DNA of 64,000 bases. Source: Stegostoma tigrinum (taxonomy: Eukaryota). Below the pieces are notes generated by a model, which saw nothing but the letters and a program-made list of their open reading frames with translations, made no database searches and had not been told where the DNA came from. Shown here one piece after another: positions 1 through 64,000 of the stretch; within the stretch, counting starts at the first letter, position 1; each line of letters opens with the position of its first letter. The position numbers and the translations under genes were made by a program. The stretch is from contig NC_081400.1 of the NCBI RefSeq assembly GCF_030684315.1, positions 3,651,795 to 3,715,794 on the forward strand. Direction: 5' to 3'.

Positions 1-119
1 AGCTTTTCAGCTAAGTAATTCTTCTTTGGAACTGAAGGGGGCTGAAAATGGTGTTTTTACACCGTTTGTGGGACAAGCAACAAGTGGAGCAGATCACCCA
101 AAACAAAAGACAAATAGGG

Positions 120-495
120 AGCGCCAACAGTCTGCCCTGGATCACCCACAGTGATGTGACAGCCAAGAGGGCACAACAATATCTTGACTTCTTCGGGAAG
201 CTAAGCAAATTCGGCATATCCATAAAGACTCTTACCAACTGTAAAATATGCATCATAGAAACCATTCTACCCAATAGCATCATGGCTTGATATAGTAACT
301 GCTCTGTCCAGGACTGTGAGAAACTGCAGAGAGTTGAGAACACAGCCCAATCCATTATGCAAGCCAACCTTCCATCCATTGACTCCAACGACACTTCTCG
401 CTGCCTCGGAAAGGCAACCAATATCATCAAAGATCCCTCCCACCTTGATTGTAATCTCTTCCCACCATCAGGCAGAAGATACAAAGCATATGTAG
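120..495 (+). mobile_element. Rex1/Babar-like LINE 3' fragment, degraded
   Basis: Translation LPWITHSDVTAKRAQQYLDFFGKLSKFGISIKTLTNCKICIIETIL...EKLQRVENTAQSIMQANLPSIDS...PSGRRY resembles the post-RT C-terminal region of Rex1/Babar LINEs; contains stops. Confidence 0.75.
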
Positions 496-920
496 TCTTT
501 ACCTGCCCTCCAGTCTTTAATAGCTGAAAGGCCATTTCGAAATGCATCTCATTACAAGGTAAAGATGACATAGAGTGCAGGGAAATAGATTGTCACCTAT
601 CCTTTGTGAAATATTGTCGGTTGTGAAATGTCTTCACAGAATGGTATAAAAATAGAAACTGATGGAGAAACTCAGTAGACCTGGCTGCAGCTGTTGGAAG
701 AAATCAAAATTCTGTTTTGCTTGACTGAATGGTTTTTATAGCCTTGACAAGACGTCTTCTTTAGCATTTTTCATTTCTTTGTTATTAATAATACTCAATC
801 ATTCAAATGAGATTTTTTTGGAAATGTAACTAAATAAGGACAAAGATCAAAGAGGGCATCTGCGGCACAATGGCATTGTCCCTATCTCTGAGCTAAGAGA
901 TCTAAATTCAAGTCCCAAAT

Positions 921-1170
921 AAAACCAAAAGGACTGCAGATGGTGTAAATCAGGAACAAAAGCAGAATGTGCTGGAAAAGCTCAGCAGATCTGGCACCAT
1001 TGGTGAAGAAAAAAAATCAGAGTTAGCATTTTACGTTCGGTGACCCTTTTTCAGTTCTGAGGAAGTTCTAAGGAAGGGTCAGCAGAATCGAAACACTATC
1101 TCTATTTTTTTTTCTTCACAGATGCTGCCAGACCTGCTGAGCTTTTCCAGAAACTTCTGTTTTTGTTCCT
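921..1170. mobile_element. Palindromic Penelope-end-derived short element, degenerate
   Basis: Inverted arms gctggaaaagctcagcagatctggca / tgccagacctgctgagcttttccag around decayed ctgaggaag...gaaac motifs. Confidence 0.6.
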
Positions 1171-4100
1171 AAGTTCAAGTCCTACCTGCTCCATCTCTGG
1201 AAAAACTGAGTTAAAATGTCAACACTAAGACATCAGATAAAGGGTAATTGTAGTCTTTTACCCAAAAACTGAGACCTCATAGATTTTTAAAAATGCAGGA
1301 TCAGCTATATTTTATCTCATTTGTGAAGTTTACCTAACGTTTCAATATGCACTCAAATTCAACAAGTCTTGACGGAAGGGTAGAGGCCTTGTATATTTAA
1401 GGCAGAGAAAGATAGATTCTTGCTTAGGACAGGAGTCAAGGTTGGAAGGAAAAGGCAGAAAAGTGGACGCGAGGGATTTCGGATCAGCCATGACCTTGTT
1501 GAATAGTGGAGCAGGCTTGAGGAGCCAAATAGCACATTCCTGTTCCTATTTCTTATGATCTTGTGCCATCAACAAAAACAACAGAGCACAGATTTATAAA
1601 CGGATTAAACATATTTATTTTCTTTCATATCCTTCAGTTCATATTCAATGACACCTCCCGAGAGGGCACTGTGTAATTGACATCTGCTGAGTGTGTGTGC
1701 AGTGAGGTCAGTGCAGAAAATTGGCTGACACATCCCTAGGAGAGACTGCACGATTAAAAGCGGCAATGTGCATACAACCTGATCCATACAAACAGTTCTA
1801 ACACTTGACAGCAGGAGATCATTTCAATGTATTTTGTATTGTTCATGCAGGAAAACATGAGAAGTGCTTAGAGTGCTATGCGCGAGAGATAGCACGTGGT
1901 GTACCATTGATAGTGTGAACAGGAGCATAAGGTCTGAAATGGGGTGGGGGTTAATTTGCCACTGAAATGCTGAGTGAGCAGGAGCTGAGGTCATTTAAGC
2001 CAAATGGTAAAACATTGGATGGAATGGATGGTGTGCATCAGAATTGATTGAATTGCTAGAATTAGGATTAGGATGTGCAAAAAAGCTACAAGTGTCAAAG
2101 AATTAGCAAATGCCGAATTGAAGGTCCACTTCAATCATAGTTTGGACAGAGCAGGTTTGAAGAGAATCCGATTCCTTATGAGAATCAAAAGGGAATGGGT
2201 ACAAGTAGCAGATATGTACTGACAGCAGAATGAAGAGGCTTCCCTCTTGCATCGCAGAGCGAGAATAAAATATTAAATTCTCCACCAGAAGTCAGTGAAG
2301 CATGCAGCTGAGTACAAGAAAATGGATTGAGTGTTTGAGAAGAAACAAAACAATGGAAGGATAAGTTGAAGGGTTAGATAGAACTCAATGTAAAACAACT
2401 GGATGGAACGCTTTCAATTCATAATAAAACATCAAATAGAAAGATCAGCATTGCAAAGATGCAGCCCATCAATGATCCACCTGCTTGGTTTGTAAACTAT
2501 GCCTTGCCAGCCACAATAACAATGCATGACATAGTTCGTTTCTTATTTTAAAAATGCTCTGAAAGGACGGAGTGTTTTCTTTGTAATGTGTATAAGGTAG
2601 TGCTCTGAAAACAAATTGGTTTTGTTCCTCTGCAAACGTCACCCTTTCCTCCAATGCAGTGGTTAATGAGTTGCTGGGCGATGCAACTAAAGTGATTTAA
2701 CACAGGGGTAGTCAAGTGCAAGACTGGGAAATAATGGAGCTGCCAGAAACAAAACATGGAAACCATCGAACCAAAGTATTCCGGGGTGGCTGGCAGTGCA
2801 AGCATGAACAGGCTGCACGGTGGCAAAAGCAGGCATCCTGGGGCAGCAGCAGGGGCAAGGTTGAGCCCAGAGCGGGGATGGTCAATCTGTTCCGTGGGGT
2901 GCAAGCCCAGCATAGCTAGACCCTTATGGATTCTGGTGTTGAACTGGTAACTATGTTTCTTCTTTATCTGCCTTTTAGTAAGATAGATTGTAATGTTTAA
3001 CATCTTAATATATTTGCTTTGTTTTACTGTTTTATGCCAAGATTCTGTACCTAGGGACCTTTCTACCTAAGATGGTGACTTAAGATGGTAAACTGTTCAC
3101 CATATCCATGTGAGTACATGTGAAACAAACCTAATCAATACCTTGAAGGAAATGGTTGGCCTGTTGCTAAGTGTCTTTTGAGAACATTAACAACCCTTGG
3201 TGTAAGTAAGATGCTGGAACCAGAGGACTGAGATTGCATTTGCTGTGTTAGAAAGACTAGGACATGACTTTGATTTTCTTTGTTCTTAACTTTTTTTAAT
3301 TAGACATTAAATCGAGTGAACAGGATATTTCTCTGCACTCTTTAAATTGTCTCAGATCTTGGACTAAGTCACTCCATAGCTAAATGTCTCTGTCAGCAAA
3401 CTAAGTTAAGAAGCATAAATTCTGCTTGACCAAAACATATATATGGAACCATTATAATCTCAGGTATTTATGCCTGAAATAGCATAACATAAGAAATCTA
3501 GAACAAATGTCAACTATAACATTCAGAAGTTGCCAGATGTGGTGAGCAGTAGATCAAAACCTTACTTCTGCCCTCCATTTCTAGGCCATCATGAGCCCCT
3601 CTTTTGCCTGGCTCCTCAGTAGTTTGCAAACTCAACAGGTCATTAACATATGTCTGACTGTTAGAGCAAGGAAGATGAAAATTATTCGAGAGAAGAAAGC
3701 AAGTCATTGCAACTTTGTTGATGTAATATTCAGTTTTGAGCTTCTGGCAACTTGATCAAAGGTCAAAGTCACATTGAGGAAGAAAGAACAGTGTGTGGCT
3801 GACAAACTCAGCACAGTTGAAATACTGCATACAAATACGACTCTAAGAAAACAGCGCAAAATGACAATTGTTGGTCTGCTTACGTTCGATCTGCTTGATA
3901 ATAACTGAGAAATCCACTAACGATATAGCTACCAGGTAGTGAGTGCTGCCAGAAAAGAGGCTGCAATTACCACCTGCGATAGGATCATGGTTGCTATTAG
4001 CGTAATTATTAGGAGAAAAGTGTATAAAAAATATTCACAAACATTCCAATTATCATTGCACAATGATAATGACATTATACAGTAGATTAAATCTTATTTC

Positions 4101-5159
4101 TCTTTAGGTTCTGCTAACTAAATGGAGGTTTACTTTTATAACTCAAATACAATGAGAATTTTGCAATTTTAAAACAGGTGCTGCATAATTCTGAGCTGTG
4201 CAATACAATGCTCCTTTCTTTAATGAGTGAGTGCGAGAATTCAATCCTGAGTAGCACTAAGAGTATTTTAGTTCATGAAACTCTGTCTGACAACATCCTT
4301 TGACTGTTCAAGCTACAATGTGTTCAAAAAAAGAGTGACAGAGCAGCAACAGAAAGAAAGCATCCGGGCACAAAGCATCCATTTATCCCTCCTCAATCAT
4401 AAACAAAAAAGTTATCAGAAAAAATAGAAATAATTCTAAAACAAGATAACACCTGACTCCTCCTGATTGCAAAAACAGCAAGTCACAGTCATAGAGACAT
4501 ACAGCATTAAAGATCCCATTCAGCACATCAACTCTGTGCCAACCTATCTCTACTCTTTCCACTTTCCAGCACTTGACCCACAGTCAAAGCTAAAGTCACA
4601 TTTTAGAAACAAATAAGATAGGGTGAACAAGGTTCAGACAATCAAAAGTGACTGATTGTCTGAACCTTGTTCACCTTAGCTTATTTGTTTCTAAACAATA
4701 TATGTGCCTTAAATATGCATGGCACAGGAGCACAACTACTTTCAAGTTCTCCTCCAAGCCACTCACCATCCTGGCTTGGAAATATATCACTGTTCCTTTA
4801 CTGTCACTGGCTCAAATCCTGGAATTCCCTCCCTAAGAGCATTATGTGTCAGCACACAGCAGGTGGGCTACAGCGGTTCAAGACTACAGCTCATCATCAC
4901 CATATCGAGAGCGAATAGGAACAGGCAATAAATGCTGGCCTGCCAACGATGCCCACATAATGCATAAATGATTTTCTAAACTCTTTTGTGTTTATTTGTT
5001 ATAATCAAAAATGATTATGTGTGATTTGGGGGTTTTGAATGGGAGAAGTAGCTTGTCGAATAATAGAAGATAAATTGTTTCTTTGTTCTGCTCTTGTTAA
5101 TCTTAGCTGTGTAATTATAATAGTTATTTCTCCATTATTGATGAACCTTCGTCGGAGGC

Positions 5160-5199
5160 TCACTGATGATGTTACCTAGAATGGTGACGAAACATCTGA
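5160..5199 (+). ncRNA. Minimal hammerhead-ribozyme-like motif, second Penelope-type family
   Basis: tca-CTGATGA-t-GTTACC-tagaat-GGTGAC-GAAAC-aTC-tga: 3-bp stem I, 6-bp stem II, conserved core; G->A at the GUC triplet is consistent with CpG decay. Confidence 0.55.
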
Positions 5200-5546
5200 A
5201 AATGAACCTTCCAGCTCAGCGAGCAATCTCACATCCAGTAACTTCAGTTGCTGTGTGAATTGAATTAGCAACACTCTGTATGACAAACCAGTTGCCAAGC
5301 CATCAGATCTAACCAATCCCCCAGAATCAGGTGACATACTCAACTGAATTACTGCCAGTTTAATTATCTTAATCAGTTAAGTATGCTCATACTTTTGAGG
5401 TTTTCCAAATTCACCTCAGAGCGAATTATAATCTATCTACATCGAATTACCTCGGCTGTTGTAATCCATGTTTAATTTTTGCAGTGTAACAAACCAAATG
5501 GAAAAGAAATGTTATAAATATTATTTCCCTGCAAGATCTCGCTGTG

Positions 5547-5553
5547 TATAAAA
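5547..5553 (+). promoter_or_regulatory. TATA box of the GPCR (pseudo)gene
   Basis: TATAAAA about 90 nt upstream of ATG 5636. Confidence 0.5.
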
Positions 5554-5635
5554 ACTCTGGGAAATGAACATGTCAGAGTTCACATCATACACAGATTTCT
5601 TTCAGCAGAGAAGGGCAGGTTTATTCACAGGGAAA

Positions 5636-8290
5636 ATGCAGATTCTCAGGCAATCAATTGCAAAAACATACTGGGCCGTCCGTGCAATGGTCGGTGTCCC
5701 TGGTAAGTGACTATTAGCATTGAAGTTGTATCAATTTGTTTTGGGAAAGTTTCTGGCTTTTGTGAGGGAGAATGTTGCCAACTTTATTACTGATCCTGGT
5801 TAAAACGAGATATGATTCAGGAAAATCAATGCATTACTTGTTGTTCTAGATAACATCTGCAACTTTGCTCACTTGCCTCAACTCAAAGTAAGACTGTCGG
5901 TCACAGGTTTGATGAATTATCAAAGTATTGGATGTTATTGGGACGATGTAAAGAAGCGTAGAAAATAGTAGCAGGGCTTGCTCATTTGGTCCTTTGAGCT
6001 TGCTCGGCCCCTCAATGTGATCATGGTTAAACCTTCAACTCAGATCCTGTTCCCACTTTCTTCCCCAATACACTTTTATCCATTTTGAACAATATCTATC
6101 TCCTTCTTGAAAACATTCACTGCCTTGGCTTCAAATGTTTTCTGTGGCAGAGATTTCCACAGGCTTACAACTCTGACGTTTCTCCTCATTTCAATCCTAC
6201 TCAATACCATTAGACTGTGACCTCTGGTCTGGCCTCCCCAACCATCAAGAACACCCATCCTGCATTTGTCTTGTTTCATCCTGTTAGAAATTTATAGGTT
6301 TATCTCAGGCAATGTCCTAATCTGCGTGGAAGCCAGTATCGCTGTAATAGGCAATAGATTGAGTGCTGGACATCTCCAAACAAGACCAGAGATACTTGTC
6401 AGGCGCTGGTGCACTATTACAAAAATAGAACTGGGCCCATGAGGATTTCCCATCCTGGGGCCTATTCAAGTCTGCTATTACTCTAACCTGGTTAACATTC
6501 TGAGTCCAGTCCAATGTTTCTTATCTCAGGCAGCTCTCAAGATTTTGCGATGGGATTGTGTCATTGATTGCCCCCTGACATGAGAAGGGTTCTGACTTCT
6601 GAGATGTGTGGGATGCAATATTTGTGTGTGGTGTGGGCAGTTGCCTATATCTAGGCGTGTTTTGGTATATTGAGAGACCTTCTGCCTTGAGGTGGTGCTC
6701 CAAATTCCTTTGTGCGACTATGAAAGCTTCTTGAACCAGAGAAATGATCCCTGCTTCGATATCTTCGTGCAAGTAGACAGGATTATAAAACATCTCGTAT
6801 CCAATGGAACTTTCTGTGTTCAAGGGCTTTCCACACTTGCCTTTGGCTGGACATCTCTGGATATTTGCAACACTACCTAGTCAAAACCAACATGTGGGTC
6901 TCCTATCCAGAGGTATCTTTCAGTCTAGATGCCTGTCTTATTTTCAGAAATAGTCTAAATCCAGATGGTACATTTTGATCTACAGAAGTGACCCTATTCT
7001 GCAAGAGGTCTGGTAGCTCTGGGAAATTCTCTGCCCCTGGGAGAGGAACTCCTTTCTTCAGAAGTGGTACAAGTCAAGAGTGAGGATCTCCTAATTTGAG
7101 CAGTGAATGAGTCCCAGGCACTCCAAATTTTATTGTGCCTTCTTATCCATTTCTTGCTCAATGCTGGGTAACTGCTGCAGCTTTGATAAATTGCTGAGTG
7201 AGCATAGTGGACGGAAACTGTGGTCATCGTTGAAATGCTTTAACATCAGAATTGATGCCAGTCCACTGGTTTCAAATGATATATTGCATCCTTAACTGTC
7301 TAGGCACAAATACTGGAAATGCTTGATGCCTAATTCTCAGACATTTCTCCCATCTGTTTCTTTTTTTTTTTGCAGTTAATTTGGTATCGATTGTGATCCT
7401 GTCCCGGGAACATGTGGTCTCTCTAATTGCACCTCTTGCTTTATGGTGGCTATGGCAGTAGCAGATCGCTCTGTCATTATTACTGAAGTAATACTAAGGC
7501 AATTCAATTGATATTATTTTCAATTAGTTTCCTGGACATCACCCCTGTGTGCCACATTCACTATATCCTCATATACGCAGCAAGAGACTGGTCTGTCTGG
7601 TATACTGTCACTTTTACCTTTGATAGATTTGTTGCCATTTGTTCTTTAAGGATGAAAAGTACATATTGCACTGTAAAAACAGCAGCCATGGTTCTTGCAA
7701 CATGCTCTGTGTTGCTCTGTCTAAAAAACATCCCTTACTGCTTTGTATATGAGCCTGAGAAAATCATAAACAACGTCTCCTAGTTCTGTAATGTGAAGTC
7801 AAGCTATTATACTAAGACTGCATGGGTAGGATTTGATTCATTTGTTGCAGTTATAAGCCCATTTCTACAGTTTGCTTTAATTCTTTTGTTCAATGTTTTG
7901 ACTGTTCAACACATTTTGACCACCAGTCAAATCCACAAGGCCCTAAAAGGTCAAACCACAGGAGAAAATCTAAGTGACCCAGAAACGGGCAGCAGAAGGA
8001 AGTCTGCGATTTTACTTTTAGCTGTATCAGGGAGCTTCATACTTTTGTGGCTGATGTATGTTTTACGCATCTTTGATATCTCAGACCGCTTAGATCATGA
8101 TTCATTTTACACCTTCGGGCAAGTTGGATTCATGCTGTCCAATTTAAGTAACTGTATAAATACATTTATTTACATGACAACTCAGTCCAAGTTCAGAAGC
8201 CGTTTCAAAAGCATGATGAAATATCTGCTTGCATTGACCTTTCAATTAATCAATGTGCCTAGCAGGAGGGGCAGACCAAACATACAGTAG
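5636..8290 (+). pseudogene. GPR139/GPR142-like orphan class A GPCR pseudogene, two exons (5636-5702, 7376-8290)
   Basis: Exon 1 MQILRQSIAKTYWAVRAMVGVP-G|gtaagt; acceptor (t)12gcag; exon 2 VNLVSIVILSR..CGLSNCT..MVAMAVAD..FLDITPVC..FTFDRFVAIC (DRY-like)..SRRKS..NCINTFIY (NPxxY-like). Lesions: frameshift near 7408, TGA 7509-7511, frameshift near 7520, TAG 7781-7783. Confidence 0.85.
6320..7330 (-). mobile_element. Highly degraded LINE fragment, probably RTE clade, in the GPCR intron
   Basis: Minus-strand peptides FRLFLKIRQASR and ALEHRKFHWIRDVL resemble the RTE C-terminal CLRRILKIxW and RxLRWxGHVL motifs; many stops and frameshifts. Confidence 0.35.
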
Positions 8291-9735
8291 CTAAAAGCTA
8301 GCTGTGAAACCAGCAGACTCAAAGCTAAAGGTTATGATGAGTTTTATAGGCAACGAGAAATAAAAGGTCTTTCTCCAGAGCAGTGTGATGGCACTCTGCT
8401 TTAAGAGATTTATTTTGTCCTGCAGAGGCTGTCTATTTCAATCCAATAAAGTTATCAGCTTGTGAGCCCATGGGTTTTTTATTTAAGCTGGAACATAGAA
8501 GCAGCCTGAATGAGAGTGACAAGCTCCTACAGAACCAGGATTTTTGGTTTTATACTTTCCACAGCATTGGTTGTATCTTGAAGCTGGGGGGCAGCTGCAG
8601 TAAATCTCTCCTTAATACTCTCTATCGCAAGAGTTTTCTCTTGATGTTTAGTCCTCCTGCTGTTGGCGTTGAATATGAGATGATATTTCTTTTGAACTTG
8701 CCTCTTGTCAGATGTCTGCTTATGGGATATTATTATTTTGGAAGTTACTGTTTCGTGGTGAAATGATCTATTATTCTGTTAAGTGTTCAATAGAGATAAG
8801 TTATTTACTTTTTCTTTTTTTCTTTTGTTGTATTTGAATGGGAACATAAGAACAAAGTGTGTTTTGCTTAAAGTTCAGTATTTTAACCAGTTGAATTGCA
8901 TTTGGAGCGCAACATTTTGCACTTGCCTTTAAAAAAATAAGGAAAGGTTTGGTTCTAGACTATCTTCTAAATATATTTTGAGAGGGGCTAGTCTGGTAAC
9001 AAATTGAAGCTTCTTGTCAGGATCAAAATCTTCAATTCCAGGTTGGGTTTAGGATTGTTGAACCCAAAGGCAGTGAGTGGTATGTGTTAGTGTTTCTACT
9101 TTTTTTATTTTGAGTGTTCAATTCAGCTGCATTAAACAAGGTGCACCTTGTGTAATAATGGCTCTTTCAGTCACTAAGAGTTTTCTGGTAGTGGAGGAGG
9201 TCACTTCGGAAGTTTAACAGAAAGTGAGCAAGGCAAAGATTTCCGAATTGGCAAACGAGCTAGAGTTAGGGTTGCCTGTGTCTGTAAGGATAGGGGAAAC
9301 AATTCGAACAATCACGCAGCATTTACAGTTCCAGGAATGCCATCAGAATATTGGGAAATGGCTAAAGTGTAATTGGAAATGAAGCTGCTTGAACATGAAA
9401 AGGAAATGAAACAGTCTGAATTATGGTTCAAAGCAGAGGGAAAGGAAAGAGAGGAAGGCCCGAGCAGATGTTAAGGAGAAACAGAGCGAAGAAAGGGAGA
9501 AAGACAGTTGTTGAACTTCAGAGGTTAGAACTGAAAGCTCAATGTCGATTTTAAATGTCTGGGTAAAGAGTAGATGTAGTGATGCAGACAGTAATGGTAG
9601 CAATCCCATCATACCCAGGCCTTGTGGGAATCTGTTTAAATATGTCCAAACTTTCGATGAGATGGATGTAGAAGACTTTTCATTTCATTTCAGGAAGTGG
9701 CTACTCAAATGAAGTGACTGGTGGTTATTCGGATT
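8254..9735 (+). mobile_element. Gypsy (Gmr1-like) LTR retrotransposon remnant: LTR, decayed PBS, truncated gag
   Basis: LTR-like block ending ...TAACA near 9001, decayed PBS-like sequence, then gag-like ATG 9158 MALSVTKSFLVVEEVT..KVSKAKISELANELELGLP.., an E/K-rich coil and FDEMDVEDFFISF..QMK*; left boundary uncertain. Confidence 0.6.
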
Positions 9736-10494
9736 TCGTCCTCTGGTCTCACTAGCCCATAATGTCTGGTTCTCTTTTTTTCTCCCACTCTCTCTCTCTG
9801 TTTGTGTCTTTCACACCCTATCCCTCTATTTCTCCCACTTTCCCTAGTCAGAATGAAAGTGTGCTAACTCTGTCTAGAGAAACCTAGGTCAGCAATAATA
9901 TTGCCAGGAGACCAGACCTAATGTGGGAGCACGGCACAATTCCCAGGCAAACTACTGTTTTAGTTTAACATTGCTTACTGTATGCCTTTCTCTCTGGAAG
10001 CCATTTAAAGAAACCTGAGACTGTTTTCAAAATCTGAATCAAGTTTGACCCCAAATCTTCGCACCAGCATGAAGGCATACAATTTTCACTCTCCGATGTC
10101 CCGTTTCAAAAATCTCCCCTAACTCTGTAACCTCTTCCAATCCCTCAGCCCTCCCTCATTAACCTCCTCCAGTCCCAGGCCCTCCCTATCTCTGTCAGCT
10201 CATGTAGCCCCAGTCTCCTCCTCCACAATCTGCTTTAACCTCATCCCATCTCTGTCACCTCCTCCCGTCCCATACCGCTCACTATCTCTGCAATCTCCTC
10301 TAGCCCCTACCCTTCAGCTCTGTCACCTCCTCCCACCCGTATACCCCTCCCTGTCTTGAGACTTGTCCCAGCAATATAGACCTTGCAAACTCCATCAGCA
10401 CCATAGGCCTCAATAAACTGTACATTCCAGCCACTTATGAGCTGCGGGTGCCTCATGATGTTTAGATGGCACCTATGTATTTTATTAAATTGAT

Positions 10495-10850
10495 TCACAG
10501 ACTGTGAGCACCACTAGCTAAGCAAACATTAATGGCCTCTCCCTAATTGGCCAGAGGGCAGTTAAGAGTCAACTATGGTATTGTGAATTAGGAATCACGC
10601 ATAGTCTAGACCAGGTAAAGGCAGCATATTTCCTTCTCCCAAGGATTTTAGTGACCCAAATGGTTTTTTGCCTCTCCAACATTGGCACTAGTTTCATGGT
10701 CATCATTAGACGTTACTCCAACATTTTGTTAAATCCAAATTCCACATCTGCTCTGGTGCAATTTGAACCCACATCCCTGGAGCATTACCTGGATTCCTGC
10801 ATTGATAGGCTGGCGATAATATCACTGGGCCATCACCTCCAGCATGGGAT
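10495..10850. mobile_element. Common L2/SINE-like repeat fragment
   Basis: ctaattg..gggcagttaagagtcaac..gagtcac..agaccaggtaa..gtcatcattagac block, recurring at 24580-24930, 36590-36830 and (reverse) 54900-55240. Confidence 0.55.
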
Positions 10851-10969
10851 ATAGGATTTGATTGCCCATTGTGCTCTTCGATCACTCTGTCTTTGCTCAT
10901 GTGTCTTACCCTCTGTCTCTGTCTCACCCTTCTCTCTCTCGCATGCTCACTCTCTCACTCTCTCCATCA

Positions 10970-12930
10970 GTTTTAGAATGTTCATCAGAGGAAGAAGGAC
11001 GCTTACGTAATGTTTAGGAAACAAGGAACAGAAAAGGCTCTAGAAGGATACAAGTTATCGAGGAAAGAGCTGAAAGAAAGGGCTTCGGAGAGCTATAAGG
11101 GGGCATGAGAAAACCTTGCCAGATCGGATCAAGGAAACTCCAAGGCTTTTTACACATACATGAATTAAAGAAAGACCAGAGAAAGGGTAGGGCTGATCAA
11201 GGATTGTAAAGGGAGTTTGCGCACAGAACCTAATGACATAGGAGAGACCCTTAATGAATGCTTTTCTTCGGTATTCACGACTGAGAGGGACCTAGTTGTA
11301 GAGGAAGACAGTGTGAAACAGGCTGGCAGGCTAGAGGAGGTCGATGTTAGTAAGGAAGATGCACAAGGAATTTTGAGGAGCTTGAAGATAGACAGGTCCC
11401 CCAGGCCTGGTGCGATTTATCCAAGGATTTTGTGGGAAGCAAGGGAAGAGATTGCAGGCCTTTGGCAATGATCTTTTCATCCTGAGCTGACCACGGGTAA
11501 AGTGCCAGAAGTTTGGAGAGAGTCAAATGTTCAAAAAAGGAAATAGGGATAAGCCTGGAAATTACAGACCAGTTAGTCTGATGTCAGTGGTGGGCAAATT
11601 ATTGGAAAGGGCTCTGAGAGTTAGGATTTATGATCACTTGGAAAGGCACGGTCTGATTTGTGAATATCAGCAATAATTTGTGAGGGGTAGATCATGCCTC
11701 ACAAACCTTATTGAATTCTTTGAAGAGGTGATCAAACACATGGATGAAGGTAGAGCAGTGGATGTGGTATACATCGATTTAAGTAAGGTGTTTGATAAGG
11801 TTTCCCATGGTAGGCTCATGCAGAAGTTAAGGAGGCATGGGATATAGTTAAATGTGACAGTGGGATTCAGAATTGGCTGACCCTTAAAAGACAAAGGGTG
11901 GTAGTGGTCAGAAACTTTTCAACATGGTGCTCAGTTACAAGTAGTGTACCACAGGATCTGTTCTGGGTCCTCTTCTATTTGTGATTTTTGTAAATGATTT
12001 GAATGAAGGAGTGGAAGCGTGGATTCGTAAGATCGCGGGCAAAATGAAGGTGGGTCGAGTTGTGGACAGTGCAGTAGGCTGTTCTAGGTTACAAAGGGAC
12101 ATTGATAGGGTGCAGAACTGGGCTGAGAAGTGGCAACTGGGGTTTAACCCTGAAAAGTATGAGGTGATTCATTTTGGAAGGACAAATTTGAAAGTAGAGT
12201 ATAGGGTTAACAGTAAGATTCTTGGCAGTCTGGAGGAGCGGAGGTATCTTGGGATTCATATCCTCAGTTCCCCGAAATCTGCCACCCAGGTGGATAGAAT
12301 TGTTAAGAAGGCGTATGGTGTGTTAGTTTTCATTAATAGAGGGATTGAGTTCAAGAGCCGTGAAGTTGTGCTCCAGCTGACAAAACCCTGGTTTGGACAC
12401 ATCTGGAGTATTGTGTCCAGTTCTGGTCCCCTCATTACAGGAAAAATGTGGAAGCGCTGGGAAAGGTGCAGAGGAGATTTACCAGGATGTTGCCTGGAAT
12501 GGAGGGAAGGTCTGACGAGGAAAGATTGAGAGAGCCAGGGCTTTTCTCTTTAAAACGACAGAGGATGAGAGGTGACTTGATAGAGGTGTACAAAATGATC
12601 AGAGGTATAAATAGAGTGGGCAGCCAGAGACGTTTTCCTAGGATGGAGGTAACTATTACGAGGGGCATAGTTTTAAAGTGAGTGGAGGTAGATACGAGGG
12701 AGACATGAGAGATAGGTTCTTTACTCAGAGAGTAGTAGAGGCGTGGAATGCATTGCCGGCGAGGGTAGTGGGGTCGGCCTCATTGGAGGCATTTAAGCGG
12801 CTATTAGATAGGTATATGGGTGATAGTATTAAGTAAAGGTGAAGGTTAGACAGACCTTAGGATTTGGGTAAAAGTTCGGCACAACATCGTGGGCCGAAGG
12901 GCCCGTACTGCGCTGCGTTGTGTATGTTCT
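10970..12930 (+). mobile_element. CR1 LINE, 5'-truncated (RT and 3' end), disrupted
   Basis: LKIDRSPRPGAIYPRILWEAREEIA, NYRPVSL, LTNLIEFFEEV, LQRDIDRVQNWAEKWQ, RGDLIEVYKMIRG; 3' tail gggccgaagggcccgtactg...tatgttct. Confidence 0.9.
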
Positions 12931-13439
12931 CAGTTCACTGGGCCGATTGCAGTAGCATACGTTTGCCAGAAGAGGGCAGCATTGCGTCACTCTAACCTGA
13001 AGAAGGTTTACGAGGCCAGAAATGGAAACTATGCTTTCTCACTTTAGATGCTGCCAGACATTGTAGTTTATGATTTTCAGCATCCACAATTCTTTGTTCA
13101 ACTTTAAGAAGAGGAACTGGCAGGGAGGCTTTGACCTCCTGCATGCAATTGCCTCTAACCCATGACAAAAGCTCAGCACCAGCCTATGATAACTTCAGAA
13201 TTTGCAAAGAACACATCAAATCTGCGTGTAAAATACGTTGGGTGTGCTTTCGAGCTAATGCACAAACGACAGCATCTTGGATTATGGGGAAGAGCTGGGG
13301 TGGGGGCTTCAGAGGCATGCAAAGACTAGGATTCACTTTCCCAAACGAGGCAAAATCGCTTTAAAACGGCAACTCGCTTAAACCATTCTTAACCCTCCAC
13401 CTCATTGCCTCATTGAGCAAATTATGCCGCTTTGCTGAG

Positions 13440-14030
13440 GGGCCGGGAGGGAGAGCGAAGGGTGGGGGTAGGGAGAGAAATGGCAGGGGGGGTGGACAGA
13501 TGAGAACATAGGGGGAAGAAGGAGCCTTGGGATGGGGAAGGGAAAGGGAGGGGACTTCAGGTTAGATATGAGAGCGAGGGGATGGGAGATAAAGGGAGGG
13601 ATGTGTATTGGGAGTGACCGCCAGGGTTTAGGGAGGGTAGGGAACGGGGTGAGGAATAGAGGGAAAGGGGTTGGGGAGAGATGTGGACGTCGAGGGAGGT
13701 GTTAGGGAGAGAGAGGGAGATATTTGGGTTGCGATGAGGACAGGAGGAAAGGGGAACGGGTTGATTGGGAAGAGATAGGGAGGAGATGGGGGTGTAGAGT
13801 CGGAAGTGAGATGAGGAGAGAAAAGGATGACAGTGGTTGGGGAGAGATCCGGAGGGGGTGGGGAGAGAACTAAAACGATTGGGCTGAGCTAAGTAGAGAA
13901 TGGAAGGAGTCATAGGAAGAGATGAGGGGAGAGGAGAGTTAGGGGTTCCGGGTTGGGACAGACTGGGAGGGCGTGGGAAGAGGAAGGATGGGGGAAGAGG
14001 AGAGGTTGGGAAGCAAGCGAGGGTGCTGCA
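13440..14030. repeat. G/A-rich low-complexity tract
   Basis: Purine-rich gggaga-type runs. Confidence 0.8.
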
Positions 14031-14460
14031 ATGAATAAGTTCAGGAGTGAGCTGATCCAATAACCTGCAGCGTTGATTTATTGACCTTAAAGTGAGCACA
14101 GTGCTCCCCGGAGGGGGTGAGCAGGGACCGCGGAGGTGCTGGCGACGTTGTTTGAGGCTAGCTTAGATGGAAAGGGGGCGGACAGTTGGAGAGGTGAGTG
14201 ACGAGCTGTTTGTGAGGATGGTGTCGATGGAATCATTGAACTGAGATTCTGTCCTCCTTCGGCCGCAGGTGGAAAATAGCGAGGCTGTGACCAGCAGCAC
14301 ATTTGCTGTTCTCTGGGCTGAGAGCGTGTAACATCGCGCTCTGCATTGGAGTGTGAAAACCACAGACCACCCACGGCCTATCGAGCTCGGGCACAGGAGA
14401 GGCTGGTGTTCCATGACCTCACTTACAGTGCTCCTCCCAAGCGACCCACACGGACAGCTC
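14030..14460 (+). mobile_element. Ancient CR1 RT remnant
   Basis: Peptide AEVLATLFEASLDGKGADSWR resembles CR1 AEALAxIFxSSLDTGEVPEDWR. Confidence 0.5.
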
Positions 14461-14469
14461 TCCCGTCAA

Positions 14470-15310
14470 CATCTTCACCACCACCGCTCCCCACCTCCCA
14501 CCCGCCACACACTCACAAACCAATCTCTCTCCTGCACAAACCTGTCCCCAACCTCTCTCCCCACACTCATGCAAGTGCCCCCACCCCACCCTCCAACGGA
14601 CCTTCTCCCACCCCTCCACCTTATACCCACAAACCTCTCCCCCAGATCCTCCCCACACACAGAAACCTTGTCCCCATGTTCTGCCCCATACTCACAAACT
14701 TGTCCCCCACAGCTCAGCCCACTCACACCACCCTCCACAACACACGTCCCTCCCCACTTCCTCTCCCACACACAAACCTATCCCCCACACCCTCCCAACA
14801 CACGCATCTCCCTCTCTCACACATACATCTATCCCACCGTCTACCCGTACACACCCTCTCCCCTCACCGTCTCCCCATATACACGCCTGTACTTTCCACC
14901 ACAACACCCCCACACACACACCTCACCCACACCCTTCCACATATATGCAAGACTCTCCTCCACACACACTCCACTCCCTTACTCTCTGCCCCATATCCAC
15001 ACCTCTCCCCTGTCCCACCACCCAAGCACAAACCTCTCCCCGACCAACACAAAAACCTTTCCCCATCCTCTTCCTCTACAATCACATGCCTTTCCCTCAC
15101 ACATCCCTCCCCCACCCTCATTCCCCCCCCCCCGCCCGCACACATGTCTCTCCACACATACCTCTCCCCCTGTATACACACCTCTCCCCCGTCCTCTCTC
15201 CCACACTCTCCACTCCTCTATCCTCCCCCAACACACACATCCCTCCCCACCCTCTACCCACAAACATCTGTCGCCCATACGTCTCCCTCACAGCCCCCTC
15301 ACACACGCGC
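14470..15310. repeat. C/A-rich low-complexity tract
   Basis: cacaaacctctcccc-type degenerate units; explains the long Pro/His/Thr-rich ORFs. Confidence 0.85.
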
Positions 15311-15899
15311 ACCTCTCTGCACTGTTTACAAAATGCACTGCAGCCACTCATCACAGCTCCTTAGACAGCATCTTCGAAAGGCAAGAACACTTCCATCGAT
15401 TGAGCAGGTGCATAGATACACATCACCTGCAAATTCCCGCCCAGATCCATACAAATCTGAAAGGATTCAGTCGAACAGATGGAGAGGGGTCTACGGGCCA
15501 GAAGCAGGGGTCATCAATAAAAGTTACTCAAAATTCTCATCATAAATTCATAAGAAACATCTCCCCAAAGAGGAGCTGATGAGAATGGGAGATTAGTTGC
15601 CACGGGGGTTGGGAAGGAATGGTGGACTTGCTGGCTTGGAGAGTGGAGGAGAATGGGGGACTCGCCCTCAAGGGGAGTGGGGCAGAATGAGGGATTCGTT
15701 CCCATAGGGAGTGGCTGGTGCATTAAAGACCATCGTCTGTGATGCATTAAAGCTGAACTGAGGAGCGAGAGATGAGTACGAGGAGAAGGAAGTCGCAGGA
15801 GTTTGGAAGCGGTTCGTATGGAGAAGGAACACACAGCAGGGAGCAGAAGGGGCAAATGGCCCGCAGAGAAACACGAGACAGTGGTTAGAGCTGCCTGCC

Positions 15900-16175
15900 C
15901 CTCTCAAGTCGACTCACCGTTTCTAGGATGACAAAATGAGACCTGCTCACCACCTGTAGGGCCATAGTCAGCCTCGTATCAGCCGTTCGTTCACAGTGGC
16001 TGGGTCAAAATCCTGGAACGTTCTCCCTGGATGAATTATGTGGGGTGCTCCCTACACCACAAAGGGGCCGCAGAGGTTCAAGAAGGCAGCTCACCAACAC
16101 CTTCTCAAGGGCCAGTTAGCGACGGGCAATAAATGTTGTGCCCAGCTAAAAACGCCAACGTCCCAGGGAAGAAAT
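15900..16175 (+). mobile_element. L2-derived repeat fragment (also 4730-4960, 15320-15445, 21040-21180)
   Basis: gctgggtcaaaatcctggaac..ggttcaagaaggcagctcacc..gggcaataaatg block. Confidence 0.6.
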
Positions 16176-16439
16176 AAAGTAGATTATCAAACTCTTGTTT
16201 TAAGGGAAGGGTAATTGGTGCTGTGTGTTCGCGCCAGATTCTAATAAAATTATCCCTCACTGACCTTCAGCTGAAATACTCTGATGGGTAGCCCGTGGTA
16301 AAACGTACTTGAGCTCCTTCGTAGGGCAAAGGTCCCGCAGAAGTTCTACGGTTGAGATCGGAATGCAGGCCTGCCAAACACAAGTAAACCCTCCGGCACT
16401 TCACTGGCAATGACGACCTGAAGGAACCTTTATTATCCG

Positions 16440-16782
16440 NNNNNNNNNNNNNNNNNNNNNNNNNNNNNNNNNNNNNNNNNNNNNNNNNNNNNNNNNNNNN
16501 NNNNNNNNNNNNNNNNNNNNNNNNNNNNNNNNNNNNNNNNNNNNNNNNNNNNNNNNNNNNNNNNNNNNNNNNNNNNNNNNNNNNNNNNNNNNNNNNNNNN
16601 NNNNNNNNNNNNNNNNNNNNNNNNNNNNNNNNNNNNNNNNNNNNNNNNNNNNNNNNNNNNNNNNNNNNNNNNNNNNNNNNNNNNNNNNNNNNNNNNNNNN
16701 NNNNNNNNNNNNNNNNNNNNNNNNNNNNNNNNNNNNNNNNNNNNNNNNNNNNNNNNNNNNNNNNNNNNNNNNNNNNNNNNNN
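16440..16782. other. Assembly gap
   Basis: Run of N. Confidence 1.
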
Positions 16783-17514
16783 TACACACAAAGAGATACA
16801 CAGACACACACACGACGTTCAAACACAGGGACAGATACACACACACGCACAGACATATTCTGAGAGGTACACACACACGCAGACATTCACAGACAAAAAC
16901 ATTCACACACACTCACAGACACCCACACACTGATGCGCGCGCGCACGCCCACACGGGTTCCGGACAGACTGAGATAAAATTCTTCTTTGTTTTTTGCTAC
17001 AATTACCCATGTCCTTCTCTGGAGAAATTAAACATGATCCAAATATAGATGTGTTATTTGTCGCGGGTTATTATTGAAGTTCAGTCATGTTGGTATCTGG
17101 TATCCGGGAGGAGATCGCATTTAGAGTTAATGGACAGACTATATAACGGCCCAGAAAGAGGCCACTTGGCCCATCGCCCATGTGCCCACAGCCCACTGGC
17201 CTATATACCGCTGCTGCAAAAATCTATAAACTGAGGAGGCTATGCAGCTACTACCAAGAAACAGAACCGCGCACTGAATTTTCCAGTCATTTGTGGCTAA
17301 CACGCCTCGGTTGCAACGCGAAGAGATTGACACACGAGCCATTGATTGGAACTGCCTGTGCCTCTCAAGTCAAATCACCATTTCCAGAATGACAGGGCGA
17401 GAGCTGCTCAGCAAATGTAGGGTCATCGTCAGCTCTGGTTATTACGCTAGGCTCAGTGCTTCACTGGCACTGAGGAGCTAAAGAAATCTGTATTATCCGC
17501 GTCCCAACCCCAAC

Positions 17515-17663
17515 TCAGACACATACAAACACATATTCGGACAAACACACACACATACGTACTCACACACATGCACAGACACACACACATGCTCACATAC
17601 ACTCATACACAGACACACACGGAGATACATACACTGTCTCACAAACACACACTCACAAACACT

Positions 17664-17703
<40 letters not shown>

Positions 17704-17803
17704 CACACAAATACACACAGACAAGCACACAGGTACATACACAGACACACACGGAGATACATACACTCTCTCACAAACACACACTCACATACACTCACCC
17801 ACC

Positions 17804-17859
<56 letters not shown>

Positions 17860-18160
17860 TACACACAGACAAGCACACAGGTACATACACAGACACACAG
17901 ACACGCACAAAACACACACAGACATTTACACAGTCTCTCACACCAAGATATACACACACACACAAACACAAAAACTGATACACACACAAACACACATTCA
18001 CACACAGATACTCACACGCTCTCTCACACGCACACAGATATACACAATAACAGACACACACTCCCTCACAAACAAACACAGATACATATACACAGACACA
18101 CACTCACACTCACTCTGTCACACACACTAACACATGTAAATTCACACATAAATGTACATG
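17515..18160. repeat. (CA)n-rich microsatellite/low-complexity tract
   Basis: Perfect and degenerate CA repeats with an internal duplication. Confidence 0.9.
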
Positions 18161-18189
18161 TGTTACGAACACACTGGGGTAAAATTCCT

Positions 18190-19400
18190 CTCACGAATTG
18201 TCTCATCAGAGACACTCCCTTATTGTGGCGCTATATGAAGTCACCGCAGAACAACGCACCTCGCTGAAACGAATGGAGAGGACGGTATAAAAAGCAGAGA
18301 GAAAGCAGTCCTGTTTGGGTTTATAGGAAAATGCCCCAAGACAAGCCCCCTCTCTCCACCCCCTGCAGCCTCTGGGGCAGAAAGATGGCCCTGCCTCAGT
18401 TGTTTACAAACTGGGAGAGACTAGAATCAGCGGGAACAATGTCAGAATGAGTGGTCGCCCATTGAAGACAGAGATGGTGAGGGGGGGGGGGTAGTTTCTT
18501 CACTCAAATCAGAGTGAATCTGTGGAATTCTTTACCACATGGGGGCTGTGGAGGTTGGACCATTCAGTACATTCAAGGCTGAGGTAGGAAAGTCTCTAAT
18601 TAGAAAAGGTTCCGGGGTGCAAGAGTGGGGGGGTGGGTGAAAGGCAAGAAATTGGAGCTGACATTGAATGGCAGAGCAGACTCGAGAGGCCTAGTAGCCA
18701 AAATGTGCTCCCGCTTCTAGTGAGCTAACTACCTCCCACAGCAGAGCGTGGATCTCCATACAGGGCCTGAACACCAACCCTGAACACATGGAGAGACGTG
18801 GCCAGTTTTGGTCAGGGCCACTGCTCCTGAATAAGCGTCAAGCAACACCCATACCTCCCAACAAGCCACGCCTTAATTTTGTGTTACAATTACCCCAGTT
18901 ACCCAGACTTTCTGTGGGAAATATCAAGCGTAATCCAAACAGGGAGGTGTTGTTTGTAGGGAATATGACTGAAGGGCAGTCATATTGGAACCTGGTCACC
19001 AGCCGGCTTGGAATCACCGAACGCTAATGGCACAGAAAGAAACCACATGGCCTGGAGACCCACGAGCTTCAGAGACTAAGAGTCCAAGTCCCCTATAAAT
19101 GATTCCAGGGTTTCTGCCTCTCCCACTCTCCAACCATTGCGTTCCAAACATTGGGCCACTATCTGAGTGAAATGAAATGTCCCCTTCTGCTCACTCCACC
19201 ATTTCCTCCTCCCACCCCAGCTTGCCCTCGATATCCCCCCCACCCCGCCCCCACCGCGCGTAGCGCCATTCTTCTTCCAAAGGCTTTAACTCCCTCAGTC
19301 ACTGACCTTTCTGAGCAGGTAAACTGATTCACGTCTGCTCCATCCGGAAAGTCTCCTCTCAGCCCCTTCCAGTTACGATGTCTGCCATGTCCCGTCATCC
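18190..19400 (+). pseudogene. Putative decayed tandem paralogue of the V-J/C1 IgSF gene (promoter, leader, V exon and start of C1 relics)
   Basis: Collinear by-eye matches to 22800-23790: gaaaATGccccaagacaagcc (~18330) vs gaaaaATGcccaaggatagcc; cgccttaat..cagttac..ccagactttctgtg (~18870-18918) vs cgctttaaat..cagttac..cccagctcactgtg; tggaacctggtcaccagc (LVTS) vs tggagctggttactagc; gtccaagt..atgattccaggg vs gtccaggt..atgactctggg. No open frame. Confidence 0.5.
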
Positions 19401-19799
19401 CTTCACTTTCCCAGACTTGGCAACATCCTCGTAAATCTCCACCATCCCATACTGAAACTCTCTCACAAACATTACTTCGAGTGTTCCTAACCTCCCTGTA
19501 AGACTGAACCTCTCTCCCTAATTGTCGATGACACACAGGCCATGAGAGGCAAGCTGGGAAATGTTCAATAGATATTGACCTTGGATACGCTGAACGATTA
19601 AATTAGATCCAGAAAAGATGGACCAGCCGGGCCTGTTTTTCAGCAGCACATACAAGACCTGAGGAGGCAGCGAGGTCTTTGGAACTCTGAAATGGGTTCA
19701 ATCGGGTGGGTGTAGAGCTATTCCCTGTAGGGAATGGGGGAAAGATCACAAGCGTATCAATATGAGACAGTCAATACTTAATCAATCATTTAGAGGAGT

Positions 19800-20190
19800 G
19801 AGGAGAATGGGGAACCCACTCCCACTAGGAGTTGGGGAAAAGTGGGGGAGGGGGTGGGGGCTCGTTCCCGCAGGAGTGAGGGGAGTGCGTGAGACACGCT
19901 TCCACCGAGAATGGGTGGAGAATGGGGCGCTCTCTCCCACAGGGAGTGGGGATTGGAGAATGGGAAATTCACTCCAAAGGGGAGTGGGGGGAGAATGGGG
20001 GACTTGTTCTCACAGGGTTTGAGGGAGAATGGGGGACTTGCTCTCACAGGGAGTGGGGGGAGAATGGGGGACTTGTTCTCACAGGGTTTGAGGGAGAATG
20101 GGGGACTTGCTCTCACAGGGAGTGGGGAGAGAATGGGGGATTCGCTCTCCGAGGAATTGGGGGTGAAGTGGGCACTCGCTCCCACAGGGA
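19800..20190. repeat. G-rich minisatellite, 34-35 bp unit
   Basis: gggagaatgggggacttg(t/c)tctcacaggg units; older related copy at ~15580-15715. Confidence 0.85.
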
Positions 20191-21769
20191 GCGGTGGAGG
20201 CAAACGGAAAAGATGCTTTGAAGCTGGATAAACACGGGAGGGAGAGAGGAATACAAGGAGAGGGGATAGCAGAATTTCGGGGCAGTTTTTGGGGAGCAGA
20301 AACACAACAGAAAGCAAAGGCTGAGTGGACCGTTCTCTGCTGCTGCAAATGTTATAAACATGAAGCGAGGCTGTGCATCTTCTCCAACGAGACAGAACTG
20401 CGCAGCGAATTTTCCAGTCAGTTTCACCCAACGCACTTCGGTTAAAATACAAAGAGAGGGGCATGAGCCATTAATTGTAACGACTTTTTTTCCGTCTCGG
20501 GCCAAACCACCATTTCTAGACACAGTGAGAGCATCGTCAGCCCCGTTTAAGACCCTAGACTCAGCCGGGTGGGAGAATGTACGAGAGTTTACAGTAAGGA
20601 AGGGTCCCGACCCGAAACGTCAGTTTTCCTGTCCCTCTGATGCTGCCTGGCCTGCTGTACTCCTCCAGTCCCACACTGTGTTATGCCGGGTCATAACAGG
20701 AGACAGTTTTAAAAGATGTCTCTCTCGCTCTCTGTCTCTCTCTCTCTCTCTACCCACGGATGCTGTCAGATCTGCTGAGTTCCTCTAGCGCTTTTTTGTC
20801 TTAATTTCAGGTCTCCAGAATCTCCAGCTCTTTGATTTGGCAGCTTAAACGGTGGAGAAGGGGCCTTTCCACAAATTCTCCAAAGCCTTGTTTGAATTCT
20901 CCGCGTCTCTGGCATTGCAGACAATCACAGGTTAATCACTGAAACTCATATCCCTCCACACACGCAGTTAGGCCATCATTTTCCACCCTGTGTTAAGTAG
21001 GTTGCGTAAGGATTCAGACTCTACATTGAATCAATTGCAGCCACATATGGTCACACTGTATTACACTGCTCCTGGCATTCACCACTACCTACAAGGAGAA
21101 AGCCAGCAGGTCCCATCCCCTGTAAGTTCCCCACAACATTCTCACTTGGAAATATATCGGCCGTTCCTCCAGTGTTGTTGGGTCGATTTGGAAACGGGAG
21201 CGGAAGTCGGCCATTCGGCCCCTCGAGCCCGTTCAGCCATGCTGATCACCCGACTCAATCCAACACCTTGCCCTTTCTCTCTCCCTAATCCATCTTGTCC
21301 CTTTTAGACCAGAGAATTATATCTAGCTTCTACCTAAAAGGATTTAATGTTCCGGCCCCGACCGCTTTCTGTGGCAGAGAATTCCACACGCTCCCTACTT
21401 TCTGGCAGGAGGAGAGGGAGAGAGAAACAGAGACTGCGGATGCTGGGAATCTGAAGCAAGGCATTTCTTTTTCTCTTACCACGACTACCCCGGTCCTGGG
21501 TTCCAACATGCCCCTGCACCAGTCATTCGGGAACATCCTTCCTGCTTTTAACCCTCTCCAGTCCTGTCAGAGTTTGAGAGGTTTCTATGAGATTCCCACC
21601 CCATCTTTCTAAACTCTGGCGAATACAATCCTCACTGAACCAGGTCTGCTTCGCATCCGTGCAGAAATGGAAGTTTCACTGGACCCGAAATGTTAACTCT
21701 GCTTTCTCTCCCCGGTACGCTGCCCGAGCCGCTGAGTTTCTGCAGCAATTTCTTTGTTTCAGTCTCTGG

Positions 21770-22600
21770 AAATCGCCTCTGTCTAAGAGCACTTGGCGTG
21801 TTCCAAACTTCCCTACAGTACTGAAAGTAACTCTCTAATAGTGCTTTGAGTGTTCCTAACATCCCAGAAATGCTGAAACTCTCTCCCGAACAGTACTGTG
21901 AGTGCTCCAAACATTCCAAAAATACTGAAACTCTCTCCCTAACAGTACTGTGAGTGCTCCAAACATTCCAAAAACACTGAAACTCTCTCCCTAACAGTAC
22001 TGTGAGTGCTCCAAACATTCCAAAAACACTGAAACTCTCTCCCTAACAGTACTGTGAGTGCTCCAAACATCCCAAACTCTGATGAAGGGTCTAGGCCCGA
22101 AACGTCAGCTTTTGTGCTCCTGAGATGCTGTTTGGCCTGCTGTGTTCATCCAGCCTCACATTTTATTATCTTGGAATTCTCCAGCATCTGCAGTTCCCAT
22201 TATCTCTGAAACTCTCTCCCTAACGGGACTGTGAGTGCTCCAAACATCCCAAAAATACTGAAACTCTCTCCCTAACAGGACTGTGAGTGTCCCAAACATT
22301 CCAAAAATACTGAAACTCTCTCCCTAACAGTACTGTGAGTCCTCCAAACATCCCAAAAATACTGAAACTCTCTCCCTAACAGGACTGTGAGTCCTCCAAA
22401 CATCCCAAAAATACTGAAACTCTCTCCCTAACAGTACTTGAGTGTTCCTAGTATCTCTATAATACTGAAACTCTCCAACATTACTTGTATGTTCCTATTA
22501 TCTCTATGTTGAAACTGATTCCATAACAGTATCTTTATGTTCCTAACCCCGTAATACTGAATTTTTCTCCCCGACAGCACTTGGCGTGTTCCCAACACGT
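21770..22600. repeat. 52-bp minisatellite
   Basis: ctgaaactctctccctaacagtactgtgagtgctccaaacattccaaaaata starting at 21925, 21977, 22029 and onward; interrupted by a Penelope-end element at 22079-22208. Confidence 0.9.
22079..22106 (+). ncRNA. Minimal hammerhead ribozyme core in a Penelope-end element (22079-22208)
   Basis: CTGATGA-a-GGGT-ctag-GCCC-GAAAC-GTC. Confidence 0.65.
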
Positions 22601-22699
22601 CTACAAGGATTGCATCAATTCAACAAGACAATTCGGAGGTGACAATACCCCTTTGCAGGTTCGAGCTAAGCCTTGCATTGCTCTATGCCCAAGTTCATT

Positions 22700-22937
22700 C
22701 AGTGCCACCGGCGCCCTGCGAGCGGCCACGCTTTTATTTATAGGTATTCGCCTCTCTGACCTCGGTGACGCACAGACCGCGCTCTGGCCGAGTGGCGCAG
22801 CTCGCCCACAACTGTGTCACACTTTCCACTATAGCCGCGCCTCAACCGGTCGCAGAAGGGGCGATGCTGACCTGCCTGCGCGCACACACACACACAAACC
22901 AGAGCAGGGGGGAGCGGAGGGAAAATTATCCCGAAAA
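22700..22937 (+). promoter_or_regulatory. CpG-rich proximal promoter / 5' UTR of the IgSF gene
   Basis: Local CpG enrichment immediately upstream of ATG 22938. Confidence 0.5.
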
Positions 22938-22992
22938 ATGCCCAAGGATAGCCTCTTCCTGATGCTCCTCGTCCAACTGTTGGCTCTTCATG
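22938..22992 (+). CDS. IgSF exon 1: signal peptide
   Basis: MPKDSLFLMLLVQLLALH, donor G|gtgagt, phase 1. Confidence 0.85.
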
Positions 22993-24242
22993 GTGAGTGT
23001 GAGGCGGGGAGGGGGGGGGGTGGAATTTCAAAACGTCGCCCGGAATCGGGCGGAAAGTGGGAGTCTCTCCTCCCCTACCCCCAAACCCAACCCCCCCCCC
23101 TACATAAAGAAGGAATTTCGACCATATCCAGTGAGGATACGTATCTGAAGTCTCCCAAATTATAAGAATAACGTAGTCAATAGTGTGGGAATTGATCACT
23201 GGAGTCATTGCAGACAATGACTGTGCGGCTCTCGGGACAGCGATCAAAGGGTCTCCAATCCCATCTCTCAATAATCGCTTTAAATGCTATTTTTGTCTCT
23301 TCAGTTACAGATTCCCAGCTCACTGTGTCTCAGGGGCCCCTCGCCAAGACGGCAAAAGTCGGAGAGACGGTCGAATTGGAGTGCCATCTCAGCTACCTAG
23401 TGGAGCTGGTTACTAGCTATTTCTGGTACAAACAGACTGTCGGTGAAGCCCCGGTGGCAATCAACAGCACCAGCTGTGAGGAGCCCGCCTGTAAATTTGT
23501 TTCAAAAAAAGGTCGCAGCGAGCGCCTGCTGGTACTGGAAATCCGCAATGTCCAGGTGGATGACTCTGGGACCTACTACTGTGCTGATAGGGATGGCTAT
23601 GCTCCACTCCAAAATGGACCAAAACTGCTTGTCGGAGGTAAGAGAAACACCAAAATCAACCCTAACCGTTCATAAAATTTTCATCTTCCGATCGTTTTTC
23701 CTTAACCGTGTCCCAATCTCTGTCCAGAGAGTTCCACCGAGAAGACCTCTGTCTTAGTCTTCGTCCCGCTGTCTGTGCCTGCCCAGAATGGCACCGTCCC
23801 CTTGGTGTGTCTAGTCAGCGGCGTCTCTTCCAACCAGATTGTCATTTTCTGGAATATTTCTGGTGAGGTCACCGAGGGGGCGAGCGATGTGGGGAAGAAG
23901 GAGCCAGACGGCACCTGGAACATCACGAGTCAGGTCACAGTGACAAGTGAACAGTGGACGAGCGGTGCTCTCTGTTCTTGTGTTGTTCAACTGGGAGAAG
24001 AAATCAGGACAAAGAGTGTGTTCTTTGCCCAACAGGCAGCATCAAGGGAAGGTGAGTTATCGAGGCGCACATTGTTGGGGGGGTTATAGACCCCCAGTTT
24101 CTAAAAACTGGCAGTCCACCAATGAAATACTTCCATCAAGCAAAGGAATATAGATGGGTTTATGGATTAGAGTGTGCGTGAAAATGAACATGTTCATATA
24201 TCAGTGTGAGTACGTGTCTCTGAGGAAAACAGTGCGTATATG

Positions 24243-24289
<47 letters not shown>

Positions 24290-27200
24290 TTGCACGTAAA
24301 TGTGTTTGTGTCCATATTGGCTGTGTGCAATTGTCGATATCTCTGAGTTTATGCCATTACCTATAGGCATATGGATCTATCCATATACACGTGAATGTAT
24401 AGCTGTGAGGACATGTCTGTGTTTTTATGTCTGAGTGTATGGATGCTTGAGCGTACATGGATTTGCTTGTAAGTACGTTAATGTGTATATTAGGGGTGTG
24501 TATGCGTCACTGTCTTGAGTATATATTCAGGCCTGAGTATATGGATCTGCGTATATATGTGTTATGTGTGGGATAATTTCTTTATTCATGATGAGCGGGT
24601 CACTGTCCAGGCAGCATTTACCACCCGTCCCTAATTGCCAAGAGGACAGTTAAGAATCGAACACATTGCTGTGGATCTGGAGTCACATCTAGGTGAGACT
24701 AGGTAAGAATGGCAGTTTTCTAACATCAAGGACATCAGTGAACCAGACGGGTTTTTTTCCAAAAATCGACAATGGATTCACAGTCATCATTAGACTCTTA
24801 ATTCCAGATATTTATTGAATTCAAATTCCACCAGCTATCCTAGTAAAATTCGAACCCAGATCCCCAGAAGATTGACTGAGTGTCTGGAATGACAGTCCAG
24901 CAGTAACATCACTCGGCCATCACCTCCCCCGTGTATGCAGAGCAAATAGAAAGTGCAAGAGAAACTCAACAGGTCTGACAGCATTTGTAGAGAAAGAAAT
25001 ACAGTTAAAGCTTCGAGCCTGTTTTGACCCTTCTTCAGAACTGTGCTGTGCATGTTTGTTTTAGTTGTCTGATTATGTATATATGTGTGTGCATGTATCT
25101 ATATTTCAGTATATGCGTATATCCATGTGTTTATGTCTGTATAGAATCCATATATATTCGTTTGTATGCGTTTATATGCTTCTGCTTATATATTTCTGTG
25201 CTTGTGTGTATATACACGTGCATATATAAATATTTGTGTGTTTATGTGTCTCTGTGGATAAAAGTGTACATATGTATTTCTCTATATGCATGTATATGTG
25301 TAAATATGTATAAATATCTGCATAATAAGTGTGTGTATGTGTGAGATAGGGAGTGTGCGAGTTATTGAATGCGTGAGTCAGTAAGTGTGCTCGTGAATGC
25401 GAGAGAGTTTGTTGAGTGTGAGATAGTGCATGCATGCGAATTACTGAATGCATGAGATAGTGAGCTGAGTGTGTGAGAGTTAGTGACTGTGTTTGAGTTA
25501 GTGTGGGTTAGCAAGTGTGTGAGAATTAAACTGTGAGAGTTAGTGGGCGAGTGAGTGCATGATAATATGAACGAATTAGTGGGAGTGGGAGTGAGTGAGC
25601 ATATCAAATAGTGAGAGCAGTCCATTTAAGTATTAAGGTAATTTAATATTGCTGATTGGTGCTGATGGGGACTTGTGCCTGTGGATAGTTCCTCAGGTTA
25701 TCGACCATGTCTGCATAACATCTTTGAATCGGAGACCAATGCGTATTGAGAGAGAGGCCATTCAGACCATCACATTAGTGCCAGCTCTTTGAAGACCACT
25801 CCCCACAGCCCTGCAATCCTGAGCCCTTAATTCACAATTTGATTTCCCTTGGCAATAACTTGGGTTGGAATCAGCTCCCACCCTTGAAAGATCTTAGAAA
25901 GGCTTACACTGTCAGGTCTTGGGAGCAAGAAACTGCCAAGGAGTAAAATTGCCTGCGATTTGGGAATGGTTGGGAGGGATGAACTTGCCAGCTAAATGCG
26001 TTCAGCCCAGTCACTTCCCTCATACAATTCTCCTGAACTCTCCCTTTCTCCGTCTGCAATACCCTGAAGAAGTTAGTTCTAGTTTTGAGTCACAGTTTAA
26101 ATCTCCTGTGTCAGGTAACCCTCTGAGTTTGAAGTCTCGCTGAAAATGGACGGCTAGAAAAGTGACACTTCACAATCACTTAACTCAGAGGGTCTCTTCT
26201 GTGCCCAGAGATTTGAAGCTTGGAGGAGATGCTGATTGGAACAGGCTTCATCTGTATAAACGGGATTAACGTTAGGGTTAGGGTTAGGGGTTAGCATTAT
26301 CATTAGGGTTAGCGTTAGGATTAAGGTTAGGGTAGGGTAAATTAGGATTGGGGTTAGAGGTAGCCTTAGGGCTCAGGTTTAGGGTAGGTTTAGGGTTTGA
26401 TTTAAAGGTAGGTTTAGTGTTAGAGTTAGTGTTGGGGTTAGGGTTAGCTTTAGGGTTGGAATTAAAGGTAGGTTTAGTGTTAGGATTAGGGTTAGGGTTA
26501 GCTTCAGCGTAAGGGCTAGAGTTGCCATTAGGATTTGTGTTAATGTTAGGATTAGTCTTAAGGTAGGGTTAGGTATAAGACTAGGGTAGAATTAGGATTA
26601 GGGTTATTATTAGGATTAGGGTAGAGTTAGGTTTAGGGCCGTGTTTAGGATTTGTGTAAGGCTAGGAGCAGGGTTAGGATTAGGGTTAAAGATAGGATTA
26701 GGACTGGGACTGGGGTTTATTTAGGTTGGGATTAGGATTATGTTTAGAGTTAGGACTAAGGTTAGATTTACAGTCAGGGTCAGGGTTAGGATCAGGGTTA
26801 TGTTTAGGGTTAAGATTAGGAGTAAAATTCGGGTAGGGTATGAATAGGGTTAGGGTTAAAATTAGGGTTAGGATTAGGGTTCAGAATAGGCTTAGTTTAG
26901 GGCTATGGTCAGGGCTAGTGTTAGAGCAGAGAGTATGCACTGAGACAACCGTTGGCAAGAATCTTTTGTCCGGCTTTATCTAACTGGTGTTGTTCCCAAT
27001 TCTGTGTTCTCCCAGTGAGAAAGGATGTGAAGATTTCAGAGAGAGAGAAGGACATGGAGATGAGGAACCTCAAATCCAAGGGTAGACCAGGGAAGCTGAG
27101 GCAGCTTTCCCTGGAGAAGACAAGGCCAGATTTCATAGGGGAACATAAGATGATTCATAAAAGAAGTAATTGGGGTCATTTTCTGTAGCCAGTGGTTAGG

Positions 27201-30200
27201 GTCTGCACCTGGAGTATGGAGGTCAATTGTTCAATTGAATGTTCAATTGGTGGGTTCTCGAGGCAGTATCTAAAAGGAGGTAGTTGGTAGGACTTTATGG
27301 GCAGTTTGGGATGGTAGTGGTGCATGGTAGAAGTCTAGGGAACGGTATAAGATGCTCTTGTGGGCAACTAGTTTGGTCTCAATGGGCTGAGAGGCCTCTT
27401 TGTGCTCTATTAAGGCTCTACTGTCCTCTAAATCTTTAGTGGAAGTAATTAAAAATGACCTATTCAAAGAAACAAGTACACACGCACGCACGCACACACA
27501 CACACGCACACACATACACACACACTACAAGACCTAATAAAATTAGATAAATTAGGCATTCATCCCATTGGGTCTGCTCTGTCATTCGATCATGCCTGAT
27601 ATGCTTCTTAAGCATATCTTGGTCCCATTATCGCTCAAGAACCTATCTATCTCTGCGTTAAATACAGTCAATAATTTGGTCTCCACAACCCTCTGCAGCA
27701 ATGAGTTCCACAGTTTCTTCAACTTCTGACTGAAGAAATTCCTTTTCATCTCAGTTCTAAAGGGGAATCTCTTCACTCTGGGGCTGTGCTCAATTCCTAG
27801 TTTCTCCTACTAGCGTAGACATCTTCTCCAGATCCACTCTATCCAGGTTTCTCAGTATTCTGTAATTTTCAATCAGATCAATCCCACCGGATTATCCTAA
27901 AGGCCGAGTACCGACCTAGAGTCCTCAACTTCCCGTCATTTGACAAGCTCCTCATCCCTGGGATCATTCTTGCAAACCTCCCATGGACTGCTTCCAACAT
28001 CAGCTCACCCTTTCTTAGATAGGGGGCCCAACACTGCTCATAGTATTCCAAATATGATCTGACCACACAGGCTTAGCAGTGCATCTGTGCTCTTGCATTC
28101 TAGCTCTCTCGAAATGGAAGCTGGAATTGCACTTGCCTTCCTAAACACCAACTAAACCTGTATGTTAACCTTAAGAAAATCCTGAACTCGACCTCCCACA
28201 TCTCTTTGTGCTTCAGATTTCCAAAGCCTTTCATCATTTAAAAAAAAGCCTATGCCTCTATTCTTCTGATCAAAGTGCATAACCTCACACTTTCCCACTT
28301 TATATTCCATTTGCCATTTCTTACCCACTCCCCTAGCTTGTCCAAATCCTTCAGCAGCCTCCCCCCTCCCTCAACACTACCTGTGCCTCCATCTATCTGG
28401 ATGTTTAAGATCAATGCTCGCGGAGTTCTGAGGTCCTGGTTTTCGGGAAGGAGCAAGGATAGGTTGTGGGATTTTCCAAAAGGAGGCCAGGGATGGGAAG
28501 AGGGCTATGAGTCACTTTGGTTCATGTAGAGAGAGAGAGTGTGGGGGGTGGCAGAAAGAAAGGTAAGGAGAAGCTGGGATCTTTCTCCCCAGAGCGGAGA
28601 GGATTAAGAGGGAAGAGGAGAAATTGAATGAGGGAGGAGAGGTGAGAGGAGGTTTCCCTGCCAAGAAGCTAGCGGAGCACGACGAGGAGAATGGCCTCAT
28701 TCCGTCCTTCATCCGTCTAATATTCTGTTTACTCATAACTGTTCTTGTTTTGCAATTACGGACAAGTCCGGATCTGAAGTGACAAAGACGGTCATTCACC
28801 CAATCCCCATCTCACCGCTGTGTTGGTTACACATGGTTGATTTATACTGCATTTCAGCAGACCCCGTCCCCACTTCAGTCGCCCCCACCCTGGGTCGGAA
28901 GGGGTCAAGATTGACTCAAGTATTCCGGGAGTACAATGATTTGATGACTAAAGCGTTCTCTTATGCCTTCAGGATGGTGCAGCCAGGCGTTTCCTTACGT
29001 TACAGCAGCCTCAGTTGTAGTGGCTCTCGTGCTGATGCTCTTGATCATTTGGATTTGCAGAAGGCGAAGATCAGGTGAGAACCACTGCTTATAGGGGACC
29101 TGTTCACTTCCCACTTGCTCTCCGTTACTAATTCCAAGTTTTGTTTTTTGCTTTACTCCTGCAGGAAAAGGCAGGAGATCCCACCGTGAAAAGTGAGTAT
29201 CTGATCCATTTGCAAAGTTCACAACCTAGAGTCGGCGTCTTAAACCCCAACACCAAGTTCCTTCCCAGATTGACTCTGAGACCCCGTTCGGCTCTTTCCG
29301 CTACCCGAGTGCGGACCTACATGAATAAATCTTGCCCTGTTTTTGCCCCCCTCGCAGTTTTCGCCTGACGGAGATGTCGCAAAACGGAGGAAAGGGTCAG
29401 CGACATTCCGGTGAGTGGAGTTGAAATCTTGGGGACGTTTGAACATTCAATGGGGAGTGCATTTCCCACTGATAGGCTGTTTTGTGAAGTCTCTCATGCG
29501 TTGGCCCCTTAAATCATTAGCCATTAACGATAGCAGTGGCATTATGTCTATTTTCGCATTAGTACCGGCTGAAATATAGTTATTTATAGCAAAATCATTA
29601 AATTTATTTATAAGTGCGAGCTGTAGGAACATATTTATTATTTATTCCATCAGTAACATTGTGTTTATTTTTATTATGTTTTCACATAAGTATCAGCAGA
29701 AATTTATACTTAATTGTAAAACTCAACAGTAGCTTTATATTATTTAAAACATTCAGCAGTGACATTGTGTTTATTCACAAATACAAACACTAATATTGCA
29801 TTTTCTTATAAAAAAAACACCAGCAGTAATATATTTATTCATAATAAGAAGCATTCCATTTATTTATGTATATCAGCAGTAAGGTGATATTTATAAATAG
29901 AAGCAGTAATATTAAGTTTATTTATATATAACAGCAGCAATATCATATGTATCTGTAAATACCAGCAGTAATGTTATATTTATTCATATTCAATAACATT
30001 GCATTTAATTATACAGACAAGCAATAATGTCATATTTAGTTATAAATGCATTCAGTAACATTGCACTTAATTATAAATACAAGCAGTAATGTTATATTTA
30101 GTCGTAAATATATTCAGTAACATTGTATCTACTTATAAGTACAAGCAATAATGTTATATTTATTCTTAAGTACATGCATTAACATTGCATTTAATTATTA

Positions 30201-33200
30201 ATGCCAGCAATAATGTCATATTTATTCATAAATATATGTAGTAACATTTTGTTTAATTATAAATATCAGCTGTAATGTTATATTTGTTTCTAAACACCAG
30301 CATCATATTCTTTTTATCTATAAAGACTAGCAGTTATGGTGTGTTTATTCATAGTAATATTATATTTAATTATAAATACCAGCAGTAATAAAATATGTAT
30401 TAGTAAATAGAAGCAGTAACATTGCACTTATTTTTTTAATAACAGCAGTAAAGTTATATTTCTTTATAAATACAAGAAACAATCCTATATTTATTTATAA
30501 ATACCAACAGTATCAGTGTAGTTGTTTGTGAAAACCAGCAGTGATGTCATATATATTTTAAATACCAACATTAGTGTTATATTTATCATTTCAAATAGTA
30601 ATATTGCAGTTGTTTGTAAATATTATAAGTAACATTATAATTATTGATTAATACCAGCAGCAATGTTATATATTTATGTATTAACAACAGTGGTAACATT
30701 ATTCTCATCTAGTAATACCATTAATAAAAGAATATTTAATTAATATTTATTAATCATTGCTAATTTAATTAATTCTTGAGATGAAAAACTTGTCAGATGA
30801 AGAGATATTGAGTAGTTTAGGCTTATAGTCACTGGAGGTTAGAAGTATGAGAGGAGATCTCATTGAGGTATACAAGATGCTAAATATGATGGACAAAGTG
30901 GACGTGTAGAGGACGTTTAGCCTTGTGTAATTTGGAACAAGGCATCACAGCTTTAGGCTGAGAAGTGGCAGATTTAAAACAGAGATGTGGAGTATTTATT
31001 TCCCTGAAAGGGTAGTGAATCTGTGGAATTCACTGCCCGAGAATACGGTGCATGTTGGGGCACTGCATAAATTAAGAAAGGAGTAAACATTTTTCTTTTA
31101 ATTTGTAACTGCTTAAAGGCTTATGGAAAGCAAACAGGAGAGTGGGGTTGAGGCCAAGAAGGGATCAGCCATGATTATACATAAACGACAGAGCAGCATT
31201 GGAAGACTGACTGAATGGCCTCCTCCTGCTCCTAGTTCTTATTCAGTGAGAAAGATCAACAGTCATATGATATAGATTTATTTGTTTATTTGACAACTGT
31301 AAATTCCCAATGCCAAGTGATCTGATTAGTATTGCCTCTAGCACTGCATATGTGAATCCTGGGTTTGTAGTGAGACCCGAATGGTAGAGCTTAGCCACTC
31401 AGGGAAGGGCAAATCATGCCCTTCCATGTATTGGCAAACTGAATTTGAGGAAATATTGGAATATTGTGGAACAATAGAGTATTTAGGAAACATTGAAGTA
31501 TTGAGGGAATGTTACAGCTTTATGAGATTATTGTTGTATTGAGAGAATATTGAGGGAACATTGAGGTATCGTGGGAGTATTGGAGAACTGAGGGAACATT
31601 GGAGTTTTGAGGGAAGTGTTATATTGAAAGAATATTTTACATTGATAAAATATTAGACTATTGTGGGAATATTGATGTACAGAGGAGATATTGCTGTAAT
31701 GTGGGACCATTTGAATATTAAGAGAACGTTGGTGAATAGACTGAATATCGGGATATTGCGGGAACATTGCTGTGTTGCGGGAATATTTGAGAGTTCAGGG
31801 TATATTGGAGTTTAGAGGGAACAGTAAAATGTTGAAAGAATATTGCTGCATTGAAAGAATATTGGAGTAGTGGGTAGATATTACTGTGTTTAGAGAATGT
31901 TGGAGCATTGAAACTAGATCGCCGCATTCAGAGGATATTGCTGAATATGAGAATATTGGTGTACTGAGGGGATGTTGATGTATTGAGGAGATATTTCTAT
32001 TGTGTAGTGTCTCTTGAAGATCAAAGAGGCGATCTTTCTGTTGCACTTCAGAAGATGGAAGCAATATTAAGTGAATACTTCGCGTCTGTTTTTGCAAGAA
32101 GTGGAGGCTAGGGAACTCAGGGGAAAAATATTGATGTGTTGAAACAAGTTCATATTACAGGAGAAGTGTTGGAGATCTTAGAAAATATAAAAGTGGATAA
32201 ATTTTTCGGACCTGATCAAGAGTATCCCAGGAAGTTGTGGGAAGTTATTGATGAAATTTCAGGGACTCTTGCAGAAATATTTGTATCATCTACAAGTACA
32301 GGTGGGGTGCCAAATGACTAGAGAGTAAGTAACATTGTGCCTTTGTTTAAGGAGAGATGTGAGGAGAAACCTGGAATATATAGACCTGTGAATCTGACTT
32401 TGCTGGTGTGTAAATTGCTGGAAGTGATCCTGAAAAATAGGAGTTATATGCATTTAAGGATAGTCACCATAGTTTTGGGTGAGGGAAATCATGTCTGATA
32501 AACTTGATTGAGTTTTTTTGAGGAAGCAACCAAGAAGACTAATGAGGGCAGAGCAGTAGATATTGTTTACTTGGATTTTAGTAAAGCCTTTCACAAGATT
32601 CCATATGGTAGATGTTGAAGCTATTAATATAGTCGCACACTGGAGCGTTAGGCTTCAAGGTAAAGAGGCTTTATTAGGTGATATCACGGGGAGCTAACAC
32701 TGACAAAAGGCCAGGACTGTAGTCTTCAATGAGTACAAAAACAAGCCAATACTTATACGCACTGTGAAAGATTGAGACAACTGATGCAGTCAGATAAGCA
32801 TGTACACAGTTTATCACATCCCCTTAAGGCAGGTCATATTTCATGTCAAACATCATGGTTCCACAACTTGTGGTTGCTCATAGTTTATCTTTAAGCTTTG
32901 GGCCAACATTGAACAACAGGTTCTAAGCTTCCTGCAGATATGCAACAATTTGTTGAGGTTGTACAGGACATAAGTGAGGCTTCTTCTGGAGTACTGTGTC
33001 TAGCTCTAGTTTCCTTGTTATAAGAAGGATGTTATTAAGCTAGAGAGGGTTCAGAAGAGATTTACCAGGATGTTGTCAGGATTGGAGGATCTGAATCATA
33101 AGGTGAGATTGGATAGGCTGGAAGCCCTCTCACTGGAATGTAAGAGCTTGAGAGATGATCTTGTAGAGCTTTATTAAATCATGAAGGACCATGATAAGGT

Positions 33201-36200
33201 GAATGGCCGGTGTCTTTTCCTTAAGGTGGGGGATTTGTTACATATCTCTTACTTGACCTATTTTCCCATCATTCCAACCTCTGATGCTAAGCTTCAGCTA
33301 CATTCTACATCTAATTAGTCTTGACACTTCAATTATTCTTTCACAGTAGGCTAATTAGTAAAGTTAGACCACTTGGGATTCAGGGTGAGCTTGCCAATTG
33401 GATACAAAATTTGCTCAACAGTAGGAGGCGGAGAGTAATGGTGGAGAGTTGTTTTTTGGACTGGAGGCTTGTGACCAGCGGTGTTCCACTGGGATCAGTG
33501 CTGGGTCCATTTTTGTTAGTCATTTATATAAATGATTTACAAGAGACTATACAAAGCATGGTTGGTAAGTTTGCAGATGGCAGCAAGATTGGTGGTTTAG
33601 TGGATAGAGAAGAAGATTATTTAAAATTACATAGAGTTCTTTATCAATTGGGTCAATGGGCTGAGGAGTCGCAGATGAAGTTTAATTTGAGCTGTTACTA
33701 GGTATTGCATTTTTCTAAAACAAACAAAAATGTAAGACCTTGGGTTGTGTTGTAGAACAGGGAGACAGAGGGGTTCAGGTGCATAATTCTTTGAAGTTTG
33801 TATCACATAAGGACGGGGTGGTTAAGAAGACATTTAGCATGTTTGCTTTTATGGCTCAGACTTCTGAGTGTAGGAGTTGAGACACCATGTTGAGGTTGTA
33901 CAGGACATAAGTGAGGCCTCTTCTGGAGGACTTGCGTCTAGCTCTAGTTTCCTTGCCACAAGAAGGATGCTATTAAGCTGGAGAGGGTTCAGAAGAGACT
34001 TACCGATATGTTGTCAGGATTGGAGGATCTGAATCATAAGGAGAGATTGGACAGGCTGGGAGCCTTCTCACTGGAATGTAGGAGCTTGAGAGATGACCTT
34101 GTAGAGGTTTATAAGATCATGTAGGGTGAATGGCCGGTATCCTTTCCCTAGAGTGGGGGATTTCAAGACTAGGGGGCATATTGTTATGGTGAGATGAAAA
34201 CGATTTTAAAAAGGCATGAGGGGCATTTTTTTTATTACAGAGAGAGTGGTTTGTGTGTGGAATTAACTTCCCGAGGCAGTGATGGATACAGTACTGGTAC
34301 GCCATTTAAAAGATACTTAAATGAACAATAAATAAGAAATGTTTAGAGGGATATGGGCCAAGCACAGGCAGGTGGGACTAGTTTAATTTGGGATTTTGGT
34401 TAGCATGGATTGGTTGGACCAAAAGGTCTGTTTCCATACTGTATGACTCTATGAGCACATTGGGAAATTACCACTGATTCGGTGAGGTCATTGACATGGA
34501 GACACCATGGGTGTACTGGGGTATTGGTACATTGACAGATCATTGGTGCATGCTTTGTCTCTGTTGAGTCCCACATTTCTCAGACCAGAATTAATTTACA
34601 TTTCACATCTTAACCATTGATACACAGGTAAAAACCATCAAACAGAAGCAAAGCGGGCAAATCCAGATGGAGCACAGGTGAGTTGATTCAGAACATCATC
34701 ATAATTCACAAGAATGTAATGATTTGGGACAACATGGTGTGGAGCTGGATGAACACAACAGGCCAAGCAGCATCAGAGGAGCAGGAAAGCTAATGTTTCA
34801 AGATAATAAAATGTGAGGCTGGATGAACACAGCAGGCCCAGCAGTGTCTCAGGAGCATAAAAGCTGACGTTTCGGTCTGATGAAGGGTCTAGGCCCGAAA
34901 CGTCAGCTTTTATGCTCCTGAGATGCTGCTGGGCCTGCTGTGTCCATCCAGCCTCACATTTTATTATCTTGGATTCTCCAGCATCTGCAGTTCCCATTAT
35001 CACTGAAGCTAATGTTTCACGTCTTTTTCTGAAGATAGGTCTAGACCCGAAGCGTCAGCTTTCCTGCTCCTCTGATGCTGCTTGGCCTGCTGTGTTCATC
35101 CAGCTCCATACCTTGTTGTCTCAGATTCCCCAGCATTGGCAGTTCCTACTGTCTCTGCAATGATTTCGGACTTTCAGTTCAAGGCGCCATCTGTTGGAAA
35201 TTTCACCCAATGACACCAGATCAATCCAGAGCAACTAGCAACTCTGAGGAGTAAATCTCACAGCTCCATAGAACTGGAATGAAAACATTGCCACAAACCT
35301 TAGCCCCAGCTGATAAACAAGGGGTGTGAAGGTTAATGGTTAGGAAAAGATGCCTGTCTCAAATTTTACTGGTGTATTTCCAAATGCCTGTGTCTCTCTG
35401 TCACATCTCTCGTTTAATGCTGCTCTTTCACCTTTTTAACTGTGCACTGATACTAAACACACAGCATTCTCACTTCCAAACTCCCCCATCAAACATTTGG
35501 TTAATAGTGAGATTATAATGAGGATTCAGATTCCAGCAGTTACACAGGGCTATGCCTGAGGGTCTGTACTGGAACTCCCCCTCCCCCTCCATTCCTCACA
35601 GTGCCACATTGTCAGAGGGTCAGTGCTGAGGGAATGGGCACTGACGGATAGTCAGAACTGAGGGAGCGGGCACTGTCAGGGAGTACCGAGGGAACACCAC
35701 ACTGGCGGAATGTCAGTGCTGAGGGAGTGTCACACTGCTGGAGAGTCAGCGCTAAGGGAGCAGGCCCAGTTGGATGGTCAGCACTGAGGAAGTAAGCACT
35801 GTTGGAGGGGCATTGCTGAGGGACGGCTACACAACCGAAGGGTCAGTGCTGAGGGAATGGGCACTATTGGATGGTCAGTGCTAAGGATGACTGCACTGTT
35901 GGAGGGTCAGTGCTAAGGGAGCAGGCACTGTCAAACAGAACTGAGGGACTAGGCACAGTCAAATGACCAGTGCTGAGAGAGCTCTGCAGTGCCAGAGGGT
36001 TAGTGCTGAGGGAATACTGTTGGTGAACTCACGGGCAGAACTGGTCGCGGAACGATAGGCCGAGTCGTCTATTAGTTCCTGAAACTCAGTTGCAAGTCTG
36101 CATCATAAGACCTGAGCTGTAACTGCTTTGCATCTTGACACCTTTCCCCAGACTCCCGGTGGTCCTCTGTATGCCTCCTTGGAATTTGCTGGTCTGGAGA

Positions 36201-36232
36201 AGAGGATCAAAAAGAAGGGGGCACGCCAGTGA
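22938..36232 (+). CDS. Non-rearranging antigen-receptor-like IgSF receptor (leader-VJ-C1-TM-cytoplasmic ITIM-like), 8 exons, 341 aa; PRARP/VJC1-like
   Basis: Exons 22938-22992, 23305-23637, 23728-24051, 28973-29074, 29165-29192, 29358-29410, 34628-34677, 36152-36232; all GT-AG, compatible phases (1,1,1,1,2,1,0), total 1026 nt with no internal stop; AATAAA at 36539. Confidence 0.85.
23305..23637 (+). CDS. IgSF exon 2: V-set domain with germline-joined J-like G strand
   Basis: VGETVELEC..YFWYKQ..LEIRNVQVDDSGTYYC..QNGPKLLVG, donor G|gtaag; alternative in-phase acceptor at 23311. Confidence 0.93.
23728..24051 (+). CDS. IgSF exon 3: C1-set domain
   Basis: SVLVFVP..VPLVCLVSG..IVIFWN..EPDGTWNITSQVTV..EQWTSGALCSCVVQ; follows a 90-bp intron; donor G|gtgagt. 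Confidence 0.93.
25045..25620. repeat. (TG/TA)n low-complexity tract (also 24170-24570)
   Basis: Degenerate dinucleotide repeats. Confidence 0.85.
26266..26922 (+). repeat. Degenerate (TTAGGG)n interstitial telomere-like array
   Basis: gttagggttagggttagggg plus variants ttagga, gtaggg, tcaggg over ~650 bp. Confidence 0.85.
27555..28400 (-). mobile_element. CR1 LINE 3' fragment
   Basis: Minus-strand LEYYEQCWAPYLRK, FRTEMKRNFFSQ..LWNSL, LLKDLDKLGEW. Confidence 0.85.
28973..29074 (+). CDS. IgSF exon 4: stalk Cys and transmembrane helix
   Basis: GWCSQAFPYVTAASVVVALVLMLLIIWICRRRRS; ccttcag acceptor, G|gtgaga donor. Confidence 0.88.
29165..29192 (+). CDS. IgSF exon 5: cytoplasmic micro-exon
   Basis: Pyrimidine tract then ctgcag; GKGRRSHRE; donor gtgagt; phase 1 to 2. 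Confidence 0.78.
29358..29410 (+). CDS. IgSF exon 6: cytoplasmic
   Basis: ctcgcag acceptor; NFRLTEMSQNGGKGQRHS; donor gtgagt; phase 2 to 1. Confidence 0.78.
29540..30770. repeat. AT-rich degenerate minisatellite
   Basis: Recurrent accagcagtaatgttatatttattcataaat-like unit (~31 bp). Confidence 0.85.
30790..31242 (+). mobile_element. CR1 LINE 3' fragment
   Basis: gagaggagatctcattgaggtatacaag..gaatctgtggaattcactgcc..gaatggcctcctcctgctcct. Confidence 0.8.
31440..32000. repeat. Degenerate short-period repeat (gggaatattgga-like)
   Basis: Recurrent gaatattg/gaacattg units. Confidence 0.75.
32010..34452 (+). mobile_element. CR1 LINE, disrupted, with a nested insertion at ~32613-33310
   Basis: GPDQEYPRKLWEV, GIQGELANWIQN, SGVPLGSVLGP, KFADGSKIGG; tail tgactctatga. 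Confidence 0.88.
34628..34677 (+). CDS. IgSF exon 7: cytoplasmic
   Basis: tacacag acceptor (weak pyrimidine tract); GKNHQTEAKRANPDGAQ; donor gtgagt; phase 1 to 0 links exon 6 to exon 8. Confidence 0.68.
34730..35160. mobile_element. Nested palindromic Penelope-end elements with intact hammerhead core at 34877-34904 (+)
   Basis: Inner copy 34801-35005 flanked by 14-bp direct repeat aagctaatgtttca (34787-34800, 35006-35019). Confidence 0.8.
35184..35197 (-). promoter_or_regulatory. CTCF-like motif
   Basis: Reverse complement CCAACAGATGGCGC fits the CTCF core CCASYAGRKGGCRS with one mismatch. Confidence 0.4.
35595..36022. repeat. ~33-bp minisatellite (gagggtcagtgctgagggag..gcactgt)
   Basis: About a dozen degenerate tandem units. 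Confidence 0.85.
36152..36232 (+). CDS. IgSF exon 8: terminal exon with ITIM-like YxxL
   Basis: cctttccccag acceptor; TPGGPLYASLEFAGLEKRIKKKGARQ*. Confidence 0.8.
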   Translation, partial: TPGGPLYASLEFAGLEKRIKKKGARQ

Positions 36233-36538
36233 AGATCCAGGTGGAATTCTATCCAGGTGGGTTCAAGGAGGAGTCAGGATTTGCAATGGAACCCACAACC
36301 CTGTGGAAATCAGTCTGGAGCCCAGAAGACGCCCAGCAGATATTGAGGTCTTCCCTGTGCCTTCTCTAGCCTCTCACAAAAAATTTTGAGATCCGAGCTT
36401 GGAATAGCCATGGCTTAAATCTCAAAGCACACATTAAGGACCGACCAAGACTTTCTCCCCCGAGTTACAATGAACCCGCTTCACTTTTTTTTCTTCCCTG
36501 CAACTGCAGTCGCTTTTGCAAAATGCATGTGTAAATGA

Positions 36539-36544
36539 AATAAA
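36539..36544 (+). terminator. Polyadenylation signal of the IgSF gene
   Basis: AATAAA about 310 nt after the stop codon. Confidence 0.55.
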
Positions 36545-37483
36545 TTATTCTTGGGCAAGAAGGAAGCATCAGAGGTTCGTCCCTTATTTATAATTCCTTT
36601 GTGGGATGCGGGCATCGCAAGCTGGGTCAGTATTAATTGCCCTTCCCCAATAGGCCAGGAGGCTGTTAAGAACAATCCCCGTGGGCCTGGAGTCACATGT
36701 AGGCAGATTTCCATCCCGAAAGGACATTAGCAGGGCTTTTCAGACAACCAGTGAATTTTTTGTTGAGCCCAGAGATTTTTTTTTAAATTGAATTCACATC
36801 TGACACGGTGGGATTCCAGCCCTGGGTTGTACTCGACTCAAAACTTTAACTCTGATTCAAGCTTTTGTGCTCCTGAGATGCTGCTGGGCCTGCTGTGTTC
36901 ATCCAGCCTCACATTTTATTATCTTGGATTCTCCAGCATCTGCAGTTCCCACTATCGCCCAAGCCTTGCTGCCTGATTATCTGCCTTGATTAAAGTGGTA
37001 CAATGCCACCCTCTCCTGGCGGACAGTCACTACTGCAACAGGCCGAATGGGGAAAATAGCCTGAGGGATTTTTTTTTTAAGAGGGAGGACAGCGCCTCAC
37101 GGCTTCCATCAAAGAACAGCAGTATCCGCACAAAGGCTTGATTTCTATAAGTAAACTGGCAAAGGCTTTGATAAAGTTTGAGGTCATTTTGTATACTTCT
37201 AAAAAGAATTATAAACGTGTAATATATGGCAAAATTGTTTCGAAGATCTGTAAAAAGCTGAAAATAAAATGAGCATTTTTTAAAAAATAAGACCAGTGTT
37301 TCTGAATTCGGTGGGGGGTAAACTGTTGGAAGTGATTCTGAAGAATAGGATTTATTTGCTTTTGGAGAGGCAAGGACCGATTAAGGATAGTCAGCATGGT
37401 TATGTGCAAGGGAAATCATATCTCACAAACTTTAGCAAGTAAACAAGAAGATAGAGCAGTAGACATTGTTTATTTGGACTTTG

Positions 37484-38570
37484 AGAACAAGGTGTGAAGC
37501 TGGATGAACACAGCAGGCCAAGCAGCATCTTAGGAGCACAAAAGCTGACGTTTCGGGCCTAGACCCTTCATCAGAAAAGGGGAGGGGGAGAGGGTTCTGA
37601 AATAAAAAGGGAGAGAGGGGAGGTGGACTGAAGATGGATAGAGGAGAAGATAGGTGGAGAGGAGAGTATGGATGGGGAGCTAGGGAGGGGATAGGTCAGT
37701 CTGGGGAGGATGGACAAGTCAAGGGGGCGGGATGAGGTTAGTAGGTAGGAAATGGAGGTGTAGCTTGAGGGGAGAGGAGGGAATCGGTGAGAGGAACAAC
37801 AGGTTAGGGAGGCGGGGACAAGCTGGGCTGGTTTTGGGATGCAGTGGGGGGGGGGTAGATTTTGAAGCTGGTGAAATCCACATTGATACCATTTGGCTGC
37901 AGGGTTCCCAAGCGGAATATGAGTTGCTGTTCCTGCAACCTTCGGGTGGCATCATTGCGGCACTGCAGGAGGCCCAGGATGGACATGTTGTCTAAGGAAT
38001 GGGAGGGAGAGTTGAAATGGTTCGCGACTGGGAGGTGCAGTTGTTTACTGCAAACCGAGCGGAGGTGTTCTGCAAAGCAGTCCCCAAGCCTCCACTTGGT
38101 TTCCCCAATGTAGAGGAAGCCACACCGTGTACAGCGGATGCAGTATACCACATTGGCAGATGTGCAGGTGAACATCTGCTTGATGTGGAAAGTCATCTTG
38201 GGGCCTGGGATGGGGGTGAGGGAAGAGGTGTGGGGGCAAGTGTAGCACTTCCTGCGGTTGCAGGGGAAGGTGCCGGGTGTGGTGGGGTTGGAGGGGAATG
38301 TGGACCGGACAAGGGAGTTGCAGAGAGAGTGGTCTCTCCGGAAGGCAGACAAGGGTAGGGATGGGAAAATGTTTTTAGTGTTGGGGTCGGATTGTAGATG
38401 GTGGAAGTGTCGGAGGATGATGCATTGTATCTGGAGGTTGGTAGGGTGGTATGTGAGGACGAGGGGGATCCTCTTTGGGCGGTTGTGGCGGGGGCGGGGT
38501 GTGAGAGATGAGAGGCGGGAAATGCGGGAGACACAGTCGAGGGGGTTCTCGACCATTGCGGGGGGGAATC
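37484..38570 (-). mobile_element. Penelope-like element, 5'-truncated: GIY-YIG endonuclease plus terminal region with hammerhead core (37547-37574)
   Basis: ORF 38556-37804: RIPLVLTYHP..CNRRKCYTCPH..NVVYCIRCTRCGFLYIGET..FAEH..VANHFN..LGTLQPNGIN; direct repeat tggactttg at 37475-37483 and 38571-38579. Confidence 0.92.
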
Positions 38571-38934
38571 TGGACTTTGGTCAGGTTTTTGACAAGGTTC
38601 TAGTGTTAGACTAATTAGTAAAATTTCGACCACATGGGATTTGGTCGAGCTTGCCAATTGGATCCAAAATTGGCTTGATGGCAGGGGACAGAGGGTGGGA
38701 GTTGAGGCTTGTTTTTATTTGGGTTGGAGGCCTGTGACCGGCGATGTTCCACCAGGATCAGTATTGGGTCCACTTTTGTTTGTCATTTATATAACTGATG
38801 TAAGTAAGAATAGCGAAGGCATGGTTGGTAAGTTTGCAGATGACACCAAGATTGGTGGTATAGTGGACAGTGAAGAAGGTCATCCAAGATTGTAATTAAG
38901 TCAATGGGCTGAGGAGTGGTGGACAGAGTTTAGC

Positions 38935-39505
38935 CCATAAGACCATAAGACATAGGAGTGGAAGTAAGGCCATTCAGACCATCGAGTCCTCTCCACCATT
39001 TAATCATGGCCGATGGGCATTTCAACACCACTTCCCTGCACTCTCCCCATAGCCCTTAATTCCTTGCAAGATCAAGAACTTATCAATCTCTACCTTGAAG
39101 ACATTTAACGTCCCGGCCTCCACTGCACTCCGTGGCAATGAATTCCACAGGCCCACCCCTCTCTGGCTGAAGAAATGTCTCCTCATTTCCGTTTTAAATT
39201 TACCCCCTCTAATTTTAAGGCTGTGCCCATGGGTTCTAGTCTCCCCGCCTAACGGAAACAACCTCCCAGCGTCCACCCTTTCTCAGCCATACTTTATCTT
39301 GTAAGTTTCTATTAGATCTCCCCTCAACCTTCTAAACTCTAATGAGTACAATCCCAGGATCCTCAGCCGTTCATCGTACATTAGACCTACCATCCCAGGG
39401 GTCATCCGTGTGAATCTCTGCTGGACACGCTCCAGGGCCTGTACGTCCTTCCTGAGGTGTGGGGCCCAAAATTGGACACAGTATTTTAAATGGGGCCTAA
39501 CTAGA
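38935..39505 (-). mobile_element. Young CR1 3' fragment (same subfamily as 60150-60675)
   Basis: GRLFPLGGETRTHGHSLKIRGGKFKTEMRRHFFSQR..LWNSLP; cataagac tail repeats. Confidence 0.88.
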
Positions 39506-40394
39506 GTTTTAATTTGGAAAAATGTCAGATATTGTAGTTTGATAAAACAAACAAGGGCGAGATTTATACGATTAAAAATAAGGCCTTGGGTAGTGTTGTA
39601 GAACAGAGACCTCTGGGCTCAGGGATATAATTCGTTGACATTTGTGTCACATATAGACATGTTGATTAAGAAGGCTTTCAAGGGTTTTGAGTACAGGAGT
39701 TGGGGCATTATGTTGCGGTTGCTCAGGATGTTGGTGAGTCCTGGGGTTCTGAGGAAGGGTCACTGGACTTGAAACATTAACTCTGATTTCTTTTTTTAAT
39801 CATGGACACTGCCAGACCTGCTGAGCTTTTCCAGCAGCTTCTGTTTTTGCTGCTGTTGTTGGTGAGTCCTGTTCTGGAGTACAGTGTCTGCTTCTGGTCA
39901 CCATGTTATAAGAAAGATAGTATTAAGCTGGAAAGGGTTCAGAAGAGATTTACCAGGACGTTGCTGGGAATGGAGGGTTTGAGTTATAGCGAGATGCTAG
40001 ATAGGCTGAGATGCTTTTTCGCTGGAGTGGAGAAGGCTGACGGGTGACCTTATAGAGTTTTATAAAATCATGAGGGATATAGATAAGGTGAATGGCCGGT
40101 TCCCTTGGGCGGGGGATTTCAAGGCTACGGGGCATATATTTAAAGTGATGGTCGAAAGATTTTAAAAAGATGGAGAGACTTTTTTTAAACAGTTTTTTTT
40201 GTCGAGAATGGACTTCCAGAGAAAGTGGTTACAGTTATAGCGTTTAAAAGACAGATGGATAATTACATGAATAAGAAATGTTTGGAGGGATGTGGGACAA
40301 GTGCAGACAGGAGGGACTGGTTTAGTTTGGGATTATGGACGGCATGGTCTGGTTGGCCTGAATGTTCTGTTTCCATCGTAAATGACTATGATCA

Positions 40395-40740
40395 TCACTC
40401 TCACTCTGGGACACATTAACCTGCACGCACGCACACAAACATACTTTTACACATTTTCACACTGTTCCTCGTACACACAGTTCTCGGTCATACATTCCTT
40501 CACTCATAGATACACTTTCGTGCACACTCGCCCACTTTCTCATGCACACAACCATCTCTCTCATCTCACTCACACATACTTTGCCACACAGACACATCCT
40601 TTGTATACACACACTCTCGCTCTCTCCCTCACCAACTCACACTCATACTGTCTCCGGTTCTCTCTTCCACACTGTCTCTTACTCACACACTCTCATTCAG
40701 GGTCCCTCTTACACACTTCCACTGACACACAATCTCTCAG
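40395..40740. repeat. CA/CT low-complexity tract
   Basis: Degenerate cacact repeats. Confidence 0.75.
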
Positions 40741-40758
40741 ACCGACGACCTCAATTCG

Positions 40759-40857
40759 CCGCTGAGTGGCGCAGTGACTAACGTACATCCTCATCTTCGC
40801 CACTAGCTGGCGGTGTCGGGCCGAACTGCAGCTCGCCGTTTCGCCTGCTGGTGGCGC
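40759..40857 (+). promoter_or_regulatory. Three co-oriented CTCF-like motifs in a CpG-rich patch
   Basis: CCGCTGAGTGGCGC 40759, CCACTAGCTGGCGG 40800, CCTGCTGGTGGCGC 40844. Confidence 0.5.
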
Positions 40858-41038
40858 TGCAACAGCGCCTTTTCAGATGCTATTCCACTGGAATGGGCGT
40901 CACCCGCGTCAGTAAATTGTCTCAACCGTTGACACTTTTTTAAAAAAATTACATTTTTCTAACAAATCTTCTTTCACCTTATAAATAAAAGAAACGCTTG
41001 CAGGCCACACTTGTGAATTTCACTAAAAGAGTTAGCAG

Positions 41039-41108
41039 ATTTGCAATTTCATTTGCAAAGTCCAAGCACTGCGCAGCCAATGGCTCAGACGCTGGGAACT
41101 ATTTGCAT
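41039..41108 (+). promoter_or_regulatory. Octamer/CCAAT motif cluster (candidate enhancer)
   Basis: ATTTGCAA 41039 and 41051, CCAAT ~41077, perfect ATTTGCAT 41101-41108. Confidence 0.4.
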
Positions 41109-41744
41109 TGGTAATAGTGTAATTGTAATGGGATGTCAGCGCCAGACACATGCTCCCCTCACCTTCCTTGTCAGCCTTCCTCAGGCACTGTAGCCTCTAC
41201 ATCTTGACCCATCGAAGTGCAGCAATCACTTTGCAGAACACCTACGTTCTGCCCACAAAAATGAGCCTGAACTTCCTGTTAGCTGAGACTTCAACATTAG
41301 TGACTCAGGCCTGCTGCAGTGCTCCGGTGAAGCTTAACGCAAGCTGGAAGAATAGCACCTCATTTTCCACTCGGTTCACCCTGCAGCTTTCTGAGACTCG
41401 ATGTCAAGTTCAAAAGTTGCAGGTCTTGAGCACCTTCTCTTCGATCTTTACCCCAACACACCAAGATAACAAAGTGTGGTGCAGAATGAACACAGCAGGC
41501 CAAGCAGCATCTTAGAAGCAGATGCTGCTGGGCCTGCTGTGTTCATCCAGCTCCACACTTTGTTACCTCGGATTCTCCAGCATCTGCAGTTCCCATTATC
41601 GCACCCACGCACCCCGCCCCCCACACACTCACCAAGCCTTGTCATCACATGGGTTGCTACTACAAACAACCTATTGTCATCCACTAATGGACTCTATTAG
41701 CAGCTTATCGACTGTCCCAGCCTGCTCTTTACCAATCCCCTTAC

Positions 41745-42057
41745 TAGAATTAGAATTAGAATCCCTACAGTGTGGAAACAGGCCCTTTGGCCCAACAAGT
41801 CCACACCGAACCTCAGAACATCCCACCCAGACCCATCCCCCTAATCTACACCTCCCTAAAACACTATGGGCAATTTAGCATGGCCAATCCACCTAGCCTG
41901 CACATCTTTAGACTGTGGGAAGGAAACTGGGGCACCCAGAGGAAACCCACGCAGACACGGGGAGAATGTGCAAACTCCGCACAGACAGTCGCCCGATGCT
42001 GGAACCGAACCCGTGTCCCCAGTGCTGTGAGGCTGCAGTGCTAACCACTGAGCCACT
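41745..42057 (-). mobile_element. HE1-like tRNA-derived V-SINE
   Basis: A/B boxes (tggctcagtggttag, gggttcggttcc), core tgtgcggagtttgcacattctccccgtgtctgcgtgggtttcctc, CR1-like tail with (tagaat)n. Confidence 0.88.
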
Positions 42058-43094
42058 ATCTGCCCAATTGTTTCTCTCTCTCTCTCTCTGGGCTGCCTCT
42101 CCACCCACCATTTACTCCTCTCCCCTTTCCCTACCCAATCTCCAACATAAATACACCTACCCTTTCCGAGCTTCAATGAATTCTGAAAGGACACCGGACC
42201 CAAATTGTTAACACTCTCCATGGATGCTGCCAGACCCACCGAGTTTCTCCAGCTATTTCATTTTGTGTTTGAAATTGTAATGGCCAACAGATGTTTTGGG
42301 GCGCAGAAGGCAGTTTGCAGTGAGGCTGTACTGGGCTTAGCATGAGCTCACGGACCTTTTTGTGTCATATGTGCATGAACTGGCAAACTGAATTCAATGC
42401 AGATAATGCCAAACAGGTAGAGGGAAGTACAAAGTAAGGGAAGATCACAGAGTCATTTGGAAGGTGAGGGACATTGAAGCAAGAGTATAGAGATGAGCAG
42501 GTCAAATCAATTAGGTGTGAAGCATAAAAGCAGAGAGTCTATGTTGGGACTGTCTACATCACAATGGGTCAGTGCAGGCTTGGAGGGCTGAAGGGCCTGT
42601 TCCTGTGCTGTTTTTTTTTGCTCCTTGCCATTATTTAAGGCACAACATGAACACTGTAGGCAGTACTGGTGCCCTCGTTGCAAGAGAGGGAATTTACAAG
42701 GATGTTGCCAGGTCAGGAAAATGGGACTATAAGGAGAGTTTGCGGTACCGACTACAAAAGAAACAAAGAGACCATTCCTCAGGGTTACAAGTTTAATTCC
42801 ACACATCAGTACATTCTTCATTGCTGCTGAGAAAAGGAGACAGTTATCATTGGATGGCTTGCCATCCATTCAGATGACCGCTTTATCACCTTGACCAATC
42901 CTCATTGCCGAAACAAGCATCTGGGACCTGTTGCCCAATCAGAAAAATCACAGATGGGAGCACAGCTGACCAGTCATCATAGAAAACCCAAGTGACTTCC
43001 TGCATTGAGGTGAAGAAGTTTTGAAATACTCATAAGTTGATCCCACTCTATTTGAGTGAAGACCATCATTTTAAATTGATTGTCGGAGATCATT

Positions 43095-43560
43095 CCAAGT
43101 CAGGACAGTGAGTAGCTCGGAGGGGAACTTGCAGGGGGATGGTGTTCCCACAGATTTGCTGCCCTTGTCCTTCTAGACGGTAAAGGTCATGGGTTTGGAA
43201 GGTGTCGTCTAAGGATCCTTGATGAGTCGCTACAGCGCATCTTTTAGACAGTACACACAGCTGCGACCGAGTGTTGGTGGCACATGGCGTGGATGCGGAG
43301 GCAATCAAGCAGGGGCTGCTTCGTCCTTGGTCACATCGAGCTTCTCAGGTGTTGTTGGAGCTGCCCCCAACCAGAGCGAGTGGGGAGTATTCCATCCCAC
43401 TCCTGCCTTGTGCCTTGTCGATGGTGGGACAGGTTTCAGGAAGAGTCAGGAAGTGAGTCACTCGATGCTGGATTCCCAGCATCTGACCTGCTCTTGTAGC
43501 CCCTGTATTTACGTGAGCTGTCTATTCTGGTCGACAACTAGCCTCAGGATGTTGACAATT
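43095..43560 (-). mobile_element. L2-like LINE 3' fragment (opposite-strand relative at 61060-61560)
   Basis: Reverse of ggaatactccccact..gcagctccaacaacac..ttccaaaccc..tctagaaggacaagggcagca. Confidence 0.7.
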
Positions 43561-44369
43561 GGGCAGTGATACCACTGAAGAGATTATGGTTAGTTTCTCT
43601 CTTGTTGTAGATGTTGGGGGTGGGGGGGACTGTGTGGGACAGATGTTACTCCTCACCTGTCAGCACAAGCCTGGATCTTGTCCAGATCATGCTGCGTATG
43701 GATGCACTAACCTACAAATTAGTGGCAGGCCTGATTTTTAAACAGTGGCCCCCGCTAAATCTACACCCTCCCACGACCAGTAACATGCTGCTCATCTGAA
43801 CCCAGTCAAGACACCTCAAGATCTTATACATTTCCCTCAAGTTGCCTCCAACTCTGCTAAACTCAAGCAGCCACAGTCATACAGAGCAGAAACAGACCCT
43901 TCGGTCCAACCAGTCCATGTCAACTATTTTATCAAGCTAAACTAGTCCCACCTGCCTGCATTTGGCCCATATCCCTCCAAACCCTTCCTATTCACAAATC
44001 TTTTAAACATTGCAACCATACCCACATCCACTACTTCCTCTGACAGTTCATACGGCACACAAACCGTTCTCTATATTTCAAAAACGTTGCCCCTCATGTC
44101 CCTTTTAAAACTTTCTCCTCTGTTCTTAAAAATATGCCCCCCTAGTTTTGAACTTCTCCACCCTCACGATTTTATAAACTTCCCTCAGGTCATCCCTCAA
44201 CATCCTATGCTCCAGTGAAAATATGTCCTGGCCTATTTTTACATCCCAGATCCTCCATTCCTCCCAGAAACATCATGGAAAATCTTTTCTGGACCCTCTC
44301 CAGATTAATAATATCCTTCCAGTAACAGGGTGAAACCTCAGAGGATAGAAGCCCAGTTTATCGAATCTA

Positions 44370-44680
44370 GGGCGGCACAGTGGCTCAGTGATTAGCACTG
44401 CAGCCTCACAGCGCCAGGGACCCGGGTTCGATTCCAGCCTCGGGCAACTGTCTGTGTGGAGTTTGCACATTCTCCCCGTGTCTGTGTGGGTTTCTCCGCT
44501 TTCCTCCCACAGTCCAAAGATGTGCAGGCTAGGTGGATCGGCCATGCTAAATTGCCCGTAGCGTTCAGGGGTGTGTGGGTTATAGGGGGATGCGTTTGGG
44601 TGGGATGCTCCAAGTGACCGTGTGGACTTGTTGGGCCGAAGGGCCTGTTTCCACACTGTAGGGAATGGAATCTAATCTAA
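44370..44680 (+). mobile_element. HE1-like V-SINE
   Basis: ggcacagtggctcagtgattagcactgcagcctcacagcgccagggacccgggttcgattcc..gggccgaagggcctgtttccacactgtag, (aatct)n tail. Confidence 0.9.
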
Positions 44681-44974
44681 CCTCTCCTCATAAGACAACC
44701 TGCCTCTTCCAGGAGAACCTTCCCCAAACTGCCTTCAATACATTTACGTACTTTCTCAAATTAAAAGACCACTACTGTGCACAGTACCCCAGATGGGGTC
44801 TCACCAAAGCTCTGTATAACCTGAAGCATAACCTCATTACTTTTACATTGAATTCCCCTCACAATAAAACACAACATTTTATGAGCTTCCCTGATTATGT
44901 CCTGTACCTGTGTGCTAACATTCTGCATGTCATTCACTTGGAAACGCAGATCCTTTTTTTAAGATATAGACCCC

Positions 44975-45250
44975 CTAAATTGTCCACACTGAACCTCAGA
45001 GCATGCCACCCAGATCCATCCCCCTATAACCCACCCAACCCACACACCCCTGAACACTACGGGCAATTTAGCATGGCCGATCCACCCAGCCTGCACATCT
45101 TTGGACTGCGGGAGGAAACCGGAGCACCCGGAGGAAACCCACGCAGACACGGGGAGAATGTGCAAACTCTACACAGACGGTCGCCCGAGGGTGGAATCGA
45201 ACCCGGGTCCCTGGCGCTGTGAGGCTGCAGGGCTAACCACTGCGCTGCCC
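44975..45250 (-). mobile_element. HE1-like V-SINE, inverted relative to 44370-44680
   Basis: Reverse complement of the same consensus. Confidence 0.88.
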
Positions 45251-45509
45251 TTCTGCAGCTCGGAACTCTGCAACCTCTCATCATTTCAAGAAGTTTCTTT
45301 CTTTTGTGTGGGGGGGAAAAGAAAAACATGTCCCGCCCCCGCCATGACACTCCAATTACCACACTTTCACCCACTCGATGAACCTGTCTGCATTGCTTTT
45401 AGCTCCCTTGTGTAGTCAGCAAATACCTACCATGGGTCTAGACATTATAACAAGTTCAAAGGCTGTGACACACACCTCCTGCTCATGAGAAAGTGGACCA
45501 TTCACGTCT

Positions 45510-46125
45510 TAGAACATAGAACATAGAACATTACAGCACAGTACAGGCCCTTCGGCCCTCAATGTTGTGCCGACCTGTCATACCGATCTGAAGCCCATCT
45601 AACCTACACTATTCCATGTACGTCCATATGCTTATCCAATGACGACTTAAATGTACCTAAAGTTGGCGAATCTACTACCGTTGCAGGCAAAGCGTTCCAT
45701 TCCCTTACTACTCTCTGAGTAAAGAAACTACCTCTGACATCTGTCCTATATCTTTCACCCCTCAATTTAAAGCTATGCCTCCTCATGCTCGCCGTCACCA
45801 TCCTAGGAAAAAGGCTCTCCCTATCCACCCTATCTAACCCTCTGATTATTTTATATGTTTCAATTAAGTCACCTCTCAACCTTCTTCTCTCTAATGAAAA
45901 CAGCGTCAAGTCCCTCAGCCTTTCCTCGTAAGACCTTCCCTCCATACCAGGCAACATCCTAGTAAATCTCCTCTGCACCCTTTCCAAAGCTTCCACATCC
46001 TTCTTATAATGCAGTGACCAGAACTGTACACAATACTCCAAGTGCGGCCGCACCAGAGTTTTGTACAGCTGCAGCATAACCTCTTGGTTCCGGAACTCGA
46101 TCCCTCTATTAATAAAAGCTAACAC
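45510..46125 (-). mobile_element. Young CR1 3' fragment with open 173-aa ORF2 end
   Basis: LAFINRGIEFRNQEVMLQLYKTLVRPHLEYCVQFWS..RGDLIETYKII..; (tagaaca)n tail. Confidence 0.92.
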
Positions 46126-47874
46126 TTGGTTTCTGGGCCAGCCGATCCTTTATGTGCACTGGTATGTAAGCCTACAGTATCTAAGGAGGCATGGAGAGGC
46201 CAATTTTATTACAGAGGGTGGATCTCGTGTGGAATGAACTTCCAGAGGAAGTGGCAGATGTGGGTACAGTTACATTGAAGAGACACTCAGATGAGTATGT
46301 GAATAGGAAAGGTTTAGAGGGATATGGGCCAGGGGCAGGCAGCTGGGACTGGTTCAGTTTGGGATTATGTTCAGCATGGACCGAACGGTCTGTTTCAATG
46401 CTATGTGACACAGAATGGAGACAGATGCTGAACACTGTGTAATCATCTGCAAATTTTAAGGAGGGAGGATCATCGATGAAAGATCTGGAGGGAAAGAAAA
46501 CCTGCACACCTGTGACTGGACGCTCAGAGAATCCTGGAGGTAGAATAATTAAATCCGGATTGCATCTGATCCGGGGCTCGGGAAAGGTTCGATCATTACA
46601 ATCAGGGAGAGAGCAGTGGTACTGACACCAGACTCCTAACACAGGGTCCAGATGCATTCTAGGCTAGGAGCAAGTGTCACTCTGAACCTTCCCCAGTCTC
46701 GAAAGCTCCTGTTCGGCCTGCTCCCTTTCCAGCAAACACAGTCACAGATCACAGTGACTCACTGCATTAAAACTACAACTTCTCGTCCTCTGGTGGACAC
46801 CTGGATTCAATCTGTACTCTAACCAGCCTCTTCGACAGGGGGCTATCGATAGCAGTAGCCTCGCTCTGCTCTTGTGGGTGAGTATGAGAAGGCAGTCCAA
46901 GTGCTGAATAGAAGCGTTGCCTCTTCACAGTGTCATCCCAGTCATTCTATAATGCCTGGTTCGGTCAGCCCTCAATGTGTAGATTGGCACAATGCAGGGC
47001 TAAAGACCAAATACAACAGAGGGACTCTTGGTCAGGCAATCCATACAAACATCGCTTTCAAAAGCGAGCGAGTTTAGACGCTCAGGTAAAATCTTTAGAC
47101 ACACAGTTTAAACACATTAATGCCAAAGACATACAGAGGCAGCATTTGTGTGTTATTAAGTGGGAGCACCCCAGATAGAAAAGGTATATGGGTGCCTCTG
47201 TTCACACACACCAATGGGCACTCACCACGTGACATTACATGCCAAGCATACCATCCCTGTGTGGCACACCTTGCTGAGGGGAGCCTGGTAACGTTAAACA
47301 GGGCAGACAATGGTCTCAACGTGTTAGTGAGAAACTGGGCTTTAAAACCAGCTAAAGGTTGTGGCAGGAGAGGGAGCTATAAATGGCCAGGGAGTGGCAA
47401 ATGTGGAGGCCACTCAGCCCTTTAAACCCATGCCGGCCCTTCCATCACACCGTGCAGCCCACAGGCCCTCACCCAGGGCATGAAAGCGTTCCACTCTTGC
47501 CAACGTAGCTGCGTGACTAAGAGTGCGGGAGTGTAATCGGGTAGGAGGAGGGAGGGCAGCGCCAGTGGAGGGCAAGGTTCAGCGGAAGGAGGGACGGGGC
47601 TGCATGAGCTCGAGCAGACGGGGATCAGAACCAACCAATGGCAGTAGAGGAATGTCGGATGGGGTTGAGCTGGTGGATGCAAGGGGAGGGTGGTACGTGA
47701 TGGGAAGGGGGTAAGGGCAAGGTGGGTCAGAAGGGATCGCAAATGGGAGTCAGGTCTTCCCCCACCGTCCCCCGTTTCTTGCACGGGCGAGACTGGCATC
47801 TTGTTTGGACTCAACCGCCATTGCCCATCTGACGGCAGGGTGGGAGGGGCATGTGCAATGGGGTCGTGGGTGGG

Positions 47875-48146
47875 TCACTCCCGCTTCTGCTTGCATCGAT
47901 CGGGAACGTGACTCTGCAGAAACGGGGAGGAACGCGGGGCCCAGAGCAACAGCAGGACGAAGATCCCGATGACCAGGCAGTTCAGAACCACGGAGACCAG
48001 CACTACCCCCAGGGTGCCCCCCAGGGACGGCAGGGGTGTGTGAGCGAGCAGCCAGGCATGACGGCACGACATATCCAGGACAATAGCCTCCAGCTGGAAG
48101 TGGGTACCCATGATGGCACAGATGTGGAACAGCTGGTGGCTGTGAC
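47875..48146 (-). CDS. PAQR6: PAQR6 coding exon 7
   Basis: GHSHQLFHICAIMGTHFQLEAIVLDM..KQKRE*. Confidence 0.92.
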
Positions 48147-51100
48147 CTGGGGAGGAAGAGAGACAAAGACAGCCATGAGGCAGGTGTGCGAAAGAGAGAG
48201 AGGGGGGNNNNNNNNNNNNNNNNNNNNNNNNNNNNNNNNNNNNNNNNNNNNNNNNNNNNNNNNNNNNNNNNNNNNNNNNNNNNNNNNNNNNNNNNNNNNN
48301 NNNNNNNNNNNNNNNNNNNNNNNNNNNNNNNNNNNNNNNNNNNNNNNNNNNNNNNNNNNNNNNNNNNNNNNNNNNNNNNNNNNNNNNNNNNNNNNNNNNN
48401 NNNNNNNNNNNNNNNNNNNNNNNNNNNNNNNNNNNNNNNNNNNNNNNNNNNNNNNNNNNNNNNNNNNNNNNNNNNNNNNNNNNNNNNNNNNNNNNNNNNN
48501 NNNNNNNNNNNNNNNNNNNNNNNNNNNNNNNNNNNNNNNNNNNNNNNNNNNNNNNNNNNNNNNNNNNNNNNNNNNNNNNNNNNNNNNNNNNNNNNNNNNN
48601 NNNNNNNNNNNNNNNNNNNNNNNNNNNNNNNNNNNNNNNNNNNNNNNNNNNNNNNNNNNNNNNNNNNNNNNNNNNNNNNNNNNNNNNNNNNNNNNNNNNN
48701 NNNNNNNNNNNNNNNNNNNNNNNNNAGGGAAAGAGAGATTGAGAAAGAAAGAGAAAGACAGAGCAAGAGATAGATACAGAGAGACAGAACCAGAAAGAGA
48801 GAGTGAGAGAGAGAGAGAGAAAGAAGAAAGAAGAGAGAAAAAGAAGGGAGAGAGGGAGAGAGAGAGAGAGGAGAAAGAGAAAGAGGTCATCAGTTGCTGG
48901 CCTGGCTTGGACAGAGTCTTGGCAGAGTGGCCAGTTCCACACATGGGCGCCATTCTTCCTGTCAACCCAGCCCTACACAAGTGCCCCCCGCAACACACCT
49001 CCCTGCAACCCCCCACAACACACAACCCCCCCCCCACACACACACGTGTTCCCTGACAAATGCTCACATACACACGCATGCCCCCACACTGACATGCCCC
49101 CACACTATCCCGAGACTCACCGATGTAGTCAAAGCAGCCAGGAGCCAGGCGCTCTGGGAGGTGGGAAGCAAACAGGAAGCATGTGAGGAAGGCAAAGACC
49201 AGGTGATGGTAATGTGTGGGTACAGCGTCATTATGACTACAATCCTCACCCCAACAAAGTAGGATCTGTGGGGGAGATGGAGAGACAGGGAGGGAGAGAA
49301 GCAGGATTAATTAGCAAATCTCCATCATTCTCTCTTACTTCCTTGTGAAGGCAAACCTTCTGTTTCAAATACCCCCATCCACTCCACCCCTACCCTCTCT
49401 CTCCCACTGTCCCTCCCCTCTCCCACCTCCATTCTGTCCCCTCTCACACTCCTCGTCTCTCTCTGTCTAGACCCTCCCCCTCATGCTCCTCCCTCCTCCA
49501 TACCCTGCTCCACCCCTACCTCTCTCCCCTACCCTCCCTCCCCCAGCACCCTCTTTTTCCCCATCCCTATCCATCCCACACCCTGCCCCTCTATTCCTCC
49601 CCTGCCACCCCTCTTCCACCGCCACCCCTGGTCTCTCCTTCCTGCATGCAAAACCGCTCCCCTCTGGATTTATCCCTCCTCCCCCATTCCCCGTGTAACC
49701 ACATAGAAAATCTTATGTAAACATGTCACGCTGCAGTTACACCCTCCCAGCCAGCAGAGGCACAGTTGTGACTCCCAGCGTGTGTCGTTGAGACTTCCTA
49801 GCCACTTCTGCCTGCCTTTCATTTAACAGGCGTTGACATTGGCTGTCAGACATGCTTAAACACACGCGCACAAAGATGGGGGCTGTAAGCTTTCGGAAAA
49901 GAATACTTTATTTTTATTTTCGGACAAGAATACTTTATTCCTCTAAGTCCCATCCAGTTAGTTAGCTGTTTCCTTACCCTGTAGAATAGTGGGATATTGT
50001 CAAACAGAAACGGGTAGCTAAATGCTGTTATCCGCAGTGCTTTGCTCAGTTTAGGCTGTTCGATCTCCAGGAACCTGGAAGCATACAAAAACACCCAACC
50101 AGAAAGACGTTGGAGGCTGTAGATTTCCAAACAGCTCTCTCTCCAGACTGTAATCCTACTCGAAGCGGTACTGCACGGTTCACTCGGAGTGGCCCCTGGA
50201 TCTACTTCCTCCAAGCCCTGGAGGGTCCTGATGCCTCTCACTGGGCCCTTGAGGCCTGTTCCAGGCATTGATCCCAGAGCCCGGTCTGAGAGGCACACCT
50301 GGTCCAGGTGCATCTCCTGGGTCCTAGAGCCTAGTAGGGGGCCTCTTTCAGGACATGGGGCCTGTGTCACCCAGGTCCGTTTACTCAGGCCCTGAAGTCT
50401 GGTTTGGGCATGTGTCACTCAGGGCCTGGTCCTCATCCCAGAGCCTCTCCTGGCTCCTAAGGCCTGGTGAGAGATTGTCTTTCAAACTGTGGGGCCCGGT
50501 CCTAGAGCTCTCCTGGGGCCCGAAATCCAGGCCCTCGTCAGGGAGTGTCCCTCAGGCCCTGAGGCCTGGTGCATCTCCTGGATCGTAAAGCCCGATAGGG
50601 GAGTGTCCTTCAGATCACGGGGCCTGGTCTGGACACATCTCCCAGGTCCTGGGGCCTGTCACTGTCGTAGAGTCAGACAGCATGGAAATAGAGTCTTCAG
50701 TCCACACCAACCACAATCCCAAACTAAACTAGTCCCACTTGCCTGTGCTTGGCCCAAATTCCTCCAAACCATTCCCATTCACATACTTATTGCTAGAGTC
50801 TTTTAAATGCCTTTACTGTACCTACATCCACCACTTTCTCTGAAAGTTCATTCCATACACGAACAACTCTCTGTGTCGAGACATGTCCTTTTTAAAATCT
50901 TTCTCCTCTCACCTTAAAAATATGTCCCCTAGTTTTGAACTCTCTCAGCTGAGGAAAAACACTCCTGCCATTCAGCCTATCTGCACCCCTCATGATCCTC
51001 AATAAGGCCAGCCCATAATCTCCTACACTCCAGTGAAAAATGTCACATCCTGGTAAACCTCTTCTGAACCTTCTCCTGTTTAGTAACATTCTTCCGATAA

Positions 51101-52222
51101 CAGGGCGACCAGAGCAGCACACACTCCTCCTGAAGGGGCTTCAATGTCCTATACAAGACCAGGCCCAGTCTGGGAGTGTCACTCAGGCCCTGAGGTCTGT
51201 TCCTGGTGCATCTCCCAAGTCCTGAAGACTGGCAGCAAGTGCCTTTCAGATCACGGGACCTGGTTCAGTCGAGTCTCCCAGGGCCTGGGGCCTCATCTGG
51301 GTGTGTTTCTCCCGGGGTCCGGTGTTCGATGTGTTATCCGTGGCCTTTTTAAGCTCTTGTCACTGAGGTACTGGGGGCCTAGTCCCAAAATGTTTATCGA
51401 GGCCTGGTTTGAGATTGTCTCTCCTGGCCTGGGGCCTGGTCGGGACACGTCACCTAGGGCCCGGTTGGAGCCTCATCACACCCATGTCATACCTACCTGG
51501 AGTAACAAGAGAGTGTGGTGCAGACCAAGGAGTTGAAGACAGCCACATGGGTGAAGTAGCAGTGGAGGGTGGTGTTAATCCACTGGTCAGGCATGACGTA
51601 GGCCCTGTATGAGACGGCACACCCTGCAGCAGAGAAACCGGGATCAGTGTTGGGACAATTCCCCAGGATCCAGACGAAACCACCCCACCGCGCCCAACCC
51701 CCCAACTTCCCGGAAAGGTTTTAAACTGCGGCCCGGCACAGGCCGGAAGCGAAGCCTGGGCCTTTCCGCGCTCTGGGCCTCCAACCCGGCACCACAGCAT
51801 TAGTCTCCTCAGCCTGGCTTCCCACAGGGCACGGGGATAAATTCCGCTCTCCGTCCTCCACAAGTCACCAGCGAAATAAGCAATGGTTCCTCTGTTTAAA
51901 CAGGCTAAACGCACACTTCCTTCTTCCAGAGGCTTGCTGGCAAGGTTACATTGTGGATAAAGACAAAGGGAGCAGTTTGCCCACTGGAAAATTAATTCTG
52001 CACGCAATAACAAAATGGTGAATCAGTTCTTTATCCCCACATACAATGCCTCTGTCTCTCTCTCTCTCTCTCAGTCAGGCTTATTTGACTTAAAGCCACA
52101 CAGGGCCAGCTGGCATACCCTGCCCAGCACCATAAGGGACCTGACAGCTCCCAACAGCATTAGATCTCGGGCTGGTACCACTCATTTGCAAACCTCGAGT
52201 GGACTGGGGAGGTGTGGGATAG

Positions 52223-52273
<51 letters not shown>

Positions 52274-55200
52274 AGCGCGTAGGCCACATTCCGGGCTCTA
52301 GGCATCTTGGGGAGGAGCTCTCTGCTCTCCTCTCACTGAGCCCTCTTGGGTTTTTCATCGCTCCACCATTGTCAGCTTTGCTGCCCCAAGCACTGAGCTC
52401 TCTATACCTCTGCCTCCTTATCTCCACCCCTCCTTCTTCTCCTCTTTGTCTCTCTCTCTCTCTCCACTTACACCCGGCTGCCTCTCTCCCACTCCCAATC
52501 GCACATTCTACGCCTTCCTGTCCCCTCTCCCCTCCCTGACCTTCTATTCCTCTATCTCGCTCTTCCCTCTCCTTCCATCTCACCCTCCTCCCTCTGTCCA
52601 CATCTCCCTCCATCTCTCTCTCTTCCCGCTTTTGTCTGCCTCCCCCTCTCCCTCTCAGAGTCGTACAGCACGGAAACCGACCCTCGTGCCGACCTTAATC
52701 TAAAACTAGCCTAGCTCCACCTGCCACCTTCCTGGCCCGGAACCCTCCAAACCCTTCCCAATCACAAGCTCATCCGAATGTCATCTCAACTTTGTACCCA
52801 CAAGACTTCCTCTGGAAGTTCATTCCACACACAACCTACTCTCTGCATAAAACAAAATTGTCCCTCATGTCTTTTTGACAATCTATCTCCTGTCACCTAA
52901 AAATATGCCCTCAGTCTTGAAATTGCCCCACTCTAGGAAAAAGACACCAGCCATTCACCTTATCTATACCCCTCAGGATTTTATAAACCTCTATAAGCTC
53001 ACCTCTCAACTTCCTACACTGCAGTGAAAGAAGTCCCAGTCTATCCCACCTCCCCTTATAACTCAACCCCTCCAATCCTGGCAACATCCTGGACCCTCCC
53101 TAGCTTCATAATATCCTTCCTCTAACCAGCCTCCTCATCCATCTGTCTCTCCCTTCCATCTTTTTCTCCCATTGTCCACCAGACGGTAAACAAGAGGGAA
53201 GCCAGATACAGATGGAATCAGAGGGAGGCAGTGGGAGAGGGAGGAGAAAACGGGGGGGCGGGGGGGGAAGACGGGGAAGGAAAGTAGAAGGTGAAGAAGG
53301 GAGGGAGATGCTGGGGGGGGGGGACAGAGGGAAACAAGCAGGAGTTTCTCTCTCATTGTCCCGTGGAGGTTGGAGAGGACCTCGGTCGGGCCTCTCCTGG
53401 AGCACTGTGCAATGTTCTCACCGCCCCATTACATGAGGTCATTCCCAAACTGGAGAGGGTTCAGCAGAGATTTTGCAGGATATTGCCAGGAAATGGAGAG
53501 GCTGGGGCTTTTCTCGCTACAGCGTAGGATGTTGAGCAGCGACCTTATACAGGTTTAAATGGACAGGGTGTCTTTTCCCTAGCGTTGAGGCGTTTCAAGA
53601 CCAGGGGGCATACTTTTAAGACGAGAGGAGAGAGATTTAAAAAGGACATCGGAGACAACTTTTTGAAAACAAAATCACAAAGTGTGTTGAACGAACTTCG
53701 AGAGGAAGTGGTGGAAGGGTGCAGTTACAACGTTTAAAAGACTTTTGGATGAGTACATGAGTAGGAAAGGTTTGGAGGGATATTGGCCAGGAGCAGGCAG
53801 CTGGGACTAGTTTAGTTTGGGATTATGGTTGGCGCATCTCCATGTGGTCTATCTCCATGTGCGCACAACACACACCCCGCTCCACCCCCCCCCCCCCCCC
53901 CCCCCCAGCCGTCACAGCACCCCCGACACGCCAGAAGCGCCAAACTGAGTGACAAGTGTTCTCCCCACGATGAGTCCGGGCACGCACCGAGGCCGGGATA
54001 CGCTGGGTCGACAGCAGGGGCGAGGGAGAGCAACCGTACCCAGGCTGTAGAGGCTGAGGGCACCGTAGTCAAGGAAGTAGCAGATGTGTCGGACGTGAGC
54101 CGACATGGTGCTGAAGGTGTGGGCGCAGCTGGAAATGAAGGGGTACAGGCAGATGACCAACATGTAGACCAACAGCGGCCAGGCGTAAGCCTCGTTATAG
54201 AAGTCCATAGAGTGCGACAGGACCAGGAACCTCCATAGAAAATACCTGCAGCAAGGCAGGAAGACAACCATGAGGGCCAGATACACAGCAATCCTTTCCA
54301 CTGTCATTAATCTCCCAAAGGCACTATGCACAGTCAACATCACCAGTACCTCAGCTTAGGGGCAGAAAGGAAGCAGCAACAGCATTAAACCTCAAGCCGA
54401 GGGAACGTTGCTGGGCCAGTAATCCAGAAACCCACCACCAATAGTCCCAACCCGACAAGCACTGGGTTCAAAGCCCACCATGCACCCCGTTACGTGACAA
54501 TCAAGATATAACTGCATTCCAGCGCAATCCAAACGCACTAAATTGGCCAAATCCAGGGATTGGAGATGAGGAGTCACCGGTTTTCGTGACAACGTGCATG
54601 GGTTGAGGGATTAGGGAAACACACCCATCCGTACCCGGTCCGAACCCACACGTGACTCCAGGCCCAACCCGGGGCTGACTCCTAACAGAAGGCCCCAGTT
54701 CATCACGTTTAGTGTCATAGGGTCCCGCAGCACGGAAAGAGGCCGTTCGGCCCGCTACATCCGCTCCAGTGATCAAAGCAGCTCTCCATGCTATCCCATC
54801 CCCCCATCAGCTCACAGCCCAGTATGCTGTAATTTTTTTTTGGTTCAAGTGCTCAGCTCAATTTTTTTTCCTAATGTAGTTCAGATTCCCACCAACCTCT
54901 TGATGATAATGGCCTAATGTTATTATCGCTGAGCTGTTAATCCAGGAAACCCAGATAACATTCTGGGGACCTGGGTTCGAATCCTGCCACGGCACATGAT
55001 GGAATTTGAATTCAATAAAATATCTGGAATTAAGAGTCTAATGCTGACCATGAATCCATTGTTAATTGTCAGGAAAAAAACCCAGCTAGTTCACTTATGT
55101 CCTACAGGGAATGTCCTTTGCCTGGTCTGGTCTATATGTGACTCCAGACTCACAGCAATGTGGTTGACTCGGAACTGCCCTCTGGGCAATTACAGATGGG

Positions 55201-58200
55201 CAATAAATGCTGTCCAGCCAGCGACGTCCTCATCCCACTAATGTCCCCTCTAAGTCTCCTGCTCCTCCAGTGCCCCCCCCCCACCCCATTTACAGACCGA
55301 GGAAGGGATTTTCTCTATCTCTGCCCCACAGAGGGGCTGTACACCTCTGTCAGGTCCTCTCACACCCAGAACTGTTCCAAGGAAGGATCACCGGGCTTGA
55401 AACATTAACTCTGATTTTAGTCTTTTCTTCACAGATGCTGCCTTGGGGAAATCCCGTCTGCACCCTCCCTGCAGAGCGATCACGGTCTTCCTACAGTGTG
55501 GAGCTGCACTCAACAGTCCAACAGTAGCCTGAACTAATGTTATACACAGCCCTACCACAAACTCCCCTCTCTTGTTCTACACAGCTCCTTGAAAGGTGAG
55601 GAAAGCATTTTACGCACTTGTAGTTGTCGGTCAACGCTTTGAGAACTGCTGGGCTTTTCCAACGACTTTGTTTCCGTCTTCGAGTGTGGGAGTCGGGATG
55701 CGCGCTCTGTACAGGACATTGCCACAGGCTCATTTGGAATACCGCGTACAGTTCTGCTGTAAGAAGGGTGTTATTAAACTGGAAAGGGTGCAACGAAGGA
55801 TTTTTGAGGATGTTACCGAAACTGGAGGGTTTGAGTTATAAGGAGAGCCTGGAGCATATTCTTCCCTGGGAGAGTGAATCTTATAGAGGTTTATCACATT
55901 ACGGGGTCATGGATGGGGTGAATAGCAGAGGTCTGTGAGCCTTTTAGAACTACATCTCACTCCTTCTTGAAAACATTCAATGTTCCGGCCCCGACCGCTT
56001 TCCATGGCAGAGAATTCCACAGGCCACCTCCCCACTCTGAGACATTTCTCTTCATCTCAGTCCAACCCTGTCTCCTTTAAACCGTGACCTCCCCCCGTTC
56101 CCGGATCTGGACTCTTTCCTCCCATTTCCACCCCAATCATCAGGAATATCCTTCCTGCCTTTAACCCTGTCTAGTCCCACTAGGATTTTATAGGCTTCTA
56201 TGAGCTCTCCACCCTCATTCTCCCTAAATGGGGCGGCGATTCCAACCTCGGGTGACTGTCTGTGTGGAGTTTGCACATTCTCCCCGTGTCTGCGTGGGTT
56301 TCCTCCGGGTGCTCCGGTGTCCTCCCACAGTCCAAAGATGTGCAGGCGAGGTGGATTGGCCATGCTAAATTGTCCATAGTGTTCAGGGATGTGTGGGTTA
56401 TAGGGGGATGGGTCTGGATGGGATGTTCCAAAGGTCAGTGTGGACCTGTTGGTCCGAAGGGCCTGTTTCCACACTGTAGGGATTCTATGATAAACTCAAG
56501 TGAAAACAGGCACAAGTCACAGAATACAATTCTGGTCGCCCTACTGAAGGATAGATTTTATTAAACTGGAAAGGGTACAACAAAGAATTTACGAAGGTGT
56601 TACCGAGATTGGAGGGTTTAACCCCGTAAGGGGAGGCTAGGAATCTTTTCCCTGGTGTATCGGAGACCGAGGGGTAACTTCATAGAAAGTTATAAAATCC
56701 TGAACGGCATAGAAAAAGTGAATGGCCAAGGTCCTTTTCCAAATGTAGGAGATAGAGGGCACAGGTTTAAGGTGAGAAGGGAAAGATTTGAAAGGGAAGG
56801 TGGGTCTGCTCCTACCATTTTTAAATCTTTCACCTCTCACCTGAAAAACATGCCCCTAGTCTTAAAATACCCCACCCTAGGGAAAGAAGATGCCTGCCAT
56901 TCACCTTATTTACACCCCTCATTATTTTATAAACCTCTCAACCTCCTACACTCCAGGGAAAAGTGTCCCAGCCTATCCGGCCGCTCCTTATAACTCAAAC
57001 CCTCCATTCCGGCAACGTCCTGGTAAATTTTTGCCGAACCCTCTCCAGTTCAATAATATCCTTCCCATAACTGGGAGACAAGAACTGCACACGGCACTCC
57101 AGGAGAGGCCTCAACAACATCCCTGTACAACCTTAACATAATAACTCATACACTCAAAAGGTCTGAGCAATGAAGGCTAGTGTGCCAAACATCGTCTTAA
57201 CCCATCTGTCTACCAGTCAGGCAAGATTCAAAGAATTATGTACCTGAATCCCTAGGTCTCTCTGTTCTACAGCACTACCCAAGGCCCTACTTTTCATTGT
57301 ATAAAATCTTGCCTTTATTTGTTTTTCCAGGGCCCATCCTCCCAAATTAAACTTATTTATTTCTTTCCCTAGAGTAGGTGAGTGAGACAATAGGAACACG
57401 GCAAAAAGCAGGAGTTTGCCATTCGGCCCTTTTGAGCCTAAACTGTCTTTCAATTCTCTCAAAGCTGATCATCGTACTCAGGACCCTGTTCCCTGCTTTC
57501 TCCCCTTCAGAACTACATGTAAGTCCTTCTGCGGAGAGAGTGGCCATGGGGTATAAAGCAGAGAAGCTTTGAATCAATACAGGAGAGGGGGGCAGGGAGA
57601 GAAGAGACAGAGGGGCACAGAGAGAGAGAGAAAGACAGAGACACAGAGGGGGGGCAGAGAGAGAGAGAGAGAGATGAGGGGGGCACAGAGAGNNNNNNNN
57701 NNNNNNNNNNNNNNNNNNNNNNNNNNNNNNNNNNNNNNNNNNNNNNNNNNNNNNNNNNNNNNNNNNNNNNNNNNNNNNNNNNNNNNNNNNNNNNNNNNNN
57801 NNNNNNNNNNNNNNNNNNNNNNNNNNNNNNNNNNNNNNNNNNNNNNNNNNNNNNNNNNNNNNNNNNNNNNNNNNNNNNNNNNNNNNNNNNNNNNNNNNNN
57901 NNNNNNNNNNNNNNNNNNNNNNNNNNNNNNNNNNNNNNNNNNNNNNNNNNNNNNNNNNNNNNNNNNNNNNNNNNNNNNNNNNNNNNNNNNNNNNNNNNNN
58001 NNNNNNNNNNNNNNNNNNNNNNNNNNNNNNNNNNNNNNNNNNNNNNNNNNNNNTCAGAGACACAGAGGGGCACAGAAGCAGAGAGAGACAGAGACAGAGA
58101 CAGAGACACAGAGCAGGGCAGAGAGAAAGAGACAGAGACACAGAGAGGGGTAGAGAGCGGGAGAGAGACAGAGACAGGTGGAGAGAGAGAGAGAGAGACA

Positions 58201-58268
58201 GACTCACAGAGCAGGGGGCAGACAGTGAGAGAGACAGAGAGGAGCAGAGACAGAAGGAGGGTCGGGGC

Positions 58269-58299
<31 letters not shown>

Positions 58300-59591
58300 C
58301 AGACGGACACTGGGGGGGGAGCAGAGACAGAGGCAGGGCAGGGGAAATGGAGGAGGCTGGTGTACAGCAGAAATACCAGTCTAGAGCAGAGGGGTTGCAA
58401 ATGGTCTCTTTCTTGCAGTTGATACCGTTATAAGGAATTGACTGTAATAATGGTGTCCTAGCACCCTCTGGACCCCAGCTCCCTTGCCACCCAGCCCAGG
58501 CAGATCGCAGCTTACCATGTTGGGAGAAAATGCGTCCAAATGTTCACGGTCTCATTTGTCATCTGAAAGCTGCTGAGAAGGCAGTCCAGGGCCGAGCTCC
58601 TCGGGTGGCGGTAGCCGGAGATAATCCCATCTTCCCGGAATACCTGCACAGGCCAGGAACGGAGCGACGGTGAACGTGCATTTTGGTAGCACCTTCCAAG
58701 CCACCTCAAAGCTTCCCGAAGCCCTCAGTGACCAATGGCCCTGGTCGACGTCCCACTGCGAGAATCGTGGGAGCCGCCTGGCCCCCAGCAAGATCCCACG
58801 GATTGCAGCAGACCGACCCAGAGTGCCACACGCTGGTCGAGGGATAAAAATTGGCACCGTGTTGGAGTGAACTCCTTCCTCCTCCAACGAAGCTCCCTGG
58901 CACATGCCCAAAACCTTCTCTTATGCCAACAGTAATCCTAGGGCCTTGTCCATCTACCTAGTGAGCAGAGTTAACAAGGTGCAGAGCTTGATGAACACAG
59001 CAGGCCAAGCAGCATCAGAGGAGCAGGAAGGCTGACGTTTCGGGCCTAGACCCTTCATCAGGAAAATGAAGGGTCTAGGCCCGAAACGTCAGCCTTCCTG
59101 CTCCTAAGATGCTGCTTGGCCTGCTGTGTTCATCCAGCTCTCCACCTTGTTATCTCGGATTCTCCAGCATCTCTCTACCTGGAGTGAGCAGCCTGCTCTA
59201 CACCTATCCCGCCCCCCCAGTGGCCACCGTCTGGAACTACACTGTGACATTTCACCAGCAAAGCCTAATGGGAAATGTTGTCATAGCCACTTAACGCACT
59301 TAACAAGCCCTTAGGGGTATATGTGCACAGACATACAAGCTACCCAACGCTGGGGCTTTCTTTAATCCACACAGTGGCCGCACCACTTTGACTGAACTCT
59401 TGAAGAGTCATACAGAGCTGGAAACTGGAAACGTCAACTCTTCCTCTCACACGCTCGCTCTCTGCGGATCCCGCCAGCGCTGCTGAGAGTTTTCCACTGG
59501 AATCCCTTAGCTCTGAGGATTTCAGAGAGATCGGACTTACCCTGGGGACTTGGTGATTGCTTAAAAGCTGCGGCAATTTCACCGACAACAT
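47875..59591 (-). CDS. PAQR6: Membrane progestin receptor delta (progestin and adipoQ receptor family member 6), 7 coding exons, 341 aa
   Basis: Exons 59591-59541, 58643-58516, 54245-54040, 51623-51497, 50074-49978, 49265-49121, 48146-47875; GT-AG, in phase, 1026 nt. MLSVKLPQLL..QVPRVFREDGIISGYR..SSALDCLLSSFQMTNETVNIWTHFLPTWYFLWR..AHTFS..ICYFLDYGALSLYSLG..SHLPERLAPG.FDYIGHSHQLFHIC closely matches PAQR6 as I recall it; PAQR5 is the nearest alternative. Confidence 0.92.
48208..48725. other. Assembly gap flanked by (GA)n
   Basis: Run of N. Confidence 1.
49121..49265 (-). CDS. PAQR6: PAQR6 coding exon 6
   Basis: ILLCWGEDCSHNDAVPTHYHHLVFAFLTCFLFASHLPERLAPGCFDYI. Confidence 0.92.
49978..50074 (-). 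CDS. PAQR6: PAQR6 coding exon 5
   Basis: FLEIEQPKLSKALRITAFSYPFLFDNIPLFYR. Confidence 0.92.
50180..51480. repeat. Degenerate GC-rich minisatellite split by a minus-strand CR1 fragment (~50665-51150)
   Basis: Recurrent ggccctgaggcctggtgcatctcc units on both sides of CR1 3' sequence. Confidence 0.7.
51497..51623 (-). CDS. PAQR6: PAQR6 coding exon 4
   Basis: GCAVSYRAYVMPDQWINTTLHCYFTHVAVFNSLVCTTLSCYSR. Confidence 0.9.
52655..53830. mobile_element. Two CR1 3' fragments in opposite orientation (~52655-53130 minus, ~53365-53830 plus)
   Basis: ggaagttcattccacac..cctctataag on the left; ctggagagggttcagcagagattt..gggactagtttagtttgggat on the right. Confidence 0.7.
54040..54245 (-). CDS. PAQR6: PAQR6 coding exon 3
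   Basis: YFLWRFLVLSHSMDFYNEAYAWPLLVYMLVICLYPFISSCAHTFSTMSAHVRHICYFLDYGALSLYSL. Confidence 0.93.
55590..57340. mobile_element. Mosaic of CR1 fragments with an HE1-like SINE (56232-56490, +)
   Basis: HLEYRVQFC..KLERVQRR peptides, SINE core gagtttgcacattctccccg, inverted CR1 pieces meeting near 56800. Confidence 0.7.
57693..58053. other. Assembly gap flanked by (GA/GACA)n
   Basis: Run of N. Confidence 1.
58516..58643 (-). CDS. PAQR6: PAQR6 coding exon 2
   Basis: VFREDGIISGYRHPRSSALDCLLSSFQMTNETVNIWTHFLPTW. Confidence 0.93.
58972..59175. mobile_element. Palindromic Penelope-end element with intact hammerhead core at 59034-59061 (-)
   Basis: ~87-bp inverted arms (58972-59058 / 59066-59152); minus strand reads CTGATGAAGGGTCTAGGCCCGAAACGTC. 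Confidence 0.8.
59541..59591 (-). CDS. PAQR6: PAQR6 coding exon 1
   Basis: MLSVKLPQLLSNHQVPR, donor gtaagt. Confidence 0.92.
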
Positions 59592-60149
59592 CCTCTTCCT
59601 GGGCGAGATGCCGCACTTCCCAGGGACTGGGGCTTAGCCGGATCAGGGGGGTGGGGGTCAACGGAGATCAGCCCGGTTGCCATGCAACCTTCTCCTCCTC
59701 AGCTCCATCGCCCAGTCAGTTACCACCAGCAGGAGGCACACTCCAGAGTTCCTTTGGCCAACAACTATATAGACCACACAGAAATTCCATTCAGAACATT
59801 CCCGGGACATGTTACCCCTTCCATTTGGCAAACTACCCCAAGAGGCTTCAGGCTACTAAGGTGGGGGGAGGGGGTAGCAAAGGTTTGCCAGACTGATTCC
59901 TGGTATGACAGGATTGACGTACAAAGAGACCCTGTGTAGATTCACTGGAGTTTAGGGGAGAATCTCACAGAAATCTACAAATTTCTAACAGAACTGGACA
60001 AGGATTAAGGCAGGAAGGATGTTCCCGATGGGAGTCCCTGTCTAAAGGGTGGGACTAAGATGAGGAGAGCAGGGAGCCCTGTGGAATTCTCCGCCACAGG
60101 AAGTGGTCGGGGCTGGAACGTCAGATGGTTTCAGGAAGGAGTCGGATAC

Positions 60150-60675
60150 CATGAGACCATAAGACATAAGTTTGGAAGCAAGGCCATTTGGCCCATCGAG
60201 TCCACTCCGCCATTTAAATCATGGCCGATGGGCATTTCAATTCCACTTCCCTGCACTCTCCCTGTCACCCTTGATTCCTTGTGAGATCAAGAATTTGTCG
60301 ATCTCTGCCTCGAAGGCATCCAACGTCCCGGCCTCCACTGCACTCTACGGCAATGAATTCCACAAGCCCACCAATCTCTGGCTGAAGAAATGTCATCTCA
60401 TTTCCATTTTAAATTTATCCCCTCTAATTTTAAGGCTGTGCCCAGGGGTCCTAGTCTCCCCGTCTAATGGAAACAACTTCCCACCGTCCATCCTTTCTAA
60501 GCCATACATTATCTTGTAAGTTTCTATTAGATCTCCCCTCAACCTTCTAAACGCTAATGAGTACAATCCCAGGATCCTTAGCTGTTCATCATGCGTTAAA
60601 TCTACCATTCCAGGGATCATCCGTGTGAATCTCCGCTGGTCACGCTCCAGGGCTAGTATGTCCTTCCTGATGCGG
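60150..60675 (-). mobile_element. Young CR1 3' fragment
   Basis: RKDILALERDQRRFTRMIPGM..RGDLIETYKIMYGL..GHSLKIRG. Confidence 0.88.
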
Positions 60676-61927
60676 TTCTGAAGGGGAGAAAGAAGGGAAC
60701 GGGGGGGGCCAAACTGGGCGATCGGCCGTGATAGTATCAAAGAGCAGAGCAGGTATGAGAGGCCAAGTGGCCTGTTCCTGCTTCTATTTATGTAGCTCTG
60801 ATGTAGAACTACATCCAGCAGGCCTTTCACCTGGTTTCTCCATAAAATTAAAATTCCTTACAGGGTAGGACTCCGAATAAAATCCGTCAGTGAGATTTCA
60901 CAACTTGGATCATCAGGGCTTCTGATTTCTTTGCTCCTCAATCCTTTATAAGAGCTCAGAGAGAGATATGGACCAAATGCGGGCAAATGGGACTTTAGGA
61001 TATCTGGTCAGCACAGATGAGTTGGGCCAAAGGGTCTGCTTCTGTGCAGTTTAACTCTCAGCCAAATTCTGTCTTCCTCCTCGCAGGCCAGGAATGGGAT
61101 GGAATACCGCCCCCCCCCCACCCCCTACTTGCCCTGGTTGGGGGCAGCTCCGACAACACTCGAGAAGCTCGACACCATCCAGGACAAAGCAGACCCCGCT
61201 TGATTGGCATCATGTCCTGCTCCCTCCGCCACCAACATTCAGTCGCAGTCGGGTGTGCCATCTATAAAACATACCACCGGGGATCTCCTGAGCCAGCACC
61301 TTCCAAACCCCTTGCATCTAGAAGGACAAGGGCAGCGGGTACGTGCAAACACCACACCCCTGCAAGCCACTCACAGACTTGGAAATACACAGGCCGTTCC
61401 TCATTGTCTAAACTCTGGAACTCCACCCCCCCACCCTCCCCCACCGCCCCCCGCCACCAGCAGCACTCTCCATACATTCAGGGACCGTGGCGGTTCACGA
61501 AGACAGTTGACCCACATTGTCTAGGGTGGAACGAGGGACTATTGTGGGCCCAACCCAATGAACAAATGAATCTGAGCCCCTTTCCGCACTCACCCAGGGA
61601 AAAAAACCGGCTGGCGTCTGAAAACACAGAGACAGCCCTTCAGCCCATCTGTTGTGGTGTCAACTTCCCTGAATTCAAACCCTAGCCCCCAACACCTCCA
61701 ACGAGAAAAGACTTCACAATCAGCGTTGCCCCCCCCATTCAGAAACCGGGTCAATGAAAACGGTTCGAGTCTGGGGCCCCTAACTAAGTTGGTCCCTCTG
61801 ATCTTCTGGTTTGTATAACCCATGCCCCCGTACACCCCCTGGCCCTTACCACGCCCACCAGCCTCATCCAGACACTAGGCAGTTTACCCCTCTTGCAGGA
61901 CTAAACATTTCCAAACCAAAACATTCA

Positions 61928-62180
61928 GGGCAGCACGGTGGCTCACAGCTCCAGGAACCCGACTTCCACCCTGGGGTGGCTGTCCGTGTGGAGTTTGCAC
62001 ATTCTCCCTCTGTCGGCGTGCAGATGCTCTGGTTTCCACCCACAGTCTAAAGGTGTGCAGGTTAGGGTTGGTGGGCCGTGCTAAAGTGGGTTACAGGGGG
62101 ATGGGTCTGGGTGGGATGCTCTGAGGGTCGGTGTGGACCTGTTGGGCCGAAGGGCCTGTTTCCACACTGCAGGGATTCCA
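61928..62180 (+). mobile_element. HE1-like V-SINE, degenerate
   Basis: gcagcacggtggctc..gagtttgcacattctcc..gggccgaagggcctgtttccacactg. Confidence 0.8.
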
Positions 62181-62411
62181 CGATTCAAAACATTGAACTA
62201 ATTTGTTTTCAAACCGCTGAAAGCCTGCTTTGTCGGGTCGCTCACCAACGTTGCCTTACAAGCAAAACCAGTGAACTGTCTTCAGAAGAAAGGAAACACT
62301 GAGGTGTGCCAGAGAAAAGGCAGGGTCGCAGAACTGTTCAGCTCAAAACTCAGGAAACTTATCCTGACAGCTTTCTGTTTTCAAAAGGAGTTGGGGAAGC
62401 AGAGTACTCAC

Positions 62412-62700
62412 CGATTTTTTTTGGGTGTGAGAGTCTGGTTTAGTCCAGACTGCTTAGTCCCTGGCTGTTCGAACTGTTCATGATGTTTGTTGACAGAGTG
62501 TGCGTGTGTGTGTGAAACAAATAGACAGACAGACAGTCAAAGATGAGCGAACAGCCCACTGTCTTCCCTCTCTGCTTCCTTTCCTGTGATTGTGAAACTG
62601 GAGTCAATCCCCGCCCATTGGGAGCTGGGCTGGTTGGCTGCGATGGAAAAGACAGGGGGCCCCTTGTGTTCTGCAGGATCAGCCAATTGCCTGGAAAGCA
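62412..62700 (-). promoter_or_regulatory. Candidate PAQR6 5' UTR exon and promoter
   Basis: Minus-strand donor G|GTGAGT at 62412/62411; GC box and CCAAT (ccccgcccattgg ~62609-62621) and a second CCAAT ~62683; acceptor cgcccag just upstream of the ATG exon. Confidence 0.4.
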
Positions 62701-62779
62701 CCATTTAAACTCGCAATGTCCCTGCCCTACATCATTGCCCCCAACTTCATAGAAAGTCTGTGCACGCTGTGACAAAAAC

Positions 62780-63660
62780 CCTTAAAGGGATGCTGTCCTG
62801 GCACTTTCTTGCCCCTTAAAGCAAGAGGATCTTTCACTTTGGAACACTATAGCCCACCTTACAGAAACACTGCTTTCGCACTTCCCTGCCCCTTAAAGAA
62901 ACAGGCCCATCACTTTAGAACACTTAGTATCCCTTAAAGAGACACTGCCCTCGCTCTGTTAAACATTTATGCCCCTTAGAGACAGGACCATTACTTTGGA
63001 ATGCTGTTAGCATTCTCTTAAAGGGACACTGCCCTCACACATTCCTGTCCCTTAAAGAGACAGTACCATCGCATTCGAACATACTACCAACCTTAAAGGG
63101 ACACGGTCCACACTCTGTGACACATTTATGCCCCTTAGAAACAGGGCCATTATTTTGGAACACTATACCCACCTTAAAGGGGCACTGCCCTCACACATTC
63201 CTGTCCCTTAAAGTGACAGGACCATCACTTTGGAACACTATGCCCACCTTAAAGGGACACTGCCTTCACATGCACCTGTCCCTTAAAGAGACAGTACCAT
63301 CACTTTGAAACACAATGCCCACCTTAAAGGGACACTGCCCTCACACTTTCCTGTCTCTTAAAGTGACAGGACTACTATTTTGGAATGCTGTTAGCACCTC
63401 TTAAAGGGACACTGCATTCACATGCACCTGTCCCTTAAAGAGACAGTATCATCACTTTGGAATGCTGTTAGCATCCCTTAGAGGGACACTGCCCTCATTT
63501 GTTCATGCCCCTTAAAGCAAAAGGACCATCACTTTGGAATGTTGTTAGCACCCCTTAAACAAACACTGCCCTCACATTTCCCTGCCCCTTAAAGAGACAG
63601 TGCCATCATCACCCTGACCCTTTAAGAGTGCACAATCTTTGTAACACTGCCCCTTAATTG
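62780..63660. repeat. ~77-bp minisatellite with two cc(c)ttaaag subunits
   Basis: ccttaaagggacactgccctcacacattcctgtcccttaaagagacagtaccatcactttggaa.. repeated about ten times. Confidence 0.88.
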
Positions 63661-63664
63661 GTCA

Positions 63665-64000
63665 GTCATAGAAACATAGAGCACCGAAACAGGCCCTTCA
63701 GCCCAACCCGTCCATGCCGACCAGGTTTCCTAAACTGAACGAGTACCATATGCCTGCATTTGGCCCATTACCCTCTAAAACCCTTTCCTATCCATGTACC
63801 TGTCCAAATGCCTTTTAAATATGTTTGTACCAGCCTCCAGTTCCTCCGACAGCTCGTTCCACACATGCACCACCCACTGTGCATAAACATTGCCCCTCAG
63901 GTCCCATTAATATGTCCGCCCTCTCATATTAAACCTATGCCCTCAAGTTTTGGATTTCCCCCACCCCGGGGGAGAAGACGTTGGCTATCAATTTCCCTCT
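63665..64000 (-). mobile_element. CR1 3' fragment running off the window
   Basis: catagaaacatagagcaccgaaacaggcccttcagcccaac..gctcgttccac..cctatgccctc. Confidence 0.8.

What the first reader, a model, noticed from the sequence alone, without database searches (positions are those of the whole stretch)
22938..59591. V-J/C1 gene lies tail-to-tail with PAQR6, pointing to the 1q21-25 MHC-paralogous region
Seen: the two genes converge, with ~11.6 kb between their stop codons. Established: human PAQR6 is at 1q22, in the chromosome 1 MHC paralogon that also carries CD1 and many IgSF genes, and I know of no VJ-C1 gene beside human PAQR6. Inference: the linkage supports an ancient association of antigen-receptor precursors with the proto-MHC, with later loss in mammals.
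Basis: partly seen in the sequence, partly recalled or inferred. Interest (0 to 1): 0.7.

Follow-up and report, generated by a model that had tools for sequence, protein, structure and literature searches.

The report
Shark paired VJ-C1 receptors beside PAQR6
This shark gene encodes an antibody-like surface protein whose V and J parts are already joined, and it lies tail-to-tail with PAQR6 beside antibody light-chain genes; it likely works as the 'off' member of an on/off receptor pair likely kept alike by gene conversion, and because its chromosome lacks the MHC marker genes tested, the linkage does not by itself tie antigen-receptor precursors to the proto-MHC.

Summary
Observation confirmed. 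An intact 8-exon leader-VJ-C1-TM-tail gene (341 aa, one LYASL motif, no RSS) converges on PAQR6 (not PAQR5), 11,642 bp stop to stop. Family members share a record with PAQR6 in 29 of 32 informative sharks, rays and reptiles (record-length proxy), so the linkage is old. The proto-MHC inference is not supported: all four PBX and four NOTCH genes and all class I hits lie on other contigs. This contig carries SMG5, PEX11, relaxin-3 receptors and an IQGAP, the 1q21-23 block of a different paralogon. The gene is probably a shark member of the PRARP family (papers not held; membership inferred). Two features go beyond the finding. First, a paralogue 111 kb upstream has an identical V+C1 but an Arg-bearing TM and no tyrosine motif; the same within-species homogenisation recurs in two other carpet sharks. 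Second, both genes interleave with the genome's only array of this light-chain type (likely sigma-2), including three RSS-split clusters. The scan had already noted the sister subfamily and the nearest light chain on this contig.

The parts
22938..22992 (+). Leader exon of the VJ-C1 gene (split leader, phase 1)
   Evidence: spliced to the V exon in a relative's RNA-type contig
23305..23637 (+). Single VJ exon (V-set; extra Cys pair in the C'-C'' region; degenerate J motif LQNG); no RSS
23728..24051 (+). C1-set exon, after a 90-base intron
23302..24250 (+). About 950-base tract 94-100% identical to the paralogue 111 kb upstream (C60:3563416-3573212); flanks fall to about 45-77%. Inferred gene-conversion tract
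   Evidence: doubled depth and the second junction in DNA-type runs
28973..29074 (+). Stalk cysteine and uncharged transmembrane exon
   Evidence: stalk Cys in 97 of 130 family rows
29165..29192 (+). Cytoplasmic exon 5
   Evidence: same size in the paralogue
29358..29410 (+). Cytoplasmic exon 6
34628..34677 (+). Cytoplasmic exon 7
36152..36232 (+). Last exon with the ITIM-like PLYASL motif and stop codon
47875..59591 (-). PAQR6 (membrane progestin receptor delta), 7 coding exons: 59591-59541, 58643-58516, 54245-54040, 51623-51497, 50074-49978, 49265-49121, 48146-47875

Best explanation
The window gene is a non-rearranging VJ-C1 membrane protein of an ancient jawed-vertebrate family (likely PRARP) that likely acts as the inhibitory member of a paired receptor, its Arg-TM paralogue 111 kb upstream likely being the activating member, with gene conversion likely keeping their V+C1 domains identical. 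Shown: gene structure, the two paralogues, identical ectodomains with unlike TM and tails, the family clade, and the same-record linkage with PAQR6. Inferred: both chains bind the same ligand. The LYASL tail, once phosphorylated, would recruit an SH2 phosphatase. The Arg TM would pair with an ITAM adaptor such as FcR-gamma or CD3-zeta. The stalk cysteine would form disulphide-linked dimers. The PAQR6 adjacency reflects long residence on the small chromosome that became human 1q21-23, which is not one of the four PBX/NOTCH MHC paralogons; PAQR6 is a positional marker, not a functional partner.
For: The paralogue is a full 341-aa frame with the same eight exon sizes; V and C1 exons are 99.4% identical, other exons 51-79%. 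In three carpet sharks V+C1 is 97-100% identical within a species and 80-92% between species, while TM+tail is 27-38% within a species and 78-91% between Tyr-type genes. Paralogues are sisters within species in the tree (93.8/100, 95.3/100). Of 95 family proteins with a detected TM (135 examined), 71 have a Tyr motif only, 5 an Arg TM only, 19 neither, none both. Two DNA-type runs show about double depth over the tract and the paralogue's junction. A relative's RNA-type contig splices the Arg-TM exon. The family is a clade (99.8/100) apart from IgL, TCR, UrIg, NCR3-like and SIRP-like rows; the window gene falls in a subfamily (97.5/99) with rays, chimaera, paddlefish, lungfish, caecilian, Xenopus and reptiles. 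The model (mean pLDDT 78.4) matches antibody light chains at 20-27% identity. PBX, NOTCH and class I lie elsewhere.
Against: No ligand, adaptor or signalling test. The motif has Pro at Y-2, so it is not a canonical ITIM, and there is only one. Tails of the epaulette and bamboo shark Arg-type models are short and may be incomplete. Their TM+tail is only 52% identical to the zebra-shark Arg gene, so they may be orthologues of the decayed remnant between the two genes instead. Reptile members nearly all lack an Arg TM, so pairing may be limited to some lineages. The RNA status of runs X1 and X2 is a guess and they come from a relative; the DNA-type runs all belong to one study, may be this assembly's source, and only X6 and X7 were laid. 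No PRARP sequence or paper was held. Linkage in other species rests on equal record lengths, not coordinates.
Confidence: 0.65

Rival explanations
1. One reading: the gene still sits in a true MHC paralogon (chromosome 1 copy), so the PAQR6 linkage directly records antigen-receptor precursors in the proto-MHC.
For: The block matches human 1q21-23, long called MHC-paralogous (recalled). Rearranging light-chain genes are adjacent. The linkage is old.
Against: PBX and NOTCH each occur on four contigs, the same four, none of them C60. Class I is 36 of 36 on C44. IQGAP paralogues are on C60, C47 and C3. 1q21.3 belongs with 5q23/15q21/19p13.3 (PMC5489176). CD1 there is ascribed to translocation.
Confidence: 0.1
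2. A block carrying both the VJ-C1 family and a sigma-2-type light-chain cluster moved together from the Ig/TCR complex onto this small chromosome before sharks and bony fish split, so the site is a displaced piece of the antigen-receptor cradle. Compatible with the paired-receptor function.
For: All 9 of 9 genome matches to this light-chain C exon lie at C60:3.386-3.637 Mb, interleaved with the VJ-C1 pair. Three clusters are split with 12-RSS and octamer. A second subfamily of 14 V hits lies at C60:7.81-8.60 Mb. A sawfish sigma-2 accession is about 200 numbers from sawfish PAQR6 (weak proxy).
Against: In gar and bowfin sigma-2 lies at the IgH locus (PMC5985310; PMC8423624), and white shark has a sigma-prime gene in the Ig/TCR complex (PMC12227049 table S1 row). 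Light-chain clusters are scattered over several contigs here, so they move on their own. The tree does not join the family to this light chain; its sister is TCR with weak support (65.7/85).
Confidence: 0.2
3. The gene is a germline-joined light chain from the neighbouring array that captured TM and tail exons.
For: Adjacent to germline-joined light-chain genes; light-chain-like fold.
Against: Only 28-31% identical to the array's V and C. It falls in a separate clade with bony-vertebrate members. No octamer and a 90-base J-C intron, against 2-12 kb V-C distances in the array.
Confidence: 0.03
4. The upstream copy is an assembly artefact or a dead partial duplicate, and the window gene is a lone inhibitory receptor.
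For: V and C1 are identical in protein; a decayed Arg-type remnant does exist between the copies.
Against: Open 8-exon frame with its own leader, TM and tail; doubled depth and second junction; the pattern repeats in two other species; spliced Arg-TM exon in a relative.
Confidence: 0.07

Closest known systems
PRARP1/2 of chicken and VJC1 genes of Xenopus (Fu et al. 2019; Ohta et al. 2019). Neither paper held; titles and citing passages seen in PMC10751288 and PMC11599192, the rest recalled
   Same: Non-rearranging VJ exon, C1 domain, TM, tyrosine motif; two ancient subfamilies; members in fish, amphibians and reptiles; none seen in mammals.
   Different: Here an Arg-TM, tyrosine-less paralogue with a homogenised ectodomain, a degenerate J motif, expanded copy numbers in sharks, and interleaving with rearranging light-chain clusters. 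None of this was found in the papers searched.
UrIg and UrIg2 (PMC12227049, parts 1-4 of 8 and section 19 read)
   Same: Single-exon VJ followed by C1, split leader, shark antigen-receptor-like genes; gene conversion among UrIg2 C domains.
   Different: One C1 rather than 3-11; signalling tail; lies outside the MHC and the Ig/TCR complex; separate in the tree from the C44 gene taken as UrIg.
Paired receptor families (SIRP alpha/beta, LILR/PIR, KIR, NITR); mechanism from established knowledge
   Same: Near-identical ectodomains on a tyrosine-motif chain and on a chain with a basic TM residue; clustered; conversion between pairs.
   Different: V plus one C1 with a stalk cysteine; not in a clade with the two SIRP-like VJ-C1 rows from C19; no human SIRP, LILR or NITR sequence was in the tree.
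Ig light chains and TCR chains
   Same: V-C1 fold; best structural matches are antibody light chains.
   Different: No RSS, no octamer, 20-27% identity, membrane-anchored with a long tail.

Membership tests
PRARP / VJC1 | V and J-like segment in one exon, no RSS | tested here: met
PRARP / VJC1 | Canonical FGxG J motif (feature recalled from the abstract) | tested here: inconclusive
   Window has LQNG; family consensus is FGNG
PRARP / VJC1 | C1 domain, TM and ITIM/ITSM-like tail | tested here: met
   motif non-canonical at Y-2
PRARP / VJC1 | Orthology with chicken PRARP1/2 sequences | not testable with these tools
   No bird hit among 96; papers not held. Clade includes alligator, turtles, lizards and Xenopus
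PRARP / VJC1 | Disulphide-linked dimers, expression in B and T cells (recalled) | not testable with these tools
   Stalk Cys conserved in 97 of 130 rows; no cell-type data found
PAQR6 (versus PAQR5) | Closest to named PAQR6 proteins and adjacent to SMG5 | tested here: met
   no named PAQR5 was in the comparison, the C43 paralogue served as outgroup
MHC paralogon | Carries PBX and NOTCH ohnologues | tested here: not met
   C10, C37, C44, C45 only
MHC paralogon | Carries class I or CD1-like genes | tested here: not met
   36 of 36 hits on C44
MHC paralogon | RXR, BRD, TNC, PSMB ohnologues | not tested
   not searched
Rearranging or germline-joined Ig light chain | Nests within IgL, octamer promoter, RSS | tested here: not met
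Paired activating/inhibitory receptors | Near-identical ectodomains with opposite TM/tail types | tested here: met
Paired activating/inhibitory receptors | Phosphatase recruitment and ITAM-adaptor pairing | not testable with these tools
   needs cell assays
IgL sigma-2 (neighbouring array) | V-J-C miniclusters, some split and some joined; orthology to NS5/type I | tested here: inconclusive
   Organisation fits PMC5192425 (passages); the isotype label rests on recalled sequence likeness and an earlier scan note, no named reference was aligned

The most novel reading that the evidence does not exclude
This small chromosome holds a displaced fragment of the original antigen-receptor complex: a non-rearranging VJ-C1 family, older than the shark/bony-fish split, still interleaved with RSS-split light-chain clusters. 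The family is the living sister of TCR chains and has since become a paired on/off receptor system whose binding domains are homogenised by gene conversion.
Probability: 0.18. Interest if true: 0.78.

Novelty: new variant of a known kind. Interest (0 to 1): 0.5.

Why it matters
Non-rearranging VJ-C1 genes are the main candidates for the gene type that the RAG transposon split, and their map positions are used as evidence for a proto-MHC origin. This locus shows that one such family is anchored, from sharks to reptiles, on a chromosome outside the four MHC paralogons, so position near human 1q22 should not be counted as proto-MHC evidence without invoking translocation. It also places rearranging light-chain clusters outside the paralogue where recent models put RAG invasion (PMC10751288). 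The gene pair gives a concrete, testable candidate for an NK-type on/off receptor in sharks.

Tried and rejected
Papers not held: Fu 2019, Ohta 2019, Flajnik 2023 (UrIg), Dornburg and Yoder 2022, Criscitiello and Flajnik 2007. Their text, figures and supplements may already describe shark members or the light-chain linkage. Ten paper searches found no description of this locus, of Arg-TM paralogues in this family, or of a light-chain array beside PAQR6. Supplements of PMC10751288 and PMC12227049 hold no 'PAQR6'; those of a shark single-cell paper hold neither bamboo-shark locus id (PMC11372145). First structure model from 14 rows failed (pLDDT 34.7); 130 rows worked. Homodimer prediction gave no verdict (0.24, mark 0.32). 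No RNA holder listed on record. A Pfam genome search for SMG5-type genes missed C60, although SMG5 is there, so family searches can miss genes. The Xlink search found no lectican on C60, where BCAN/HAPLN2 would be expected. The NOTCH exons on C10 and C45 both matched NOTCH2 best, so which contig is the chromosome-1 paralogon is open. No V or C1 remnant was found for the decayed Arg-type TM exons. Rejected: PAQR5, derivation from the light-chain array, assembly artefact, SIRP-like clade.

Full report
Observation. The window lies at G000:C60:3651795-3715794. Source names of the identical proteins P0001 and P0020 give the species as the zebra shark. The plus-strand gene has eight exons from 22938 to 36232, GT-AG introns throughout, and an open frame of 341 aa: leader, one VJ exon, C1, stalk cysteine with uncharged TM, and a tail with PLYASL. 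Pfam gives V-set and C1-set. There is no RSS and no octamer. A model built on 130 family rows is confident over both domains (mean pLDDT 78.4) and matches antibody light chains at 20-27% identity. Contigs of two runs guessed to be RNA, from a relative, join leader to V, V to C1 and C1 to a TM-like exon. The minus-strand gene runs 59591-47875; the stop codons are 11,642 bases apart. It is PAQR6: named hits read mPR-delta/PAQR6 apart from one partial record, 17 of 17 compared proteins are closer to it than to the C43 paralogue, and SMG5 follows about 90 kb further on. One qualification: the J motif is LQNG, whereas the family mostly has FGNG.

Is the linkage real elsewhere? Other genomes could not be read, so I compared the length of the record that holds each protein. 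Of 33 species for which both a family member and PAQR6 were retrieved, 30 share a length; lungfish is uninformative (capped length), leaving 29 of 32: 7 sharks, 3 rays (one through subfamily 2), 9 turtles, 9 lizards and 1 alligator. The three misses are scaffold-level assemblies (tallied in 124). Species with only one of the two genes retrieved, and sea turtles whose PAQR6 record merges several species, were left out. This shows same-chromosome linkage, not adjacency; close accession numbers in epaulette shark and a manta ray hint at proximity.

What the family is. A profile search found relatives in rays, chimaera, paddlefish, lungfish, caecilian, turtles, lizards and alligators. In a V+C1 tree of 55 rows chosen by me from some 260 hits plus zebra-shark reference genes, the family is one clade (SH-aLRT/UFBoot 99.8/100), apart from light chains, TCR beta and gamma, the C44 gene taken as UrIg, an NCR3-like gene and two SIRP-like genes; labels of these reference rows are my own. 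The window gene is in a subfamily (97.5/99) whose branching follows the species tree. A second subfamily (81.8/79) holds turtle, ray and the cluster at C60:7.81-8.60 Mb. The family is thus older than the shark/bony-fish split. Its architecture and range fit PRARP as I recall it; the title of that paper and one-line mentions were seen, but neither sequences nor text, so membership is inferred. No mammal or bird appeared among the named hits; that is consistent with loss in mammals but is not a full test.

The pair. A second copy lies at C60:3563416-3573212. It has the same eight exon sizes and an open 341-aa frame. V and C1 exons are 99.4% identical to the window gene, all other exons 51-79%, and identity drops sharply outside a tract of about 950 bases. 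Its TM carries an arginine near the outer end, and its last exon has lost the tyrosine. Epaulette and whitespotted bamboo sharks show the same pattern: ectodomains group by species, TM and tails by type. Across 95 proteins with a TM, Arg and tyrosine motif never co-occur, though only 5 are Arg-type. Two DNA-type runs of one study show double depth over the tract and the second junction, and a relative splices the Arg-TM exon. By analogy with known paired receptors, the window gene likely inhibits and the paralogue likely activates through an ITAM adaptor, both seeing one ligand. These signalling steps are inferred.

The neighbourhood. Order along C60: PEX11 (3.32 Mb); light-chain miniclusters (3.37-3.56 Mb); Arg-type VJ-C1; a decayed Arg-type remnant; a germline-joined light chain with a short CDR3 (3.634-3.637 Mb); the window gene; PAQR6; two relaxin-3-receptor-like genes; an ankyrin/coiled-coil gene; SMG5. 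Three light-chain clusters are split, each with octamer, V-12-RSS and a J with a 23-spacer signal read by eye; others are joined or decayed. All 9 of 9 genome matches to this C exon are here. The isotype is likely sigma-2 (organisation as in PMC5192425, passages; label partly recalled). In gar and bowfin sigma-2 lies at the IgH locus, as does a sigma-prime gene in white shark.

The proto-MHC claim. The flanking genes map to human 1q21-23 (positions recalled). But the shark's four PBX and four NOTCH genes lie on C10, C37, C44 and C45, and all 36 class I hits on C44; IQGAP paralogues lie on C60, C47 and C3. A paper assigns 1q21.3 to an ohnologue set with 5q23, 15q21 and 19p13.3 (PMC5489176, passages). 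Two papers say CD1 reached chromosome 1 by translocation (PMC10751288; PMC9586880). Family searches can miss a gene, but here four copies each of PBX and NOTCH are accounted for elsewhere. So the linkage is old but does not mark an MHC paralogon. A tie to the proto-MHC needs a translocation, which the adjacent light chains make plausible but do not prove. The general hypothesis is in print (PMC10751288, parts 2 and 4 of 7 read; PMC12227049).

Verdict. Real and conserved linkage, a probable member of a known family, first interpretation half right. The paired, homogenised receptor and the interleaving with rearranging light chains were not found in ten paper searches, but the key papers were not held. 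Earlier scan notes had already flagged the sister subfamily and the nearest light chain; my reading was written before seeing them. Interest 0.5.

Noticed in passing
G000:C60:3373513-3637185 (L033-L050, L011, L019): Array of nine light-chain C exons, likely sigma-2: three RSS-split clusters with octamers, germline-joined copies and pseudogenes; the only matches to this C exon in the genome.
   Followed up: partly
G000:C60:3633551-3637185 (L019): Intact germline-joined light chain with octamer and very short CDR3, about 38 kb upstream of the window gene.
   Followed up: partly
G000:C60:about 3601030-3603470 (L015-L016): Decayed third family member: frameshifted Arg-type TM exon and tail exons, with no V or C1 found.
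   Followed up: partly
G000:C60:7811935-8599850: Second subfamily of non-rearranging VJ-C1 genes, 14 V hits with FGNG motif, two with stops; clusters with turtle and ray genes.
   Followed up: partly
window 7487-8290 (+): Single-exon rhodopsin-type 7TM remnant interrupted by an in-frame stop at 7781-7783.
   Followed up: partly
L022:4897-6099 and L023:3309-4601 (+): Two tandem single-exon relaxin-3-receptor-like genes beyond PAQR6.
   Followed up: partly
P0006-P0009, P0012, P0014-P0017 (horn shark records): Nine protein clusters of the subfamily on one 22-Mb record, varying at CDR1- and CDR3-like positions; one has an Arg TM.
   Followed up: no
G000:C51:767301 and C59:6154598: Two TCR-beta-like constant exons on different contigs.
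   Followed up: no
L071:2932-3290 (G000:C34): Light-chain gene with V and J in one frame and a short CDR3, distinct from the lambda-like gene in L072.
   Followed up: no
G000:C60:about 3483900-3486800 and 3587000-3590400: Two copies of a non-LTR retrotransposon-like element (gag-like and endonuclease/RT-like frames) inside the array.
   Followed up: no
L012:5860-5890: In run X1 the Arg-type transcript appears to skip exon 6, which would shift the tail frame.
   Followed up: no
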